A DNA stretch of 64,000 nt from Candidatus Bathyarchaeia archaeon (lineage in GTDB: Archaea > Thermoproteota > Bathyarchaeia > 40CM-2-53-6): contig JBEKVV010000003.1 of assembly GCA_049513715.1 (NCBI GenBank), forward strand, positions 384,001-448,000, given 5' to 3'. Positions 1-64,000 of the stretch are shown here, piece by piece. Each line of letters opens with the position of its first letter. The stretch's first letter is position 1. The notes under the pieces are model-generated. The model made no database searches. It was not told where the DNA came from and worked only from the letters and a program-made list of their open reading frames with translations. The translations under genes and the position numbers were made by a program.

Positions 1-760
1 CCTCGACAACCTCTTTGGCGGAAACGTGGACGATGTGCATTCGGGCGCCTGCAGCCCGCGCAATGTAACCACTCCTCAAAGTGGCTTCGCCTTCAGCGAT
101 TCCCGGTTTCGATTCGAGGTACGCCTTCAAGTCCCGACCACCCTTCGCCTTGACTTTCTTTGCAAAGTATTCTATCATCTCACCGTTCTCTGCATGTACC
201 GCCCAGGGGCGGTTCGTTTTCGCCACAGCTGCCAACACGTCGAAGAAAGAACCGTCGTCCGTGGGGTAGATGCCCATCATGTCTTTTTCTCGGCCGGGAT
301 AAATCATTGTGAAAGTCTTGTAAGCGGCGGCGCCAAGAGTGGCGAGTTTCTCAATTTCCTGAATATTATGTGTGCCCGCGCCGGCGTACAACGCGAAATC
401 AACTACACTCTTCTTGTTTGCCGCCGCCAACTTAGCTTGAAAACCCTCGACTGTGGAGGTGGGAGGTATTGTGGTGGGCATTTCTATGCATGTGGTTAGC
501 CCGCCTGCGGCGGCGCTTTTGGTACCGCTTTCGAAATCTTCAAAACTCGACCTTTCAAGGTCGCGAAAATGTGAATGCGCGTCTATGCATCCTGGAAGCA
601 CCAAGTTGCCTTTGGCGTCGATGACTTCTCCAGCCGACGGTGCTGAGGCATTTTTCGTTATGGATTGGATCTGGCCGTTTCGAATTCCTATCGCGCCGTC
701 GTATGAGCCTTCGGCTGTGATTATTCGCGCATTCTTGACAAGTAGGTCTACTTGATTCAA
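1..760 (-). CDS. Cyclic amidohydrolase, dihydroorotase/allantoinase family (3' end runs off the window)
   Basis: Not in the ORF track. Manual translation from TTG at 760 gives MNQVDLLVKNARII...VLPGCIDAHSHFRD...AAAGGLTTCIEMP...AYKTF...VHAEN...HIVHVS, i.e. the HxH, carbamylated Lys and His metal ligands. Confidence 0.9.
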   Translation of the reverse strand, partial: MNQVDLLVKNARIITAEGSYDGAIGIRNGQIQSITKNASAPSAGEVIDAKGNLVLPGCIDAHSHFRDLERSSFEDFESGTKSAAAGGLTTCIEMPTTIPPTSTVEGFQAKLAAANKKSVVDFALYAGAGTHNIQEIEKLATLGAAAYKTFTMIYPGREKDMMGIYPTDDGSFFDVLAAVAKTNRPWAVHAENGEMIEYFAKKVKAKGGRDLKAYLESKPGIAEGEATLRSGYIARAAGARMHIVHVSAKEVVE

Positions 761-928
761 ATTGAATCGCAGCAGCAAACAATAAAGCTCGATAAATGCG
801 TTTAGGTGTAATCCGTTCGATTATTCGAAATCCTTTCTCAACGGAGGAAACGTCCCATCCAAACGTGTTGGACTCGCAACGAAAACCGTTTCGAGATAAG
901 TAATTTCCAATTTGCTTCTTGAGTGAGG

Positions 929-1339
929 TCAATCCCACCGCGGTACGTAGATGTGGTCAGCGATTATCTTGAGGATGACTCGTTTTTCGCCTGGCTCCCG
1001 GTGTTGCTCCGGGTACTTTTCTACATCCATGTATTTCTTTGCCAGCTTGTCGGCATGGTCTTCAGCTAGCCGGCCCGCGATTTGCGCGATTACTCGCCCC
1101 TGCAGGGCCACAAACCTGTATGGATTAATTTGGTCGATCACGAAGACGGCGACGCGTGGGTCTCTTGTGGTGTTCTTCTGCTTCACCCGACCGATAGCCG
1201 TGTTAATGAGCACATATTCTCCGTCAGTGTCGACCCAGGTTGGTGTTACTTGCGGAGACCCGTCCGGATTGATTGTGGCGAGAGATGCGATGTTCTTACC
1301 TTCCATTAGCTTGAGGGCGGTCGCATCCAGTTTTGTCAT
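929..1339 (-). CDS. PPOX-class F420-dependent oxidoreductase
   Basis: LATINPDGSPQVTPTW, R-x-K-x-x-N...RDPRVA motifs; 136 aa. Confidence 0.85.
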   Translation of the reverse strand: MTKLDATALKLMEGKNIASLATINPDGSPQVTPTWVDTDGEYVLINTAIGRVKQKNTTRDPRVAVFVIDQINPYRFVALQGRVIAQIAGRLAEDHADKLAKKYMDVEKYPEQHREPGEKRVILKIIADHIYVPRWD

Positions 1340-1446
1340 GACGCATCAATTTGGGAAATCCCATCCTATCCCCATATATGGGATACCTACCGGTGCCCAT
1401 TGTTGAGGGTCGAGGCCCAAATTCTCGTATCCAAGCCCGATTGCGA

Positions 1447-1974
1447 TCAGGAATAAATCGGTATTTCGTTGCCGTTCAGCACAAGCTGTCGTTGAAGTGG
1501 AGGTGGGTGGCGAAGCGTGTTGTAGGCTGGACAACCATCTTCAACGGCCTTCAGCCATTCGCGAATTCGCTCGGGTGACTCAGGTGACTGGATTCGAATC
1601 TCGTATTTTATGTCCTGCATTGCAGCGGAGACTCCCGGGAATCCATAGCAGCCCCTCTCATTGACGAGCCCACGAACCGATATCTCAACACTGTCCAGTT
1701 GGAGGTTCATGAGCGCTGCATGGGCCGCGCCGATGGAAAGCTGACAGAACGCAAATCCCGCAAGAAAGTACTCGAGCGGTGCTGGTCCCTCTCCTCGCCC
1801 ACCGCGTTCATCCGGCTCATCGCTTACGAAAACGAAAGGCCCCGCTTGCGCTTCACATCTGAAGCGCTGAACCAAACGCACCACACGAACACGATTAGGA
1901 TTTAGGCCATACTGCGGCTCAGATTTGAGTCGTCCAATCATGTGCTCTATTTCGGTTTTTGTCGGAAGGTGCAT
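1447..1974 (-). CDS. OsmC/Ohr family protein
   Basis: SDEP...GGRGEGPAPLEYFLAGFAFC and second Cys in DGCPA. Confidence 0.85.
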   Translation of the reverse strand: MHLPTKTEIEHMIGRLKSEPQYGLNPNRVRVVRLVQRFRCEAQAGPFVFVSDEPDERGGRGEGPAPLEYFLAGFAFCQLSIGAAHAALMNLQLDSVEISVRGLVNERGCYGFPGVSAAMQDIKYEIRIQSPESPERIREWLKAVEDGCPAYNTLRHPPPLQRQLVLNGNEIPIYS

Positions 1975-2435
1975 GTTCTGCCGTCCGCGTTGCGTAGCCC
2001 GGTTCTACAATATATTTGTGGGTTTTCTTGTGTGGAACTATACAGATGCACGATCTAAGGCAGACATGCAACGGAAAAATCCATCAGGTCGCATTTCTGA
2101 ATGAGGTATTGAGGCTCACCATGAGTTTCAGCAGTGCTTGCAGAAGTGGGAGGGTAATGGCCTTTGCTAATCCTAGTGCCTCCACAGATTCTCAAGACGC
2201 TCAGTGTTCGCATTTTCATTCATGATTGTTCTTACAGCTCGCCCGTCGTGTTGGCCGAGCTTTTTTCTGATTTTGGGTCAGATAGCACAAGTCAAAATTA
2301 CTACACGCGGTAGCATTCAAACAGACCCCAAGAACCTCTCGTGACCTTTTACCCTGCTTTTTTCGTGACCATACTTTCGTCAGAATAACGGTTAGCAGCA
2401 GTGTCCCAGCCACTGAGATTGCTAACGCTCCATAT

Positions 2436-2753
2436 GGAATCGACGTTGGGCCAGCCATGTACTTTGCCAAGATTGAATATGCCCTTGACTACCTGGGCGC
2501 CAAAGAATGGTGGGCCACATTCGAAAGCTACATCGGGCTAAGAATCATGGGAACCGAATGGGCTCCCAAACAGAAACCGTTCCCCGACATGCAACATGAA
2601 CTCGGCGGCTCACGCATCTTCTACACAACCAAAGAAGACTGGGAAAACTTCACGAAAAAGAAGTACGCCCGCTACATCGGTGAGAGACCCCCACCAAAAG
2701 AACTGCTAGCCAAATCGCAGAAATTCAAGATTCCAGAAAAAGCAGACGTCTAA
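2436..2753 (+). pseudogene. 5'-truncated paralog of the GNAT-like protein at 25810-26565
   Basis: 98-aa ORF aligns without gaps to the last 98 aa of the 251-aa protein (51/98 identical by manual count); similarity extends upstream only to GIDVGPA at about 2436. Confidence 0.8.
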
Positions 2754-2769
2754 CCCAACGACTATCAAA

Positions 2770-3633
2770 TTACGCAGGCCGCTCATGAACACGCCCCCGT
2801 CGCAGAACCACAATCACCGCAATTGCCCCCAACACAACAATAGCGAAAGCGCTGTAAAGTTGCCACGGAGCAACTCCCCCCAAGATCGTGATTGAATCCA
2901 CATTCAGCACCTCCACTTCAGAGTATGCGGGAAGGCTGACATCATTTCCCTCCCAGATGGCTCGGATATGCCATTGCCCCGGCATGTCAGGCGAGAATCT
3001 GCCTTCATAGTACCCTCCAGGGTACGGTCCGCCGGTCGCGTTGAGGGCTACGTGCATCATTATGGATGTGTTGTCAGGACGAATTAGGGCCACAACCACA
3101 TGGTCTTGGAGGCATGGGATGCAAGCAAACAAGAGGCCGTTGAATTCAACTTCTCGCCCATGGCTGGCTTGATTCGTGGATAGGTAGAGTGAGAGGCTCG
3201 GCTGGATCACAACGGTGAATGTCTTTGTGGATGAAGTTGCTTGGTAACCTAGTTGGCTTGAAAATGAAGCATTAACGACCCATGGACCTATTCGTAGAAG
3301 ATAGGTTGTATTCACGATATCTTGAAAGAGACCGCTAGGATTCGACGTAATCATAGACACTTCACGAGTTGCGTTTGTGTCTCCCACCCTATTGTACTGC
3401 AAGCTGACTGACAGAAGAGGTATCGGACGATCATCCGATGTGGATGAAAGTCGTCCATTAACAATCAGGAGATCCCCTCGGAGAGGCCTGTCGTTACTGA
3501 AGGATAGTTCTATCTTCGCGCCTTGAGGCGAGGATGAAACAGCAGATGGCGACCATGACCAGAATACGAGAATCATCAGAGACGCGAATAGGAAAACTTT
3601 GGCGAATTTCACGTACGAATTCCCTAGCTCCAC
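2770..3633 (-). CDS. Secreted/membrane-anchored protein with Ig-like beta domains
   Basis: N-terminal signal-like hydrophobic segment, beta-rich core (GQWHIRAIWEG), C-terminal TM helix followed by RRGR. Confidence 0.7.
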   Translation of the reverse strand: MELGNSYVKFAKVFLFASLMILVFWSWSPSAVSSSPQGAKIELSFSNDRPLRGDLLIVNGRLSSTSDDRPIPLLSVSLQYNRVGDTNATREVSMITSNPSGLFQDIVNTTYLLRIGPWVVNASFSSQLGYQATSSTKTFTVVIQPSLSLYLSTNQASHGREVEFNGLLFACIPCLQDHVVVALIRPDNTSIMMHVALNATGGPYPGGYYEGRFSPDMPGQWHIRAIWEGNDVSLPAYSEVEVLNVDSITILGGVAPWQLYSAFAIVVLGAIAVIVVLRRGRVHERPA

Positions 3634-3810
3634 TCCGACCCTCTCCCTTTCTGCTCCTATTTACTTTGCGACCATCGAACCGCTAATATACGTTGCCGGC
3701 TGCCAAATAGAGATTAAAGCACATAGAGTAATTTCCGCAAGTATGATCATTTCAGACGTGCCACAACACTCTTTAGCCCAATCATTGTGTGCAAGATAGT
3801 AGAACCCTGG

Positions 3811-5349
3811 ATGACGAATCCAAACACAACGCCCGAAAACGCACTCGTAGCTGAGGGCATAACGAAACGATTCGGCTCACTCGCAGCAAACGACAACGTC
3901 AATTTTACTGTAAAGCGCGGGGAGGTCCACGCTCTCCTAGGAGAGAATGGAGCAGGCAAAACTACTCTCTGCAACATGCTCTACGGCCTCTTGCGGCCTG
4001 ACTCAGGACGAATCCTGGTCGATGGAAAAGAGACACGCTTTCACTCGCCCCGCGATGCAATGAACGCGAAGATCGCTATGGTTCACCAGGAATTCATGCT
4101 CCTCAATCCAATGACTGTTGTCGAGAACGTTGCGGTAATGCAGAACGAAGGCTGGAGACATCCCCTCATAAAACGCGAAAGCTTGGAAAGCGAGATCGCC
4201 GAAGTCGCGAAACGAAATGGATTGGCCGTGGACCCGAATGCTACGATTCGCGAACTATCGGCTGGGCAGAGGCAGTCGGTGGAGATTGTGAAGGCCCTCT
4301 TCAAGGGCGCAAACATACTGATTCTCGACGAACCCACTTCCGTTCTCTCGCCCTTAGAAACCCGTGAACTTTTCTCTGCTTTGCGTCAAATGGCAAAAGC
4401 GGGGAAGTCTATCGTATTTGTCTCACACAAGATCGATGAGATACTTGCTGTCACTGACAACGTGACAGTCCTGAAACAGGGCAAAGTTGTAGCCACTGAA
4501 AGCACGAAGAAAGTGACGGGACCAGAACTGGCAAAGATGATAGTCGGCCGTGAGGTCCTATTTCGAACCCAGAAGCTAAGCGCCCAGATAACCAGCCCGT
4601 TCCTCGAACTAAATGACATAGATGCAGTTAACAACTTGGGACTCAACGCCCTAGAACAAGTCTCGATTTCCGTCAAGGGCGGAGAGATTCTTGGTATTGC
4701 GGGTATTGCTGGGAATGGTCAAAGGGAACTTGTCGAGGTTGCGACGGGTATCCGGAAACCTACTGCTGGGAAGATTTCTGTTATGGGTAAGGATGTGACG
4801 GGATGGGTTCCTGATGAGATTAGAGAACTAGGCCTAGCCCACATCCCTGAGGACCAGAAAGCAGGTTTGGTATTCGACTTCTCATTATCTGACAATTTGA
4901 TGATTGAACCACATGTGGCACGAATGTTTACAAAGGCTGGATTGCTCGATCGGCGGTCCATCGGCGCTGAACTGACCAAACTCATGTCGGAATATGACGT
5001 TCGCGCTCAGTCGCAAGCAGTTCCCATATGGACACTCTCAGGGGGAAATAAGCAGAAGTTCCTACTGTCAAGGGAACTCTTCTGGAACCCGAAAGTCATC
5101 ATTGCCCATAATCCCACGAAGGGCTTGGATGTAGCTGCCACTGAGTATACACGCAAAATCTTGATGAGAGAGAAGGAGAAAGGAAGGGCGATTCTGCTCA
5201 TATCCACTGAACTTGATGAACTCTTGGACATGAGCGACCGGATCGCGGTCATGTGCAATGGCAGGATTTCTGGAACCTTTCCGATCAATGCCGTCAAGAT
5301 TGAAGAGATAGCTATACTGATGACACAAAGTAAGTCTCATTCATCATAG
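3811..5349 (+). CDS. Nucleoside/sugar (CUT2-type) ABC transporter ATP-binding protein with two ABC domains
   Basis: GENGAGKTT, LSAGQRQ, LILDEPT, second domain LSGGNKQK; ATG at 3811 preferred over TTG at 3787. Confidence 0.93.
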   Translation: MTNPNTTPENALVAEGITKRFGSLAANDNVNFTVKRGEVHALLGENGAGKTTLCNMLYGLLRPDSGRILVDGKETRFHSPRDAMNAKIAMVHQEFMLLNPMTVVENVAVMQNEGWRHPLIKRESLESEIAEVAKRNGLAVDPNATIRELSAGQRQSVEIVKALFKGANILILDEPTSVLSPLETRELFSALRQMAKAGKSIVFVSHKIDEILAVTDNVTVLKQGKVVATESTKKVTGPELAKMIVGREVLFRTQKLSAQITSPFLELNDIDAVNNLGLNALEQVSISVKGGEILGIAGIAGNGQRELVEVATGIRKPTAGKISVMGKDVTGWVPDEIRELGLAHIPEDQKAGLVFDFSLSDNLMIEPHVARMFTKAGLLDRRSIGAELTKLMSEYDVRAQSQAVPIWTLSGGNKQKFLLSRELFWNPKVIIAHNPTKGLDVAATEYTRKILMREKEKGRAILLISTELDELLDMSDRIAVMCNGRISGTFPINAVKIEEIAILMTQSKSHSS

Positions 5350-5366
5350 AAAGAGACAGGCTGCCC

Positions 5367-6371
5367 CTATCCGCCTTTCTTGTAGGGCTCCATTAGAGCA
5401 GCGGGAGCCACCGCTCCTCTTCCCAGAATTGGAATCAAAGCAACAATCGTGATGTAGGGAAGCATGTTCAGAAAGAAGTACTTGACCGGAATCCCCGCGC
5501 CCTGCAAACCGAGCTGCAAGGAATCAACGAAACTGAAAATGATCAACGGTAAGAGCACTCGGTAAGGCTTCCACTTACCGAAGTAGATGAGTGCAAGTGC
5601 GATGAATCCGCGACTGAAAGTGACGTTTAGGATGAAAGTGCCTAGGAGGGTGGTTGTGTAGTATGCGCCGCCTGCGCCGGCAAATGCGGCGCCTATGAGC
5701 ACCGCGATGTATCGAATCTTGTAGACATCGACACCCATCGTTTCAGCTGCCCGCGGATTTTCACCTACAGCTCTAATCTTCACCCCAAGATTAGTTCTAT
5801 TCAGGAAGAAGTCGACAACAGGTATGAGCGCGATCGAAACGTAGACGATAGGGTTCTGTTGAAAGATGAATCTCCCAACCAAAGGCAGTGTTGAGAGAAC
5901 GGGAATATGCATGTCTCCGATTATTGGAATGGTGGCCGTAGCTCCTGAAGTGAAGAACGCCCGGTTCAGTGTGTCGGATAACCCTAACCCAAAAAGCCAG
6001 AGGCCGAGCCCGATTACAACCTGGTTGGTACGTAGGCTAACCGCGAAGAAGGCGAAAACGAGACCTAGAACGACTGTGAATCCCATTGCTGCAATCACCC
6101 CTATGAGAGGATTCCCAGTGAGGAAGGTTACAGCAAAGGCCATGAAAGCACCCATTAACATGAGGCCCTCCACTCCCAAGTTCAGAACACCAGATTTTTC
6201 CGCGATCAGCTCGCCTAGACAGGCTAACAAGAGTGCAGGAACCAACTTGAGAGTCTGGTAAAGAACTGCTTCCAGGAACAACATTCCAAACAGCTGGTAG
6301 ACCACAGCCATTCCCACTATGGCTATGACCGCTGCCAGAGCCAACGTTCTGATCGAATTTTTTCCTAGCAA
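5367..6371 (-). CDS. Nucleoside ABC transporter permease (NupC-like)
   Basis: EKSGVLNLGVEGLMLMGAF, RAVGENPRAAETMG, RGFIALA. Confidence 0.92.
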   Translation of the reverse strand: MLGKNSIRTLALAAVIAIVGMAVVYQLFGMLFLEAVLYQTLKLVPALLLACLGELIAEKSGVLNLGVEGLMLMGAFMAFAVTFLTGNPLIGVIAAMGFTVVLGLVFAFFAVSLRTNQVVIGLGLWLFGLGLSDTLNRAFFTSGATATIPIIGDMHIPVLSTLPLVGRFIFQQNPIVYVSIALIPVVDFFLNRTNLGVKIRAVGENPRAAETMGVDVYKIRYIAVLIGAAFAGAGGAYYTTTLLGTFILNVTFSRGFIALALIYFGKWKPYRVLLPLIIFSFVDSLQLGLQGAGIPVKYFFLNMLPYITIVALIPILGRGAVAPAALMEPYKKGG

Positions 6372-6378
6372 GGAGAAT

Positions 6379-7380
6379 TCACGACTTTCTCCGTCCCATG
6401 AGGTATTGACCGGCTGCTAAGCTGAAGAGGATGATTCCTTCGATTGTGTAGACTAATGCGAAAGGAACTTGGGCAGCGCTTTGCATTGCTTCGGCGCCAA
6501 CGACAAAGTAGCTTATGACAAGGGAAGCTACAGCGGTGCCTATTACAGACGTCCCACCAAGCATCGCGACGACTATTGCAATGTAGCCATAGCCCGACGG
6601 GTAACCTGGGTCGAGAGTGAATATCACGCCGCTTACGTGAATAGCTCCAGCGAGGCCTGCCATCGCACCCGCTAGAAGCAGAGTAACCATGTAGACTCTC
6701 GGAATGCTGATACCCGCATATCTTGCGGCCTCTTGATTCCTTCCCACAGTTCTAACTTGAAGTCCGAATGAGGTCCTCTCACTTAGCAAATAGAAGACAA
6801 GCACCAAACCGACCGCGATCACGATACCGAATCCAAGCCTTGTCGCAGGAATTAGTTTCGGAATTCTCAGGTCAGGGGGTAACATATCTGAGATTAGATA
6901 ACCAAACGAAGCTTTCCCCCGAATGGGTCCGTCGAGAGCATAAAGTAGGAAGTTCGATGCAACAAGATTTAGCAGAAGAGTGACTACGATCTCATTGGCT
7001 CCAAACCTAGCCTTCAGGAGCGCCGGAACAACCATCCACAGCAGGCCCCCTGCGGCGCCTGCCAACATCATCAGAACAACTAGAATTGGGGCCGGTATCG
7101 AGTTGACGTGGAAGGCAACGTACATCGCCATAACGCTCCCAACAATGAACTGTCCTTCGGCGCCAACATTCCAAACTCCAGCTCTCATACCAAGTGCGAT
7201 ACCCAAACCCATGATTAGGAGTACGGTTACTCGAACGAAAATCTCACTAAAAGAGTAGACACTAGATATCGGGCTTAACAAAAGGGAGATCGAGGCTGCT
7301 CTAAGGTCGCCACCTATCGCGGCGACTAGAGTTAGCCCCGAAACTATGCCGACTGCCAGTGCGAGGGCGTTGTAGCCCAC
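6379..7380 (-). CDS. Nucleoside ABC transporter permease (NupB-like)
   Basis: WNVGAEGQ, ANEIVVTLLLN, AARYAGI; GTG at 7380 avoids overlap with the BMP gene (open frame extends to 7434). Confidence 0.9.
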   Translation of the reverse strand: MGYNALALAVGIVSGLTLVAAIGGDLRAASISLLLSPISSVYSFSEIFVRVTVLLIMGLGIALGMRAGVWNVGAEGQFIVGSVMAMYVAFHVNSIPAPILVVLMMLAGAAGGLLWMVVPALLKARFGANEIVVTLLLNLVASNFLLYALDGPIRGKASFGYLISDMLPPDLRIPKLIPATRLGFGIVIAVGLVLVFYLLSERTSFGLQVRTVGRNQEAARYAGISIPRVYMVTLLLAGAMAGLAGAIHVSGVIFTLDPGYPSGYGYIAIVVAMLGGTSVIGTAVASLVISYFVVGAEAMQSAAQVPFALVYTIEGIILFSLAAGQYLMGRRKS

Positions 7381-7394
7381 GCCACGTAGTCGTG

Positions 7395-8501
7395 CTACGG
7401 TTTGCACTGCGGTTGGTTTGCGTTGTCGAAGCACGTTGGATCCAACGTGTATGGAAGACCATTCAATCTAATGTTAAATTGTTGTTGTAGGAGCGCAGCC
7501 TGGAAGTTCGCAGGCACTGTAGACCCAAATTCGCCTAGGGAAACCATGCCGGAGAACAGGTCTGCTTGCAGCCAGATGTTCTTGTAATCGCCTCTGACGT
7601 AAGATGCGAGCGCTGAAAGGTACGCAATGTCCCAGTGCACTACGATGCTTTGCATTATGTGTGTTGGATCTAGGTGTGCTGCGTCTGTGTAGCATCCGGT
7701 CATCATTATGTTTCTTTCCGCAGCCGCTTGTCTGACTCCGACGTCAACTCCATCTCCACTGCTGAAAATGAAATCAACGCCCTGGTCTGCCATTTGTTCT
7801 GCTGACTTCTTTGCCCCCGCTACGTCCGCCCACGAGAACGGCATCCATGTTTGAATGAACGTTACGCTTGGGTTCGAGTGCAATGCACCGCGCATGAATG
7901 CCTCGTGGCCTTCCCAGATTGAGGGAACTCGGCCGCCACCAATCAAGCCGAGCTTGTTGGTCTTGGTCATGTTTCCTGCTAGGAGACCCATCAGGTAGGC
8001 ACTGTCAGCCATGTACCACCACACATCACCAACGTTACTTGGATCAGTGCCATCATGGCCGCCTTTGAAGCAGTCGACGCAAAGGAAGAGGGTGTTGGGG
8101 AACTGTGGAGCGATTTTGATGAACATGTCTTGGTATTGAATACCCTGTCCAATGATCACATTGTAGCCCTGGGTTGCCCATTGAGTGGCAACTGGTTCAG
8201 CTTTGGTTCCATCAAACAGGTTTTCTGCTACAGAAGCGTTGAAGCCAAACTGATCGCCCAGTAACTTGATAGAATGATCCGCTTGGTAGTTCCATGAATA
8301 GTCTTCTGGCGTTATTGGCAGAATAAGGCCTACTTTGAGTTTCGCGAAAGCGCTGGCCATCTCACCGGTGACCGTTGTAGTTACTGTAGTCATTGCGCCC
8401 CCGCCTTGACTAGGCATCATAGAGGGGCCGACGAAAATACCGATTACGAGTCCGACGACGAGCATTACGATCATAGCAACCGCTGTGATAGATTGTTTCA
8501 T
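7395..8501 (-). CDS. BMP-family ABC transporter substrate-binding protein (nucleoside/nucleobase)
   Basis: D-x-SWN, AYLMGLLAGNMTKTNKLGLIGG, W-x-D...K motifs; N-terminal TM anchor and Thr-rich linker. Confidence 0.9.
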   Translation of the reverse strand: MKQSITAVAMIVMLVVGLVIGIFVGPSMMPSQGGGAMTTVTTTVTGEMASAFAKLKVGLILPITPEDYSWNYQADHSIKLLGDQFGFNASVAENLFDGTKAEPVATQWATQGYNVIIGQGIQYQDMFIKIAPQFPNTLFLCVDCFKGGHDGTDPSNVGDVWWYMADSAYLMGLLAGNMTKTNKLGLIGGGRVPSIWEGHEAFMRGALHSNPSVTFIQTWMPFSWADVAGAKKSAEQMADQGVDFIFSSGDGVDVGVRQAAAERNIMMTGCYTDAAHLDPTHIMQSIVVHWDIAYLSALASYVRGDYKNIWLQADLFSGMVSLGEFGSTVPANFQAALLQQQFNIRLNGLPYTLDPTCFDNANQPQCKP

Positions 8502-8918
8502 ATTTTCTCAGAGTTGGGAAGCTCCCCTTTTACATTAAAGGCTTTGCAATGAAAGTCTTACACGAAAAATGAGAATGGGTACTGTAATAATTCACAATAC
8601 TTCCATCTACTATCCGCTGCTCAGAACGCCTTATGAGAGGCTAATGCCAAGGCCAATGCCAGTTTAAGAACCCCAAGAATCGGCACGCACCCCGTCGACA
8701 ATACACCGATAGGACAGTTGCACTTTACGATGTGGAGTCAATGCCGAAAAAGTGGACATCTAAGCACGTACCCGGCCCAACATAGACGCAAGGTTAGTCT
8801 ACGTCGGTTGAGATGGGAATCGAAATTGATTCCATCAAAGGTGCCTCATGTTGTCAGTTTGATGGACGGAAGATAAATCTGGGACTCGGCAGAGTCCTAA
8901 CATGAAAGGGTAAGCAAA

Positions 8919-9218
8919 TTGCCAATCAAGGTCAAACTGCACGGCCGGATTAGAACAGCTGTCGGCTCGGACGAAATAGAACTCCCGGGTGCAGTGAATA
9001 CTGCCGGTGAACTACTAGAAGGACTGGTGCGCAAACTTGGACCCGATGTTAGTCGATACATATTCGACCCTGGAACGAATGAGATGAGCCCAACCCTAGT
9101 TCTGCTTGTAAACGGCCACAGCATCAAAATGCTTGAAGGCTTGAGAACCACACTAGTCGAACGAGATACAGTCTCGATCGATAGCGTTGACATTATGGAA
9201 ATAGTAGGAGGGGGATGA
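8919..9218 (+). CDS. MoaD/ThiS/SAMP ubiquitin-like sulfur carrier
   Basis: Beta-grasp pattern, LLVNG, C-terminal GGG. Confidence 0.85.
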   Translation: MPIKVKLHGRIRTAVGSDEIELPGAVNTAGELLEGLVRKLGPDVSRYIFDPGTNEMSPTLVLLVNGHSIKMLEGLRTTLVERDTVSIDSVDIMEIVGGG

Positions 9219-9269
9219 CCGAAGGAAGAGAAGGAAACAAAGAAGAGCGAAACCGAAGCCGACGTCGCG

Positions 9270-10037
9270 CTAGTCTACGAAAGCAACGACTCTAGCGAAG
9301 GCTGCTTCTCCTCCACGGAACTTCCAAGGGAAGCATCCAATAGTAACACGCTTGTTCAGGAGTTTCTCAATGTCTCCCCCTAGGTTCTCTATGTGTATGC
9401 AGTCGTGTGGGAAGAGCACGTTGTGTGTGAGTTGGTAATCTTCCTCAGGGAAGAGCTTGTCAACATTCTCCTTCCCAAATTTCTTTTCGCATAGCGCGCG
9501 AACCTTTGGAGCAACCCGTGGCAAGAATCTTCCAATGGGCAGGTTCATGGGGTGATCCGTTGAGACTGCGTCCACTCCCCAGAGTTTGATCTTTCGGCCC
9601 AATATCCAGTCGCACCACTCCCTTGTAGGGCCAGGGTGTCGGTGAATATACCGTTCCTCGTCGGCCATCCCTTGGGGTTGGTACCAGCTATATCTGTGAA
9701 ATCCCGTATGCAGAATCAGGATGTCCCCGTCGTGTAGGTCGACCCGTTTTTCAACCATCTGTGGAGTATAGATGCCGAGATCTCCAACATCGCTTACGTC
9801 AACGATGACTCCTGGACCGTACAGTTGTTCCAGCGGAATCTTCTCAATGTCCTTTCCGCCTGTAACGAAATGTAGGGGCGCATCAAGGTGCGTTCCCATA
9901 TGGTTTGAGGTTTGTATGTACTGAGCGTTTACTCCGTGTTCCGCTTTTCTCTTGATGAATTTGACCTCAAAGGGCGGATATAACGGCCAGAAAGGCGCTT
10001 CTTGATTAAGAGGCTGTGATAAGTCGACCAGTTTCAT
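9270..10037 (-). CDS. Cyclase-family (kynurenine formamidase-like) metal-dependent hydrolase
   Basis: HMGTHLDAP (HxGTHxDxP), GVDAVSTD, H...ENL. Confidence 0.92.
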   Translation of the reverse strand: MKLVDLSQPLNQEAPFWPLYPPFEVKFIKRKAEHGVNAQYIQTSNHMGTHLDAPLHFVTGGKDIEKIPLEQLYGPGVIVDVSDVGDLGIYTPQMVEKRVDLHDGDILILHTGFHRYSWYQPQGMADEERYIHRHPGPTREWCDWILGRKIKLWGVDAVSTDHPMNLPIGRFLPRVAPKVRALCEKKFGKENVDKLFPEEDYQLTHNVLFPHDCIHIENLGGDIEKLLNKRVTIGCFPWKFRGGEAAFARVVAFVD

Positions 10038-10216
10038 TTCTGAACCTCACCCTAGGAGCTTCGCGGCAGAATTTAAGAGCTACGTAAATAAAACGACTTT
10101 GGACAGTAGACTGGAATCAACACTTTTCGACAAGGACTACGACGCTATTCTTAACCTTAGAATTCGGGCATCACAGCAATATAGCTGGGTCAGGTGACCT
10201 CTTTCGTGTATCCCTT

Positions 10217-10663
10217 TTGCATTTCGAATCGAAAGCTGTTGTAAAGGCACCTGTCGACAAATTGTGGAACTTTATCTCAACACCTGACTCAATTGCACAG
10301 TGTCTCCCGGGTGTCGTGGAATACAAAGTGCTCGAAGACAAGAGGATCGAAGCGAAAGCGAAAATTGGCATTGGGTTCATCAAGGGGACCTTCAAAATCC
10401 ACAGTCGAGTTACAGAAGAAGACCCTGTGAACCATCACGCGAAACTTCTGGTCGACGGCTCCGGAGTGACAAGCGCGTTCAAAGCGGATATTCTCCTCAA
10501 CTGCAATCCTCACCCTGAAGGCACTGAGTTGAGCTGGGTCGCAGATGCCACAATAAGCGGCCCACTTGGAAGTGTTGCCAAGGGTCTACTTGAGGGCGCT
10601 GCTCAGAAGATTGTGAGTCAGACACTAGAGTGTGTCACGCAGAAAGTGTCCCAGTCGACTTAA
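10217..10663 (+). CDS. coxG: CoxG/SRPBCC family protein
   Basis: W-x-F...P...AQCLPG, ADATISGPLGSVA; directly upstream of Mo-hydroxylase genes. Confidence 0.85.
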   Translation: MHFESKAVVKAPVDKLWNFISTPDSIAQCLPGVVEYKVLEDKRIEAKAKIGIGFIKGTFKIHSRVTEEDPVNHHAKLLVDGSGVTSAFKADILLNCNPHPEGTELSWVADATISGPLGSVAKGLLEGAAQKIVSQTLECVTQKVSQST

Positions 10664-10725
10664 CCTGAATTGCTGACCCTCGGCTCTAAGAAGACTAACG
10701 AGCCAACTGAGGTTGTATGTGAGAT

Positions 10726-13074
10726 TTGAGCTACAAGTATGTTGGTAAGGAGATTCCCCGCGTCGATGCTTTCGAAAAAGTAACGGGCATGACGAAGTTC
10801 GTTGCGGATATGGAAGTTCCGGGGATGCTTTATGCAAAGTTCCTTCGAAGTCCGCACGCCCACGCACGAATCGTCAGAATTGACACCAAACGAGCAGAAG
10901 GATTTCCGGGTGTTGTAGCAGCTATCACTGGTCAAGCTTTCCCCTACAGGATGGGGTTGTATGTCAGGGACAAAATGGTCTTGGCCAAAGACAAGGTAAG
11001 ATGGGCCGGGGAACCTGTCGCAGCCATCGCTGCTGAAAGCGAAGAGGCGGCCGAAGAGGCGATAGAACTAATCGACGTTGAATACGAGCCTCTGCCCGCG
11101 GTTTTTGACGTTAATTTAGCGCTCAAACCAAGTTCACCGCTCGTTCACGAGGAACTCGCTCAGTATGAGCATTCCCCCGCGTACACTCCAGTTCCCGGTA
11201 CCAACATAGCGAACATCTTCAAAGTGCGAAAGGGCGACACTAAAGCCGGTTTCGAAAAGGCAAGCACGATAGTCGAAAACGAATTCTCGATGCCGCAGGT
11301 CAGTCACGCCGCCATGGAACCGCGTGCATGCATAGCCCAATACTTCCAAGACGGAAGCGCCGAGGTGTGGACGTGCGCACAGTCGCCTTTTGCTGTGAGA
11401 TACATACTGAGCCACGCGCTCGGAATTCCACTGCAGAAGATCAATGTCCACGTACCCCACGTTGGCGGCGGGTTCGGTGGCAAAGCAGGAATAAACTTTG
11501 AACCCCTCGTAGTTCTCCTTTCAAAATTCTCCGGAGGCCGCCCCGTCAAACTTCTCTTGACTCGAGAAGAGGAATTTACAACGGCCCCGCTCAGACAAGG
11601 ATTCTACGGATGGATCAAAACCGGAGTTGACAGGCAAGGAAAGATAGTCGCCGAGCAAATGAAATACGTCTATGATGCTGGAGCCTACGCTGACTACGGG
11701 GTGAACATCGGCCGCGCCGCAGGATACTCTTGCACGGGTCCCTATGAAGTCCCGAACATCTACTGCGACTCCATTACGGTTTATACGAACCACCCCTATG
11801 GAACCGCCTACCGTGGCTTTGGTCATCTTGAGTTCCTCTGGGCGATAGAAAGACAGTTGGACATTATCGCGAAGAAGACCGGTCTAGACCCTGTTGAAAT
11901 CAGGCTGAGAAACGCTCTGCGCCCAGGCTCAATCACCGCCACCGGTGAGAAGTTGAGAGAGGACTCGGGCAGAGTGGATCAGTGCATCAGGGACGTCGCC
12001 GAAAAGATTGGGTGGGGAAAGAAGCCTGCCGGTGCAGAGAACGGGAAATTATACGGAATCGGAATCGCCGCACTTTGGAAGGCACCCGCGATGCCACCAA
12101 ACGCGGGCTCTTCTGCCATCATAAAATTCAACGAAGATGGAAGCGCCAACCTCGCTGTCGGAGTAACCGAGATCGGACAGGGAACAACAACGAGCCTCGC
12201 ACAGATGGTCGCTGAAGAGTTGGGCATGCCCATCGAGAAAATCAAAGTCATTACAGAAAGAAACACGGACCTAACGCCATACTCCTGGCAGACGGTTGCA
12301 AGCCGAAACCTCTTCATGGAAGGTAGAGCCGTGATCAGCGCTGCACGGGACGCAAGAAACCAAATCATTGAGATGGCATCGCAAGCCCTGAGAGTTCCAA
12401 AAGAAGAACTAGTTCTCGACAACGACATGGTCTTCCCCAAAGGGGAACCCGACAAAGGCATTCCACTCCAGCAATTCGCGATGGGTTATACATACCCGAA
12501 CGGAACCGCAATAGGTGGCCCCGTAATCGGTCATGGATCATATGTTCCACGCGGATTGACATACCTCAACCCGGAGACTGGACAAGGGTTCCCAGCACTC
12601 GACTGGACCTTCGGAGCGCAAGCAGTCAAGATTGAAGTCGACCCAGAGACCGGCGAAGTGAAGGTCTTGAAGGTCGCTTCAGCATTCGATATAGGCAAGA
12701 CCATCAACCCACTCCTGGTGCGTGGACAAGTCTACGGCGGTATGCTCCAATCACTCGGCATCGGCGTGATGGAAGGATACATCTACGACGAAAAGGGCTC
12801 TATGCTCAACAGCAATTTCACTGACTATAAGATCGCAAGAGCTACTGACATGCCTCCAGAACACATCCTCACTCTGATCGAGAACCCACAATCCGACGGA
12901 CCATTCGGCGCTAGAGGTATAGGGGAACTGACAATGCTCTCGATTCCCCCAGCAATTGCCAGCGCCATCTCCAACGCCACAGGCGTGGAAATGTTCAATC
13001 TTCCCATGACACAGGAGCGAATCTGGGCCGCCATTATGGAACAGAAACCAGAACTGCTCAAAGGAGGGAAATGA
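10726..13074 (+). CDS. Xanthine dehydrogenase-family molybdopterin-binding subunit, copy 1
   Basis: RSPHAHARI, VGGGFGGK, AYRGFG, EIGQG, GARGIGE (catalytic Glu present). Confidence 0.95.
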   Translation: MSYKYVGKEIPRVDAFEKVTGMTKFVADMEVPGMLYAKFLRSPHAHARIVRIDTKRAEGFPGVVAAITGQAFPYRMGLYVRDKMVLAKDKVRWAGEPVAAIAAESEEAAEEAIELIDVEYEPLPAVFDVNLALKPSSPLVHEELAQYEHSPAYTPVPGTNIANIFKVRKGDTKAGFEKASTIVENEFSMPQVSHAAMEPRACIAQYFQDGSAEVWTCAQSPFAVRYILSHALGIPLQKINVHVPHVGGGFGGKAGINFEPLVVLLSKFSGGRPVKLLLTREEEFTTAPLRQGFYGWIKTGVDRQGKIVAEQMKYVYDAGAYADYGVNIGRAAGYSCTGPYEVPNIYCDSITVYTNHPYGTAYRGFGHLEFLWAIERQLDIIAKKTGLDPVEIRLRNALRPGSITATGEKLREDSGRVDQCIRDVAEKIGWGKKPAGAENGKLYGIGIAALWKAPAMPPNAGSSAIIKFNEDGSANLAVGVTEIGQGTTTSLAQMVAEELGMPIEKIKVITERNTDLTPYSWQTVASRNLFMEGRAVISAARDARNQIIEMASQALRVPKEELVLDNDMVFPKGEPDKGIPLQQFAMGYTYPNGTAIGGPVIGHGSYVPRGLTYLNPETGQGFPALDWTFGAQAVKIEVDPETGEVKVLKVASAFDIGKTINPLLVRGQVYGGMLQSLGIGVMEGYIYDEKGSMLNSNFTDYKIARATDMPPEHILTLIENPQSDGPFGARGIGELTMLSIPPAIASAISNATGVEMFNLPMTQERIWAAIMEQKPELLKGGK

Positions 13075-13078
13075 GAAG

Positions 13079-13942
13079 TTGCTTCCGAAATTCGATTACC
13101 TCGCACCACAAACCATCGAAGAAACCCTCACACTCCTAAACGAGCACAGAGGTGACGCCAAATTGCTCGCAGGCGGCACAGACATCATCGTTAATCTGAG
13201 AGCGAGACAGGAACACGCCAAATACCTCATCGACATCAAAGATGTGAAGGAACTTCAGCATATCTCATTCGACGAGAAAGGCGGGCTAACTCTCGGCGCT
13301 GCAGTTACCCTGAACCAACTAATTCACCATGACATGGTTTCAAAGATCTACCCAATTCTCGGAGAAGCTGCGAGCACGATAGGTGATTATGAGATTCGTA
13401 ACAGGGCCACGCTCGTAGGCAACATATGCAACGCCTCACCAGCGGCGGACACTGCGCCTGCCCTCTTGATTCTGGACGCAACCGTCAATGTCTCAAGCAC
13501 TGCAGGCAAGCGAAAAGTCCCGATTAGAGAATTCTTCACGGGCGTTAAGAAGACGAGCTTGGTAGGCAACGAACTTGTAACCTCAGTGAATGTGCCCATT
13601 CCCCCTGAAAAATCCCAAGCGGGCTACCTGAAAGCCCGCAGGACAACAGGAGAAGACGTGGCCGTGATTGGGGTAGCAGGACTCGTAGCTCCAAACGGCA
13701 AAGATGCGAAGAGTGTCAGACTCGCATATGCGTCACTGGCGCCGACACCAGTCCGAGCATACGATGCGGAGAAGATCTTTGAGAAAAGGAAACCGGTTAA
13801 CCAGCTTCTAGACGAAGCAATGCCCGCGGTAATGAAAGTGGTCTCACCGATTTCTGATGTAAGAGCCGGCAAAGAATACCGTGCTAACCTAGTCAGGGTA
13901 CTGACGAAGAGATTAGTGCAACGACTGTGGGAGGCAATCTAA
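13079..13942 (+). CDS. Xanthine dehydrogenase-family FAD-binding subunit, copy 1
   Basis: AGGTD, IRNRATLVGNICNASPAAD, PISDVRAGKEYR. Confidence 0.95.
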   Translation: MLPKFDYLAPQTIEETLTLLNEHRGDAKLLAGGTDIIVNLRARQEHAKYLIDIKDVKELQHISFDEKGGLTLGAAVTLNQLIHHDMVSKIYPILGEAASTIGDYEIRNRATLVGNICNASPAADTAPALLILDATVNVSSTAGKRKVPIREFFTGVKKTSLVGNELVTSVNVPIPPEKSQAGYLKARRTTGEDVAVIGVAGLVAPNGKDAKSVRLAYASLAPTPVRAYDAEKIFEKRKPVNQLLDEAMPAVMKVVSPISDVRAGKEYRANLVRVLTKRLVQRLWEAI

Positions 13943-14413
13943 TTGGCTAAACATACGATTGATCTTACTGTGAACGAAAAACACCACAGCATAGAGACAG
14001 AATCAAACAAGACATTGTTATGGGTCTTGCGACACAAAATAGGATTGACTGGCACCAAAACAGCGTGCGAACGCGGTGACTGTGGTCTCTGCACGGTACT
14101 CATTGATGACGAACCAGTGAAATCATGCCTGATTCTTGCAGTCGAAGCTAACGGTCGAAAGATTACAACCATTGAGGGACTTACCAAGGATGGCGCGCTC
14201 TCACCGATTCAAACCAAATTCATTGAACACGGTGCTCTTCAATGCGGTTTCTGCACACCGGCAGCAGTCCTCTCAGCCACAGCCCTACTCAAGCGAAACC
14301 CGTCACCAACACGAGAGCAAGTCATCGAATCCGTAGAGCCCGTACTATGCAGATGCACAGGTTACAGGCAAATCGTTGACGCAATTCTGGATGCGTCAAA
14401 AGCGAAAACCTGA
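13943..14413 (+). CDS. Xanthine dehydrogenase-family 2x[2Fe-2S] subunit, copy 1
   Basis: CERGDCGLC...SC, QCGFCTP, LCRCTGY. Confidence 0.95.
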   Translation: MAKHTIDLTVNEKHHSIETESNKTLLWVLRHKIGLTGTKTACERGDCGLCTVLIDDEPVKSCLILAVEANGRKITTIEGLTKDGALSPIQTKFIEHGALQCGFCTPAAVLSATALLKRNPSPTREQVIESVEPVLCRCTGYRQIVDAILDASKAKT

Positions 14414-14583
14414 CTTTTCCACAAATCATCCTGACCTGTCAGATATTGCAAAATGTGGAAAACGGCCTAGAATCGGTCCACATTAGAATCTCAAAAAGCG
14501 CTGAAATCATCGAGCGCTATCCGATATCATTAAAGCGACAACGTAATTCACTCTAATCACCCGTTCAATCTGAGCCGGTCAAA

Positions 14584-16959
14584 ATGGTATACATTGGAAA
14601 GTCGATACCGCAACTCGATTCATTCCTGAAGGTCACCGGTACCGCAACCTACGCCTTCGATATTGAACTTCCAGGAATGTTGTACGCAAAGCTCGTAACA
14701 AGCCCACACGCCCACGCCCGAATAATGAAGATAGACACCAGCAAGGCGGAAAGCATCCCAGGAGTTGTGGCAGTAGCAACAGGGTCCGAATTCCCTTACA
14801 GATTGGGAATCTACGTTGGGGACAGAGATGTTCTTGCCGTGGACAAAGTCAGATGGGTAGGTCACCCAGTTGCTGCGGTTGTAGCCGAAACGTTGGAGGC
14901 TGCTGAACAGGCAATCGATCAGGTTGAAATTGATTACGAGCCATTACCCACTCTATTCGATCCTTTGGAGGCCCTCAAGCCTGATGCTCCCGTAATACAT
15001 GAGAAGATGTCGGAATACCGAGTCTCCCCCGCCTTCAAACCGATTCCTGGCACGAACATTGCGAATCAATTCAAGCTTGTCAGAGGAGACGTTAAGAGAG
15101 GCTTCCAAGAATGTGATATGATCATTGAGGGCGAGTTTGACATTCCTCACGTCACCCACGGATTCATGGAACTGCAGTCCGTCATAGCCGACTACAAGAA
15201 AGATGGCACTGTGGAGATTTGGACGAGCACACAATCACCATTCTCCACCCGATACCTCATGGCGTTGTCACTCGGAATACCAGTTAACAAGATCATAATC
15301 AAAGCACCACTGTGTGGCGGAGGGTTCGGCGGTAAGGTAGGAATCGGATGGGAGCCACTGGTGGCGCTCCTATCCAAGAAAGCCGGATACAAACCCGTCA
15401 AACTGGTTCTCTCAAGAAAAGAACAGTTCTGCTCTGCGCCTCTCAGAGAGGGATTCCACGCATCAGTCAAAGCGGGATTCAGAAAGGACGGAAAACTGTT
15501 CGCATACAAAGCACGTTTCGTGATGGACGCTGGCGGCTACGCTGACTACACCGTAAACGTTTGTCGAGCTGCTGGATATTCTTCTGAGGGATGCTACGAG
15601 GTTCCTAACATATACTGCGAGTCACTTGCCGTATACACTACAAAGGTTCCTACGTCAGCGATGAGAGGTTTCGGCTACCCAGAAAGCCACTGGGCACTAG
15701 AACGCATCATGGAAATGGCGGCTGAGAAACTGAAGATCGACCCAGTCGATATTCGCATGAAGAACCTCTTGAAACCAGGTATCTCTGAAACTGGGACGGG
15801 GGAGCGACTGCGAGAAGATGCCGGCGACCCTGTAAGCGTCCTGAAATCCGTGGCGCAATCACTCAATTGGGGAAAGCCCTCCGAGAAACCTACCCAACCC
15901 GGGCACTTCAGAGGGAGAGGCCTAGCGCTATGTCTCAAAGGACCAGCGCAACCACCGAACGCTGCTGCCTCAGCCATTTTGAAATTCAATGAAGACGTTT
16001 CCATCGACCTCATAATCGGCACAGGATCCTTCGGCCAAGGAACACCTACGGGCCTAAGTCAAATCGTCGCCGATGAACTAGGCATACCAATAGAGAAAGT
16101 TCGCGTCGGACTCGTCAGAAGCACCGACGTGTCCGCCTACACTTGGCAGACTGTTGGGAGCCGAGGTCTGTTCACGGACGGAATAGCCGTAATGGACGCG
16201 CTTAAGGATGTCAAATCCCAGATCAATGAAGTTGCGTCACAAGTTCTCAAAGTCAGACCTGATGATCTCGAAATTGCGAATGAACGGGTCTCCGTGAAAG
16301 GCAGCCCTTGGCATGGCCTTCCATTAAGCGAAGTTGTTTTCGGATACACGTACCCGGATGGAAGCTCAATCGGTGGACCCATCATTGGACATGGAAAATT
16401 CATGTCCTCACTTACAACTTACCTGAACCCCGACACCGGCCAAGGCGTTCCAACAATCTTCCACACTTTCGGCGGCTCCGGCGTCGAAATAGAAGTCGAT
16501 GTCTTAACGGGAGAAATTAAGATCCTGAAGGCCGTTTCAGCTTTCGATATCGGAAAGGCAGTGAACCCCCTACTGTTGAAAGGCCAGATTGATGGTGGTT
16601 TCATAATGGGACAGAGCGTTGCAATTCACGAAGAAGTCCTGTTCGATGACCAAGGGTGGGTCCTGAATCCAAATCTGTCCAATTACATGATTCTCAGAGC
16701 GAAAGAGGCACCCGACGAGATTGAAGGCATCCTAGTCGAAACACCGCAAAAAGATGGTCCGCATGGTGCTAGAGGAATCGGCGAACTTGTAATGGTGGCG
16801 GTTGCACCAGCCATTGCAAACGCGATCTTCCATGCAATCGGCGTTCAAATCACCAAGCTGCCAATGTCACCAGAAAACGTTTGGAAAGCAATCCAAGAAC
16901 AGAAACCAGAACTCATTGAGCAAGCGAAGCGCCAATTGAAAATGAACGGAGGCGAATGA
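14584..16959 (+). CDS. Xanthine dehydrogenase-family molybdopterin-binding subunit, copy 2
   Basis: SPHAHARI, CGGGFGGK, AMRGFG, GARGIGE; colinear with copy 1. Confidence 0.95.
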   Translation: MVYIGKSIPQLDSFLKVTGTATYAFDIELPGMLYAKLVTSPHAHARIMKIDTSKAESIPGVVAVATGSEFPYRLGIYVGDRDVLAVDKVRWVGHPVAAVVAETLEAAEQAIDQVEIDYEPLPTLFDPLEALKPDAPVIHEKMSEYRVSPAFKPIPGTNIANQFKLVRGDVKRGFQECDMIIEGEFDIPHVTHGFMELQSVIADYKKDGTVEIWTSTQSPFSTRYLMALSLGIPVNKIIIKAPLCGGGFGGKVGIGWEPLVALLSKKAGYKPVKLVLSRKEQFCSAPLREGFHASVKAGFRKDGKLFAYKARFVMDAGGYADYTVNVCRAAGYSSEGCYEVPNIYCESLAVYTTKVPTSAMRGFGYPESHWALERIMEMAAEKLKIDPVDIRMKNLLKPGISETGTGERLREDAGDPVSVLKSVAQSLNWGKPSEKPTQPGHFRGRGLALCLKGPAQPPNAAASAILKFNEDVSIDLIIGTGSFGQGTPTGLSQIVADELGIPIEKVRVGLVRSTDVSAYTWQTVGSRGLFTDGIAVMDALKDVKSQINEVASQVLKVRPDDLEIANERVSVKGSPWHGLPLSEVVFGYTYPDGSSIGGPIIGHGKFMSSLTTYLNPDTGQGVPTIFHTFGGSGVEIEVDVLTGEIKILKAVSAFDIGKAVNPLLLKGQIDGGFIMGQSVAIHEEVLFDDQGWVLNPNLSNYMILRAKEAPDEIEGILVETPQKDGPHGARGIGELVMVAVAPAIANAIFHAIGVQITKLPMSPENVWKAIQEQKPELIEQAKRQLKMNGGE

Positions 16960-16960
16960 G

Positions 16961-17842
16961 ATGTCGTTCGGATCATCGTACATGACACTACCAGAATTCC
17001 AATACATGAGGCCAACGTCACTCCAAGAAGCTCTTCAACTACTCGACGAACACAAGGATGAGGCCAAGATTATGGCTGGTGGCGTTGGCTTGCTGGCGTT
17101 CATGAAGGAACGCCTAGTCAGCCCAACGTATGTCGTGGACATTAAAGGAATCAAGGAGCTTGAGACTCTCCGTGACGAGGGTTCCAAAGGAGTGTCGATC
17201 GGCGCGACTCCATCACTCAGCCAATTACTCGACTGGCCTCCACTGAAAGAAAAATATCGAGCGTTGTATGATTGCGTCTCTAAACTAAGCGACCCAGTCC
17301 TGCGAAATCGGTCGACCCTTTTGGGCGACCTCTGTGAGGCGCTGCCTTTCGTTGACTCACCAACTCCACTCTTGATCTTTGACGCAGAAGTCGAGGCTGC
17401 CAGCGTAAAAGGAAGAAGAAGGATACCTGTGAACGAATTCATCAAAGGCCTCGCCGAGGTCGCTCTCGAACCCAACGAGATTGCCGTGGCCGTGCATCTC
17501 AAACCCCCACCCGAGAACTCCAAGAGCCTATTCCTAAAACACACATCGAATAGCGAATTCAGCGTGGTAAACGTAGCCGCACTTTGCGCGAATCCTTCTC
17601 GCCCCGAGGACCGAGTTGTCAGATTCTCTTATGGGGCACTTGCTCCGGCACCAACTCGAGTTCACGAAGTAGAAGAAATTTTCAAGCGCAAGGCTTCAGT
17701 CTCCCAGCTCATAGACGACGCAGTTAATGCCATCAAGAAGTCGGCGGACCCCATGACAGATGTTCTTGCGAAAGCAGAGTATAGAGCGCACATTCTCGAA
17801 GTGTTAGCTGTAAGAGCGCTCGGCAAGTTGTTGGGAGAGTGA
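16961..17842 (+). CDS. Xanthine dehydrogenase-family FAD-binding subunit, copy 2 (divergent motifs)
   Basis: AGGVG, LRNRSTLLGDLC, PMTDVLAKAEYR. Confidence 0.92.
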   Translation: MSFGSSYMTLPEFQYMRPTSLQEALQLLDEHKDEAKIMAGGVGLLAFMKERLVSPTYVVDIKGIKELETLRDEGSKGVSIGATPSLSQLLDWPPLKEKYRALYDCVSKLSDPVLRNRSTLLGDLCEALPFVDSPTPLLIFDAEVEAASVKGRRRIPVNEFIKGLAEVALEPNEIAVAVHLKPPPENSKSLFLKHTSNSEFSVVNVAALCANPSRPEDRVVRFSYGALAPAPTRVHEVEEIFKRKASVSQLIDDAVNAIKKSADPMTDVLAKAEYRAHILEVLAVRALGKLLGE

Positions 17843-17846
17843 GAAG

Positions 17847-18383
17847 ATGACTCAAACGATTGACATAACGGTTAACGGTGCACGAAGGAAAGTCGAAACC
17901 AAGGACAACGCACTCCTGCTCGACCTAATACGGGACAAAATAGATGTGAAGAGCGTAAAAGCAGGGTGTTGGCGAGGAGAGTGTGGCCTTTGCACAGTTT
18001 TGCTCGATGGAAAACCAGTGAAGTCCTGCCTCGTATTGGCTGTGGAAGCGAACGGAAGAGAAGTCAAGACAGCAGAAGGACTAGCGCCAGAAGGACAACT
18101 AGCCCGCATACAGCAGTTGTTTGTTGAGAAAGGGGCAATGCAATGCGGCTTCTGTACGCCCTCCTTTGTGCTAACCGCATACTACTCACTTCAACGCAAT
18201 TCGAACCCAACCGAGCAAGAAATCAGAGAATTCCTGAGTGGCCACATCTGCCGCTGCGGAACCTACAAACAAATCATTGAAGCAATTCTAGAATATGCGA
18301 AGGAAATGAGGCAGGAGGAAAAGATCCCATTGCCTCAGCCCCCTCGTAAGAAGAAAGAAATGAAAAATGAGCAATCCCGCTAG
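17847..18383 (+). CDS. Xanthine dehydrogenase-family 2x[2Fe-2S] subunit, copy 2
   Basis: CWRGECGLC...SC, QCGFCTP, ICRCGTY; basic C-terminal tail. Confidence 0.95.
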   Translation: MTQTIDITVNGARRKVETKDNALLLDLIRDKIDVKSVKAGCWRGECGLCTVLLDGKPVKSCLVLAVEANGREVKTAEGLAPEGQLARIQQLFVEKGAMQCGFCTPSFVLTAYYSLQRNSNPTEQEIREFLSGHICRCGTYKQIIEAILEYAKEMRQEEKIPLPQPPRKKKEMKNEQSR

Positions 18384-18482
18384 AAGACGAACATCCGCCT
18401 ATAATCTAGACTTATCAGCGGTAGAATTCTGCCGAAGCTTACAATAAGCCCAGAATGGAGTGTTTTCAGATAGGGCACCGGT

Positions 18483-20105
18483 TTGAAAACCAATCTTCAA
18501 GCACGCAAGAAGGAAGAGCTACCTCCTCCAGTTTTTGCCACAGATTCCGGACTGTCCGTAAAGCCCCTCTACACAGCCAAGGATGCTACCCCAAACAGTC
18601 TTGATGAACTCTCCGCTCCTGGAGAATTTCCATACACCCGCGGAATATACCCTACGATGTATAGAGAAAGGCTGTGGACGATAAGGCAGTATGCAGGATT
18701 CGGAAGCGCGGAAGAGACCAATCGTCGATTCAAGTACCTCATCACCCAAGGACAGACTGGTCTGAGCATTGCTTTCGATCTTCCCACTCAGCTAGGCTAC
18801 GACTCAGACCATCGCAAGGCTGGAGGTGAGATCGGAAGAGTTGGCGTTCCTATCTCTTCCCTGAAAGACATGGAAACGCTATTCGATGGTATCAAGCTCG
18901 ATCAAGTCAGCACATCCATGACGATCAACGCCACGGCCCCCATCCTACTCTCAATGTACGTTGCCGTCGCGGACCAACAGGGGTTAAACAGTCAACTCTT
19001 GCGAGGAACCACTCAGAATGAGATTCTCAAGGAGTATGAGGCCAGAAACACCTACATCTACCCACCAGGCCCCTCGATGAGGTTGGCAGTAGATCTGATA
19101 GAATACTGTGCGAAAGAGGTTTCCAAGTGGTATCCAATCAGCATTAGCGGCTATCACATGAGAGAAGCCGGCGCGAACGCGATCCAAGAAATCGCATTCA
19201 CGTTAGGAAACGCGATAGCCTACGTGGACGCGTGTCAGCAGCGAGGGTTGAAGGTTGATGATTTCGCACCAAGGCTATCCTTCTTCTTTACCTGCACGAA
19301 TGATTTCATGGAGGAAATAGCGAAGTTTCGCGCGGCCCGACGCCTTTGGGCGCGCATAATGAAAGACAAGTACCATGCAACAAAACCTGAATCCATGATG
19401 ATGCGCTTCCACGTACAGACGAGCGGACAGACACTCACCGCACAGCAACCAGAAAACAACATAATCCGAGTGACCTTGCAGGCGCTGGCGGCAGTCTTGG
19501 GCGGAACACAATCACTCCACACGTGCTCTAGGGACGAAGCACTTTCGCTTCCCACAGAGGAGTCTGTGAAGATTGCCCTAAGGACTCAACAGATCATTGC
19601 TCACGAGTGTGGTGTGACCCACACCGTTGACCCTTTAGGAGGATCCTACTACCTCGAATCCCTCACCTCGCAATTGGAAGAAGCAGCACAACGTGAACTA
19701 GAACGAATCGATGGAAAGGGAGGAATGGTCAAAGCGATAGAATCGGGGTACGTTCAAAGAGAGATTCAGCAAAGCGCATACGAGCACCAGAAACTCGTGG
19801 AAACTCAGAAGAAAGTCATCGTTGGGGTGAACAAATTCGCGGAAAATCAAGAACTAGGCATTGGAATTCATCGCATTACACCTGACATGACCGAAAATCA
19901 ACTCCGACGCCTAAAACGAGTAAAGCAATCTCGTGACGATCAGCAAGTTACCAAAGCATTGCAGAGAATCAAAGACGCCGCATCGCAGGATGAGAATCTG
20001 ATGCCGCACATAATTCAAGCGGTCAAAGCGCTATGCACAACAGGGGAGATCAGCGACTCGTTGAGGACGGTCTACGGAGAATATCACCCTCGCCCAACTT
20101 TCTAG
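18483..20105 (+). CDS. Methylmalonyl-CoA mutase, substrate-binding (large) subunit
   Basis: PGEFPYTRG, WTIRQYAGFG (specificity Tyr), LKEYEAR (Arg), ISISGYHMREAG; no B12-binding domain. Confidence 0.93.
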   Translation: MKTNLQARKKEELPPPVFATDSGLSVKPLYTAKDATPNSLDELSAPGEFPYTRGIYPTMYRERLWTIRQYAGFGSAEETNRRFKYLITQGQTGLSIAFDLPTQLGYDSDHRKAGGEIGRVGVPISSLKDMETLFDGIKLDQVSTSMTINATAPILLSMYVAVADQQGLNSQLLRGTTQNEILKEYEARNTYIYPPGPSMRLAVDLIEYCAKEVSKWYPISISGYHMREAGANAIQEIAFTLGNAIAYVDACQQRGLKVDDFAPRLSFFFTCTNDFMEEIAKFRAARRLWARIMKDKYHATKPESMMMRFHVQTSGQTLTAQQPENNIIRVTLQALAAVLGGTQSLHTCSRDEALSLPTEESVKIALRTQQIIAHECGVTHTVDPLGGSYYLESLTSQLEEAAQRELERIDGKGGMVKAIESGYVQREIQQSAYEHQKLVETQKKVIVGVNKFAENQELGIGIHRITPDMTENQLRRLKRVKQSRDDQQVTKALQRIKDAASQDENLMPHIIQAVKALCTTGEISDSLRTVYGEYHPRPTF

Positions 20106-20111
20106 AGGCGA

Positions 20112-20516
20112 ATGCGCATGAAAATTGACCACATCGGTATTGCAGTAAAGAACCTTCAGGAAGCTCTCAGGCAGTATGAGAAGATTCTGAACAAGCCGGA
20201 TGTCCAAATCGAAGAGGTCCCTTCTGAGAAGGTGCGTGTTGCAATGATTCCTGTCGGCGAAACACGCATTGAATTCCTTGAACCCCTTAGTGACGAGAGT
20301 GCAATCGCGAAATTCATCGCCGAAAAGGGTGAGGGGATTCACCACATTGCGCTTGCTGTTGAGGACGTCAAAGGTGATATAGGAAGACTTTCAGAGGCAG
20401 GGCTCCGAGTTCTCTACCCTGAACCACGACCGGGCTCTCATGGGAAAATGATTACCTTCATTCATCCAAAGTCCGCGAAAGGAGTATTGCTTGAACTCTG
20501 CCAACTCCCGAAATGA
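20112..20516 (+). CDS. mce: Methylmalonyl-CoA epimerase
   Basis: IDHIGIAV, IEFLEP, GEGIHHIA, FIHPKSAKGVLLEL. Confidence 0.93.
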   Translation: MRMKIDHIGIAVKNLQEALRQYEKILNKPDVQIEEVPSEKVRVAMIPVGETRIEFLEPLSDESAIAKFIAEKGEGIHHIALAVEDVKGDIGRLSEAGLRVLYPEPRPGSHGKMITFIHPKSAKGVLLELCQLPK

Positions 20517-20571
20517 GCGGAACTCATTATATTCCACTCGAACAGGGAACTGAGGTTACCAGGTCTCGGCT

Positions 20572-21138
20572 TTGCCCTCTAAAACTCAAGAGAGTAAGCG
20601 CGTCGTTTTCGTCGCACACTGCCTCTTGAATCAAAACGCGAAAGTCGCGGAGTTTGCCCGATATCCAGGTGTCGTATCCCCAATAATAGAGTTAGCCCGC
20701 CAGAAGGGCTACGTGGTTGAACAACTCCCTTGCCCCGAACTTCTCGCAATGGGCATTACGCGGTGGTGGACGACTAAGGACATATACGACAATCCGGGCT
20801 ACCGGCGGCATTGCGCTGGGCTTGCCAAATTCACTGCGGACATCATTGAGCGATATTCAAAGAAGGGCTTCGATGTCAGGCTAATAGGATTGGACGGCAG
20901 CCCGTCAAGCGGAGTCAGATTCACAGGAACATCTGAACCAATCTGGGGCGGCAGACCCAGAGCAACAGTTGAAGAATACAAGATCGTCCCCGGCAAGGGC
21001 GTCTGGATTGAAGAACTCGAAAAAGAACTCCAACGCAGAGGCCTCCCGCTTCCCAAAGCCACCGGTGTTCCCATGGATGACCCAAAATTCAGCATGGAAA
21101 AGTCAGTTAAGGAAATCGAGGATTTTCTGGAGGAATAG
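20572..21138 (+). CDS. TudS/DUF523-related putative desulfidase
   Basis: AHCLLNQN, QLPCPE, GSPSSG (canonical SPSCG), GKGVW. Confidence 0.8.
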   Translation: MPSKTQESKRVVFVAHCLLNQNAKVAEFARYPGVVSPIIELARQKGYVVEQLPCPELLAMGITRWWTTKDIYDNPGYRRHCAGLAKFTADIIERYSKKGFDVRLIGLDGSPSSGVRFTGTSEPIWGGRPRATVEEYKIVPGKGVWIEELEKELQRRGLPLPKATGVPMDDPKFSMEKSVKEIEDFLEE

Positions 21139-21141
21139 GTA

Positions 21142-21537
21142 GTGGAAATCAATTTTGGCGACGCACGATCCTTCAAGATGGCGGTCGTTGCAGACTACTA
21201 TGTGAATCCGCAAAGCTACCCGAAACTTCCCAAAACGAACACTGTCTACGAGCAATTGCGCGATGCGGGATACGGGATAATCAAGATGCCCCCCTCTTCA
21301 ATGGTCGGAAAAGATCTGAAGGAGTGGATTATGACGACGGTTGATCAGATTCAGGAATATTCGAAACGGGGGTTCCAGGTCCTTTTGCTAGGAGCCGAAG
21401 GAATAACTGGCAAGGGTATATGGATGCCTGAAATGAAGAAGGAAATTTCGAAACGAGGAATGCCTAACCCGAAGTTCACCGTTCTGACGAAGGACCAGTT
21501 TCAGAGGCCCGAAGCCGTCCGGTCAATGCTAGAATAG
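21142..21537 (+). CDS. Shortened Cys-free paralog of the upstream TudS-like protein
   Basis: YSKRGFQVLLLG vs YSKKGFDVRLIG; GKGIWMPEMKKEISKRGMPNPK vs GKGVWIEELEKELQRRGLPLPK. Confidence 0.75.
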   Translation: MEINFGDARSFKMAVVADYYVNPQSYPKLPKTNTVYEQLRDAGYGIIKMPPSSMVGKDLKEWIMTTVDQIQEYSKRGFQVLLLGAEGITGKGIWMPEMKKEISKRGMPNPKFTVLTKDQFQRPEAVRSMLE

Positions 21538-21584
21538 CATCCACCCTTCCCCGCCTAAGACGCCCCTTTACGCGACCAGCGTCT

Positions 21585-21758
21585 TCAGAGTATCTTTGAG
21601 AGTATGTCTTCGTACTCTTTCTCAAGTTTCGGTGGTTTCTGCCATGAGACTTGGGCCACGTCGACACCCTGAGCTTCCAAGGCATCCTTGAACAATTCAA
21701 GCCCAATGTTGATGACCTTCAGCTCCGAGCTGAAGAGCCGCAGAATATTCTCAGACAT
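21585..21758 (-). CDS. Stand-alone FdrA C-terminal peptide (57 aa)
   Basis: Not in the ORF track: MSENILRLFSSELKVINIGLELFKDALEAQGVDVAQVSWQKPPKLEKEYEDILSKIL; VINIGL..F...L......V....W pattern; GGAGG upstream. Confidence 0.85.
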   Translation of the reverse strand: MSENILRLFSSELKVINIGLELFKDALEAQGVDVAQVSWQKPPKLEKEYEDILSKIL

Positions 21759-21773
21759 GCACTCAACCTCCTT

Positions 21774-23393
21774 TTAGAATCCCGCTAGGAAATGCGCGTA
21801 GATATCCTTCAAGACCTCGTCCTTGAGGGTTTCTCTTTTGGCTATCATGGCACCCGTGATGGCCATGATGGCATTGGTTCCAAAGAGGTGAACTCCTGCC
21901 TTGCTCAATTTCGCTTGTTGATCTGAGAGGGGCTGTGGATCCTGCTCCGTTCCACAGACGTGCGCCAGAATCGGGAGAGCTCTGCCGTCTGTCTCTGCCA
22001 TGCGCTTTGCATCTGCGATAGCACTCAGCATCGCGCCTGCGGGATCTGCGTGAGAGCCATACCCGAGCATGATGTCCATGAGAATCACGGCAACCTCAGG
22101 GTCCTTCGCCTCTTCGACAAGCCTCATCCTGCGAATGGTCGGATCGATCATCGGGTGAGCTCGGCCCGCTGTAAATTCTTCCTCCCCCAAATCTACTATT
22201 GAATCCTTCACGCTCTGGTTAGAGTCAACCAGTTTCAGTCGAGAGTCGAGAGGAGCGTTAGAATACACGTCGCCAATCATGCGACCAAGCAGTATGAGTG
22301 TTTCGTATGCGAGTGTTCCACCGGTGTAGAGGCCTCGGATATACCGCTGCTTCTCATTCAAATCTTTAGACGCTTCTTCAGCAAGCGACTTCAATTCGCC
22401 TTGCGTTGGGGCGAATTTTCTTATGATCTCAGTCTGACGAGCAGGCTCAGCGCTACGAATTGCTTCTGAGAAAGCGGCGTGGAGAGTCTTTGTTCCCTTC
22501 ACGCGCGAGCGTGCGTCTGCAGGAATATCGTAGTTCTCGGGTCCAAGAAAGCAGGTGACATACTGTTTCTTGGTGTGGCGAGTAATGTGTTCGAGCATGA
22601 GAAGTTTCACATTCTGATCCGGTGGTTTCGACACAACAACAATCGTGCTTGTCTCGGGATTCTTTTCCAGTGCGTCGATAGATTGAAGCATCATTAGCCC
22701 TCCGATCTTTGCTTTGACGTCTCCGCCGCCTGTCCCTAATCCTTCCGATACGCCTATCCCCGCCTCGCTTAGCAGGACGCTGACCTCTTGCAGACCAGTT
22801 CCTGCTGCCGCAACGATCCCGATCTTGCCTCTCTTGATGACGTTAGCAAATGCGATCGCCTTACCTCCGATAAGCGAGGTTCCGGCTCCAGGTCCCATAA
22901 CTAGCAACCCTTTGGATTTCGCGTGCTGCTTGAGTTCGAGTTCATCCTCTGGCGGAACATGGTCACTGAACAAATGGACGCTGATGCCTTTGTCAAGCAG
23001 CCTGATCACGATGTCTCTGGCATATTCTCCAGGAATGGAGACAATCGCCAAGTTGGCGTCGGGCAGAGCTTTCAGGGCGGCGTCAACACTGTAGTAACTA
23101 CGCCCCTTAATCTCAGGCGGCTTGAGAACGATTTCCTCGACCTGCTGCAGGCCCTTCTCAATTGCGGATTCTGTGTCAGCAATCACGGCAAGGATCATAT
23201 CATTTTCAGTCGCTGCTTTCCCTTCGCCGGTCAAGAGGCCGAGTTTGGTTAGTATCTCCTTGTTAGTCGAAGTTCCCATGACCACTGCGGCGTCTTTGAT
23301 TCCCCCAATCTTCTTGGCTTCTTCGGAAAGGTGGAGGAGCTGGACTGAATCTCTGTGGAAATTTTTCTTCACAACATTTCTAACTAAGATCAA
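21774..23393 (-). CDS. fdrA: FdrA/AllF family protein (succinyl-CoA synthetase alpha-like)
   Basis: DSVQLL, LFSDHV, LVMGPGAGT, GLYTGGTL, RAHPMIDP, LGYGSHADPA, GTEQDPQ. Confidence 0.92.
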   Translation of the reverse strand: MILVRNVVKKNFHRDSVQLLHLSEEAKKIGGIKDAAVVMGTSTNKEILTKLGLLTGEGKAATENDMILAVIADTESAIEKGLQQVEEIVLKPPEIKGRSYYSVDAALKALPDANLAIVSIPGEYARDIVIRLLDKGISVHLFSDHVPPEDELELKQHAKSKGLLVMGPGAGTSLIGGKAIAFANVIKRGKIGIVAAAGTGLQEVSVLLSEAGIGVSEGLGTGGGDVKAKIGGLMMLQSIDALEKNPETSTIVVVSKPPDQNVKLLMLEHITRHTKKQYVTCFLGPENYDIPADARSRVKGTKTLHAAFSEAIRSAEPARQTEIIRKFAPTQGELKSLAEEASKDLNEKQRYIRGLYTGGTLAYETLILLGRMIGDVYSNAPLDSRLKLVDSNQSVKDSIVDLGEEEFTAGRAHPMIDPTIRRMRLVEEAKDPEVAVILMDIMLGYGSHADPAGAMLSAIADAKRMAETDGRALPILAHVCGTEQDPQPLSDQQAKLSKAGVHLFGTNAIMAITGAMIAKRETLKDEVLKDIYAHFLAGF

Positions 23394-23550
23394 TTCGCGA
23401 AGTCACGCCTAGGGTTAAGCACGTCACTCAACTGAAATCCGGAAGCCCCCTGCGCGTAATTAATGATTAGCCGTGATTTCAATTCGCACGATTGAGAGTT
23501 CGCCAAAATCAACTTATATCCTGGCTGGGCTCAGCGAGCGGGTGGTTCTT

Positions 23551-24834
23551 GTGGCCTCGCGTAATCCTGCTGAAATCAAGGATGAAATCGAGAAGGCCAA
23601 TCAACTCGCAGTTACTAGAATGATGGATTCCGACCCATTCTGGGTTGGTATTGGACTCGCTCGAAAAGTCATAGCAGGCATGAAAGAGAAGATGTTCCTC
23701 CACGCTGGACCCCCCATTGAATGGGACGGGATGAGTGGGCCGATGAAGGGGGCCATCATGGGTGCTGCGATTTACGAAGGTTGGGCGCGGGATGGAGTTG
23801 AGGCGGAGAAGCTCGCGAAATCCGGCCAGATCACATTCGCTCCAAATCACCACTATGACGCGGTAGGCCCCATGGCTGGTGTAATATCCCCAAACATGCC
23901 CGTATACATTGTCAAAGACCGAAAGCACGGCTACCAGACGTATTCAAACCTGAACGAAGGAATCGGGAAGGTCCTGAGATATGGCGCCTATTCAAGCGAA
24001 GTAATCCAGAGGCTGGCCTGGATGCGCGATACTCTCGCAACAACCCTCGACTCGACCCTCAAGGAAATCCTGAAAGACAAGGAGGGAGTTGCCATGAAAC
24101 CGATAATCACTCAAGCTTTGACAATGGGCGACGACTGCCACAACCGATACAACGCCGCAACATCACTCTTCCTCAAAGAGATCACGCCCTACATGATGAG
24201 CACTGGAATCGACAAGAAGACACTGATCGAGGCTTTCAATTTCATGAGCCAGAACAATTTCACGTTGCTCAACCTAGGCATGGCGAGTGGGAAGGCCATC
24301 ACCTTAGCCGCTCACAAAATCAAGTACAGCACGATTGTGACGGTGCTTACGAGAAATGGAACCGATGCTGGAATTTGGGTGAGCGGCCTTGACAATGAAT
24401 GGTTTACCGCTCCTGCCCCTGTGCCGAAGGGTGTCTGGTTCCCAGGGTTCACTGAAAAGGACGCTAACCCGGACCTAGGAGACAGCGCAATAACGGAAAC
24501 AGCCGGATATGGTGGCTTCGCAATGGCCGCTGCACCAGGCATCGTTTCCTGGGTTGGCGGAAGCGTCGCCTACGCCGTTGAGAACACCCAGAAAATGTAC
24601 GAGATCACCTACACAAAGAACAAGGATTTCATAATCCCGTTCCTCGACTTCCAAGGAACACCAACAGGAATTGATATTCGCAAAGTCGTTAGGACAGGAA
24701 TCACACCGACAATAAACACCGGAATAGCTCACAAAGAAGCTGGAATCGGACAGGTTGGCGCAGGCATCGTAGCTTTCCCAATGGAAACCTTCAAACAAGC
24801 ACTCAAATCGTACGCGCAGAAATACGGCCTCTAA
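23551..24834 (+). CDS. DUF1116 (YlbE/AllG-like) protein
   Basis: LHAGPP, AVGPMAGVISP, LTMGDDCHNR, NPDLGDSAITE, INTGIAHK..GIGQVGAG; GTG at 23551 after GGTGG (open frame extends to 23473). Confidence 0.92.
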   Translation: MASRNPAEIKDEIEKANQLAVTRMMDSDPFWVGIGLARKVIAGMKEKMFLHAGPPIEWDGMSGPMKGAIMGAAIYEGWARDGVEAEKLAKSGQITFAPNHHYDAVGPMAGVISPNMPVYIVKDRKHGYQTYSNLNEGIGKVLRYGAYSSEVIQRLAWMRDTLATTLDSTLKEILKDKEGVAMKPIITQALTMGDDCHNRYNAATSLFLKEITPYMMSTGIDKKTLIEAFNFMSQNNFTLLNLGMASGKAITLAAHKIKYSTIVTVLTRNGTDAGIWVSGLDNEWFTAPAPVPKGVWFPGFTEKDANPDLGDSAITETAGYGGFAMAAAPGIVSWVGGSVAYAVENTQKMYEITYTKNKDFIIPFLDFQGTPTGIDIRKVVRTGITPTINTGIAHKEAGIGQVGAGIVAFPMETFKQALKSYAQKYGL

Positions 24835-24840
24835 GGACCA

Positions 24841-25755
24841 GTGTTGCGAACACGTATTCACGCGATCCATGTTGGCCGACTAGCAGCGCAAGCACTCTCA
24901 GGTCCCGGGCCAAGAGACATTGGAGAAATAGTCGCGGCCTTTCCAAATTCATTCTACCTGAAAACTAGGGATCATGAACTCATCTTCGTAACTAATCGCG
25001 AGTTGAAATCTCCAATAACGATTAATCTTAACTCAAAAGCAGACCTGGTTCAGATTGCAAAACCATCTGAAGTTGTGTCTCTGCTTGAAAATGAAATTCG
25101 AATAGGCGAATTAGGATCCATTGACCTTAATGGAGCATCATCATACGAGCGCTATCTGGTCCCCCAAGTTAACCAATTCGCGGTGGCTCGAGAGTCACTC
25201 CAACTCGGATCACTGATTCTAATGATAGTCGACACACATCTTAGTGTGCTCGACCCTGCTGGCTTCGCGTATTCTGGCGCCCTTGAATTTGTTTCAAAAG
25301 GTGTCGTCCCATTTCGTCGGTCGGGTGACGCGGAGCATTTCTGTGATGCAGCCCGGAAAATTGTGGGTTTGGGTGGGGGATTCACACCATCAGGAGACGA
25401 CTTGCTAGGCGGTTTCCTCGCAACCTACAACTCGTTTGCACAACAAAAGGGTGGCCAGATAGTCCTGTTAAATTTCGACCTCATCGAGAGCAAAACGAGT
25501 TGGATAAGTGCGAAACTGTTGGACTATATGCAACGACGTGTACTCGATGACCAAATCAGCGAACTGATACGCTCTGCTGCCTCAAGCGATACAGACAGCT
25601 TTATTGTGGCTTTGGAAACTCTGCTGCCGAGGGGCCACACTTCCGGAATTGACATTCTGGTTGGAGTAATCCTTGCTCTCAGCTTGACGTATGACATTCA
25701 ATCGAAAACGAATGAAACGCGCGCTGTTGCTGATAGGTTAGGGTTGCTATCTTAG
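24841..25755 (+). CDS. DUF2877 (YlbF/AllH-like) protein
   Basis: GLGGGFTPSGDDLLGG and GHTSGID motifs. Confidence 0.9.
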   Translation: MLRTRIHAIHVGRLAAQALSGPGPRDIGEIVAAFPNSFYLKTRDHELIFVTNRELKSPITINLNSKADLVQIAKPSEVVSLLENEIRIGELGSIDLNGASSYERYLVPQVNQFAVARESLQLGSLILMIVDTHLSVLDPAGFAYSGALEFVSKGVVPFRRSGDAEHFCDAARKIVGLGGGFTPSGDDLLGGFLATYNSFAQQKGGQIVLLNFDLIESKTSWISAKLLDYMQRRVLDDQISELIRSAASSDTDSFIVALETLLPRGHTSGIDILVGVILALSLTYDIQSKTNETRAVADRLGLLS

Positions 25756-25809
25756 AACTCGTCCGTTTGGCTTTACCAATTCTGAACTCATGTCGGAAGT
25801 TCTAAAAGC

Positions 25810-26565
25810 ATGCCTAGAAAACGTCCTCTTGGAGTTATGTTTATGTCGTTTAAACCTCCATGCCCGGTTACGCTTACTGAAGTCAAAATAAACGTCGAAG
25901 ACTTGGAACCAATTCTGCGGCCTCCAGAATCACCTCTTCTTGCTAGACCTTACAGTCCGAGGCTGCTCAAGCTTCCGGACGGCAAGAGAATGGTCGTCAG
26001 GATGGCAACGGCCGAAGACACCGATGTCATTCTGAAGACCACGCGCTCCATCATGGATGAGGAGAAGGACTTCTACGACTTGGTTTCGTCCAGGGTTTAC
26101 GGGGAAGTTCTCTCGCACAAGAGGAAACGTGTCAAAGATTACTATTGCCTCGTTGGAGTCCTTGAAGGAGAACTCGCGGCCATAGCCAACGCCCGACTGT
26201 GGGACGAGAAGGTCGCCATCAGCCTTCACACAATGACCTTCAAACGCGGCGCCGGGATAGGCGCACTCATGTACCTAGCGAAAATGGAGCATGCCTTCGA
26301 AAACCTCGGCGTCGAAGAATGGTGGGCCACATACGAGAGCTACACAGGAATCCGGTATTGGGGACTAGGCCTAGCACAGTTCCAGAAACCCTACCCACAA
26401 ATTCAACACGAGCTGGGCGGCGCCAGAGTCTTCTTCAACACCAAAGACCAATGGTACAGTTTTGTAAAACCAAAATACGAAAAACGCCTGGGCGAACGCC
26501 CCGTGCCAGCCGACTTACTCAAACAATCTCAAAACCCGAAACAACCAGCACACATAGACCTCTGA
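25810..26565 (+). CDS. GNAT-like N-acetyltransferase-fold protein of unknown function
   Basis: VRMATAED, YCLVGVLEGELAA, motif-A-like KRGAGIG; true start may be ATG 25837 or 25843. Confidence 0.7.
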   Translation: MPRKRPLGVMFMSFKPPCPVTLTEVKINVEDLEPILRPPESPLLARPYSPRLLKLPDGKRMVVRMATAEDTDVILKTTRSIMDEEKDFYDLVSSRVYGEVLSHKRKRVKDYYCLVGVLEGELAAIANARLWDEKVAISLHTMTFKRGAGIGALMYLAKMEHAFENLGVEEWWATYESYTGIRYWGLGLAQFQKPYPQIQHELGGARVFFNTKDQWYSFVKPKYEKRLGERPVPADLLKQSQNPKQPAHIDL

Positions 26566-26701
26566 ACCTCCCGCTGAGCGCCTCAAGGCGCTCTTCCAAA
26601 TGCGGAATGGACTGCATCTACTTCATCAGCTGATCAGCTACCTGTCCTAGAGTTCCGACGGCGACAATCAGAAACGCCTCTTAAATTACCACAAGGCGCA
26701 C

Positions 26702-27868
26702 TTGCCTCGAACGAATTTGAGGGATGTTTACGTTACTGGCGTTGCGTTGACAAAGTTTGGGAAACGCCCAGATATGGGGCTGGTTGAACTTGCCGTTGAC
26801 GCAGGTTTAGGTGCCCTGAAAGATGCAGCGCAAGAGAACTTGAAGGTTGATGCAGTTTATGTGGGCAATGCCGCGTCGGGGCAACTATGTGGAATGGAGA
26901 ACCTTGGCCCCATAGTTGCAGAACGTCTAGGTTTGCTCCCATGTGAGGCTCAGAGAATCGAGGCCACGACCGCCTCGGGCTCATGCGCTTTCAAAGAAGC
27001 CTACCGAGAAATCGCAGGTGGTTTCTTGGATACGGTCCTCGTGGTCGGAGCCGAGAAGATGACGCATATACCCACGGAAGATGCAACCAAGGTGCTCGCG
27101 TCCAGCATGACCCACCCAACCGGCGAAACTGTGCACGGAGCGAGTATGCCCTCTTTGGCAGCTATGTTCACACGAAGGTATCTTGAGAAATTCAACCTCT
27201 CAACCAAGCATTTGGCCCTCGTGGCCGTAAAGAATCACGCCAACGCCCTACTGAACCCCTACGCCCAATTCCAAAAAAAGATTACAATCGAAGACGCATT
27301 GTCCTCCCCCATAGTTGCCGAGCCGTTGCGAGTAACAGACTGCGCACCTATGACCGACGGGGCTGCAGCGGTTCTACTGCAGGCCAAGCCAACATCCAGA
27401 GTGCCAGTTAGGATTCGAGGGGTTGGGCATTCGACTGATAGGCAGATGTTCTACCAGCGATCTGAGGAATTCGCTATTCCTGCTCTGAAAGATGCTGCTC
27501 GGAAAGCGTTCCAAAGTGCTCAGTTAACCCCCAGCGACATCGATGTCGCAGAACTCCATGATGCTTTCACGGTTCTGGAAATCGTGGAAAGCGAGGATGT
27601 CGGTTTCTTCCCGAAAGGTGAAGGCGCAAAAGCCTTGGAAGACGGAGTCACTCAGATTGGCGGTCGACTGCCAATCAACACCGGTGGGGGGCTGAAAGCG
27701 CGTGGCCATCCCCTCGGAGCCACTGGGGTTGCGCAGATTGTGGAATTGACTTGGCAACTGAGGGGCGAGGCGGAGCAGAGGCAGGTCGCCGATGCTAAGG
27801 CCGCGCTCGCATGTAATTTTGCTGGGCTTGGAAACAGTGTGGTCGTAACGATTCTGGATAGGAGTTGA
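26702..27868 (+). CDS. SCP2-type thiolase-family protein lacking the canonical nucleophilic Cys
   Basis: VVGAEKM, CAPMTDGAAA, ELHDAF, GHPLGATG; EATTASG where EAACASG is expected. Confidence 0.9.
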   Translation: MPRTNLRDVYVTGVALTKFGKRPDMGLVELAVDAGLGALKDAAQENLKVDAVYVGNAASGQLCGMENLGPIVAERLGLLPCEAQRIEATTASGSCAFKEAYREIAGGFLDTVLVVGAEKMTHIPTEDATKVLASSMTHPTGETVHGASMPSLAAMFTRRYLEKFNLSTKHLALVAVKNHANALLNPYAQFQKKITIEDALSSPIVAEPLRVTDCAPMTDGAAAVLLQAKPTSRVPVRIRGVGHSTDRQMFYQRSEEFAIPALKDAARKAFQSAQLTPSDIDVAELHDAFTVLEIVESEDVGFFPKGEGAKALEDGVTQIGGRLPINTGGGLKARGHPLGATGVAQIVELTWQLRGEAEQRQVADAKAALACNFAGLGNSVVVTILDRS

Positions 27869-28233
27869 GGAACATGGGATCTGTTGCGGAACAAATGATT
27901 CGCGAAAAAAAACTGCTAGGGTCGAAGTGTGATCGGTGTGGGTATGTAGGGTTCCCGGCAATTAGCGTCTGCCCCAAATGCGGGCCTGGATACTTGGACC
28001 ATGTGAAGCTAGCGGAACTTCCCACAAAGGGCGCAGTGGTCACTTGGACGAAACTTAGGGTTGCGCCGAAGGGTTTCCCCTCACCACTGCTTCACTGTGT
28101 TCTTGATTTAGGAATCGTGAAAATACTTGGCACGGTGCAGGGAACTGAGGAAATTCGGCTTGGGGAAAAAATGGTGATCATGGAGGATACGTCTGGTCGA
28201 TTTCCTTACGTATTCTGGCGTCCCACATCGTGA
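27865..28233 (+). CDS. DUF35 Zn-ribbon/OB-fold protein (thiolase partner)
   Basis: CDRCG....P....CPKC followed by OB fold; 4-nt overlap with the thiolase. Confidence 0.9.
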   Translation: MRNMGSVAEQMIREKKLLGSKCDRCGYVGFPAISVCPKCGPGYLDHVKLAELPTKGAVVTWTKLRVAPKGFPSPLLHCVLDLGIVKILGTVQGTEEIRLGEKMVIMEDTSGRFPYVFWRPTS

Positions 28234-28304
28234 CGGCGTATTCCTAAGCTGAACAATGAAAACCCTATCACTCCTCACCCCCTCTACAATCGAGTGATAG
28301 GGCT

Positions 28305-29165
28305 TTGATTCTCGTAACAGGCGCCGCAGGAAAGACTGGCAAAGCAGTCATTAGAGCACTTGTTTCTAAACGGCAACAGATGCGCGCTCTGGTTCACCGC
28401 AAAGAACAGGCGGAGCTTGTCCAATCCTTGGGAGCGAAAGAGGTGGTCGTCGGAGATATGCAGTCATCAAACACAATAGCCGAAGCAACACGCGGAGTGA
28501 GCGCTATCTATCATATTTGCTCAAACATGAACCCAGCTGAGGTTCAGATCGGCAGAGCGATGATTTCCGCATCGAAATCCGCCAAAGTCAACCATTTCGT
28601 TTTCCATTCTGTCTTACACCCACAAGCGGAGACCATGCCACACCATTGGAACAAGATGCGGGTTGAGGAAGCGCTCTTAGAGTCTCAGCTTTCCTACACA
28701 ATACTGCAACCTGCCTCCTACATGCAGAACATCCTAGCCAATTGGCGAGACGTAGTCGAACGCGGTGTCTACTCGGTTCCGTATTCATTGGAAGCGCGTA
28801 TGAGCATGGTTGACTTGGACGATGTGGCCGAAGCCGCCGCAAAAGTGCTCTCGGAGCCGGGGCATGTTGGTGCTACGTATGAGTTGGCCGGGCCGGAGGC
28901 ACTCACTCAAACCCAGACCGCTGCTGTCCTGAGCAAGCAACTCGGGCGCGAAGTTCGCGCGGAACGGATGAGCGTTGAAAACTGGAAGCGCCGCGCTTTG
29001 AATTCTGGGCTCGGACCTTACCAGATTGATACACTCATCAGGATGTTCGAGTATTACGACCGCCACGGGTTCTGGGGCAACCCGCGCGAGCTGAGCGGCC
29101 TCATTCACCGCCCCCCTACTAAGTTCGAGGAATTCGTTCGACGAATCAAAGAGAAAACTGCTTGA
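28305..29165 (+). CDS. NmrA-family NAD(P)-binding protein (atypical SDR)
   Basis: ILVTGAAGKTG, H...K..VEE, TILQP..YMQN, VDLDDVA. Confidence 0.88.
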   Translation: MILVTGAAGKTGKAVIRALVSKRQQMRALVHRKEQAELVQSLGAKEVVVGDMQSSNTIAEATRGVSAIYHICSNMNPAEVQIGRAMISASKSAKVNHFVFHSVLHPQAETMPHHWNKMRVEEALLESQLSYTILQPASYMQNILANWRDVVERGVYSVPYSLEARMSMVDLDDVAEAAAKVLSEPGHVGATYELAGPEALTQTQTAAVLSKQLGREVRAERMSVENWKRRALNSGLGPYQIDTLIRMFEYYDRHGFWGNPRELSGLIHRPPTKFEEFVRRIKEKTA

Positions 29166-29197
29166 GGAATACACATTCCAAGTGGATAGTGTTCCGC

Positions 29198-30295
29198 TCA
29201 TTCTAGAGTTGCTGTTGAGACTGAATAGACCGGGGGTAACCATTGAGCCAGCGTCCTCCAGCTCTTACCTTCGTCAGAGCTGTTGAATACGTGACCCATT
29301 CGAGTACCGACGTACAAGCCCGCGGGCTCTAGCTGGTCTGAGGCAAGGCCTTCCCGGTAGCAACCCAAGTACGCGTTTTCAGCAGGCAATCCCTTCCCGA
29401 GTTTCCTCCAAGCCCTACCAGCGTTCGCTGTTCCGTAAACCGTGAATTGGCGTTTTGCGGCCACGCGGAAGAAATCACCCTCCTCCGGAACAACGTAGAA
29501 CCGTTCAGATTTGTGCGGGTGCGCCGCCATCGGAAAACCGAACCCACTTGGCAATCCCTTGGAGACCTCAACCCAACTCTCCGCCGCGTCCTCAGAACGG
29601 TAGACGCCGCAATGATTCTGTTGATACAGATAGTCCGGGTTGTTTGGGTCCATAACGAGTTTGTGTACGCATTGCCCAAACTCAGGGTACTTTTCAGGCA
29701 GGAAGTCTGCGCGCACGTTCTTGTTCTTGGGAACCCAACTCTTCCCCCCATCTTCGGATTTGAAAACTCCGACCGCAGAAATCCCCACGTAGATTCGTTT
29801 TGGTTTTGACGGATCGATTACAATTGAATGAAGGCATAGACCGCCTGCGCCTGGCTGCCACTGCGAGTGAGTAGGATGCGTGTTCAAATTTTCGTTCATT
29901 TTCCAGGAATCTCCTTCGTCGTCGCTTCGAAAGAGCGCTCCCGGGGCCACACCTGCATAAACAACACCTGGCTCGTCCGCGTGACCTGGTTCCACGTGCC
30001 AAACGTGCTCAACCGTCGACCCCGCTCCTTCAGCGAAGCGGGGTGGATTCTTGGCGTTCTCCCATGTTTTCCCGAAATTCTTCGAGCGGAAAACTGTCGG
30101 CCCGAAGTGGCCGCTGTTCACGGCGGCGTAAATTGTCTTCCCATCGCGTCTGTCTAGTGCCATGTGAAAAACTGGAGAATTCTCGAAGTAGGGTCCTCTC
30201 ATCTTCCATTTCTTGCGTCGTGAATCGGATTCAAAGATGAAGGCGCCTTTTCTGGATCCAACCAGCGCTAAGACGCCCCGTTTTCTAGATGGCAT
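29198..30295 (-). CDS. BNR/Asp-box beta-propeller protein (sialidase-like fold)
   Basis: Repeated S-x-D-x-G-x-S/T-W boxes; GGLCLHSI, GQCVHK, YQQNHCG. Confidence 0.88.
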   Translation of the reverse strand: MPSRKRGVLALVGSRKGAFIFESDSRRKKWKMRGPYFENSPVFHMALDRRDGKTIYAAVNSGHFGPTVFRSKNFGKTWENAKNPPRFAEGAGSTVEHVWHVEPGHADEPGVVYAGVAPGALFRSDDEGDSWKMNENLNTHPTHSQWQPGAGGLCLHSIVIDPSKPKRIYVGISAVGVFKSEDGGKSWVPKNKNVRADFLPEKYPEFGQCVHKLVMDPNNPDYLYQQNHCGVYRSEDAAESWVEVSKGLPSGFGFPMAAHPHKSERFYVVPEEGDFFRVAAKRQFTVYGTANAGRAWRKLGKGLPAENAYLGCYREGLASDQLEPAGLYVGTRMGHVFNSSDEGKSWRTLAQWLPPVYSVSTATLE

Positions 30296-30438
30296 TTAGC
30301 GAGTTCCCTCCGAACGCAGCTGAGGGTGTATACTGTATAGTATTTGAATCCTACAGGGATCGAGAGTATAGCTGCCCTAACTTGCGTCCAGCGAAGTAGT
30401 CCCATTTCGCAAGTTATCTTGTATAGGTTGACCTTGCA

Positions 30439-30714
30439 TCAGCCGCCCGCTACAGCGGGGATTATTTGCAGACGGTCACCGTCTTTGAGCTTCGTGTTCA
30501 AGCCTTCCCCTTGTCTGATTTCATTCTTGTTTACGAATATGTTCACGTACCGTCTAACTTGTCTATCTTCGTCCAAAATGAAGGCCTTCAAACCAGGAAA
30601 CATTTCGTCTAGTCTCGAAACTGCTTGCTCAACCGTGACCGCATCTAGGCTGATTTCTGAATTATCTTGAGTATACTGCCGGAGAGCAGCCGGAATTGTG
30701 ACAGTTACTCTCAA
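30439..30714 (-). CDS. MoaD/SAMP1-like ubiquitin-like protein
   Basis: IPAALRQY, RRYVNIFVN, IIPAVAGG C-terminus; TTG at 30714. Confidence 0.9.
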   Translation of the reverse strand: MRVTVTIPAALRQYTQDNSEISLDAVTVEQAVSRLDEMFPGLKAFILDEDRQVRRYVNIFVNKNEIRQGEGLNTKLKDGDRLQIIPAVAGG

Positions 30715-30789
30715 TTGAACCAAGCCGAAGAATGTCTGTAAGTGATTATTCATATCTAGTTTTTGAAAATGGCCCTCAGAGGCTGTCAG

Positions 30790-31770
30790 CTACTTTTTCG
30801 ACAGGATTTCTGGGTTAACTGGGTTAGGTGGAATTTGCCCTTTCAAGCCTGAGATTAAATTGTCCGCGGCCATCAGACCCATTTTTGTTCTCGTGGCCAC
30901 GGTTGCGCTGGCAATGTGCGGGGTAATGATGACATTGCTTAGTGATAGGAGGGGGTGGTTTGAGGGTATTGGCTCAGGCTCAGTCACGTCTAAAGCTGCG
31001 AACGCAATCTTCCTATCCCTCAGTGCCTCGAACAGAGCTATGTTGTCAACTATCGGGCCTCGTGCAGTGTTAACGAGCACCGCCGTTTTCTTCATCCTGG
31101 CGAGTTCCTTGGCTCCGATTAAATTGTGGGTTTCTGTCGTCAGGTTCGTGTGAACAGTGACGAAATCAGATTCGGTCAGTAACCTCTCGAATTCAGCATA
31201 CTCTACGCCGAGCTCCTTCTCGACCTCATCCGCTCGGCGGAGATCATAGTAGAGTGATTTCATGCCGAAGCCTTGTGCTCGCCGCGCGACCGCCCTTCCG
31301 ATCCTTCCAAAACCAATAATCCCCAAGGTTGCGCCGTGTATATCCTGGCCGAGTAGAATCAATGGGCCCCACGTTTTCCAATTGCCCGCTCTAACTAGTT
31401 TGTCCCCTTCCACGATACGCCGCGCTGCAGCCATCATGAGCGCAAATGCAAGGTCAGCGGCAGTTTCTGTCAGAACATCGGGGGTGTTGGTAACGATTAT
31501 TCCGCGCCTCGTGGCTTCAACAACATCCACGTTATCGTAGCCCACTGCGTAATTGCTGACTACCCGCAGCTTTGGCGCCTTATTCATCAGCTCCGCGTCA
31601 ACTTTGTCCGTAAGAAGACACAATAGGCCTTCAACGTCTCGAACATGTTCAAGCAGCACTTGCCGTCCCGGAGGAACCTCCCCCTCCCACACTTTGGTAT
31701 CGCAGAATGACCGAATCCGTTCCATGGCTTCCTCTGGCAGCAGCCTTGTCACGTAGACTTTTGGTTTCAT
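30790..31770 (-). CDS. gyaR: Glyoxylate reductase / D-glycerate dehydrogenase
   Basis: MKPKVYVTR, AVGYDNVDV, GFGRIG, NTARG, LDVTEPEP, PHIASA. Confidence 0.9.
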   Translation of the reverse strand: MKPKVYVTRLLPEEAMERIRSFCDTKVWEGEVPPGRQVLLEHVRDVEGLLCLLTDKVDAELMNKAPKLRVVSNYAVGYDNVDVVEATRRGIIVTNTPDVLTETAADLAFALMMAAARRIVEGDKLVRAGNWKTWGPLILLGQDIHGATLGIIGFGRIGRAVARRAQGFGMKSLYYDLRRADEVEKELGVEYAEFERLLTESDFVTVHTNLTTETHNLIGAKELARMKKTAVLVNTARGPIVDNIALFEALRDRKIAFAALDVTEPEPIPSNHPLLSLSNVIITPHIASATVATRTKMGLMAADNLISGLKGQIPPNPVNPEILSKK

Positions 31771-31905
31771 CTAATCTGCCTCGGAAATGATGCGATTGAA
31801 TGCCTCACTTATGGTGATGACCGTTATCTCTTTGCCTCGAAGCCCGAAAGAGTCGGGTACTGCGGAGGCTTTTCAACTCTCACCAAGTGAAGGAGCGGTT
31901 GAACT

Positions 31906-32018
31906 ATGGCAGGCTTGCTAAGCGCCCACGGCCACACATCGAATCCCTCTCAGATTTGATATTCGGGGTTCCTCTGTCGATTGGGGCAACATCCGTAATC
32001 ACGAGGCTTATGCGTTGA
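31906..32018 (+). pseudogene. Frameshifted, truncated N-terminal fragment of a TMEM175-family gene
   Basis: Frame from 31923 reads RPRPHIESLSDLIFGVPLSIGATSVITRLMR*, matching the N-terminus of the downstream gene; ATG at 31906 is out of frame. Confidence 0.7.
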
Positions 32019-32198
32019 ATATGGCGGGGTTGATGGCGATATTCGCGCTGTTCACGTACCAATTGACGCACACAAGTAGCCCGGTTCAAATTCCAACGGT
32101 TGCACCATTAGTCCCACCCGCACGCAACTGCCATTTGCAGTGGCTGTCAAGAGCAAAGAGCTTTTCAATATAGTGCAATCAGTAGTGGCGATTCCTCC

Positions 32199-32828
32199 TT
32201 GGACGAAATTACGAAGCGAACTCAACCTATCGAATCGCTTTCGGAATTAGTCAAAATTATTTTCGGACTTGCTCTATCGATTGGTGCTATTTCGTTGATC
32301 TCGCGACTTCCCACCAAGCCGCTGGGAATATTGGTTGACGTTGCAGAGTTTGGGTTCAGCTTCCTGATCTTGATCTCCGTATGGATGGGGTATACGAACA
32401 TAATGTCGGTTCTTCCGATGGAGGATAGCGTTACAGTCATCCTTAACCTTGTGTTGCTTTTTCTTGTCTCGATCGAGCCCTACCTCTTCTACCTGAACAT
32501 AACCTTCGACCTCTTATCCCATGAACTGCTTCTGAATTCTGCTTCAATGCTGTACGCCTTAGATATGACTGGACTGATGTTGATTCTCGCATTATTCACA
32601 CATCAACTCGCTAGGGAGGAGAGAGGGTTAGTCTCGAAGGAGTCAATGGCTAGGTTCAAGCGGGTTAGGAACACCTTATTCATATCAGCGGGCCTCTTCG
32701 CGATCACCATTCTGCCACTATTCTGGACCTTGAAACTCTGGGACCTGCCGATACGATTCTACTTCTGGTTCATTCCACTAGTCCTTTCGTCGGTTAGGCA
32801 CATATCGGACCGCGGATTTCAAGAATAA
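32199..32828 (+). CDS. TMEM175/DUF1211-family membrane protein (K+ channel-like)
   Basis: IESLSE...IFGLALSI, FSFLILISVW, LNLVLLFLVSIEP; about 6 TM helices. Confidence 0.78.
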   Translation: MDEITKRTQPIESLSELVKIIFGLALSIGAISLISRLPTKPLGILVDVAEFGFSFLILISVWMGYTNIMSVLPMEDSVTVILNLVLLFLVSIEPYLFYLNITFDLLSHELLLNSASMLYALDMTGLMLILALFTHQLAREERGLVSKESMARFKRVRNTLFISAGLFAITILPLFWTLKLWDLPIRFYFWFIPLVLSSVRHISDRGFQE

Positions 32829-32950
32829 CGTCAACAGCCCAGCATCAACCGGCCTCGTCCGTTTGTGTCTTCTGCTGTTTATTTCACGTATTGGGACGCG
32901 GAGGGAGAGTATATTGGATTCTGCCGACGCTGTGATTTTGTGGTAATATC

Positions 32951-33397
32951 TTGAGTCTTGAAGAGGTAGCGAAATGCAACTTCAATTCTGGTTTCAATTG
33001 CGCGGAATCGGTTCTGTTAGCAGTGAACAGTGAACTTGACGCAACAGGAGCGAGTGATCAGGTGATTCCGAGAATTGCCACAGGTTTTGGGGGCGGGATC
33101 AGCCGGAATGGCGATGTCTGCGGAGCCCTTGTGGGCGGAGCGATGGCAATCAGCCTAGCGTTGGGCCGCGACAAGTCCGATGCCAGCAGGGAACCATGCT
33201 ACTCAGCAGTCGACCAATTCTACAATGATTTCCGAGCAAAATTCGGGTCGTGCAAGTGCCGTGAACTAACGAACCTAAATATGAAAACCCCAGAGGGGGC
33301 CGAGGCGTACAAAGCCGAAATTCACGCGGAAATCTGCAACCCAATCGTCGCGTGGGCCGCTAGGAGAGCTCACGATCTCATCAAAGAGACCTCGTGA
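32951..33397 (+). CDS. C-GCAxxG-C-C family redox protein
   Basis: NCAESV, GFGGG, CGALVG, C-R-E-L, final Cys. Confidence 0.88.
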   Translation: MSLEEVAKCNFNSGFNCAESVLLAVNSELDATGASDQVIPRIATGFGGGISRNGDVCGALVGGAMAISLALGRDKSDASREPCYSAVDQFYNDFRAKFGSCKCRELTNLNMKTPEGAEAYKAEIHAEICNPIVAWAARRAHDLIKETS

Positions 33398-33445
33398 ACT
33401 AATTGGAAGCCAGCCTAGGCTTCGTTTCTTGACATGTTTTCGGCG

Positions 33446-33727
33446 CTAAGGCAGCAGCAGACTTGAGAATAGCAGAATCGCAAGACCTAGCGATGCTGCA
33501 AGCATCCAAGCCTTGCTCAGGATTTCTCCCCATCTCTCTGTCATGAATAAGTAAACAATCATTGCGAATGACAAAAGGTCGACAGCCAGGAAGATTGCGA
33601 ATCTAGTTTCACTTACGCTGCTGGTTGCGTCGAGCGTCCATAGAAAAAGCGCGGAGGCTGCTTGAAGCAGGAGCAGCAATGTGACAATCAGCCTATTCCG
33701 ATCCATTTTGGACTCCTCCAAATTCAA
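33446..33727 (-). CDS. Small 3-TM membrane protein, last gene of the Rieske/cytochrome b operon
   Basis: Three hydrophobic helices; overlaps the end of cytochrome b; start may be ATG 33706. Confidence 0.65.
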   Translation of the reverse strand: MNLEESKMDRNRLIVTLLLLLQAASALFLWTLDATSSVSETRFAIFLAVDLLSFAMIVYLFMTERWGEILSKAWMLAASLGLAILLFSSLLLP

Positions 33728-35171
33728 AGAGAGGAATTCGTCTCTTGACTGAACCGATTCTCAATTCTAGTCTGTATAGAAAGATGAATGTGCCAAGGAA
33801 TACTGCTCCTAACAATGTCGCCGATAAACAGAGAGATGCGAGCGCCTCAAAATTGACTCCGCCAATAACTAATTGAGCTGAATTTCCGAAGAATGCGCTG
33901 ATTGAAACTGAACCTAGAGCAAGTAATCCGACTAGCATGGGCCCCGCCCATACGACAGTTATCGCTTGCGTGGAAGCCTTGTTCGTCGGTAGATGTCCCT
34001 TGATTTGCGAGTTTATGAGTTTGCTCAGGCCTAAAGAGATGAGCGCGATCAGTAATGCAGATCCCCCTAGCACTGTGGCAGCAACTTCTGTAGGGATGAC
34101 TTGGCCTGGTGTGATCAAGCCCCAATATGCAAGCACGAAGACTTCGCCAACAAATATTAGGCCAAGTGCTACAAAGAGAGGGCGGTTTCGGATTTTCCTC
34201 GTTTCGCCTCGGTCAATTACGGGTAGGAGGAATAGCAGTAGGAAGATTATGGTGACAACACTCATCGCGACCGGAAGGCCCGCACCTTCGAACACTGAAA
34301 TCTTCAGCAGCTGATAAATCCACAGAAAGTACCAGTCAGGTTGCGGAATAAACTGGGACGCAAGTTCCGGCGTATATTGTGGGGGTAGATTGAGTGGGAA
34401 GACCACTGAGATGAGAAGCATTATGGCGCCGAAGATCGCTGCCAGCTCTAACAGGTAGAGTGAAACATCAGGGAATATTGGAATTGTTCGACGGGGTTTT
34501 GTTTCGCCGAGGGCTGTTACTGGCTCTGAGATGCCGTGCGTTTCTAGCATGTACATTTTGACGGTCAAGAGAACTAACAGTACTGCAGGTAGGATGACCA
34601 CGTGTAAATCGTAGAAGCGTAGGAGTTGGGTAGCATCACCGCCAGCCCCAATTATTAGAAAACTTAGGAGTGATGAGAGCGGTGCTGGCAAGGCGTCTAT
34701 CATTCCTACGCCTACGTCGGTTGCTGACTTTGAAACCACCGTCCAAGGCAGCAAGTATCCAGTAAAACCAAAGCCCAATGTGACGAAGCCCATCACCATG
34801 CCCACAAACCACATAATCTCTCTAGGTTTCTTGTGGACTGAGACGAAGTACCCGCGCATCATGTGCATGAATGCGAGCATTATCATCGCATATGCTGTGT
34901 ATAGGTGGACGCTTTCCAAGAACCTTCCATAGAAAACGGATTGAAAGATGTATTGAGTTGACGGAAACGCTTCCATTGGGTTGGGAATGTAGTAGAGCAT
35001 CATTATCATCCCCGTGACGCCTTGAATGACGAAAGCGACTACAGTTAGGGCGCCGAGCCAGTAGAGGGGGTTGATGGCGTAACGAGGAACTGGCCTTAGC
35101 AAGGGGTGCGAGAGGCCCAGTCGAGTGTCAATCCATCTGAGCAACCTAGTGGGCTCGCTTTGTTCTTTCAC
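33693..35171 (-). CDS. Cytochrome b of a Rieske/cyt b complex (SoxN/PetB-like, extra C-terminal TM helices)
   Basis: H-x13-H in helix B, GYLLPW, RFYDLH, Qo motif PDWY. Confidence 0.93.
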   Translation of the reverse strand: MKEQSEPTRLLRWIDTRLGLSHPLLRPVPRYAINPLYWLGALTVVAFVIQGVTGMIMMLYYIPNPMEAFPSTQYIFQSVFYGRFLESVHLYTAYAMIMLAFMHMMRGYFVSVHKKPREIMWFVGMVMGFVTLGFGFTGYLLPWTVVSKSATDVGVGMIDALPAPLSSLLSFLIIGAGGDATQLLRFYDLHVVILPAVLLVLLTVKMYMLETHGISEPVTALGETKPRRTIPIFPDVSLYLLELAAIFGAIMLLISVVFPLNLPPQYTPELASQFIPQPDWYFLWIYQLLKISVFEGAGLPVAMSVVTIIFLLLFLLPVIDRGETRKIRNRPLFVALGLIFVGEVFVLAYWGLITPGQVIPTEVAATVLGGSALLIALISLGLSKLINSQIKGHLPTNKASTQAITVVWAGPMLVGLLALGSVSISAFFGNSAQLVIGGVNFEALASLCLSATLLGAVFLGTFIFLYRLELRIGSVKRRIPLFEFGGVQNGSE

Positions 35172-35177
35172 AGTTGT

Positions 35178-35819
35178 CTAACTCACAATGTTTCCGCCTT
35201 GAAGGTCCGAGGTGACATCGTTCGACCCGGTGTTGTGCCCGAAAATTGCTGGAGGCGTCATGCCAACCGCAAAGATTTCCCCAGAGTCGCTCAGTTGCAA
35301 TATGACTTGAGGTTGGGGCCGAGGGGAGGGCCCGGAGCGTACGCTAGCGCGGTGCAGAAAATCGAAGACGCTTCCATGGCAACAACAGTAACCCAACGGG
35401 GTGTCGGCTTTGAAGGCTGAATTGCATTGTGGACTGGTTCCGGTGGGTTGGAAGGAGTACACGCAGCCTAGGTGCTGGCACAAGACACTAAAGGCCACGA
35501 TATCTCCATCGGGCCCAACTCCACCTTCCGCCTTCTGCCCTAGCTTCACCAAGATGTTTGGCTCGTTGTCGAGCGGATAGTTGAAGACGACATGTTCATT
35601 CACCTTCAAGTCTCCCATTGACGCGACTTTCACTTTGGGAAATGTCGCTGGTCCGGTTCTGGCTGGGGGGGCCGAATTAGTAATGGCTTTTGTGATGGCC
35701 GCGATTCCACCGATAAGCAGAAGCCCCGATAAAGTGACTGCGAGCTTTAGAAAATTCCGTTTCCTCTCGTTCGGCCGCTTTTCCCTTGGATTGTCACTGG
35801 TGGCTTTCTTCGGGGGCAT
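35178..35819 (-). CDS. Rieske [2Fe-2S] protein (SoxL-like) with Tat-like anchor
   Basis: RKRNFLK + TM, CQHLGC, CCCHGS, GPSPRP. Confidence 0.92.
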   Translation of the reverse strand: MPPKKATSDNPREKRPNERKRNFLKLAVTLSGLLLIGGIAAITKAITNSAPPARTGPATFPKVKVASMGDLKVNEHVVFNYPLDNEPNILVKLGQKAEGGVGPDGDIVAFSVLCQHLGCVYSFQPTGTSPQCNSAFKADTPLGYCCCHGSVFDFLHRASVRSGPSPRPQPQVILQLSDSGEIFAVGMTPPAIFGHNTGSNDVTSDLQGGNIVS

Positions 35820-35823
35820 TGAA

Positions 35824-36975
35824 TCACCGTTTGGCTTTTGGCCTGGTAATTATCGCTCCAATAACCAATCCTACGATCAGAAGGCCGAAGCCAACCACAC
35901 CCGCTAAGGTAGCGCTAATGCCCGTTGGGGTCGACTGCGCAATTGTGACCGGAGCAGTTGGTGGCATTTGGTCGCTGATCGTTAGATCATACCACTGCGA
36001 CACTGACTTCACGTGCGCTGATTCCCCTAGTTTCCCGTTCCAAACCGCGAAAGCCACATAATAGTTAGAGCCAGTCTTCAGTTGCACTCTGTATTGAGAT
36101 GCGTCGGATACGGTGAAACTTCTAACCATCTCAACGGTCCATGTTTGATTGTTTTCTGAGAAATAGTTGCCTACGTGTATTACGAATGGGTCCGCGTAGG
36201 GGTCCAAGTTTGGGGAATCAGCCCCGAAGCTTCCACCTGTCACAAAGAAGCCGGTCGTGTTCGTGTAATCGCTTTCTGCATATGAGACATTGTTAGGAGG
36301 ATAGAGGGTGGTCCCGGCTGGGTCGGTGTAACCTCCTGGGAAGTCTGGGTCGCGCTGGTCGTTGTCGGTTGGAACTGACTGCCAATGCCAGATGTCGGCT
36401 GCTCCTCCGGTTATGGCGCCGTTCGTTGCTAACTCCATTACAGGTGACTGCTGCCTCTTCGAGGTGTCACCTAGGAACCAGAGCATTGCCACGCGGTCTT
36501 GGTAGTAGTATGTTGAGTTGTAGAACAACTGGTTTGCGGTTGCTGTACTCTCGTCGGTTAGGGGCAGTAGGGTTCCATTGGGTGCAGTGTAAAGCTCACC
36601 TTCCGAGCCGAAGGACGGCCCAACCTTATCATCCCAACGAAACAGCGCGTAAACATTGAACCCGTCATTAGCAGATTTCACAAGAACGTTCTGCGTGCGA
36701 CCTCCTCCTGGCGAAACGGAGGCAGCCAACGGGACGCTTGTCCACTCGATCGCGTTCCAGAATGATTCGTTTCCAGGCGCGTTGTAGTCGGGAGCTCCGT
36801 TCACTCGGTGAGACGTAATCTTCGGGAATGACCCTTGAGCAAACGCTCCCTGCATCGCAACGTTTGGCAGCGCTCCTGCCCAAACAATCATGATAAGAAA
36901 GACGAAGAGAACACGAGGACTTATCCTATTTAGAATCGTTGAAATCTCCTTTGAATTACGCGTTGAAGAATTCAT
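35824..36975 (-). CDS. DOMON-type heme b protein (EbdC/CbsA-like), membrane anchored
   Basis: FRWDD, DRVAMLW, Met in SPVMEL, DIWHW, WTVEMVR, AFAVWNG..GE....KSVS.W, C-terminal TM. Confidence 0.82.
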   Translation of the reverse strand: MNSSTRNSKEISTILNRISPRVLFVFLIMIVWAGALPNVAMQGAFAQGSFPKITSHRVNGAPDYNAPGNESFWNAIEWTSVPLAASVSPGGGRTQNVLVKSANDGFNVYALFRWDDKVGPSFGSEGELYTAPNGTLLPLTDESTATANQLFYNSTYYYQDRVAMLWFLGDTSKRQQSPVMELATNGAITGGAADIWHWQSVPTDNDQRDPDFPGGYTDPAGTTLYPPNNVSYAESDYTNTTGFFVTGGSFGADSPNLDPYADPFVIHVGNYFSENNQTWTVEMVRSFTVSDASQYRVQLKTGSNYYVAFAVWNGKLGESAHVKSVSQWYDLTISDQMPPTAPVTIAQSTPTGISATLAGVVGFGLLIVGLVIGAIITRPKAKR

Positions 36976-37233
36976 CGCTCAATGCAAATTTAACGTTTGC
37001 CGGGTCGTTCATGCAAACACACCCGGTCGCGGTTAGGTACGGGTGGGCACGTTGCTAATGGCTATGTAGATGAAATTAATGACCGAGATTTGGTCACCTC
37101 GTAACACGTAAGTTGAGCTACCACTACTGCAGCCCGAGATCGTCTGCAGGAAAAACGTCGAACCTTCCTTTGCATGGGAATCTTGTTAAGCTGCCGTTCC
37201 TATTCAAAGCCGTCGTTGTGAGTTTGGAAGCGT

Positions 37234-37779
37234 ATGCCGCTCTGGAACCTTGTGCTCAGCGGTTACCCGGCCTCAGGCAAGACTGTTCTGGCTCGTAGGC
37301 TTGTTGCTGAGCAACCGAACTTTCTACGCTTAAGTGTCGACGAAATGCGCGACATGTTCTTCGGCTCCAAGGAACCTTCCTCAGAAGAGGAGTTCATTTA
37401 CACTGGTTTTGCGTCTTTGCGGGATTTGGCGTTGAGGATGGGGCACAACGTTGTGCTAGATTGCACTGCCCCAAGAAACAGCACTAGAAATTTTCTGCTG
37501 AACACAAAAGTTCAGGGAGTCATCAGGCTTGTCGTGTTATTTGTTGTTGACAAAACGGAATTGGAGGGACGCAACCGAGAGCGAGGACTAGAGGGCGCAG
37601 TAAGCGCATGGGACAAAACTTGGGAAACCCCAACGCGAGACATTCCAGTCTTCAAATTCAGAAACAACTCCTTAACCGAATTTGAAACCAGCTACTACGT
37701 ACTGACAGACCTGCTCAGAAGCAAAGTTCACCCCTACAGGCGCAGGTTCCTTGGTAACATGTTTCCCCAAATAGGATAG
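37234..37779 (+). CDS. P-loop kinase (AAA_33-like)
   Basis: GYPASGKT, SVDEMR, VVLDCT. Confidence 0.8.
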   Translation: MPLWNLVLSGYPASGKTVLARRLVAEQPNFLRLSVDEMRDMFFGSKEPSSEEEFIYTGFASLRDLALRMGHNVVLDCTAPRNSTRNFLLNTKVQGVIRLVVLFVVDKTELEGRNRERGLEGAVSAWDKTWETPTRDIPVFKFRNNSLTEFETSYYVLTDLLRSKVHPYRRRFLGNMFPQIG

Positions 37780-37835
37780 AATCGATTTCCTCAAGCTAGG
37801 AACTTAATACATTCTTTAGCCACGGTTAGGTTGGC

Positions 37836-37988
37836 GCCGGGGTAGCCTAGCTAGGTAAGGCGACAGAGCCCCGAGAACCGTAGACGTGTGATCGGGACGT
37901 TGAACCTCGAGATCACCGCGCTAGAAATGGGCCAAGACAGCTGTTGGTCCTCTGGGCCTCGTGGGTTCAAATCCCACCCCCGGCGCCA
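37836..37988 (+). tRNA. tRNA-Ser(CGA) with two introns (37867-37904 at 30/31; 37912-37938 at 37/38)
   Basis: Acceptor GCCGGGG/CCCCGGC + G + CCA; D arm GCCT/AGGC; after splicing ACAGC-CTCGAGA-GCTGT; variable arm GGTCC/GGGCC; T arm GTGGG-TTCAAAT-CCCAC. Confidence 0.88.
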
Positions 37989-37998
37989 ATTTACCGGT
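37986..37998. repeat. Left inverted repeat CCAATTTACCGGT
   Basis: Perfect 13-bp reverse complement of 43349-43361. Confidence 0.85.
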
Positions 37999-38103
37999 CG
38001 TTTTGTGTATGTGGGTCTAATGGTGCGCACCACCACAACTGACACAGAATTTCCCATTGAATGGCTTCACTTTGCGTGGCAATTGCAATTGCCAGGGGGC
38101 TTC

Positions 38104-38532
38104 TCAAGTTGTCGTTTGGGTCTGTTTCGGTTTCCACGTCACCGCTAGTATGCCTCCTACGAGGCCTAAGACTAAGCCCACGCCTAGCCCGCCCATAGCG
38201 CCGCCGAATATGCTAAGCGCTGAGAAGACTATGATCAACATGCCCCATGTTGAATGTTCCTGGGGCTTGCTGTTCAGCATCACTGCACTGATGATTACTA
38301 TGACCCCGAAGACTATTCCCAGGATCCCCAATAGCCCGAAACCCAGCCATCCCATCATTCCATAACTAGGAACGCTGTAGCCCATCATACCGCCCCAGCC
38401 GCGGTAGCCGCCCATCATTCCCCCAAACCAAAATGCGCCCATCATGGATGTCATTCCTCCGCCAAGGAGGATGAATAAGCCACCAATCAGTGAAAGTAGG
38501 TAAGCAGCCGTAGGCTTCTCTGTTAGTGTCAT
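38104..38532 (-). CDS. Gly/Met-rich 4-TM membrane protein
   Basis: PTAAYLLSLIGG, GGMMGG repeats, P..H..WG, LGLVGGILA. Confidence 0.8.
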   Translation of the reverse strand: MTLTEKPTAAYLLSLIGGLFILLGGGMTSMMGAFWFGGMMGGYRGWGGMMGYSVPSYGMMGWLGFGLLGILGIVFGVIVIISAVMLNSKPQEHSTWGMLIIVFSALSIFGGAMGGLGVGLVLGLVGGILAVTWKPKQTQTTT

Positions 38533-38720
38533 CTTCTAGATTTCAACTCCATGTGCTTAGTTTGATTCGACTTCCTGTAGGAACACTGCTCACTGATAGT
38601 CACCCCAATCTCTTTAACATGTAACTAATGATTGTGGCCCATCAATTTCGTTCTGCGGAATCATGTATCCCAACACGCCGTTGCCAACCGACAAACCAAA
38701 CCACTCCCATTAAGCTGTGA

Positions 38721-38755
38721 GTTCACACTGAAACACAGTGTGTTTCACCGTGTAC
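38721..38755. promoter_or_regulatory. Palindromic operator candidate in divergent intergenic region
   Basis: Perfect TGAAACACA-G-TGTGTTTCA (38729-38747) with imperfect outer arms, flanked by TTAAG elements. Confidence 0.55.
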
Positions 38756-38817
38756 ACCCATCTTAAGTGCGCTTCTTGAGTGGCATCACCAGACTCGAAC
38801 CGTTGATGTGAATATGC

Positions 38818-39567
38818 ATGGTTGACTGCGGGCGTTGCCACCGGAAATTCGACTCGTACTCTGGCCTACTCCAACACTATAAGGTAAAACATCCAAACGC
38901 GACGAACCTTAAGGACCTAGAAAGACAAGTCAGGACCGAGCAAGATACACGAGAACTAGTTTCAGCGAGTCTGCATTCGCATGGGCCCTCAAGAGCGAAG
39001 TTGATCGCATTCTCACTAATCGTGCTTATCGCGGTCAGCGTCACAGCTTACGTTGCGTTCGCACCAAAGGAAGTATTCACAACGACAGTCAGCGCGAAAG
39101 GGGTCGCTCCAGACTTCTCCTTACCGGATGTTAACGGCGGAACATTCACCCTTTCTGACTACAGGGGAAAGTCGAACGTCCTCTTGTTCTTCAACGAGGG
39201 TCTAAGTTGCGCTCCTTGCCTGCAGCAGATGCAGGGGTTGGACCAGCTTAATGCGGAATTTGGCAGAATGAATGTCGTGGTTGTTGATGTAACCGCTGAC
39301 CCTCTGCAGTTGCTGACGGATTGGACTAGGTCAAGTGGGCCCCAGTATGCCAAGGTTCTTTCCGACCAAAACCTCGCCGTTAGCAAAATGTACGGAATGC
39401 TGGGCCCAGACGTGAGCATGATGCCGTACTCCAAGCCTGGACACACGTTCGTTCTGGTAAACACATCGGGTGTCATAGTCTGGAGACAAGACTACGGGCC
39501 TAGCAACATGTTCGTTCCAAACAACCAAATCGTTGCCCTTGTCTCGAAGGCGCTCGGAGCCAGCTGA
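38818..39567 (+). CDS. C2H2 zinc finger + TM + redoxin-domain protein
   Basis: CGRC...H...H, TM helix, APDFSLPD, CAPC. Confidence 0.85.
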   Translation: MVDCGRCHRKFDSYSGLLQHYKVKHPNATNLKDLERQVRTEQDTRELVSASLHSHGPSRAKLIAFSLIVLIAVSVTAYVAFAPKEVFTTTVSAKGVAPDFSLPDVNGGTFTLSDYRGKSNVLLFFNEGLSCAPCLQQMQGLDQLNAEFGRMNVVVVDVTADPLQLLTDWTRSSGPQYAKVLSDQNLAVSKMYGMLGPDVSMMPYSKPGHTFVLVNTSGVIVWRQDYGPSNMFVPNNQIVALVSKALGAS

Positions 39568-39570
39568 GTA

Positions 39571-39837
39571 GTGTCAAAAGTCATTTTGCTGAGTAGCGTG
39601 GGTTGCACGCCCTGCCTGCGTGTTAAGCGGTACCTTAACGAGTTCCACGCGAAGAACCCTCAGATCGAAGTCGAGGAAATTGAATTTTCTTCTCAAGTTG
39701 GATCAAAACTTGCAGTGGAAAATGGAGTCCTTTACCCGCCCGCGGTCTTCCTTGAAGGCAAACTGATTGCCAAAGGAAAGATACACGCAGAGACGTTGAT
39801 CACGACCATCCAAGAGGCCGAAATGGTGAATGTTTGA
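39571..39837 (+). CDS. Glutaredoxin/thioredoxin-like protein
   Basis: CTPC near N-terminus, YPP cis-Pro loop. Confidence 0.85.
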   Translation: MSKVILLSSVGCTPCLRVKRYLNEFHAKNPQIEVEEIEFSSQVGSKLAVENGVLYPPAVFLEGKLIAKGKIHAETLITTIQEAEMVNV

Positions 39838-40718
39838 TGTCACTGCTTCTTCTCGCATACCTGATAATTGCATTTGTTGCAGGCGTGATTGCGCTTGCAA
39901 TGCCATGCTGCTTTAGCGTACTTCTCCCATCGTACTTCGCCCAGAGCTTTAGGCAGAAAACGCGGCTAATCGGAATGACTGTCATTTTCTCCTTAGGCAT
40001 CGCCACGATAATGCTTCCGCTCACCCTAGGCGTGGTAGCAGTTGCAGGAACGGTTACTTCGAATCACAGCTTGGTCTTCGTGGCCGGAGGGTTCCTGATG
40101 ATTGTGTTCGGGTTTCTCACTCTATGGGGGCAGGGTATGCTGCCGCAATTGAATTTGCCCGTCAGCCTGAAACGCACCGACGCATTTTCAGTTTACACCC
40201 TCGGAATCTTCTCAGGAGCAGCGACCTCGTGCTGCGCCCCTGTTCTAGCTGGAGTCCTCGTATTGTCCGCTTTATCAGCTGGAACCTTTGAGGGATTGCT
40301 AATTGGGTTCACGTACGTACTTGGGATGGTCTTTCCACTCTTCGCAATCGCCCTCGCATGGGACAGATATGTGCCTAACGGAGAAAATCCGTTGAAGGGG
40401 CGACTTCTACACTTCAATACATTCGGCCGCGAAGTTGCGATACACTCATCAAAGCTCATTTCCGGCCTGATGTTCGTCTTGATGGGAATCGTCACCGTTG
40501 CATTGGGCCTACTGGGGAGAATGATTCCGGCACCCGGCGCTGCGCAAATAGGGGCCATGCAGGCCCAGCTCGCGTATGTTCTGACGGCTTACTTCGTGAA
40601 TTCCTCTGGACTAGAGTTAGTTGGAGTTCTTGGTGTGGCGATAGTCATCATTGGCGTCTTCGCTCTGAAAAATCACATCAGAAAACTACTGGAACCCGCT
40701 AGAATCGAGGGGGACTAA
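39834..40718 (+). CDS. CcdA/DsbD-type transmembrane thiol reductase
   Basis: AMPCCFSVLLP and SCCAPVL in TM helices. Confidence 0.85.
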   Translation: MMSLLLLAYLIIAFVAGVIALAMPCCFSVLLPSYFAQSFRQKTRLIGMTVIFSLGIATIMLPLTLGVVAVAGTVTSNHSLVFVAGGFLMIVFGFLTLWGQGMLPQLNLPVSLKRTDAFSVYTLGIFSGAATSCCAPVLAGVLVLSALSAGTFEGLLIGFTYVLGMVFPLFAIALAWDRYVPNGENPLKGRLLHFNTFGREVAIHSSKLISGLMFVLMGIVTVALGLLGRMIPAPGAAQIGAMQAQLAYVLTAYFVNSSGLELVGVLGVAIVIIGVFALKNHIRKLLEPARIEGD

Positions 40719-40722
40719 AGCA

Positions 40723-40956
40723 TTGAAATCAACCCCAGTGACAGAACAAAGACCGATTGGGCGGGCAGTCTTATCACTATCCAATTGTGAAGGCGACGCA
40801 CCAGTTCAAATACTTCAGCGTACGCTGAAGAAGACACCTGGCATAAGGCATGTAGATCTCAATTATGCTGCTAACACAATAACTGTCGACTATGATCTAA
40901 CCAAAATCACATTCGAAGAGGTAAGGGCAGTCATCAAACAGCCCCTTCTAGCTTGA
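40723..40956 (+). CDS. HMA-domain protein with degenerate metal-binding motif
   Basis: L...PGI..V.LN......VDYD fold pattern; only one Cys (SNCEGD). Confidence 0.7.
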   Translation: MKSTPVTEQRPIGRAVLSLSNCEGDAPVQILQRTLKKTPGIRHVDLNYAANTITVDYDLTKITFEEVRAVIKQPLLA

Positions 40957-40983
40957 GTCTTTCGAAACGCGGGAGGAAGTAGA

Positions 40984-43065
40984 ATGGCCAAGGACCCGAT
41001 TTGTGGCATGTTTGTGGATGAGAAGACCGCGACCATAACCCGCACGATTCGGGGAACAAAATGGTACTTCTGCAGCGAAACCTGCGCCATGACATTCGAG
41101 AAACCAGAGGTCGAAATCAGACGTCTCAAGCTCTTGGTGATAATTGGCATCGCGCTCACAGTACCAACAGGTTTGTTCACATACGTTATGCTTCTTCCAT
41201 CCAACATCAACAATTATCTGCTCTTCATTTTGGAAACGCCAATACAGTTCATCGTGGGCTGGCGCTTCTACAGGGGCGCATACGACGCTCTAAGAAACCG
41301 AATGGGTAACATGGATCTTCTAATTGCCATTGGTACTACTGCCGCTTGGGCATACAGTACAGTAGTCACTTTTCTTCCGTCAGTCTTCCCCACGAGCGGA
41401 GCATACTTCGATACAGCTGCAGTGATCATCACCCTGGTCCTACTCGGGAACATGTTGGAGCATATCAGTAAGGGAAGAGCTTCCGAGGCAGTTCGCAAAC
41501 TCCTAGATCTACAGCCCAGGATGGCACACGTGATCCGCAATGGGGCTGAAGAGGAAGTTCCAGTAGAGTCGGTCAAAGTAGGCGATATTCTAGTTATCCG
41601 CCCCGGGGAAAGGATACCGGTTGACGGAGTGGTGACTGAAGGCAACTCTGCTGTTGACCAATCCGCCATCACCGGAGAAAGTATCCCCGTTGAAAAAACT
41701 GCTGGCGATGAAGTAATCGGAGCAACAATCAACACATTCGGTCTTCTCAACGTTCGAGCATCGAAGGTCGGAGCAGATACAGTACTATCAAAGATCGTTC
41801 AACTCGTCGAAGAAGCCCAGATGGCGCATGCGCCGATTCAACGCCTCGCCGACCAGGTTTCAACATACTTCGTGCCTGCAGTTATCGTAATCGCCACAGG
41901 GTCGGCGCTAGGTTGGTATTTCTTCGGTGGATTGGCGCTCAACTTTGCTTTATTGGCGTTTGTCTCAGTAATCGTCATCGCATGCCCGTGTGCACTTGGC
42001 ATCGCTACTCCAGCCGCAATTCTTGTCGGAACAGCCAAAGGCGCTCAGAATGGGATTCTCATCAAAGGCGGTGAGTATCTAGAGACAACCCATAAGATAC
42101 GGACAATTGTCTTTGACAAGACCGGCACTCTGACCAAAGGCAAACCGTCGGTAACAGATGTCATAGTCAGTGGAAAGCACACGGAACAAGAAGTACTTCA
42201 GCTGGCCGCCTCAGCCGAGAAAGGCTCAGAACATCCTCTCGGCCGAGCAGTCGTAGAAGCTGCTAAGAAAAAGGGCATAAGCATACCTGACGCGACCTCA
42301 TTCAAAGCCGTACCAGGCGCGGGCGTAGTAGCAGAGCACAATGGGAGAACCGTATTGCTGGGAAACCGAAAGCTGATGGCAAAATATGACATGAACCTCG
42401 CGCCAGTCGAAGCCGACATATCTGCGCTTGAGGAAGAGGGTAAAACGGTCATGGTTCTATCCGACGGCAAGGAACTCCTCGGTGTCATCGGCCTCGCAGA
42501 CACCCTCAAAGATGACGCTTCAGACACAGTCCGAGAATTGCAGCGAATGAAGATTGAAGTCGTAATGTTGACAGGCGACAACATCCGAACGGCCAAAACC
42601 GTTGCTAGCAAATTGGGCATAGACAGGGTTGTGGCAGACGTTCTGCCAGAGCAGAAGGAGAAGATTATCAGAGACTTGCAAAAGGAAGGTAAGGTTGTGG
42701 GCATGGTTGGAGACGGAATCAACGATGCGCCAGCTCTTGCAGCGTCCGACATTGGAATTGCCATCGGAAGCGGAACAGATGTCGCGGTCGAAACAGGCGG
42801 CATTGTTCTGATCAGGAACAACCTACGAGATGTGGTGATCGCCATCAAACTCAGTAAGGCAACTGTCAGCAAGATCAAGCAGAACCTGTTCTGGGCATTC
42901 TGCTACAACGTTGCACTCATCCCCATCGCTGCAGGTGCACTCGTGCCATTCCTCGGACCTGGTGTGTACAATTTCCTTCCATTCCTAGCTGCCGGAGCGA
43001 TGGCTTCAAGTTCAGTTACTGTCGTAAGCAACTCCCTTCTGCTGAACCGGTTCAAACCACGGTGA
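40984..43065 (+). CDS. copA: Cu(I)-exporting P1B-1 ATPase with N-terminal YHS/TRASH domain
   Basis: DPICGM...YFCS..C, TGES, CPC, DKTGT, SEHP, GDGIND, YN, MASSS. Confidence 0.95.
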
Positions 43066-43086
43066 AGATCTGGAGGTGAGATCGAA

Positions 43087-43230
43087 TTGGTTAAGGATCC
43101 AATTTGCGGAATGAAGGTTGACGAGAAGAAAGCGGCGGGTTCAAGCTCGTATTCAAGCAAAACCTACTACTTCTGCTCGCCATTCTGCAAGAACGAGTTC
43201 GACAAGAACCCAGCGAAATATGCCACCTAA
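43087..43230 (+). CDS. YHS/TRASH-domain metallochaperone (47 aa)
   Basis: Not in the ORF track: TTG start, MVKDPICGMKVDEKKAAGSSSYSSKTYYFCSPFCKNEFDKNPAKYAT; GGAGGTGA upstream. Confidence 0.9.
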   Translation: MVKDPICGMKVDEKKAAGSSSYSSKTYYFCSPFCKNEFDKNPAKYAT

Positions 43231-43306
43231 AGTTCATTCAGGCATCCCTCACATTGAGGGGGGAATGATGGATGTCTACGGGCAAGCGTCAACGAGTGAG
43301 ATATTG

Positions 43307-43331
43307 GTGGGTTCAAATCCCACCGTCCCCA
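43307..43331 (+). repeat. tRNA T-arm fragment (scar)
   Basis: GTGGGTTCAAATCCCACC identical over 18 bp to 37961-37978, then CGTCCCCA acceptor-like tail. Confidence 0.75.
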
Positions 43332-43348
43332 CGAAGTTGGTTATACGT

Positions 43349-43361
43349 ACCGGTAAATTGG
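43349..43361. repeat. Right inverted repeat ACCGGTAAATTGG
   Basis: Perfect reverse complement of 37986-37998. Confidence 0.85.
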
Positions 43362-43386
43362 GGTCAAATTCCCACCCCCGGCGCCA
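43359..43386 (+). repeat. Direct repeat of the tRNA-Ser 3' end (attR/TSD-like)
   Basis: TGGGGTCAAATTCCCACCCCCGGCGCCA vs TGGGTTCAAATCCCACCCCCGGCGCCA: one substitution and one insertion. Confidence 0.88.
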
Positions 43387-43473
43387 ACTCCCTTAAGTTC
43401 TTCGTTCTCCGGCTTTGACCTTCCGGCCAAATTTATTTTAGTAGCTCCTCACTACGATGTTAAGTGGTTACTG

Positions 43474-43749
43474 ATGCCCAACGAAGTTCATTGCGCACAT
43501 ATCCTCGTTAAAACCCAGACAGAGGCACAAGCTGCCATGGAGAGACTGAACAAGAAAGATAAGTTCGCGAACATTGCCAGAGAGATCTCAATCTGCCCTT
43601 CTGCAAAGCGCGGCGGAGACCTCGGCACTTTTACCAGAGGAAAAATGGTCAAAGAATTCGAACAGGCGGCGTTCGTCCTTCAGAAGGGACAGATCTCACC
43701 CATCGTGAAAACAAAATTCGGATACCACATTATAAAGAGACTAGAATAG
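43474..43749 (+). CDS. Parvulin-type peptidyl-prolyl isomerase
   Basis: HCAHILVK, SICPS..RGGDLG, MVKEFE, TKFGYHII. Confidence 0.95.
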   Translation: MPNEVHCAHILVKTQTEAQAAMERLNKKDKFANIAREISICPSAKRGGDLGTFTRGKMVKEFEQAAFVLQKGQISPIVKTKFGYHIIKRLE

Positions 43750-43881
43750 ACCAGACGAAAGAGGACACCGGGATACGTGCCTAAGCGGCTCAGGTCAGAA
43801 TAGTTACACACGCATCGTTGAAGACTGACCTCTCAAGGAAAAGGCATTTAAACGGTAGTCGAATATCCGAATTCGATCTAA

Positions 43882-44055
43882 ATGGGCAGTACGAAATCGT
43901 ACCTTGCAATTCTAATGGGAATAATAATTATCGTAGCAGACCTATGGTGGACTTGGACAAGCTATACGTATCTGCCCTGGCTAGCTGCTGGTGTAATAAT
44001 ACTCGTTGCCAGCGTGATCTGGATCTATATTGACTACGACCTGATGAAGAAGTAA
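43882..44055 (+). CDS. Small 2-TM membrane protein (57 aa)
   Basis: Not in the ORF track: MGSTKSYLAILMGIIIIVADLWWTWTSYTYLPWLAAGVIILVASVIWIYIDYDLMKK; TTTAAA box upstream. Confidence 0.7.
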   Translation: MGSTKSYLAILMGIIIIVADLWWTWTSYTYLPWLAAGVIILVASVIWIYIDYDLMKK

Positions 44056-44144
44056 CCTGCACCTAACCATGGGATGGGAAACAGCCCTCTCGACTAAGCG
44101 TAGAAGAACACCGTCAGCCCGAAAAAAACGGCACAAGAGCTTCC

Positions 44145-44201
44145 GCGGGTTCAAATCCAGCCCGCGACGCCAAAATCCCCCGCGAATTCCACCCCGGCTC
44201 A
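44145..44201 (+). repeat. Two further degenerate tRNA 3'-end fragments
   Basis: GCGGGTTCAAATCCAGCCCGCGACGCCA (44145-44172) and GAATTCCACCCCGGCTCA (44184-44201). Confidence 0.55.
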
Positions 44202-44256
44202 TTGCAGTAAGCAGCAATTCAATAATAGACACCAATCACTATCTCACGAGCTATCA

Positions 44257-44583
44257 GTGAACATGAAACCCAAAGACCGGCAAAGCTTCGAGTACACTGT
44301 TCTCGCTATTTTGGAGTATTTTGTTAGACATGAAGCTCTAGGTCCAATAACGAAGTACCATATCATGAATCGAATTCCAGGTCTGGCAACCCAGAGGCAA
44401 GACCGAGTCTCCGAGATCTTGGACCTTCTCGTTCTGCGAGGGTGGATTTCGTTGGAGAAGCAAGCAAGTGCCAATGCGGTTTACAAGATAACTGCAGAGG
44501 GGAAAATAGAGTATGACAAGTGGATCCGACAATTCCTCTCATTTGTGAGAATCCTCAGGACGGGTAACCAAGAGGACGGCTAG
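44257..44583 (+). CDS. Winged helix-turn-helix DNA-binding protein
   Basis: ILE...ITKYHIM...LDLLVLRGWI......YKITAEG. Confidence 0.75.
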   Translation: MNMKPKDRQSFEYTVLAILEYFVRHEALGPITKYHIMNRIPGLATQRQDRVSEILDLLVLRGWISLEKQASANAVYKITAEGKIEYDKWIRQFLSFVRILRTGNQEDG

Positions 44584-44591
44584 CGCGAACT

Positions 44592-45353
44592 CTAGCCGCC
44601 TACGGACACGACTGAGAAACCAGACTGCGTTTCCTCTATTAGATCTGTCGAGAAACCCAAGTGTCTTCTCGAGAGAGAACTATTATAGTCAATTGTTTCA
44701 GCGGGAAACTCTTTGTCCGAAACGATTAGAAGTCGCCACAAACGCATGCGAAGACTGCGAATTTTCTGAACCGCCTCCGACAGATCCTTCGCGAGAACCG
44801 GTTTACCATGAACTCTTGTCGCAACGATCGCTCCCTTGTGACCGCTCATGGCCTTTATGACGTGCCCAGGTATGATTACATCGTAAGTCTCCGAATCTTC
44901 CCTCCTGTCCGCGAAATCATGGGGATCAAATTGGTTTTCCGCACGACTACCGGTAAGCGCGTTCAGTGCTTGATTTGCAAGCCTGACGCTCGGTGTCTCC
45001 CCCTCGGGATTCTGTGATTCGAACCTTAACGCGTACGAGAGGTCGTCTAAACGACTTCTCCACTTTTCCATTGTGCCGGTTGCTCTGTAAGTCAAGTAGA
45101 TGGCTACCGGAAGGATTACGAGCACGATTATGACGCCGCCAATGAATTCCTCGTGGATAGGAACAAGCCTTTCAAGCCTCTCTGAGAATCCGCCGAAAAT
45201 CAGAATCGAAATAACCATCAGAACAGTCGAGGTAATCCCCGATGCAAGTATTACCCGGCGGACCTTGTTCAAGAGAAGCGATGTCTCTGTAACATAGAGA
45301 ACGGATAACGCCATCCCGCTGTCCGTCGCGGTAGCGTCGGCTTTATAGCCCAT
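44592..45353 (-). CDS. Hypothetical membrane protein (2 TM + soluble domain)
   Basis: 253-aa ORF with two hydrophobic helices. Confidence 0.6.
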   Translation of the reverse strand: MGYKADATATDSGMALSVLYVTETSLLLNKVRRVILASGITSTVLMVISILIFGGFSERLERLVPIHEEFIGGVIIVLVILPVAIYLTYRATGTMEKWRSRLDDLSYALRFESQNPEGETPSVRLANQALNALTGSRAENQFDPHDFADRREDSETYDVIIPGHVIKAMSGHKGAIVATRVHGKPVLAKDLSEAVQKIRSLRMRLWRLLIVSDKEFPAETIDYNSSLSRRHLGFSTDLIEETQSGFSVVSVGG

Positions 45354-45472
45354 TTAACTCGTTCATGCATATTGTCCTATGCCTTTTACCGTTATGGGAA
45401 CTGAGTTCTGGTAGAACAATCTTACGAGGCCGCTTTTATCGAAATCTACCCTCACGCCCCCGTGAGATTTGA

Positions 45473-46306
45473 ATGGTAACCACCATCTCAGGCCAGAAAA
45501 CGCAGGCAAATTCCCCGATGGTCTCATTGAGTTTACTCTGGCCATTGCGAATCTTCATGGGTTTGACCTTTCTATATGCGGGAGTGCAGCATCTAACTGA
45601 CCCGTCTTACTTCGACCCGTCGAAATCAGGCTATATTGGGCATTTGATTGCACAATATGCCGTCGGATCCCCAATTCACGACTTCCTTCTAGGAGTAGTT
45701 GGACCGAATGCTGTCCTTTTCGGGTACGGAGTCGCTGTTGGCGAGTCGTTGATTGGCATCGCCACTCTGCTAGGATTCCTTTTCAGGATTGCAGCATCAG
45801 CCGGGTTACTACTCAACTTAACTTTCTTCTTATCCGCAACCTGGACTGCTTTCCCGTTCTATTTCGGTTCGGACATAGTATTTGTCATGTGCTGGTTGAC
45901 CATCCTCTTGACAGGCCCTCAGCTGAAGCAAAGCGTAGACGCAGTCTTGGCGAGACGCTACCGTTTCTTGAGTTGGTTGGTATCCCAGCCCCAGACGAAT
46001 CCAAGAATGAACCTCATAACGCCCGCAATAACGCCAGTTCAAACCCAAACGAGTCAAGTTCAGGTAGCAGTTCCTGATGGAGCCAAGCTATATCCCGGCC
46101 AAGTTCGCGAAGTGAACCGAGCGTTCGAGCGCATTAAACAGCAGTTTGTTCTTCACCGCGAAACTCAAACGATACTCGAGTTTGTGCGGGCTTTTGTGAT
46201 TAGTCTGGGCGTCGACCGAAACGACGCGTCACAAATTCTCAGCGGACTGCAGAACATCATCAACAGGCACTCAACGGAAGGGGCATACACCAAACAGGGG
46301 ACATGA
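45473..46306 (+). CDS. DoxD/DoxX-family (TQO small subunit-like) membrane protein
   Basis: PLRIFMGLTFLYAG..H..DP.YF, GE..IG...LLG, W...P.YFGSD. Confidence 0.82.
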   Translation: MVTTISGQKTQANSPMVSLSLLWPLRIFMGLTFLYAGVQHLTDPSYFDPSKSGYIGHLIAQYAVGSPIHDFLLGVVGPNAVLFGYGVAVGESLIGIATLLGFLFRIAASAGLLLNLTFFLSATWTAFPFYFGSDIVFVMCWLTILLTGPQLKQSVDAVLARRYRFLSWLVSQPQTNPRMNLITPAITPVQTQTSQVQVAVPDGAKLYPGQVREVNRAFERIKQQFVLHRETQTILEFVRAFVISLGVDRNDASQILSGLQNIINRHSTEGAYTKQGT

Positions 46307-46307
46307 C

Positions 46308-47015
46308 ATGGCAAACACTACAGAAACTGAACAAATCACTGACAAGATTGCGACGGCCTATGGATTGCAAGTCTCAAGGGATGTCGTAGCTTCAGTCTTT
46401 GCGGGGCGCCCTAAACTTCCTGTACTGCTCTCCCGTGCTTCTTTCCGACCTGATCTTGATGTCCGAACGAAGCAAAGAACGCGAGTCCAAAAGGAACGTA
46501 GGAATTTCCTCCGTAGCATCTTCGGATTCGTTCTGCTTTCCGCATCAGCACTAGTCCTACTGAAGATAGCAACAGTCTCAAGCACACAACCTGAAACATC
46601 CACTACTGTGCCCAGCAATCCCAGTAATCCAAGTAACCCTAGCACTCAGCCTCAAACGCCCACTACTTTACCCGGCAACCCAAGTAATCCTAGCACTCAG
46701 ACCCGACCAATTATAGCCAACGCGGCGAATATTGCACCAGACCAGTCGATAACCTACAATGACCCGTCTCTAGGTCCGATTATTCTGATCCATTTAGATA
46801 ACGGGCAGTTTGTTGCTTACAGTTCAATCTGCACTCACGCAGGTTGCCAAGTCCAATTCGACCCATCCGGGAAAGAGATGATATGCCCTTGCCATGGCGC
46901 AACATTCGACCCATACAACAATGCGCAAGTCACAGGTGGACCAGCCCCCTACCCACTACAAAAAATCCCTATACAATACAACTCCTCAACAGGCAACATC
47001 TACCTGACCGGATGA
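46308..47015 (+). CDS. Rieske [2Fe-2S] protein with internal Tat motif and PSN-repeat linker
   Basis: RRNFL + TM, CTHAGC, CPCHGATF, GPAPYPL. Confidence 0.9.
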   Translation: MANTTETEQITDKIATAYGLQVSRDVVASVFAGRPKLPVLLSRASFRPDLDVRTKQRTRVQKERRNFLRSIFGFVLLSASALVLLKIATVSSTQPETSTTVPSNPSNPSNPSTQPQTPTTLPGNPSNPSTQTRPIIANAANIAPDQSITYNDPSLGPIILIHLDNGQFVAYSSICTHAGCQVQFDPSGKEMICPCHGATFDPYNNAQVTGGPAPYPLQKIPIQYNSSTGNIYLTG

Positions 47016-47231
47016 GCAAAAGTCATTCACTCCGTTACGTTCTTCCCGGCCAATCAGATCCACAACACTCGTGATCTCCTTCTTGCTTTGGGCTTCGTCC
47101 AATCGCGAGTACAACTTACCTTCCAGGTACCACTGGCTGGTTTTGCACTATGAGAACTGAGTTCTAAGACAACAGACTTCCTCGGGTCCTTTTATCAAAA
47201 CAGAACCAATCGTAATTTCGGTGATAACTGA

Positions 47232-47483
47232 ATGAGAAACACTTTGCCCGTTGTCCTAGCGGTGCTCCTAGCCTTGTCAGGAATCTTGGCAGCCGGGGGA
47301 ATAGCCATAATGAAAACGTACACAACTCCCACTACACCAATCCCCACTAGCACTCCAACAACAATTCCAACGACATCCTTCCATAATTTAGCCTCACAAC
47401 AACCAAGTCCCCTGAAACTCACACAACAACCCCCCACGAACCAAACCTGCTCAGGCGACGACTGCTCGCAGAGCGACAATTAA
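47232..47483 (+). CDS. Small membrane-anchored Pro/Thr-rich protein with C-terminal CSGDDC
   Basis: N-terminal TM helix, low-complexity stalk. Confidence 0.55.
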   Translation: MRNTLPVVLAVLLALSGILAAGGIAIMKTYTTPTTPIPTSTPTTIPTTSFHNLASQQPSPLKLTQQPPTNQTCSGDDCSQSDN

Positions 47484-47494
47484 GACTGAACAAA

Positions 47495-48691
47495 GTGGGA
47501 TCATTGCATACGAGGATTTGGCTTGCCCTAGCAGTGCTCGCTGGCGTTGCAAGCCTCTCCACTCTTCTTGTCTTACAAACCACACCAACTAATCCAATAT
47601 GGTCAGACTACGCACGGCTGCTCGGATGGGGAGGTCTGGCATCAGCAGCCGTACTCGTCGTTCAAGGGTTTTGGAAAGCCTCTCGAGACAAACAGTACAT
47701 GACTCAACTCCGAAATCAAACATCGCTACATCAACAAGACATTGTAAACAAGTATACTGAATCCCGTGTGCATGGATGGAGAGTGATGCACATCATCCTC
47801 TCAATCCTAGTGACAACACTAGCAGGACTTCATGGAATCCTCCTCCTTCCCAGACTTGCGTCTCCAACCATTGGCGTGACCTTCGGTTTAATCGGTCTAA
47901 TCGCACTTCTAGCTCTCGGCTTATCTGGAGCCGTCACCGAAGCGAATCGGAAGACGAAAACCTTCGGATCATTGAAGAAAACACATCTTTGGCTCATGGT
48001 CGGGGCACTGACATTAGCTGAACTTCACGCAGTCGCGGCCGGTTCAACGATATTCAGCCTCGGCTCAACCATCGCACTAGGTTTGTTGGTAGGTACAATC
48101 GGAATGATCGGCATAGGAGTTGAATATGCCTCCGTCAAAGCCGCACGACATTACTTCAAGACTGTACCGCAACCCATACCGAGCGATGGATGCAGCGTCA
48201 ATCTGGGACGGAGAGCGGCACTACAGAAGTTTGGCACACTGGCCGTAGGAACGCTCGTAGCCATCAGTTTCGCCGAAGCCGCCGCGCTCATGCCGAATGT
48301 CCTCTCGTCGCCGCAGAATCAACAGGCACAACAAAGCCTTGTTGTCGCTTCAATCACGCCCATTCAAACGAATCAGCAAGCCACAGGGAACAAGTTGGGA
48401 AATCTTTCGAACATACCGGTTAACAGCGCGTTCTACTTCAACTACCCTGCAGGTGTTTCCAATATCTTAATTCGGTCAAGTGACGGCAGTCTAGCTGCAT
48501 ATTCCTCAACATGCACGCATCAACCCTGCACAGTCGGATATGACGCTGGAACTGGGTTGATTAGATGCCCATGCCACGGTGCCTTATTTGATCCAAAACA
48601 AGGGGCAAGGGTTCTGCAGGGTCCCGCGCCTGCGCCACTCTCTTCAATTCAGCTTACCGTTGACAGTAATGGAGACATATGGTTAGCATAG
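47495..48691 (+). CDS. Polytopic His-containing membrane domain fused to a C-terminal Rieske domain
   Basis: TM His pairs (VMH..GLH; KTH..ELH), GRRAAL + TM, CTHQPC, CPCHGALF, GPAPAPL. Confidence 0.85.
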   Translation: MGSLHTRIWLALAVLAGVASLSTLLVLQTTPTNPIWSDYARLLGWGGLASAAVLVVQGFWKASRDKQYMTQLRNQTSLHQQDIVNKYTESRVHGWRVMHIILSILVTTLAGLHGILLLPRLASPTIGVTFGLIGLIALLALGLSGAVTEANRKTKTFGSLKKTHLWLMVGALTLAELHAVAAGSTIFSLGSTIALGLLVGTIGMIGIGVEYASVKAARHYFKTVPQPIPSDGCSVNLGRRAALQKFGTLAVGTLVAISFAEAAALMPNVLSSPQNQQAQQSLVVASITPIQTNQQATGNKLGNLSNIPVNSAFYFNYPAGVSNILIRSSDGSLAAYSSTCTHQPCTVGYDAGTGLIRCPCHGALFDPKQGARVLQGPAPAPLSSIQLTVDSNGDIWLA

Positions 48692-49055
48692 CCTAATGAT
48701 TGGGCCATGCTCAGGAGAAGAACAATTAGATATTGGAGGCTTCCCCATCATCGCGAACTCACAGCGGTAATCAGTATCGGGCCCACCCTTGCCTTTATCA
48801 ATTGTACACGTGAGTGTCGTGACTTCACGCACCCCAGCACGTCGATAAATGATTTCGGCAGATTCCGCTTAGAACTCTCACAGTCTGAACACCTCCCCTC
48901 AATACTCCTGTGCAACCCTAACATTCAATTTCCGTCTCCGTGCACTCCAAACGAAAAATCCGCCGTTTTGCATAGCGTATTATACAACTTCGGCCGGGGC
49001 GTCTAGAAGTGCAAAGATCGATAACGCCTGGTGAGCTAGCAAGGGGGATCCAAGA

Positions 49056-49625
49056 TTGAGCCACGAACGATTCCCCGAGAAGATGGCCTTCCTACTCAAC
49101 AATCCCGTGAGGCGATTTCTAAGCCCGCCTCAGAGGTTGCTCTCTAAACTCGACCTTCACCCTAGCAACGTGGTCGTAGATTTCGGCTGTGGCCCAGGCT
49201 TCTACACTATTCCGCTAGCGAAAATAACAAGTAGGGTTATCGGAGTTGATGTCTCCACGCACATGCTTGAGAAAGCTGCCAGCTATGCCAAGCGAAGCGG
49301 TGTGACCATTGAAACTATTCAAAGCGATGGGGCACGTATCACCCTACCAGACGGTAGTGTTGATTTGATCCTGTTGAATCATGTTTTTCATGAAGTCGAA
49401 AACAGAAGCAAAGTCCTAGAAGAATTCCTCAGGACTCTGAAGCCATCGGGCAGGTTGGCTGTGCTCGAAAAAACTCGAGGAAAGGGTGTGTTTTCCGGGA
49501 AGTTTGGCCCTCCAATAATGAATGAAGGCGACCTCGTTGAGGAGATGAGAACTGCAGGATTCGCAACGGTTCGAATCATTCCACATGGAAAGGACTCCGT
49601 GATAGTCGCCAAGAAAAAGACTTAG
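49056..49625 (+). CDS. Class I SAM-dependent methyltransferase
   Basis: VVDFGCGPG, GVDVS, LKPSGRL. Confidence 0.9.
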   Translation: MSHERFPEKMAFLLNNPVRRFLSPPQRLLSKLDLHPSNVVVDFGCGPGFYTIPLAKITSRVIGVDVSTHMLEKAASYAKRSGVTIETIQSDGARITLPDGSVDLILLNHVFHEVENRSKVLEEFLRTLKPSGRLAVLEKTRGKGVFSGKFGPPIMNEGDLVEEMRTAGFATVRIIPHGKDSVIVAKKKT

Positions 49626-49712
49626 GGAGACAATTAAATGATAGACGATAATTTTGGCCTGCATACTTGACCGAGAATTCAGCACTCAATACAACCACAG
49701 GGCCAGTTTTCC

Positions 49713-50885
49713 ATGAAGGGCATGGCTAATCGTAGGGCAATTGCTTCTCTTTGCTTAGCAAGGGCCGTTTATGCCGTCAATTGGTATAACGTGGCCGCAA
49801 TCTTCGCACTAATTGCATTGGATTTCAAGGAAAACGTGGGTGGGCTTGGCTTTCTCACCGGCAGCTTCTACATTGGCCTTGGCCTCTTCCAGGTCCCCGG
49901 CGGAATAATCGCTGCCAGATATGGGCCCAAAAGAACCGCGATATACGGAATACTTGTTGATTCCTTCGCTGTTTTACTCACGGGGTTTGCCACCGATTTC
50001 GTTGAAATCATACTCCTCCGTTTCTTCGTCGGGATGGGTATGGCGTTATTCTTCGCGCCTGGGGTTGTTTTGATTGCGAAATATTTCCGGAAAAACTCGG
50101 AAGGATTGGGTGTTGGAACGTTCAACTCGGCGTTCTATGTGGGTGGGGCAATAGGCTTGTTCGGTTGGGCAATCTTGGCTGAAATCGTTGGCTGGCATCT
50201 AAGCCTCATAATGGGCGGTGCGTTGGGCATTCTGACGGGTGTACTCATGATCGTTTCTGTTCCCAAGGATACACTGCGCGGGGATTTTCTCGTCAAATGG
50301 CCCGATTTACGGAAGATCTTAGAGGATAAGTGGTTACTGCTCTTGACCTTGGAACTCTTTGGAATTACTGCCGGCACAACCATCACAACAACCTTCATCG
50401 TGTACTATCTGGAGAATTCCCTTAACGTTGGAGCCGCGATGGCTGGTGTAGTGGGAGGCCTCGCTATGATCTCCTCCATAATCTCAGCACCATTGATCGG
50501 CAGAGCCTACGATCGAACCAAAGACGCTCGAAGGTTGCTCTTCCTGTCAGGTCTCATAATGTCCTTCGGCATCTCCTTCGCCTCTATTGGTAGGTTATGG
50601 AGTGCGGCCGTCTCCACGATAGTAGTAGGCCTCTGCGGAGGCGCCGCGTACACAGTAGGATTCACAGCGGCCCGGGATGTGCATACCGTTGCGAAAGAGT
50701 ACGAAACACTTGCTGTGAGCTGGGTAAATAGCATACAAATGTTTGCTGGTTTCTTCTCGCCGGTCGCATTCTCCCTAATCGTACTACGCTTCGGTTACTC
50801 GGCGGCATGGTTAGTTGCAGGCTTCTACACGCTAGCTCTGATTTCAATTATCCTCGTGTCTAAGGGCCGAAAAGCCAATGCGTAG
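49713..50885 (+). CDS. MFS transporter
   Basis: About 12 TM helices, G..AARYGPKR motif A, LRFFVGMG. Confidence 0.9.
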   Translation: MKGMANRRAIASLCLARAVYAVNWYNVAAIFALIALDFKENVGGLGFLTGSFYIGLGLFQVPGGIIAARYGPKRTAIYGILVDSFAVLLTGFATDFVEIILLRFFVGMGMALFFAPGVVLIAKYFRKNSEGLGVGTFNSAFYVGGAIGLFGWAILAEIVGWHLSLIMGGALGILTGVLMIVSVPKDTLRGDFLVKWPDLRKILEDKWLLLLTLELFGITAGTTITTTFIVYYLENSLNVGAAMAGVVGGLAMISSIISAPLIGRAYDRTKDARRLLFLSGLIMSFGISFASIGRLWSAAVSTIVVGLCGGAAYTVGFTAARDVHTVAKEYETLAVSWVNSIQMFAGFFSPVAFSLIVLRFGYSAAWLVAGFYTLALISIILVSKGRKANA

Positions 50886-51058
50886 GGCTCAGTCGCAGGT
50901 GAAGATTCATAAGGCTCCTGTTGGAGATTTGGATCTGCGGCAAGGCCCGTGTGATTCGCATGAAGCACGACCATACAGCCGAACCTGACCTACGGCCAAC
51001 GTTGGCCGCTTAACTCCCCAATTTTTTGGTCCGTGATTCTGCGAGCGGAAGATCCGTG

Positions 51059-51451
51059 ATGAATCAGAAACTTGTCGATACGATTGGCTTCGGGTTTCTT
51101 TTGTGGTTAATTGGGTACTTCATGGGTTTCTTCATTATCACAATTCCTGGTTACCCGGAAATAATGACAATCCCAGTCATCTTAACAGCATTCAGCCTTG
51201 CGGTAGCGTTAGTTACTGCCGCGTTTGCTTACGTCCGCTTCAGAAAACGCCGGGAGGTCAGTTGGCTTTACGCGTTCCTCGTCGGAATCGCGTGGACCAC
51301 CCTCGCAATCGTTCTTGATTTCATATTCATCGTCTTGCTGTTCAATGCGCCAAGCTACTATCGACCACACATCTTCATTTACTATGCCATCACTCTGGTC
51401 GTCCCGTCAGCTGTATCAAAATACTCGAGCCGACAGTTCTCACGAGAGTGA
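51059..51451 (+). CDS. Hypothetical 4-TM membrane protein
   Basis: GFLLWLIGY...GIAW...AIVLDFIFIV; ATG at 51059 (open frame from 51026). Confidence 0.7.
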   Translation: MNQKLVDTIGFGFLLWLIGYFMGFFIITIPGYPEIMTIPVILTAFSLAVALVTAAFAYVRFRKRREVSWLYAFLVGIAWTTLAIVLDFIFIVLLFNAPSYYRPHIFIYYAITLVVPSAVSKYSSRQFSRE

Positions 51452-51490
51452 CCGCGTTCCCTTTTCGTGTAGAGTGAACTATTGGACCGT

Positions 51491-52195
51491 TTAGGACTTC
51501 AAAAGCTGCAGTGTGGCCTTCATGTTTTTGTCGAATATGACTTTCCGCACCCTCGAATCAGTATTCTGTCCCTTCATTGAACGGCCTCTGATCGTATTGA
51601 TGAATTCGCCACCATGTTCGACCAGTTTCATTTCGAGGACGGCATCAGATATCAGTTTCATCTCCTGGTAGAATTCCGGCGGATGTAGGCCATTGGCCAA
51701 CCCCGCAATCATAATCGTTCCTTGATTCCTCCAAATTCCCACTGCTTTTCGCGAAAATTTCGCAAAGACATTCTCTTGATTGAACGCTAAATTCGAGAAG
51801 GATTCAGTAATAACCAAAGTACCTGCAGGCCACTGCGGGGCGGACTTCCCCATTATTATGGACAACTCATTGAGATTCATAGCCTCAGACTGATATTTCT
51901 CGGCCGACGATATGCCCATCTGCGCAGAGTACGCGTCGAATACTACTGCCTTGTCACTGGACTCATATTCGGAAACATTGGCTCCCAACATGTCGAACTG
52001 CTGCCTGATTTCGCCGCTTGGTCGCGAAGAGACTGTGTACAGTAGATCTCCCCCAGCCCTCAGAAAATCCGCAGCTATATTCGTGAGCAGTGCGGTATAC
52101 TGAGCGTCAGGATCGTATAACGCCAGAATCGTTCTCCCAAAAGGTATCTCTCCAAAGAGTTCAGATAGAAGCGGAACCCTCACTGTTTTCTGCAT
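51491..52195 (-). CDS. KaiC/RAD55-like RecA-fold protein with degenerate Walker A
   Basis: VPLLSELFGEIPFG, YDPDAQY in place of the P-loop, ISDAVLEM, R.MKG; ATG at 52195. Confidence 0.72.
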   Translation of the reverse strand: MQKTVRVPLLSELFGEIPFGRTILALYDPDAQYTALLTNIAADFLRAGGDLLYTVSSRPSGEIRQQFDMLGANVSEYESSDKAVVFDAYSAQMGISSAEKYQSEAMNLNELSIIMGKSAPQWPAGTLVITESFSNLAFNQENVFAKFSRKAVGIWRNQGTIMIAGLANGLHPPEFYQEMKLISDAVLEMKLVEHGGEFINTIRGRSMKGQNTDSRVRKVIFDKNMKATLQLLKS

Positions 52196-52244
52196 GCCAT
52201 CCCCCGTTCCAATACAGGCACATTGCAAGACAAGGTGGGATAGG

Positions 52245-53336
52245 TCAAGTGCGAATCTTTAGAGGTTGTTCGAGTGATTTCTTGACGGTTAGGTTGAGCA
52301 CAACTTCCGCAATGTCGGTGGCGTACTCGCCGATTCTCCGAAGACTCTCTGAAATCAGGGTGATGGCGGACAGCTCGTTGGCGGGCATCTTCTCCTTCAC
52401 CAAACGCTCCACGATTCTCGATTCAAGCCCGGCAATCTTCTGTTTATCGAGAAGCACTTTCTCAGCGAGTTCGTAGTCTCCTGCGAACAAAGAGCGCATC
52501 GAGGCTTCCATCATATCGGCTGAGATTTGGCTCAGTGCCTTTGTGTCTTTCAAAAGCCCAGCTTCTAAGGGATGTTCAATGACTAAGGAATTCTCTGCAA
52601 CTTTTGCAGCATGGTCCGCAGACCTCTCGATGCTCTTCGTTACAATCCTGTAGCCGAGGCATTCCACGGGTTCAGTGAGGCCGATTGTTCCTAGAAGAGG
52701 CGGGTGCTGAACTGCCCACTTCAATTGCCGAATAATGTAAAGACCAAAGCGGTCAATCTCATCGTCAATTTTCAACACTTGTTTGGCCAGCTCATGATCT
52801 GAGTTTGCCAGAGCCTGCATGGCGTCATGAAGCATAGAGCTAGTGATGGAGCTCATCCTTCTGAGCGCATCCGGTACGAGCAGCTGAGGAGAGGTGAGAA
52901 GAACTTGGAGTGTAGCGCTTCGGGCAGATTCCGTGACGAGCTCCGTCCCAACTAGCTTGTTTCTCGCCACGTTTCTAATGCTATCGCGGATCGCCGCTGA
53001 CAGATTACCCGACGCCGAGCTTACTTCGATCGTCGAGAATCCTACGACATAAAGTGAGATGATTTTACGCGTCAATGCCTCCGGGTCCGCTTCGGATCCC
53101 ACTGTGATGGAGCATCTTGAACTCTGATCATCAAACTTGGCGCTGTCAGACGGGACAAGTAGGAGACCACGCTCGTCTTGTCTACTGAACTCTACCCTGC
53201 CACCCTTGCGCAACCCCGCCTCCTCTACCCAGCGCTTCGGGATTGATACGATGTAAGACCCACGCCCGGTCAATTGTATGCGGCGAATGTACCGGTCCTC
53301 TGATTCTTCTTCCGGCGAATCCTTTGGGGTTTTCAT
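52245..53336 (-). CDS. AbrB-PhoU phosphate uptake regulator
   Basis: RRIQLTGRGSYIVSIPKRW (AbrB) plus two PhoU repeats (ERSADH, RRIGEY); ATG 53336 preferred (frame open to 53381). Confidence 0.9.
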   Translation of the reverse strand: MKTPKDSPEEESEDRYIRRIQLTGRGSYIVSIPKRWVEEAGLRKGGRVEFSRQDERGLLLVPSDSAKFDDQSSRCSITVGSEADPEALTRKIISLYVVGFSTIEVSSASGNLSAAIRDSIRNVARNKLVGTELVTESARSATLQVLLTSPQLLVPDALRRMSSITSSMLHDAMQALANSDHELAKQVLKIDDEIDRFGLYIIRQLKWAVQHPPLLGTIGLTEPVECLGYRIVTKSIERSADHAAKVAENSLVIEHPLEAGLLKDTKALSQISADMMEASMRSLFAGDYELAEKVLLDKQKIAGLESRIVERLVKEKMPANELSAITLISESLRRIGEYATDIAEVVLNLTVKKSLEQPLKIRT

Positions 53337-53384
53337 GGGTTGTACTATAGATTTCTGGTATTTCATGTTATTGCTTCGCATTTA

Positions 53385-54011
53385 CTATATTTTCTTCCCC
53401 GACGTAATGTAAATCACGGAATCGCCTATGTAGCATGCATGGTCCGCAATTCGCTCTAGGTATCTCAGCACGAGTGTGGAGGCCAAGGCACATTTTAGCT
53501 GGATTGGTTCTTGCTGAGTGACTTCTTTGATGTAATCGAGGTAGATCTTGTCGACGGCGTCGTCCTCGTCCCGAAGAGAACGTGCCATGTCACTGTCCCT
53601 AGTCTTGAATGAGAGTATGCTCGCCTGCATCATCTTGGTGACCTTCCCGCTGAGGTCTTGGACGACCGACTTGTCGCATTGGGAGAGGTCTCCGAATATT
53701 TCGAGGACCTGCGCAATATCGTATGCATACCTTCCGAAGCGCGAGAAACCATAGGCGATCTCAAGACAGGATTTTATAAAACGGAGGTCTGTTGCGACTG
53801 GCTGATATCTTGCAAGAAGCTCCACTGCAAGCTCTTCAACCTCGTTGGAAAGCATCGATAACTGGTGTGCCCTATTCAGGGCCTCCTTTGTGATCCGCTC
53901 TCCCTTACCGTAGGCTTCAATAGCCTTCATCACGGATTCTTGCGCAAGATTCGCCATATCACCGATGGCGTTCGAGAGCCTTTCTAATCCCATGTCCATT
54001 AGGCGTGGCAA
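53385..54011 (-). CDS. phoU: Phosphate signalling protein PhoU
   Basis: RYQPVATDLR, DDAVD, LERIADH. Confidence 0.93.
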   Translation of the reverse strand: MPRLMDMGLERLSNAIGDMANLAQESVMKAIEAYGKGERITKEALNRAHQLSMLSNEVEELAVELLARYQPVATDLRFIKSCLEIAYGFSRFGRYAYDIAQVLEIFGDLSQCDKSVVQDLSGKVTKMMQASILSFKTRDSDMARSLRDEDDAVDKIYLDYIKEVTQQEPIQLKCALASTLVLRYLERIADHACYIGDSVIYITSGKKI

Positions 54012-54017
54012 GCGAGA

Positions 54018-54848
54018 TCAACCAAACTTACCGCTGATGTAGCGCTCCGTCAGTTCATTTCTGGGATTCTCGAAAATCTGCTTAGTGGGCCCGTACTCAA
54101 TCAGCTTGCCAAGATACAGAAAACCCGTGAAATCAGATATCCTTGCGGCCTGCTGCATATTGTGCGTGACCACTATCACCGTGTAGGTTTCCTTCAATTT
54201 GATAATAAGCTCCTCAATCTTGGCTGTTGCAACAGGGTCTAGTGCTGAGCACGGCTCGTCCATCAGAACTATCTCGGGCTCTATGGCGAGAGCCCTGGCT
54301 ATGCAGAGCCTCTGTTGTTGGCCGCCGGAAAGGCTGGCCCCTGACTCGTTTATTCGATCTCCTACCTCATCCCACAAGAACGCCTTCCTGAGATTCTCCT
54401 CAACTTTGATCGATACGGTCTTATGATCTCTAACTCCATTTAGCCGAAGCCCGGCAGCAACATTGTCAAACACGGACATCGTCGGGAACGGATTCGGCTT
54501 TTGAAAAACCATGCCGATTCTCCTGCGAACATCAACGGGGTCACTGTCTGGAGAGTAGGTGTTCTGACCGCCAAGGATGACGCTTCCCGTAACCCACGCG
54601 GTTGAAGCTACTTCATGCATCCTGTTCAGGCATCGAATGAGTGTTGATTTTCCGCATCCCGAAGGCCCAATGATCGCCGTCACCATATTCTCTTTGAAAC
54701 TCAACGATATGTCTTCTAGCACTCTCTTCTTGCCGAAACCGGCGTTCAGGTTCTCTACAGTCAATTTCTCTTTCAAATTCTCGAAAGTCCCTCCATTCTT
54801 GCGAGCATCTATCATAGGCATTTGCACGACTACCCGTGAACTTAACAT
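54018..54848 (-). CDS. pstB: Phosphate ABC transporter ATP-binding protein
   Basis: GPSGCGKST, GMVFQKPNPF, LSGGQQQRLCIARA, YISGKFG; start uncertain. Confidence 0.96.
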   Translation of the reverse strand: MLSSRVVVQMPMIDARKNGGTFENLKEKLTVENLNAGFGKKRVLEDISLSFKENMVTAIIGPSGCGKSTLIRCLNRMHEVASTAWVTGSVILGGQNTYSPDSDPVDVRRRIGMVFQKPNPFPTMSVFDNVAAGLRLNGVRDHKTVSIKVEENLRKAFLWDEVGDRINESGASLSGGQQQRLCIARALAIEPEIVLMDEPCSALDPVATAKIEELIIKLKETYTVIVVTHNMQQAARISDFTGFLYLGKLIEYGPTKQIFENPRNELTERYISGKFG

Positions 54849-54900
54849 GACTTACTACCAGTTGGGAACGTCGTCGAGGTCGCCAACTAGTTGAAAGCGT

Positions 54901-54927
54901 GTTACATGAATCCTATAGATACACATG
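54901..54927 (+). promoter_or_regulatory. Candidate phosphate-regulon operator between pstB and pstS
   Basis: GTTACATGAATCCTATAGATACACATG, 22/27 identical to 58300-58326. Confidence 0.6.
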
Positions 54928-56190
54928 CGAACGTGTGACTCTCATGGTATTCCACTAAATATGCCATGGCCTGCACATGGCGACATGATGACGCATATGT
55001 CAAATGAAAAACCTAAACGAAATCTGGGCCGAATAACGATTGTCGTGGTCGTTGTCATAGTCGCGATCATTGCAGGTGCATTCGGATACCAATCCATGAA
55101 CAACTCAAGTCCTTCAATGCAGTCAACATCGCAATCAATGTCAGCAACTGGCTCAATGACAGAAAGTCAACCTGTCTCTGTTCTTGGGGCTGGGGCTACT
55201 TTCCCCGCTCCGCTGATCCAGAGATGGACCGTGGAATACCATAACCTGTACTCTTCAGTCACAATAAACTACAACCCAATAGGAAGCGGCGGTGGAATTC
55301 AGCAAATCACAGCGAAGACAGTGGACTTCGGCGCATCTGACGCCCCATTGTCCGACAAGCAAATGGCAAATGCCTCAGGGCTAGTACTGATGCCCGAAAC
55401 ACTCGGAGGCGTAGCAGTAACTTACAACCTCAACTCCTATGGAATATCGAATAGTACAACAATCAACTTCTCAGGCGACGTGCTGGTAGGAATCTACATG
55501 GGTACGATCACAAAATGGAATGATCCAGCAATCCAAGCTTTGAACCCCGGTTTGAACCTCCCGAGCGCAACCATAGCGGCCGTACACCGATCTGATGGAA
55601 GTGGAACCACCTACGCGTTCACAGACTACCTCTCAACAGTTAACCCCGATTGGAAGTCAGCCGTCGGGCGAAGCACATCAGTGACGTGGCCTGCAGACAA
55701 AACCGCAAGTGGAATCGGCGCCAAAGGCAACGCAGGCGTAGCAGGAACCGTCGTCAACACGCAGGGCGCGATCGGTTACGTGGATGTAATCTACGCTGTC
55801 AACAACCATTTGGGCATCGGAGCAGTGAAGAACGCAGCTGGCAACTTCATAGTCCCAACCCTACAAACCATATTGTATGCAGCAGCGAATGCAACTGGCA
55901 CACCAAACCCTAGCGACCTTCGACTGCACATCGTGAATGCTCCAGGCGATCAATCATACCCAATTGCCACCTACACCTACATCCTCATCTACAAGGACAT
56001 GTCCGCTAACCCAAGCACAACTCTAGCAAAGGCACAAGCATTGGCAAAATTCCTCTGGTGGGCAATTCACGACGGCCAGAAATACTCAGAAGGCCTCATC
56101 TACGTACCACTACCACAGAACATTGTATCCGCTGACGAGCAACTGCTCCTATCGCTGAACTACCAAGGACAACAACTGATAACTCAATAA
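54925..56190 (+). CDS. pstS: Phosphate ABC transporter substrate-binding protein
   Basis: GAGATFPAP, GSGGG, DFGASD, HRSDGSGTT; true start probably about 54985-54997. Confidence 0.96.
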   Translation: MRTCDSHGIPLNMPWPAHGDMMTHMSNEKPKRNLGRITIVVVVVIVAIIAGAFGYQSMNNSSPSMQSTSQSMSATGSMTESQPVSVLGAGATFPAPLIQRWTVEYHNLYSSVTINYNPIGSGGGIQQITAKTVDFGASDAPLSDKQMANASGLVLMPETLGGVAVTYNLNSYGISNSTTINFSGDVLVGIYMGTITKWNDPAIQALNPGLNLPSATIAAVHRSDGSGTTYAFTDYLSTVNPDWKSAVGRSTSVTWPADKTASGIGAKGNAGVAGTVVNTQGAIGYVDVIYAVNNHLGIGAVKNAAGNFIVPTLQTILYAAANATGTPNPSDLRLHIVNAPGDQSYPIATYTYILIYKDMSANPSTTLAKAQALAKFLWWAIHDGQKYSEGLIYVPLPQNIVSADEQLLLSLNYQGQQLITQ

Positions 56191-56203
56191 ACCCAGCAAA
56201 CGT

Positions 56204-57190
56204 TTGAGCACGTCCTTGACAACCTTCGGTAAGACAAGCCGCGTCCACAAGAGAACGCGGCGACCCAACCTTTTTCTTATTTTACTGATTATAGCAGCTA
56301 TCGCTATTCCGTGTATTACGACCATCTATCTTTACGCCTTATTCATCGGGAGCACGGATTCGATTCGTGCTTTTGGACTCAACTTTCTCTTCAATACCGA
56401 TTGGATTCCGAACCCGGCAAACGGCGGCCCGCCGTCACTTGGCGCATTGCCAGCGATTTATGGGTCAATCGTAACCACGGCTATCTCCCTCCTACTGGCC
56501 GTGCCCATTAGCCTGGGAGTAGCATTGTTCCAATCAGAATTAGCTCCAAAGAAATTACGCGTTCCGTCCGTCTTCATGATTGAACTACTAGCTGCCGTAC
56601 CGAGTGTAGTGTATGGGTTGTGGGGTTTACTGTTCCTTGTCCCGTTCATGCGTGACTACATCAACCCACCACTGAAACAATTTCTTGGTTTCCTTCCACT
56701 CTTCCAGGGTCCAATCACCGGACTCGGAATGTTAACTGCAGGCGTAATCCTTGCCATCATGATCATACCTTACGGTTCTTCAGTCATGCGGGAAGTGATA
56801 ACAGCCGTACCACGAAGCCAACGAGAAGCCTGCATTGCCCTCGGTGCTACGAATTGGGAGACGATTCGCACAGCTGTGATACCTTTCGCGCGGACTGGGA
56901 TAATTGCGGCAGTCGTCCTCGCTTTGGGACGCGCAATTGGTGAAACGATGGCTGTGATAATGGTGATCGGAAACGTTGCGAGAATCTCGCCATCCTTGTT
57001 CCTTCCTGCCGAAACGATTCCAAGTGTCATTGCGAATGAGTTCACAGAGGTTGCAGGGAATAATGTTTACCTAGCCGCTCTTTTCGAGCTGGGCCTGATC
57101 CTATTCGCGATTGCATTCCTGATGAACCTCGCAGGAAGGGTACTGGTATCAAGATTGAGTTACAAAGCGGGGCGTGATGTCAGTGCTTAG
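56204..57190 (+). CDS. pstC: Phosphate ABC transporter permease
   Basis: ELLAAVPSVVYGLWG, LGRAIGETMAV. Confidence 0.96.
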   Translation: MSTSLTTFGKTSRVHKRTRRPNLFLILLIIAAIAIPCITTIYLYALFIGSTDSIRAFGLNFLFNTDWIPNPANGGPPSLGALPAIYGSIVTTAISLLLAVPISLGVALFQSELAPKKLRVPSVFMIELLAAVPSVVYGLWGLLFLVPFMRDYINPPLKQFLGFLPLFQGPITGLGMLTAGVILAIMIIPYGSSVMREVITAVPRSQREACIALGATNWETIRTAVIPFARTGIIAAVVLALGRAIGETMAVIMVIGNVARISPSLFLPAETIPSVIANEFTEVAGNNVYLAALFELGLILFAIAFLMNLAGRVLVSRLSYKAGRDVSA

Positions 57191-58028
57191 CCTCCGAATG
57201 AGAAAGAGAGTCACTAACAGCCTATTCATCGGTCTCGCGACTTTCTGTTTTCTCTTAGCTCTTGTGCCTTTGGCGGCAATTCTTTACCAGACGATTATGT
57301 CTGGGTATGGTGCACTGAGTCTCGATTTCTTCACTCAGGTGACGCCGCCCATCGGTGGAGCCGGCGGCGGAATCCTGAACGCTATCGAAGGAAGCCTCGT
57401 CATGGTCGCGATCGCGGCTCTGATTGGCACCCCCCTCGGAGTGTTCACGGGGGCCTACTTAGCTGAATACCCTGGAAAATTCGCATACCAAGTTAGGCTT
57501 CTAGCGGAGGTATTGACTGGCGTACCTTCAATCGTAACCGGCATTGTGGTTTACGTACTGATTGTATCTACCCAACACCGGTTCTCTGCCCTGAGCGGCG
57601 GAATAGCTCTCGGGTTCATGATGATTCCAATCGTTACCATATCGACCCACGAATCATTGAAGCTTGTCTCATCGTCAATAAGGGAAGGCGCCTTGGCGTT
57701 AGGAATTTCCAGGGCAAAAACGACAGTGTATGTGTTACTGAGCACAGCAAGAAGTGGGGTGATTACTGGCATCGCTCTGGCGGTGGCCCGGGTTATGGGC
57801 GAAACAGCACCACTCCTCTTCACAGCTCTGGGAAGTCAGTTCCTGATGACTAGCCTCAACGACCCCGCAGCGTCTATGACTCTTCTGATATTCGATTTCG
57901 GCACATCACCCTACGAAAACTCCCATGTCTTCGCATGGGGCGCCGCTCTAATCCTTCTTGTAATTGTGCTCGGACTAAACATTGTAGTGCGGACAGCATC
58001 ACGGTTGAAATTCGCGGCCACCGAGTAG
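57177..58028 (+). CDS. pstA: Phosphate ABC transporter permease
   Basis: GVPSIV, ARVMGETAPLL, AWGAAL. Confidence 0.96.
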   Translation: MSVLSLRMRKRVTNSLFIGLATFCFLLALVPLAAILYQTIMSGYGALSLDFFTQVTPPIGGAGGGILNAIEGSLVMVAIAALIGTPLGVFTGAYLAEYPGKFAYQVRLLAEVLTGVPSIVTGIVVYVLIVSTQHRFSALSGGIALGFMMIPIVTISTHESLKLVSSSIREGALALGISRAKTTVYVLLSTARSGVITGIALAVARVMGETAPLLFTALGSQFLMTSLNDPAASMTLLIFDFGTSPYENSHVFAWGAALILLVIVLGLNIVVRTASRLKFAATE

Positions 58029-58299
58029 GCAGATTGGAGTTCCCGCAATTCGTCCACTGTCCCGAAAGGTCCCTGATTTCTCCTCCGCTGAGGCACTAGT
58101 CAACTTTCATAATCTCAGTCTTTGTTGGTATTCTGCACAATTCTGAATGATTAGATGTGACCTGTTGGATCTGGATAGCAAAACGCGCATCGACAACTCA
58201 AGGTGTTGACGATCTCTCTTGTCGCTTTGTCGCAGACGCCTTTGTAGCCCCTCTAGCCTCGAATCTTCCACGCACAAAGAACTTGGGAATTCAGGCAGG

Positions 58300-58326
58300 G
58301 TTACATGATTACTATAGAATCACGTG
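58300..58326 (+). promoter_or_regulatory. Second copy of the candidate phosphate-regulon operator
   Basis: GTTACATGATTACTATAGAATCACGTG. Confidence 0.55.
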
Positions 58327-58385
58327 ATAGCCCATTGTCACAATGGTAATCGAGTATAAACGAGAAGAGGTGATCTCTAACCGCG

Positions 58386-58484
58386 ATGAAAATGCAAAAT
58401 AAAGACCAGAACAAGTTAGGATGGAGAGACACAGATGGCGAGCAAGTCGGGCGCGAGGACATTTTCTTCTGGTTCCTTGAGTGA
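58386..58484 (+). CDS. Candidate 32-aa small protein
   Basis: MKMQNKDQNKLGWRDTDGEQVGREDIFFWFLE; GAGGTGA at 58367-58373. Confidence 0.4.
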   Translation: MKMQNKDQNKLGWRDTDGEQVGREDIFFWFLE

Positions 58485-58530
58485 GCCGACCGCAGTGTCT
58501 CCACCAGCAGTGGTCTTCCAGGCCGTTTGT

Positions 58531-60060
58531 TCAACTATCATTGCGTATTAGGTCGGCCCACACTTTTGCTGGTTTCCAGTTGTAAACGATAGTTTTCAGC
58601 CTAGTCATTTCCTCTATGCTGTATCCGATTCCTTCTCTCCCGATGCCAGAATCTTTGTTGCCGCCAAAGGGATAATACCCGACGCCGTGCCTAGGCGCGG
58701 CGTTAACAGTCACTTCGCCCTCCTCCAGCCGCTTTGCGACTTTTCTGGCAAGGTTGATATTGTTGGTGAACACGCATGAATCAAGCCCAAACCTAGACCT
58801 GTTCGCCAATTCAATCGCTTCATCCACATCCTTCACGTGCACGATGGGTATGACGGGGCCGAAGGTTTCGTCCCACACGACATTGGCGCTGGTCGGGACG
58901 TTGTCGAGCACTGTGGGTTGGTAGAAGTTGCCCTCAAACTGGCCTCCTGTGAGCAGCTTTGCGCCTTTGCTTATCGCATCAGTGACAAGCCCGTGCACAC
59001 GTTCAACGGCATTTCGGTCGATAAGTGGGCCCATGTTCACCGACGCGTCCCGTGGGTCACCGAGCTTGTAGCTCTGAACTTCCTTCAAAACCATATTCAC
59101 GAACTCGTCAGCAATTTTCCGTTCGACTAATACGCGGCTCACGGCGTCGCATCGTTGACCGCTGTAACTCAACGACCCCTTAACGGCCTCACTCACAGCC
59201 AAACCGATGTCAGCGTCCGCAAGTACGATCGCGGAACCTTTCCCACCTAGCTCCATGTGTAAGCGTTTTAGGCCGGCGACGTGCGCCAACTTCTGCCCGA
59301 CTTCGGTGCTGCCGGTGAAAGTTACCATGTTGACCCTCTTGTGCGCTGCCAAGTACTCTCCAATGGGTCCCCTTGCAGTAATCACATTCAAGACGCCCGC
59401 GGGAATTCCTGCAACCTCGAGAATTCTTGTGAACATCAGAAACGAGAGCGGGTCCTTGCTGGAGGTTTTCACCACAACTGCGTTTCCAGCTAGAAGTGCT
59501 GGAATCACTTTCGTTGCAGTAATGTACAATGGGTAGTTGAAAGGGGATATCGCCAAGACAACACCCAAAGGCTCCCTTAGTACGTCAGCTGACGTCCCAA
59601 CGGTTTCGTCAGACCAGTCCCCTGGAATATGTTCGCCTCGAATCTTCCCGTAATCCTCCGGTGTGAGCTTGAGGCGCTCAGCGGTGGCCTTGACTTCGCC
59701 CTCAGCGTTTGAGTGTGGTTTGCCCGCTTCCAAAGTCAGAATTGTGATGAAGGATTCCTTGTTCTGCAGCAGCAATTCGCGGGCTCGCTGGAAGATGTTG
59801 ATCTTCTCTACGGCCGGTATCGTACGAATCTTGTTCCGGTTCGCGTAAGACGCCTCCACAGCTTGTTCTGCTTCTCGGTTAGAAGAGCTGGGAACAGTCG
59901 CAACTAGCGTTCCATCTATTGGGGTGCGAACTTCAATGCGCTCAGCAAGGGAAACCCATTTCCCATCAAGTAGCATCTTGAAATCAAGGACGTTGAAATC
60001 ACTCACCGAGTGGATTGGCGCGAATACCTCGCCAAGTCTAACTTCATTGTTGGTCTTCAT
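58531..60060 (-). CDS. gapN: Non-phosphorylating glyceraldehyde-3-phosphate dehydrogenase (ALDH family)
   Basis: ISPFNYP, FTGST, MELGGK, SGQRCDA, ETFGP, PRHGVGYYPFGG. Confidence 0.85.
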   Translation of the reverse strand: MKTNNEVRLGEVFAPIHSVSDFNVLDFKMLLDGKWVSLAERIEVRTPIDGTLVATVPSSSNREAEQAVEASYANRNKIRTIPAVEKINIFQRARELLLQNKESFITILTLEAGKPHSNAEGEVKATAERLKLTPEDYGKIRGEHIPGDWSDETVGTSADVLREPLGVVLAISPFNYPLYITATKVIPALLAGNAVVVKTSSKDPLSFLMFTRILEVAGIPAGVLNVITARGPIGEYLAAHKRVNMVTFTGSTEVGQKLAHVAGLKRLHMELGGKGSAIVLADADIGLAVSEAVKGSLSYSGQRCDAVSRVLVERKIADEFVNMVLKEVQSYKLGDPRDASVNMGPLIDRNAVERVHGLVTDAISKGAKLLTGGQFEGNFYQPTVLDNVPTSANVVWDETFGPVIPIVHVKDVDEAIELANRSRFGLDSCVFTNNINLARKVAKRLEEGEVTVNAAPRHGVGYYPFGGNKDSGIGREGIGYSIEEMTRLKTIVYNWKPAKVWADLIRNDS

Positions 60061-60461
60061 AGCAGCTTCGACTCGTTCAGAACTGCTTCGGCCTCAATTT
60101 CGACAAGCATCTCAGAGTTGATGAGCCTCTTGACTTCAATCATCGTAGTTACTGGGCGTACGTTCTTGAAGACTTGCCCGTGGGCTGTGCCAATTTCTTG
60201 CCACTTTTCTATGTCGGTCACATAGATTCTTGTTTTGACGACATCCTCCAGCTTGGCTCCAAGGGATTCCAATGCCCTCTGAATGTTCCGTAAGGTTTGC
60301 TCAGTCTGTGCTTTCGCATCCCCGACCCCAACCAAATCACCATCAGAGCCGGTGGCAGTTGTTCCCGAAACGTAAACAACGTTGCCGACTCTCACAGCCC
60401 TCGAATAACCAACAATGGGCTCCCACTTCGTCCCTGAGGAAAAATTAACTCGCTTACTCAA
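60057..60461 (-). CDS. RidA-family protein
   Basis: WEPIVGYSRAVRVG, VSGTT, VEIEAEA; TTG at 60461. Confidence 0.92.
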   Translation of the reverse strand: MSKRVNFSSGTKWEPIVGYSRAVRVGNVVYVSGTTATGSDGDLVGVGDAKAQTEQTLRNIQRALESLGAKLEDVVKTRIYVTDIEKWQEIGTAHGQVFKNVRPVTTMIEVKRLINSEMLVEIEAEAVLNESKLL

Positions 60462-60561
60462 GCACCGGTTCTCCTCAAACATGCAGACACCCGCTCTCTT
60501 AAGGAAGATGAAATCCCATCGGCTGCAAGAGAGAGGTCACATGTGAGCTGCCATACGATCC

Positions 60562-61428
60562 TCATGGCTTTTGTGTGCGAATGAATTTGACCTTCCAATC
60601 AAAGAAAAAGCTCGCACCAACCACATAGGGTTTCAGTCGCTCTGTCAATTCTCCAAGAAAGGCCGAGCGCTGGCTGTCTGACAGCTCAGCAAATTCATGC
60701 TTCAGTGCAACCCTCTCAAGCCTCAGGTTCAAGTAGTCCTGAACTCCGCGAAGCTTGATCTTGTAGTTGCGTTCTTTGACTTGAATATCCGTGAACCCAA
60801 TCTGCCGTAACTCTTCCATTTGCTTCGTTACGTCCAAGTTACCTTTTTTCTCCATTGTTGCGACTGCGTTTCTCTCAAATTGCAACCGGTCTGAGGGCGC
60901 ATCCGTTCTGTGTCGCCTCAGGACCTCGCTGAAGACTCTGTGGACCGGGACATCGATCAGATGCCAATCACCGAAGACAAGCCACCCGCCTCTGCGGACC
61001 ACACGGAAAATCTCAGTTATCGTTTGATGGAAGGTGGCGTAAGAGATGCCGCTATTTGAAAACGCCAAGTCAAAGAAACCATCGGGAAAAAGCAACTGCT
61101 CTGCATTCATTTTGAAGAATCGCACATTCTTGCGCTCGCCTTTCGCAACCTGCGCTCGGGTTAGGATTTGTTCTGACCGGTCAACTCCGACCACAAGTCC
61201 TTTGGGGCCTAGATGTCTAGCTGCCTCCAGCGCAGCGACACCTGTCCCCGTCCCAACATCCAGCACTACTTGGCCTGACGCGATTTTGGCGATGAGCACT
61301 AGGTCACGCGCGAATTTTCTGAAGATCGGAACCCACCATTTCTCCCACGCCTCAACGTCTTGATTCCATAGCCCCTGCAGAACCTGATCGGCCTGTTGGA
61401 CATCCATACTCATGCGGGAAGCACTCAC
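60562..61428 (-). CDS. Class I SAM-dependent methyltransferase
   Basis: VLDVGTGTG, GVD, AEQLLFPDGFFD, RVVRRGG. Confidence 0.88.
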   Translation of the reverse strand: MSASRMSMDVQQADQVLQGLWNQDVEAWEKWWVPIFRKFARDLVLIAKIASGQVVLDVGTGTGVAALEAARHLGPKGLVVGVDRSEQILTRAQVAKGERKNVRFFKMNAEQLLFPDGFFDLAFSNSGISYATFHQTITEIFRVVRRGGWLVFGDWHLIDVPVHRVFSEVLRRHRTDAPSDRLQFERNAVATMEKKGNLDVTKQMEELRQIGFTDIQVKERNYKIKLRGVQDYLNLRLERVALKHEFAELSDSQRSAFLGELTERLKPYVVGASFFFDWKVKFIRTQKP

Positions 61429-61532
61429 GCTGAGACGGCCAGCGGTAGGAGTGTAAGATGCATGGGTTCAAAATGCTTCCGCACAGAAGACAGAGAAAAG
61501 AGTCGGGGCGTTTGCTGGCTTTCGTTCATTGC

Positions 61533-62045
61533 TTAGATGAGCTTAGTTCGGAAGGCGTTTAAGTCCACGTGCCATAGTACGCCATATTGACCGCGGAAGC
61601 CGCTGACAATGTGAATGTAGACACCTGTGTTGGTGCTGTCTGTGTCGGCTCCGAGTAGTACGAAGTAACCTTGGCGGCCATCCGGCGCGGTTGCTGGCCC
61701 TTGGTAGACTGATGTGTGGGCGTCGCGGTTGTAGTCGCCCCGCCAATGGCCCACATCAATAGCGTATGGCTTGCCGCGAATCTGGAAAGTTCCGTCCACA
61801 ACTTTGAAGACGATATTGTGGGGGCCAACAAACGTCACTTGCACTGTGAGTTGTATGTTCGCAGGTCCAGTGACTAGCTTGCCGTCAACCCAAGCCCGTG
61901 CTTGGCCATTCATGGTTGTGATACTGTACTTGCCTCCAACCATCACGTTCCCGCCCGCGACGAGCGGGTCGGCGAGGACTGAGGTTGCCGTGAGGCTCAG
62001 CAGAACAGCCCCGAGTACAATTGGTATCAAATGTTTGGTTTGCAA
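61533..62045 (-). CDS. Hypothetical secreted beta-rich protein
   Basis: Signal-peptide-like LIPIVLGAVLLSLTATSVLA; TTG 62045 preferred (frame open to 62105). Confidence 0.65.
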   Translation of the reverse strand: MQTKHLIPIVLGAVLLSLTATSVLADPLVAGGNVMVGGKYSITTMNGQARAWVDGKLVTGPANIQLTVQVTFVGPHNIVFKVVDGTFQIRGKPYAIDVGHWRGDYNRDAHTSVYQGPATAPDGRQGYFVLLGADTDSTNTGVYIHIVSGFRGQYGVLWHVDLNAFRTKLI

Positions 62046-62120
62046 CGTTTTATCACTAGCTAGACCCTTCGTGGGGGTCGTATAATCTGGTTCGGAAGGA
62101 ATCATCTGGATGAATCATCA

Positions 62121-63785
62121 ATGAGCCGCCGGTTTGAAAAGCCGTGGCTGAGTCATTGGCCGAAAGGCGTCCCGCAATCCCTTGAATACCCTGAGATTTC
62201 TATGGGTGAAATGCTTCGAGGCTCTGCCTCGAAAACGCCTAAGAATCCAGCACTCTACTTTCAGGGCACCGAATTATCATATGGGGAAATGGATGCGCTC
62301 GTCGATAGGTTCGCTGAAGCGCTTCAAGACCTCGGAGTCAGAAAGGGAGATCGTGTCGCATTATACCTCCCCAACATCCCCCAGTTCGTCATAGCATACT
62401 ACGGAGCCCTCCGAATTGGCGCCGTGGTGGTTGCCGTAAGCCCGTTGTACAAGGAACGAGAACTTGCCCACATATTGACTGATTCTGGCGCCAAAATCAT
62501 CGTGGCTTGGGATAAGTTAGATCCCTACGTTCAGTCGGTGAAAGCACGAACAGCACTGGAACGAATCATTGTCACCAACGTTGAGGACTATTCCTTGGAA
62601 AAGACATCAATCTCTTCATCAAAGAATCAGGAATCTCACTCAGATACAGATTACATGAGGAGCCTTCTGCTGGAGAAACGCGGAACCCCGCGGGGAACTG
62701 AAATCAAACCGAAGGAAGACCTTGCTCTCCTTCAGTACACCGGGGGAACAACTGGCACTCCCAAAGGCGCAATGCTCACACACTACAACTTAATCGTGAA
62801 CGCCGTGCAATTCGCGACGTGGCTGCAAATGCGCCCGGGCGTGGACGTACACCTTTCTGTTCTTCCGTTCTTTCACATTTACGGGATGACTACATCAATG
62901 AACTCACCCATATACACACGATCACCAATGATACTCGTCCCTGATCCTAGAGACGTTCAAGGCCTCCTGGAAGCCACAGAAAAATACAAACCGACGATTT
63001 TCTGCGGCGTTCCGACTACCTACATCGCTATCATAAACCAGGCAGATATTCAGAAGCACGATTTGCGGTCAATCAAGGTCTGCATTTCCGGGGCCTCCTC
63101 ACTGCCTGGTCAGGTTCAGAAACGTTTCGAAGAGCTGACAGGTGGGCGATTGGTAGAGGGTTATGGATTAACGGAAACCAGCCCAGTTACCCATGTGAAC
63201 CCTCTCGACGACCGAGCCAAGAATCGCATAGGCTCAATTGGTATACCCATCTCGGACACAGAGGCAAAGATCGTAGACCTAGAAACAAGTAAGAGCAGTC
63301 TCGCTGCCGGTGAAGTAGGGGAACTGGTTGTCCGCGGCCCGCAAGTCATGTTGGGCTATTGGAACAACTTAGGTGAAACGAAGATGGTGCTCCGTGATGG
63401 TTGGTTCTACACTGGTGACCTTGCCACTATGGACAAAGATGGGTACTTTCACTTAGTCGACCGAAAGAAGGACATGATCAACGTTTCCGGTTTCAAGGTT
63501 TGGCCGAGAGAGGTCGAAGATATCCTGTTTGAGCATCCCGCTGTAAAAGAAGCCGCTGTTGTCGGCGTGCCAGATTCGGAAAGCGGTGAAGCGGTTAAGG
63601 CGTTTATTGTGTTGAAAGCAGGCAACCAAGGGAAAACCTCGCCTGAGGAAATCATGGATTTCTGCAGGGAGAGAATCGCATCCTACAAGGCTCCCAAAAT
63701 CGTAGACTTCAGGGACGAACTACCCAAAACGCCTGTTGGTAAGATCTTGAAGAGAGAATTGCGACCTCGCAAGTCGCCAACCTAG
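62121..63785 (+). CDS. fadD: Long-chain-fatty-acid--CoA ligase (FadD-like)
   Basis: YTGGTTGTPKG, EGYGLTE, TGD, DRKKD, LPKTPVGKI. Confidence 0.93.
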   Translation: MSRRFEKPWLSHWPKGVPQSLEYPEISMGEMLRGSASKTPKNPALYFQGTELSYGEMDALVDRFAEALQDLGVRKGDRVALYLPNIPQFVIAYYGALRIGAVVVAVSPLYKERELAHILTDSGAKIIVAWDKLDPYVQSVKARTALERIIVTNVEDYSLEKTSISSSKNQESHSDTDYMRSLLLEKRGTPRGTEIKPKEDLALLQYTGGTTGTPKGAMLTHYNLIVNAVQFATWLQMRPGVDVHLSVLPFFHIYGMTTSMNSPIYTRSPMILVPDPRDVQGLLEATEKYKPTIFCGVPTTYIAIINQADIQKHDLRSIKVCISGASSLPGQVQKRFEELTGGRLVEGYGLTETSPVTHVNPLDDRAKNRIGSIGIPISDTEAKIVDLETSKSSLAAGEVGELVVRGPQVMLGYWNNLGETKMVLRDGWFYTGDLATMDKDGYFHLVDRKKDMINVSGFKVWPREVEDILFEHPAVKEAAVVGVPDSESGEAVKAFIVLKAGNQGKTSPEEIMDFCRERIASYKAPKIVDFRDELPKTPVGKILKRELRPRKSPT

Positions 63786-64000
63786 GATGGCTGCTGTTAG
63801 TATCAGCAATTCCTGGCAAACCTTCTCGGATCTGACGCCACGACGCAAGACATCGAGAGGCATGTAGCACGTTCGATCGAACATGTCCGCAACTGGATTA
63901 AAAGAAACACATTCGAACTCTGGTGTACTCGTAACGAACACCACTGCGCTCTTCCACTTTTTCCCAGATGGGAACTCTCGATGAAACGTGCGAATTTGGT

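Follow-up and report, generated by a model that had tools for sequence, protein, structure and literature searches.

A gene cluster in a 64,000-nucleotide stretch of Bathyarchaeia DNA (the window) probably encodes an oxygen-independent, oxidative breakdown of pyrimidines, with uracil and thymine as the substrate class; we put the probability of this reading at about 0.7. The conserved core consists of two Mo-hydroxylases, a cyclase-family hydrolase, AllFGH, a GNAT-fold protein, a thiolase without its nucleophilic cysteine (Cys-less thiolase) and a BMP importer. All gene families named in the original prediction are indeed present at positions 1-31770. Pfam or NCBIfam matches confirm the amidohydrolase, BMP ABC importer, cyclase, CoxG, two Mo-hydroxylase trios, methylmalonyl-CoA mutase (MCM) large subunit, methylmalonyl-CoA epimerase (MCE), TudS-related pair, AllF, AllG and AllH, thiolase with its Zn-ribbon partner, NmrA, BNR propeller, two ThiS/MoaD proteins and GyaR; the GNAT-like protein is recognized by its fold model only. 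No description of this gene cluster was found in the literature searched, mainly open-access main texts; the supplements of PMC12625717, which concern allFGH, may bear on the distribution of these genes.

The reactions that follow are inferred from which genes are present or missing, from their folds, motifs and neighbours, and from their conservation. The BMP ABC system would bring in pyrimidine bases or nucleosides, and a Mo-hydroxylase would put a water-derived oxygen at C6, converting uracil to barbiturate and thymine to 5-methylbarbiturate. In place of barbiturase, the cyclase-family hydrolase would open the ring; the product, ureido(methyl)malonate, is an acyl-urea with one carbon more than oxalurate. 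With phosphate, AllFGH would split it into (methyl)malonamate and carbamoyl phosphate, from which carbamate kinase could make ATP; the GNAT-fold protein would transfer the acyl group to CoA, freeing ammonia. Epimerase and mutase would then take methylmalonyl-CoA to succinyl-CoA, and malonyl-CoA would become acetyl-CoA, here probably through the Cys-less thiolase and elsewhere through biotin/Na+-pumping decarboxylases. The exact order of the cyclase, AllFGH and GNAT steps is tentative, at somewhat less than even odds. The scheme of uptake, Mo hydroxylation, ring opening and carbamoyl/acyl-CoA formation put forward originally stands as a proposal, its substrate now narrowed to ordinary pyrimidines.

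Beyond this genome, the core recurs in Chloroflexota and in further families of Thermoproteota. One relative, G014, retains the series GNAT-AllH-AllG-AllF-Mo2 trio-Mo1 trio-CoxG-cyclase-BMP ABC in identical order and strands, and the order is kept in G019 too; the co-occurrence is therefore not due to chance, and the suggested check of neighbourhood conservation came out in favour of the cluster. Between lineages, gene order differs. AllG is present in 26 of 28 GNAT genomes; among relatives, it accompanies GNAT in 10 of 13 genomes, against 5 of 27 GNAT-negative ones. AllG accompanies the cyclase in each of the 12 relatives that have the latter, GNAT does so in 10 of them, and both cyclase and GNAT occur as paralogous pairs. 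Frequencies below refer to 72 further GNAT loci, each with 10 kb or more of surrounding sequence; these were gathered via the GNAT gene and include related, non-independent genomes.

The left end of the window lies outside this core. Positions 2436-2759 (+ strand) are an exact 324-bp direct repeat of C3:332236-332559, which is the 3' end of a second GNAT gene. The two copies flank a segment of 53,876 bp, whose right-hand end is marked by the copy in the window. The repeat assembles as a separate contig, with approximately 2x depth in three of four read runs. Since the exact repeats flank this segment, positions 1-2435 are part of it, while the core gains a second cyclase-GNAT pair, located 54 kb upstream (cyclase paralogue at C3:330790). 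The insert carries the 5' part of the cyclic amidohydrolase (allantoinase/dihydroorotase-like, 479 aa in full; 1..778, - strand) and a PPOX-class F420 oxidoreductase with an OsmC-like protein (929..1974, -); an OsmC gene also occurs in 8 of the 72 loci. At the other edge, the glyoxylate-reductase-like dehydrogenase GyaR (30790..31770, -; NF009714 score 448 vs 455) is probably a bystander. Neither the amidohydrolase nor GyaR occurs in any of the 72 loci; both were counted in originally but do not belong to the conserved unit. As a single cluster, 1..31770 thus holds in its gene content and not in its left boundary. With 8 strand switches across 28 genes, it is not one operon. Scans for promoters and terminators gave nothing above chance, and repeat scans found no regulatory repeat. 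The sole sequencing run labelled metatranscriptomic is marked as probably DNA and spans 5 of 30 bins.

The BMP/PnrA-type ABC importer (3787..8501; PF02608, PF02653) comprises an ATPase (3787-5349, +), permeases (5367-7434, -) and a binding protein (7395-8501, -) whose PDB relatives are BMP-family binding proteins. A membrane-anchored protein of 287 aa and no family (2770..3633, -) accompanies it in Bathyarchaeia. The candidate for ring opening is the cyclase-family metal hydrolase (9270..10037, -; PF04199). It shares fold family and metal-binding motif, here intact, with the amidohydrolases KynB and isatin hydrolase, but lies far under the arylformamidase cut-off (66 vs 223). Present in 44 of the 72 loci, it is by sequence a separate subfamily in a nucleobase context.

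Next to the CoxG accessory protein (10217..10663, +; PF06240) stand Mo-hydroxylase 1 (10726..14413, +) and Mo-hydroxylase 2 (14584..18383, +), each with large, FAD and 2Fe-2S subunits and 53% identical to each other. Enzyme 1 stays under every named-family cut-off; its orthologues, at 60-87% identity in archaeal and ~45% in Chloroflexota loci, share the same active-site motifs. Aligned to 1FFU/1N5W, the window enzymes have no Cys at the site of the CO dehydrogenase form I Cys loop. No close homologue of enzyme 1 was found in plasmid records (best 43%). An orthologue of enzyme 1 is missing from seven of the ten relatives that have GNAT, cyclase and AllG, among them G002, which is 99% complete; in some, AllFGH is instead adjoined by an AOR-family gene. 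Our genome has an AOR gene at C1:79934. Clusters repeatedly hold two Mo enzymes, a need for which the uracil/thymine reading does not account.

Cofactor supply appears to be encoded alongside, as the ThiS/MoaD genes are found in the company of genes for Mo enzymes and MoeB. The first MoaD/ThiS sulfur carrier (8919..9218, +) adjoins cyclase-CoxG-Mo genes in three other loci (L091, L113, L167) and probably serves molybdopterin supply. The second, of MoaD/SAMP type, lies with a BNR beta-propeller (29198..30753, -) and is, like it, accessory; the propeller recurs in 7 of the 72 loci, with a MoeB-like gene next to it in L138.

Neighbouring genes in other GNAT loci point to common bases. Cytosine deaminase is over its cut-off in G127, a yeast-type cytosine deaminase adjoins GNAT in G014 (E 5e-36 vs 1e-19 for the next family), uridine phosphorylase is over its cut-off in L091, and the NCS2 permeases of G340 score best, under cut-off, as uracil permease. 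The commonest neighbouring deaminase is closer to AtzC than to CodA and is without one metal His. One neighbour gene in relatives was considered as UPRT-like and rejected: it has no Pfam or PDB match, and its Atlas score is just 0.79.

A further link leads to barbiturase. The actinobacterial oxidative pyrimidine pathway employs uracil/thymine dehydrogenase, barbiturase and ureidomalonase (PMC3758960). A Nonomuraea protein is a barbiturase (5HWE, E 9e-173 vs 2e-94 for cyanurate hydrolase), and its locus, jointly with that of Embleya, carries CoxG, a Mo trio, cytosine deaminase, carbamate kinase, NmrA and AllFGH, all of which occur in GNAT clusters as well. The window's NmrA-like protein (28305..29165, +) is 50% identical to NmrA of the Embleya locus. 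The Nonomuraea/Embleya Mo enzyme, which from its gene context we take for a uracil dehydrogenase, shows 43-47% identity and matching motifs to a GNAT-cluster enzyme of four genomes (G065, G127, G337, G340). The two routes would share their first two steps and intermediates. They differ in that GNAT genomes are without barbiturase and that the window Mo enzymes belong to another clade (30%; individual values of 29-30% to the barbiturase-linked enzyme). No Mo enzyme of the barbiturase-linked, NF040766-like clade was found in our genome; 13 of 36 genomes match that model at E<=1e-150, all under its cut-off. Moreover, in our proposal the acyl-urea is phosphorolysed and its carbon kept as a CoA ester, where the actinobacterial route hydrolyses it to malonate and urea. 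Barbiturase (AtzD/Bar family) was found in 0 of 35 GNAT genomes by a search that detected its positive control, which fits replacement by the cyclase. In our genome, tblastn with two family members found none, and a further search, whose control was unmatched, likewise gave none.

All three AllFGH subunits are present: AllF/FdrA (21774..23393, -), with its His motif kept, and AllG (probable start near 23545) with AllH (23473..25755, +), over the PF06545 and PF11392 cut-offs. Compared with AllFGH of E. coli, an oxamate carbamoyltransferase that works with AllK (PMC11326118), local identities are 35%, 45% and 30%, and a carbamate kinase is encoded in the genome; unlike E. coli, the organism has no AllC, AllD or AllE to supply oxalurate. 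AllG belongs to an archaeal clade (100/97) of its own, as far from E. coli AllG as from YahG and triazine-linked copies (45-50%). Plasmids carry AllFGH together with carbamate kinase and with hydrolases that open the cyanurate ring, so its occurrence is not confined to oxalurate use. The search of the remaining genome for carbamate kinase, proposed at the outset, located the gene at C3:150008; elsewhere it adjoins the cluster in just 1 of 72 loci and is present in 32 of 35 genomes, a count without matched background. The 99.4% complete genome has no uricase, urease, AllC, AllD or AllE and no known oxalurate source, which upholds the earlier view that this is not the textbook allantoin route.

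The GNAT-fold protein (25810..26565, +; probable start 25843) has no HMM match. Its model (pLDDT 94) shows a GNAT fold (VIA-align Z 14.2, rmsd 3.1, 164 aligned), and R135 and G140 of the CoA-binding loop are invariant in 61 of 61 sequences, making it a candidate for acyl transfer to CoA. Transfer from amide to thioester is an uphill reaction. In the main alternative order, GNAT would free urea directly from ureidomalonate, which would leave AllFGH idle in a genome without urease. A role as malonyl-CoA decarboxylase was set aside: that type is not among the fold matches listed and would be redundant beside Na+ decarboxylases.

The thiolase-fold protein (Thr89), with its Zn-ribbon/OB partner (26702..28233, +), is a candidate malonyl-CoA decarboxylase; the nucleophilic Cys is missing in 25 of 25 cluster copies, some of them duplicates. 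TbSLP, the Ltp2/Sal aldolases and PDB 4YZO likewise lack this residue and have a DUF35-type partner, but the window protein carries conserved motifs of its own. According to PMC12329534, the decarboxylation of malonyl-CoA by TbSLP is slow (kcat 0.005 per s) and no such activity was found for Sal, so a Cys-less thiolase fold does not fix the reaction. In the 72 loci, mmdA/Na+ decarboxylase occurs 32 times, the Cys-less thiolase 14 times and both together never.

The MCM large subunit (18483..20105, +; TIGR00641 over cut-off; B12-binding subunit at C1:708263) has a Tyr/Arg motif, the specificity residues, where a paralogue on C1 has Phe. MCE (20112..20516, +; TIGR03081 over cut-off) is the only copy found in the genome. 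Of 21 GNAT sequence clusters, grouped at 78% identity, 8 have a gene for MCM, MCE, a Na+ decarboxylase or an mmdA-type carboxyltransferase no more than 10 kb away, the other 13 having no named malonyl-CoA enzyme at that distance; with at least 10 kb of context the proportion is 5 of 18, against a background of 2.0% of positions in our genome. Solutions vary: MCM and MCE in the window, L082 and L118-type loci; BirA, Na+ decarboxylase and methylcitrate genes in G119, G278 and G284; Na+ decarboxylase in Anaerolineales. Because MCM is located elsewhere in the genomes of G014 and G008 and the window MCE is the sole genomic copy, MCM and MCE may also be housekeeping enzymes.

TudS desulfidases have three cluster-binding cysteines. 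The window encodes a TudS-related protein and a Cys-free paralogue (20572..21537, +; pair E 1e-7). The former resembles the TudS thiouracil desulfidase/CD3072 family (PMC10611767) in scoring near the NF045597 cut-off (128 vs 130) and keeping two Cys motifs; it differs in having no DUF523 Pfam match, PDB match or third Cys. Ser occupies this third site, where all 8 homologues whose motif can be read have Cys. That the pair represents two halves of a 303-aa protein of G119 was considered and rejected, as no match was found between the second gene and the C-terminal part of that protein. Of the modified substrates once suggested, a methyl base survives as thymine, through MCM and MCE; a thio base fits poorly, given the Ser replacement and the company the ThiS/MoaD genes keep with Mo genes.

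Could the cluster serve purines or small cyclic ureides instead? The Mo enzymes would then be xanthine dehydrogenases, the cyclase would open a parabanate-like ring, AllFGH would act on oxalurate as in E. coli, and the malonyl-CoA genes would be bystanders. Both large subunits do find their best HMM matches in XDH-family models, yet at 548 and 480 they miss the NCBIfam XdhA/PucD/XdhB cut-offs (780). A haloarchaeal cyclase, 44% identical to ours, adjoins an XDH-family trio and a permease scoring best as xanthine permease, and oxalurate is the only product shown for AllFGH in the accessible part of PMC11326118; the uricase and AllC/AllD/AllE genes are nevertheless absent from our genome. The full-length amidohydrolase is barely over the allantoinase and dihydroorotase cut-offs (TIGR03178, 360 vs 358; TIGR00857, 288 vs 279), and this gene and the adjacent GyaR recur in none of the 72 loci. 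A purine route, which would leave the recurring (methyl)malonyl-CoA enzymes and GNAT without explanation, is therefore unlikely.

Of equally low probability, and close to the original idea, is a route specialised for an uncommon base, such as thiouracil, 5-methylcytosine or some other substituted pyrimidine, which two Mo enzymes in series would convert to a barbiturate, plain uracil not being the main input. The recurrence of two Mo enzymes, the altered-motif deaminase, the paralogous pairs of cyclase and GNAT, and TudS-like genes in 7 of 72 other loci would suit it; against it, neighbours that encode canonical cytosine deaminase, uridine phosphorylase and uracil-permease-like proteins indicate common bases, and the window's TudS-like protein has lost its Cys. 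Very improbable, finally, is a chance assembly of unrelated catabolic modules by rearrangement. The 54-kb insert, strand switches, non-conserved edge genes and lineage-dependent order speak for it, but the order kept in G014 and G019, the association of cyclase with AllG and GNAT, and the same gene set in other families and Chloroflexota argue against it.

The pyrimidine reading may be extended into a bolder one, rather unlikely as a whole: an archaeal, ATP-free capture of both ring halves, with AllFGH yielding carbamoyl phosphate and a new, reverse-acting GNAT family converting amide or acyl-urea directly to (methyl)malonyl-CoA. The Cys-less thiolase would be a real malonyl-CoA decarboxylase, interchangeable with Na+-pumping ones; an AOR-family (tungsten-type) enzyme would hydroxylate the nucleobase in relatives without Mo enzymes; and the cyclase paralogues would include a 5-methylbarbiturate hydrolase for thymine.

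Oxidative pyrimidine breakdown is described as rare and as known from few bacteria (PMC3758960). The proposed pathway would suggest that AllFGH is a general acyl-urea phosphorylase, not an allantoin-only enzyme, and offers candidate functions for four families: the cyclase subfamily, GNAT, the Cys-less thiolase and the two Mo-hydroxylase clades. If the pyrimidine reading is true, uncultured Bathyarchaeia, other Thermoproteota and Anaerolineae would possess a barbiturase-free route by which the bases of DNA and RNA supply ATP and carbon skeletons, which is relevant to how nucleic acids are turned over in anoxic soils and sediments.

Every gene that the original prediction placed in a single catabolic cluster at window positions 1..31770 is found there. 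A conserved unit of about 28 kb does exist, but the window's left end, with its amidohydrolase, PPOX and OsmC genes, belongs to an insert. The core of the studied genome (G000, in which the window is C3:384001-448000; 2.79 Mb, completeness 99.4%, contamination 8.8%) resumes upstream of that insert, with an acetoacetate-CoA-ligase-family gene and a second pair of cyclase-family hydrolase (first copy at 9270..10037, minus strand) and GNAT, a GNAT-fold protein of unnamed family (first copy at 25810..26565, plus strand). The unit and its upstream pair are real and conserved. The expected conservation of gene neighbourhood is borne out: core order is retained in G014, without methylmalonyl-CoA mutase (MCM) and epimerase (MCE), TudS, thiolase and GyaR, and in G019, with MCE and a TudS pair, while locus L082 keeps MCM-MCE-AllFGH-GNAT.

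Two strand layouts in the unit are unusual: at 3787-8501 an ABC ATPase gene converges on those of its own permeases, and at 21774-24834 AllF diverges from AllG. Both are kept throughout the genus and recur in a further archaeal lineage.

Of 40 relatives, the nearest of which carry mostly Bathyarchaeia titles, 13 have GNAT, 15 AllG and 12 the cyclase; every cyclase-positive genome also has AllG, and 10 of them have GNAT. Mo enzyme 1, the first of two Mo-hydroxylase trios (10726..14413 and 14584..18383, plus strand), was detected in just 4 of the 40, once partially. In G002, G003 and G008, an AOR gene ~82% identical to that at G000 C1:79934 adjoins AllFGH in its place. GNAT is rare: it is present in 7 of 300 genomes of the phylum and 2 of 250 other genomes in the phylum of G337, and has 52 representatives at E<=1e-30 among 1.84 billion.

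The insert lies within a GNAT gene, between copies of an exact 324-bp direct repeat (C3:332236-332559 and window 2436-2759) that is the 3' end of the second GNAT gene. The copies are separated by 53,876 bp (C3:332560-386435; right end, window 1-2435). In G014 the second GNAT gene is complete and immediately beside a 287-aa gene. The repeat assembles as its own contig, at ~2x flanking depth, in three of four sequencing runs that may be the source of the G000 DNA. We infer that the segment arrived by single-crossover insertion. Its content is catabolic: besides nitrilases and numerous amidohydrolases, it encodes a Mo trio, a glycyl radical enzyme, two AOR-family members, a second BMP importer and an AllG, likewise a second copy, that stands alone. 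Its GC content is 50.1%, against 50.9% for the genome.

To the right of the unit, cytochrome b, a Rieske protein and a possible heme-binding protein form a respiratory bc-type module (33446-36975). Read from sequence, the following genes are a heavy-metal P-type ATPase with redoxin, CcdA-like, DoxX-like and Rieske-like genes (38104-49625) and a PstSCAB phosphate importer with PhoU-like genes (52245-58028).

AllFGH of E. coli is characterised on oxamate and oxalurate (PMC11326118), and in nitrifiers AllFGH is accompanied by biuret hydrolase (PMC12625717). On plasmids it is also found with cyanurate-type ring-opening hydrolases. AllFGH lies beside an AtzD/TrzD-family hydrolase at L173:7268-12361, L174:1949-9590 and L199; the arrangement occurs on plasmids, with carbamate kinase, and in one archaeon (G030), with the hydrolase beside AllFGH. 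It suggests ATP-yielding cyanurate breakdown. An Acidithiobacillus megaplasmid (L186:5845-16235) carries in a single run HpxZ, a Mo trio, a ring-opening hydrolase and an AtzE-type amidase, which may make up a purine route that passes through cyanurate.

The absence of uricase, allantoate amidohydrolase and ureidoglycolate dehydrogenase, first noticed in the window, holds genome-wide: no uricase, urease, Ldh_2/AllD, AllC or AllE was found in G000 (positive controls were detected in part of the searches). Carbamate kinase, sought outside the window, is present: together with the two carbamoyltransferase-like genes on either side of it, which both fall below every named cut-off, it occupies C3:148886-152090 (L016). 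The reductive urate route of PMC12507026 differs, and the available portion of that source does not mention cyclase, FdrA or barbiturate. We found no published description of the cluster in the literature searched, which covered few subscription journals.

In the classical oxidative route, uracil is converted through barbiturate and ureidomalonate to malonate and urea (PMC3758960). A Nonomuraea record holds a true barbiturase, separated by ~40 kb from a CoxG-Mo trio and AllH-AllF-AllG. The Mo enzyme of Embleya, 71% identical to the Nonomuraea one, lies <12 kb from a barbiturase homologue, at a locus where carbamate kinase and cytosine deaminase are also encoded, as is an NmrA that shares 50% identity with that of the window. 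Four GNAT clusters contain a Mo enzyme with 43-47% identity to these two, and one contig (G601) carries, in order, AllF, AllG, a double cyclase, a Mo-enzyme-1-type trio, NmrA, the barbiturase-linked Mo type, BMP ABC, Na+ decarboxylase, cyclase and GNAT. Barbiturase itself is found in none of 35 GNAT genomes. Two-domain cyclases whose N-terminal half is missing metal-motif residues occur in Chloroflexota (L049:14837-16510, L161:150-1871, L162:13931-15604).

Other cluster neighbours are pyrimidine-related: a cytosine deaminase above cut-off (G127), a yeast-type cytosine deaminase (G014; also at G000 C1:83091), a uridine phosphorylase (L091) and, under cut-off, uracil-permease-like transporters (G340). 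A frequent neighbour deaminase with an altered motif is closer to AtzC and was left out of the cytosine deaminase count. A G000 block at C1:73780-83540 (L208) combines this deaminase with BMP ABC, AOR, an unnamed 356-aa protein and the yeast-type cytosine deaminase; in relatives, such a block adjoins the GNAT cluster.

At the product end, we sorted 130 GNAT copies, each 190 aa or longer, into 21 groups at 78% identity, leaving out seven duplicate loci. With the metagenome members drawn from the best 80 of 474 hits, 8 of the 21 groups have MCM, MCE, a carboxyltransferase or a Na+-decarboxylase subunit within 10 kb, as do 5 of the 18 groups whose context reaches 10 kb or more; six further groups have the Cys-less thiolase alone, and most lack a named malonyl-CoA enzyme nearby, which counts against a pyrimidine substrate. 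As background, 2.0% of G000 is within 10 kb of such a carboxyltransferase, decarboxylase, MCM or MCE gene. Among 72 other GNAT loci, related and partly redundant, 32 have decarboxylase-type genes, 14 the thiolase and none both. The nucleophilic Cys is missing in 25 of 25 cluster thiolases and kept in five other G000 thiolases. PMC12329534 cites one Cys-less relative, TbSLP, as decarboxylating malonyl-CoA slowly, and reports no such activity for another, Sal. The family f32 cluster encloses BioY, BirA, a four-subunit Na+ decarboxylase and methylcitrate-cycle genes, the set that conversion of methylmalonyl-CoA to propionyl-CoA would need; G000 holds a B12 subunit and a biotin carboxyltransferase.

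Further observations argue against pyrimidines. The window Mo enzymes belong to another clade than the barbiturase-linked one (29-30% identity), and their best HMM matches are XDH-type, under cut-off. The amidohydrolase clears the allantoinase cut-off by a small margin, and a relative of the cyclase in haloarchaea lies next to a xanthine-permease-like gene. The window copy resembling TudS (defined in PMC10611767) looks degenerate, and MCM/MCE may also serve housekeeping.

On chemical grounds, C4-C5-C6 of oxidized uracil or thymine would become the malonate or methylmalonate acyl part of an acyl-urea. After import and Mo hydroxylation, the cyclase would open the ring, AllFGH would act by phosphorolysis and GNAT would transfer the product to CoA; the methyl branch would then proceed through the mutase and the plain branch by decarboxylation. 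The gene set is compatible with two alternative orders: GNAT could split ureidomalonate into malonyl-CoA and urea, or open the ring with CoA, the last amide being removed by the cyclase. Altogether, the core most likely serves oxidative pyrimidine catabolism, in a variant that conserves energy and dispenses with barbiturase.

Follow-up and report, generated by a model that had tools for sequence, protein, structure and literature searches.

The window, the whole stretch of DNA analysed here (64,000 nucleotides), contains a run of metal-handling genes enclosed between a tRNA gene and a displaced copy of that tRNA's 3' end. The features of the locus are as follows.

37234..37779, plus strand: upstream host gene outside the element, AAA_33 kinase-like (Pfam PF13671, E 5e-17), which precedes the same tRNA in several congeners
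37836..37988, plus strand: target tRNA, probably tRNA-Ser(CGA) interrupted by two putative introns; the left attachment core, attL, is formed by its 3' end (Rfam RF00005, 40.4 bits, with in-silico intron removal)
37986..37998, plus strand: left attachment-site arm (CCA plus 10 bp), cut short compared with the autonomous element, whose arm has 17-18 bp
38001..38038, plus strand: site of a second repeat family, with a GT-rich arm, a 14-bp core (38013-38026) and an AC-rich arm; an inverted copy of a tRNA-Gly-like end
38104..38532, minus strand: cargo, DUF6114 membrane protein (PF19609)
38818..39567, plus strand: cargo, AhpC/TSA redoxin (PF00578, E 2e-20)
39571..39837, plus strand: cargo, small thioredoxin/glutaredoxin-like protein (PF13192, below the curated cut-off)
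39834..40718, plus strand: cargo, CcdA/DsbD-like membrane protein (PF02683, weak, E 9e-4)
40723..40956, plus strand: cargo, HMA-domain metallochaperone-like protein (PF00403)
40984..43065, plus strand: cargo, P1B heavy-metal ATPase with an N-terminal YHS domain (PF00122, PF00702, PF04945)
43087..43230, plus strand: cargo, YHS-domain protein (PF04945, E 1.6e-15)
43307..43332, plus strand: 3' fragment of a different tRNA with a Pro-like end, relic of another insertion; other sites in the genome likewise pair such a fragment with the right arm
43341..43361, plus strand: right attachment-site arm with an AT-rich box, a near-palindrome and TGG, belonging to a genome-wide site family
43359..43386, plus strand: right attachment site, attR, in which the element half meets the displaced 3' end of tRNA-Ser (by comparison with the tRNA and the site family)
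43474..43749, plus strand: downstream host gene outside the element, parvulin-type PPIase (PF00639), matched in 14 of 22 congeners

The translated P1B ATPase carries a CPC motif, and we take it to be a likely copper exporter. None of the seven cargo ORFs had a Pfam match to an integrase, Cas1 or transposase, and no family B DNA polymerase was found among them. Searches by tblastn with the family recombinase described below and its accessory protein found no remnant inside the copper segment, and the same search with ten Cas1 proteins gave a best E of 0.23 across the whole window; the absence of such genes from the interior, remarked on in an earlier note on this DNA, is thus upheld. The window also holds no adjacent autonomous element.

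The tRNA 3' end (37962-37988) is followed by ATTTACCGGT (37989-37998), the complement of which (43349-43358) precedes the tRNA-end copy (43359-43386). These positions agree with those given in the earlier note, as does the inverted repeat of 10 bp outside the duplication, or a perfect 13 bp with CCA/TGG counted. The duplication of 27/28 bp reported there is present but is not an exact copy: the direct repeat is identical over 17 bp only (37972-37988 and 43370-43386), and the TGGG at the 5' side of the duplication is part of the element arm rather than of the tRNA copy. The right arm (43341-43358) is longer than had been stated and matches the left arm of the autonomous element at 15 of 17 bases, while the left arm of the copper segment ends after 10 bp, cut off by the second-family site at 38001..38038. 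Position 43369 is T, where the tRNA and 82 of 88 distinct sites have A, and the core variant ATT of the copper segment occurs at just one of the 88. The target tRNA was missed by an ARAGORN run on the window, and Rfam at the gathering threshold gave no match in the window; CGA was the commonest anticodon among trial splicings (111 calls, the next having 66), and after in-silico removal of two inferred introns the gene likely reads as tRNA-Ser(CGA).

These ends belong to a large family of sites. The genome has 24 copies of the 10-mer ATTTACCGGT, where uniform composition would predict about 5, and 23 of the 24 extend to the same 13-mer. A strict search for right-type sites returned 37 matches, against one in the reversed-genome control; in all, 47 were counted in this genome, with 31 of 33 neighbouring pairs co-oriented. 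The site pattern is present in 19 of 58 family genomes and absent (0) from the reversed control. Most copies have a 14-base tail, a tail independent of the tRNA is counted at 27 of the 37 sites, and the Pro-like tRNA fragment is paired with the right arm at three of these 37. On contig C5, one recombinase heads an array of co-oriented sites that separate blocks of accessory genes, each block holding several genes in both orientations. Three of the 47 right-type sites, folded on both strands, gave no attC-like hairpin (z from -0.8 to +1.2); one junction, L139, folds strongly (z -4.2) because it is itself an inverted repeat. A scan for bacterial-type promoters, a method ill-suited to archaea, found nothing above shuffled sequences.

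The recombinase on C5 of this genome (P0001, G000:C5) is a protein of 319 residues that scores over the PF00589 cut-off, has the invariant residues R160, H263, R266 and Y298 and is predicted to adopt a XerA-like fold. It reaches 181.6 bits with the XerA equivalog model NF040815 (cut-off 220) and 42.5 bits with the IntI-type model TIGR02249 (cut-off 265). The gene, the single intact recombinase on C5, is whole and lies about 570 bases behind an attL. A tRNA 3' end plus arm was found directly upstream of the accessory gene and recombinase at 21 of 24 recombinase loci (18 by pattern and three by eye, one of these with one mismatch); of the other three, one has an N gap and no motif, and two end inside the module at contig ends. 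Of 34 tRNA-like ends in this genome, only that of the copper segment and the recombinase-headed one carry the arm. The arm goes with a single tyrosine-recombinase module. The inverted repeat thus stands beside tRNA ends that head integrase genes, as the earlier note had proposed to look for, and it is conserved in related elements, at the 21 recombinase loci and at dozens of right ends. The accessory protein is predicted to combine a coiled coil with a winged helix; it matched no Pfam family over the cut-off and no fold at E 0.001, and its Atlas clusters are unnamed. The XerA-like recombinase itself is patchy, being present in 19 of 401 genomes of the class and, in integrated form, in one locus of the viral contigs. 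A related-locus search over genome contigs gave a single locus (Hadesarchaea). Nine of 14 site-bearing congeners had no recombinase match, as far as listings could be paired and with the genomes being incomplete.

Relatives provide both occupied and empty forms of the site. In G052, an autonomous element of 28.7 kb sits at the orthologous tRNA-Ser (87% identical), with both arms reading ACTAGT in place of ACCGGT. The sequence beyond its right end directly follows the tRNA in G044 and G055, and these empty alleles match the flank of G052 and G049. At the same tRNA, G049 has a 3.2-kb element with no recombinase match, and G149 has a 5.5-kb autonomous element with a perfect 14-bp inverted repeat. 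The displaced tRNA end matches the left-hand tRNA in the window, G052, G049 and G149. Covariation of the arms is clean in one of four related elements, the central two bases differing between ends in G049, G149 and G044. Among 19 congeners, the 3' end of the orthologous tRNA could be read in 13; the arm was absent from 11 of these and present in two. The empty site sought by the earlier note was therefore found at the level of the family, whereas the exact empty allele of this copy, the tRNA followed by the PPIase flank, was not found in any relative. Gene order around the tRNA is not conserved, three congeners share only four bases after it, and no tRNA end was found to adjoin the PPIase neighbours at 15 loci of congeners.

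Junctions of the arm-core-arm (attP) type were found in 12 metagenome contigs, several of which share flanks and are not independent, and in one congener genome; no such pattern was found in viral contigs. They read arm, TGG, T-loop half, tRNA 3' end with CCA, arm. In one of the 12 contigs the accessory gene follows directly, and the other 11 show no recombinase module; no terminal repeats were seen, and these contigs may represent tandem insertions rather than circles. Eight of 24 read runs were compared with the window, all as assembled contigs from peat or wetland samples; no empty-site or circle joint was seen, which is uninformative since assembled contigs drop rare forms, and depth inside the copper segment equals that of its flanks. 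The host is a peat archaeon, and peat or wetland samples may be the source of its genome. A joint from 38027 to 43348, with 28 other letters between, was met in the peat and wetland contigs and considered as an excision product; it is best read as another locus with the two repeat families in tandem, as at C2, C5 and C11.

The short inverted repeat belongs to the attachment sites of a tRNA-integrase family and not to a Cas1 transposon. The second branch of the earlier note's proposal, an attP made of a tRNA end with inverted repeats on either side, is supported by the junctions and by the link of the arm to the recombinase module. The tRNA 3' end would itself lack a dyad at that position, and the element would provide one by bringing the CCA end and its flank in inverted form. 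Recombination would then take place within the shared ~20 bp from T-loop to CCA, at cut positions that we infer, and each arm, a 12-bp near-palindrome plus an AT-rich box, is probably bound by the recombinase or the accessory protein. In the integrated form, the left end consists of the tRNA and arm followed by the accessory gene and recombinase, and the right end of the arm and displaced tRNA end; the restored tRNA at one end and the displaced 3' fragment at the other are both present in the window. The copper segment keeps attL and attR and lacks integration genes. We therefore favour, with a probability of about three in four, the reading that it lies between attL and attR of tRNA-Ser/Leu tyrosine-recombinase elements and is a recombinase-less, immobilised, CIME-like relic holding a copper cluster. 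Its history might have begun with integration at tRNA-Ser, after which the two-gene module, presumably once present, would have been lost by a deletion ending at the casposon-type site of the second repeat family, with the genus-wide copper cluster lying inside the segment. Judged from the sequence of its ends, the cut left arm and rare core substitution suggest that the segment is grounded, and they would hinder the one intact recombinase, that of C5, in excising it.

The 5.4-kb copper unit could alternatively be a non-autonomous cassette that is still mobile, one module of a system resembling integrons, excised and inserted in trans by the C5 recombinase. It retains both ends and the 13-bp dyad, an intact recombinase exists in the same genome, other recombinase-less elements (in G049 and G053) have the same ends, and its right end and the end of one cassette of the C5 array have 75 bp in common at 87% identity. 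Its P1B ATPase is also 92-95% identical to those of three congeners whose AAA_33 gene is only 69-71% identical, a hint of recent exchange. Yet the cluster occurs without these ends in all 12 loci of relatives examined, seven of which hold at least four of the genes, and such loci count against movement of the copper unit in trans, as the earlier note had imagined it. Identity also varies along the cluster like a mosaic, at 50-62% for the redoxin and 57-95% for the ATPase, as would suit piecemeal exchange; the left arm is truncated, and the core substitution is found at one of 88 sites. Given the damaged ends of this copy, we regard its continued mobility as unlikely. A broader picture is somewhat easier to entertain, though still doubtful: the window could be the tRNA-anchored end member of an archaeal, non-integron cassette system with a XerA-like recombinase and fused accessory factor, an attP derived from the inverted tRNA CCA end and the second, tRNA-independent tail, in which gene blocks are stacked, cut out and rearranged at several dozen sites in each genome and recombinase-less units such as the copper island are moved in trans.

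The arm might instead lie outside the recombination site proper and serve the operon of accessory gene and recombinase as its promoter or operator, with the left and right ends arising from separate events. At recombinase loci the arm is indeed followed by an AT-rich, TATA-like box and, about 35-100 bases on, by the accessory gene, whose predicted product resembles a DNA-binding regulator. However, the arm is kept at right ends that no operon follows (37 here by strict search, and 47 distinct ones elsewhere), it stands on both sides of the 12 junctions, and the matching of displaced tRNA ends to the left-hand tRNA in four elements ties the two ends together, so this is very improbable.

Slightly less credit still can be given to a mini-casposon, the other branch of the earlier note, in which a Cas1-type casposase acts in trans, the 10-13 bp repeat serves as the terminal inverted repeat and the tRNA-end copy results from target-site duplication. 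Twelve of the 22 congeners do have Cas1 genes, this genome has five C-terminal Cas1 relics elsewhere, a right-type site (lone or co-oriented) is present in three of 16 Cas1 loci, once about 200 bases from the gene, and the right-type site starts with GGGGAT when reversed and mostly has the 14-base tail. Family 2 casposons of Methanosarcina and Aciduliprofundum, as described, likewise target tRNA 3' regions, including tRNA-Leu, and have a direct repeat abutting an inverted repeat (PMC4779613, PMC5137440). Those elements, however, have Cas1 and PolB, exact duplications of 14-15 bp (35 bp in one case) and long terminal repeats, with a reported length of 37 bp (PMC4779613, PMC5137440), whereas the duplication here is imperfect over 27/28 bp, the repeat measures 10-13 bp, and the ends track a tyrosine recombinase, whose module the arm heads in 21 of 24 loci. 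No intact Cas1 was found in this 99.4% complete genome (PF01867, E 0.001). The tRNA-plus-arm end was seen at none of the 16 Cas1 loci, 11 of which carry the second repeat family with GT and AC arms (48 seed matches in this genome); the casposase relics of this genome likewise accompany a repeat family other than that of the copper segment's ends. Right-type sites are co-oriented rather than in inverted pairs, with no inverted end after the tail; when they were considered as a GGGGAT terminal repeat with a 14-bp duplication, no inverted partner was found. That the inverted repeat arose by chance next to an ordinary duplication of a tRNA end, conceivable for a repeat of only 10 bp outside the duplication, has a negligible probability, as the same motif recurs at the same offset at 21 loci of the recombinase and at dozens of right ends, with 0-1 in reversed controls.

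Several known systems resemble the relic in part. CIMEs and site-specific accretion, as portrayed in PMC5704250, likewise involve the loss of integration genes, the keeping of attL and attR at a tRNA 3' end and tandem stacks of related elements, although the accounts concern bacterial ICE/IME systems with conjugation, while the present host is an archaeon whose att sites have a conserved inverted arm. The ssrA islands of Dehalococcoides (PMC3146451) are similar in forming tandem islands behind one RNA gene, with an element motif upstream of displaced 3' ends, inferred T-loop insertion, an integration module beside attL and module-less islands; they differ in their serine recombinase, tmRNA target and six-gene module, and the account consulted describes no inverted arm after the RNA gene. 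Alike by description are the SNJ2-family archaeal integrases (PMC5861418), with a tyrosine integrase that is unsplit and has a non-canonical residue at the His/Trp position, a short core lying at the 3' end of a tRNA, and accessory proteins (coiled coil, winged helix) transcribed together with it, but these belong to a haloarchaeal virus and use tRNA-Met, a 14-bp core and two accessory genes. Tycheposons of Prochlorococcus (bioRxiv 10.1101/2020.12.28.424599) also combine cargo elements with tRNA-specific tyrosine integrases, and their remnants and partial tRNAs build islands; they are cyanobacterial and have replication modules, and a conserved inverted arm does not figure in that description. 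Integrons, including the archaeal ones as outlined in PMC9668308, share with C5 the single tyrosine recombinase heading a co-oriented array; here, in contrast, the recombinase is not IntI, the sites are not attC hairpins (on the three folded), and the blocks are multi-gene and tRNA-anchored. Unlike the suicidal integrases of the SSV/pTN3 type, whose gene is split at the att site, P0001 is whole and lies outside its att, and unlike XerA with its 11-6-11 dif site, this recombinase falls below the XerA cut-off, is patchy and is tied to tRNA ends.

At a tRNA, then, finding a direct repeat next to a short inverted repeat does not in itself mark a casposon. The copper locus is probably a dead island. 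The element family is apparently that of an undescribed archaeal integrase, although the integrated-element tables in PMC6563490 and PMC8371274 could list members. An enzyme family and a site anatomy can now be named for tRNA-anchored islands of this archaeal class. The class, which the names of the closest homologues point to as Bathyarchaeia, is abundant and mostly uncultured. With full, empty and junction forms identified, the system is open to direct in vitro test, and a compact recombinase that targets the conserved ends of tRNA-Ser/Leu genes could serve as a genetic tool in these archaea.

The element at window positions 37962-43386 belongs to a family with a defined attL, attR and junction layout, which is linked to a two-gene recombinase module and is represented by both full and empty alleles in relatives. 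The feature positions that the earlier note had stated for it were correct on re-check, as were its inverted repeat of 10 bases (13 counting the CCA) and the lack of a recombinase or Cas1 match in the interior. The proposed duplication of the tRNA end stood only in part: the copy at 43359-43386 is present, but its identity with the tRNA end extends over only 17 bases. The features in and around the element are as follows.

33693-36975: genes for Rieske, cytochrome b and EB_dh-domain proteins, on the upstream side of the element
37836-37988: intron-bearing tRNA (Rfam match), whose 3' end is the left repeat
38001-38038: site of the second repeat family, which truncates the left arm
38710-38766: inverted repeat of two imperfectly matching 28-base halves, lying between the redoxin-ATPase operon and the divergent DUF6114 gene; candidate operator for a regulator
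43307-43332: 3' fragment from a different tRNA, immediately interior to the right arm
44144-44173: further degenerate tRNA-like 3' fragment, downstream of a PPIase gene
45473-48691: DoxD and two Rieske genes, on the downstream side of the element

The tRNA was missed by ARAGORN when run on the window, and mis-called as Pro when the intron option was used; it reads best as tRNA-Ser(CGA) once two inferred introns around the anticodon, apparently cross-pairing, are removed in silico. Truncation leaves the left arm with 10 bases, and the right core carries a T where the tRNA and 82 of 88 distinct sites have an A. Such 3' fragments of other tRNAs also lie just interior to right arms on contigs C5 (near 206500), C3 (near 306870) and C1 (near 892320) of this genome, which suggests that a third tRNA-targeting system is nested within these ends.

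A profile search (E 0.001) found 47 sites in this genome, the right end among them; 34 of these lie <12 kb from a contig end, and of 33 pairs of neighbours no more than 25 kb apart, 31 share one orientation. A stricter pattern gave 37 sites, versus one in the reversed genome, ending in a non-tRNA tail (27), a tRNA-Leu end (5), a tRNA-Ser end (2) or other sequence (3). The arm is present at only 2 of the 34 tRNA-like ends of this genome. Across the taxonomic family, 19 of 58 genomes carry the site pattern (14 of 22 within the genus), and the control gave none. Contig C5 holds the largest array, which starts with a tRNA, the same left arm, the accessory gene P0002 and the tyrosine recombinase P0001 (319 residues). 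Behind this recombinase, a 60-kb co-oriented array (C5, 160000-220100) mixes tRNA-Leu, tRNA-Ser and non-tRNA tails.

P0001 resembles XerA in sequence and fold, and scores under the XerA cut-off and far under that of IntI. Its Arg, His-x-x-Arg and Tyr positions, which we take to be the catalytic residues, are kept across 22 homologues. Such recombinases occur in 19 of 401 genomes of the class, and at 21 of 24 recombinase loci a tRNA 3' end and arm stand directly ahead of the accessory gene; of the other three, one contains an assembly gap and lacks the motif, and two end inside the module. P0002 is predicted to begin with a strand-helix-helix-like segment, followed by a long helix and a winged helix; its fold matches are weak.

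At the orthologous tRNA, congener G052 carries an autonomous 28.7-kb element with both arms changed alike. In G044 and G055 the bases behind this element's right end directly adjoin the tRNA, so both represent empty alleles. The same tRNA in G049 holds an element of 3.2 kb that gave no recombinase match. An autonomous element of 5.5 kb occurs in G149, which belongs to a different family, and its inverted repeat is perfect over 14 bases. On contig C30 of G053 (L210), a right-type site follows a tRNA and left arm after no more than ~20 bases, which makes this element almost empty. G052 alone shows clean covariation of the arms; three other elements differ between their two ends at the central two bases, as would be expected if each arm were a separate palindromic binding site. 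No exact empty counterpart of the window's element was found in relatives, because species differ in their gene order.

The predicted arm-core-arm junction was found by pattern search in 12 metagenome contigs and in no viral contig. None of the 12 contains a full tRNA, and in one the accessory gene directly follows the junction. Because several share flanks and none has terminal repeats, these contigs may reflect insertions in tandem and not circles; the junction exists in both cases.

By the tests applied, the element is neither an integron nor a split-integrase element, nor is it a casposon, which the earlier note had raised. That idea was reasonable, since Cas1 genes occur in 12 of 22 genus genomes and five C-terminal Cas1 relics in this one. 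Yet none of 16 Cas1 loci, some of which may belong to CRISPR systems and not encode casposases, has a tRNA-plus-arm end. Of the 16, 11 carry the different, second repeat family (a 14-base core between a GT-rich and an AC-rich arm), and 3 of the 16 also hold right-type sites. Casposons are reported to duplicate 14-15 bases exactly (PMC4779613, PMC5137440). At one locus (L110, G041:C8), an intact Cas1 gene is followed ~200 bases on by a right-type site, enclosed by a pair of second-family repeats; here the Cas1-linked and tRNA-arm systems run into one another.

Tyrosine recombinases generally need matching overlap sequences, so excision of this copy would probably be impaired if the mismatched T falls in the overlap. 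For the tRNA-arm element, crossover would occur somewhere in the 20-base stretch between the T-loop and CCA. This copy would have lost the module by deletion, and it is probably immobile today. The element would bring an inverted CCA end and flank, by which the attachment site would gain a dyad that the tRNA itself lacks; a 3' target region without symmetry is noted in a review (PMC8371274). The element would work in the manner of a CIME (PMC5704250), and is also similar to the ssrA islands of Dehalococcoides, to SNJ2-type modules and to tycheposon islands. In the main texts of openly accessible papers covered by the search, Thaumarchaeota and Bathyarchaeia papers among them, no description of the family or of the arm-flanked site was found. 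A bolder reading, in which the family is a cassette system derived from tRNAs and has a second tail independent of them, seems unlikely.

The cargo comprises seven genes, encoding a DUF6114 membrane protein, a redoxin, a small thioredoxin-like protein, a CcdA/DsbD-like protein, an HMA protein, a P1B ATPase (presumably for copper, from its motifs) and a YHS protein. GC content is the same inside the element (0.506) as upstream (0.509). On contig C25 of G041 (L185), the cluster has 93% DNA identity over 2.6 kb, with the CcdA-like gene mostly deleted. The earlier idea of a mobile copper unit is partly contradicted by the earlier note's own standard: relatives have the same cluster, with four or more cargo genes at 7 of 12 loci, and none of the 12 shows either repeat family or adjoins the target tRNA. 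Identity to relatives is also mosaic, the ATPase being high in three congeners and the redoxin low. The copper cluster is therefore a genus-wide, position-variable module that lies inside the element by happenstance.
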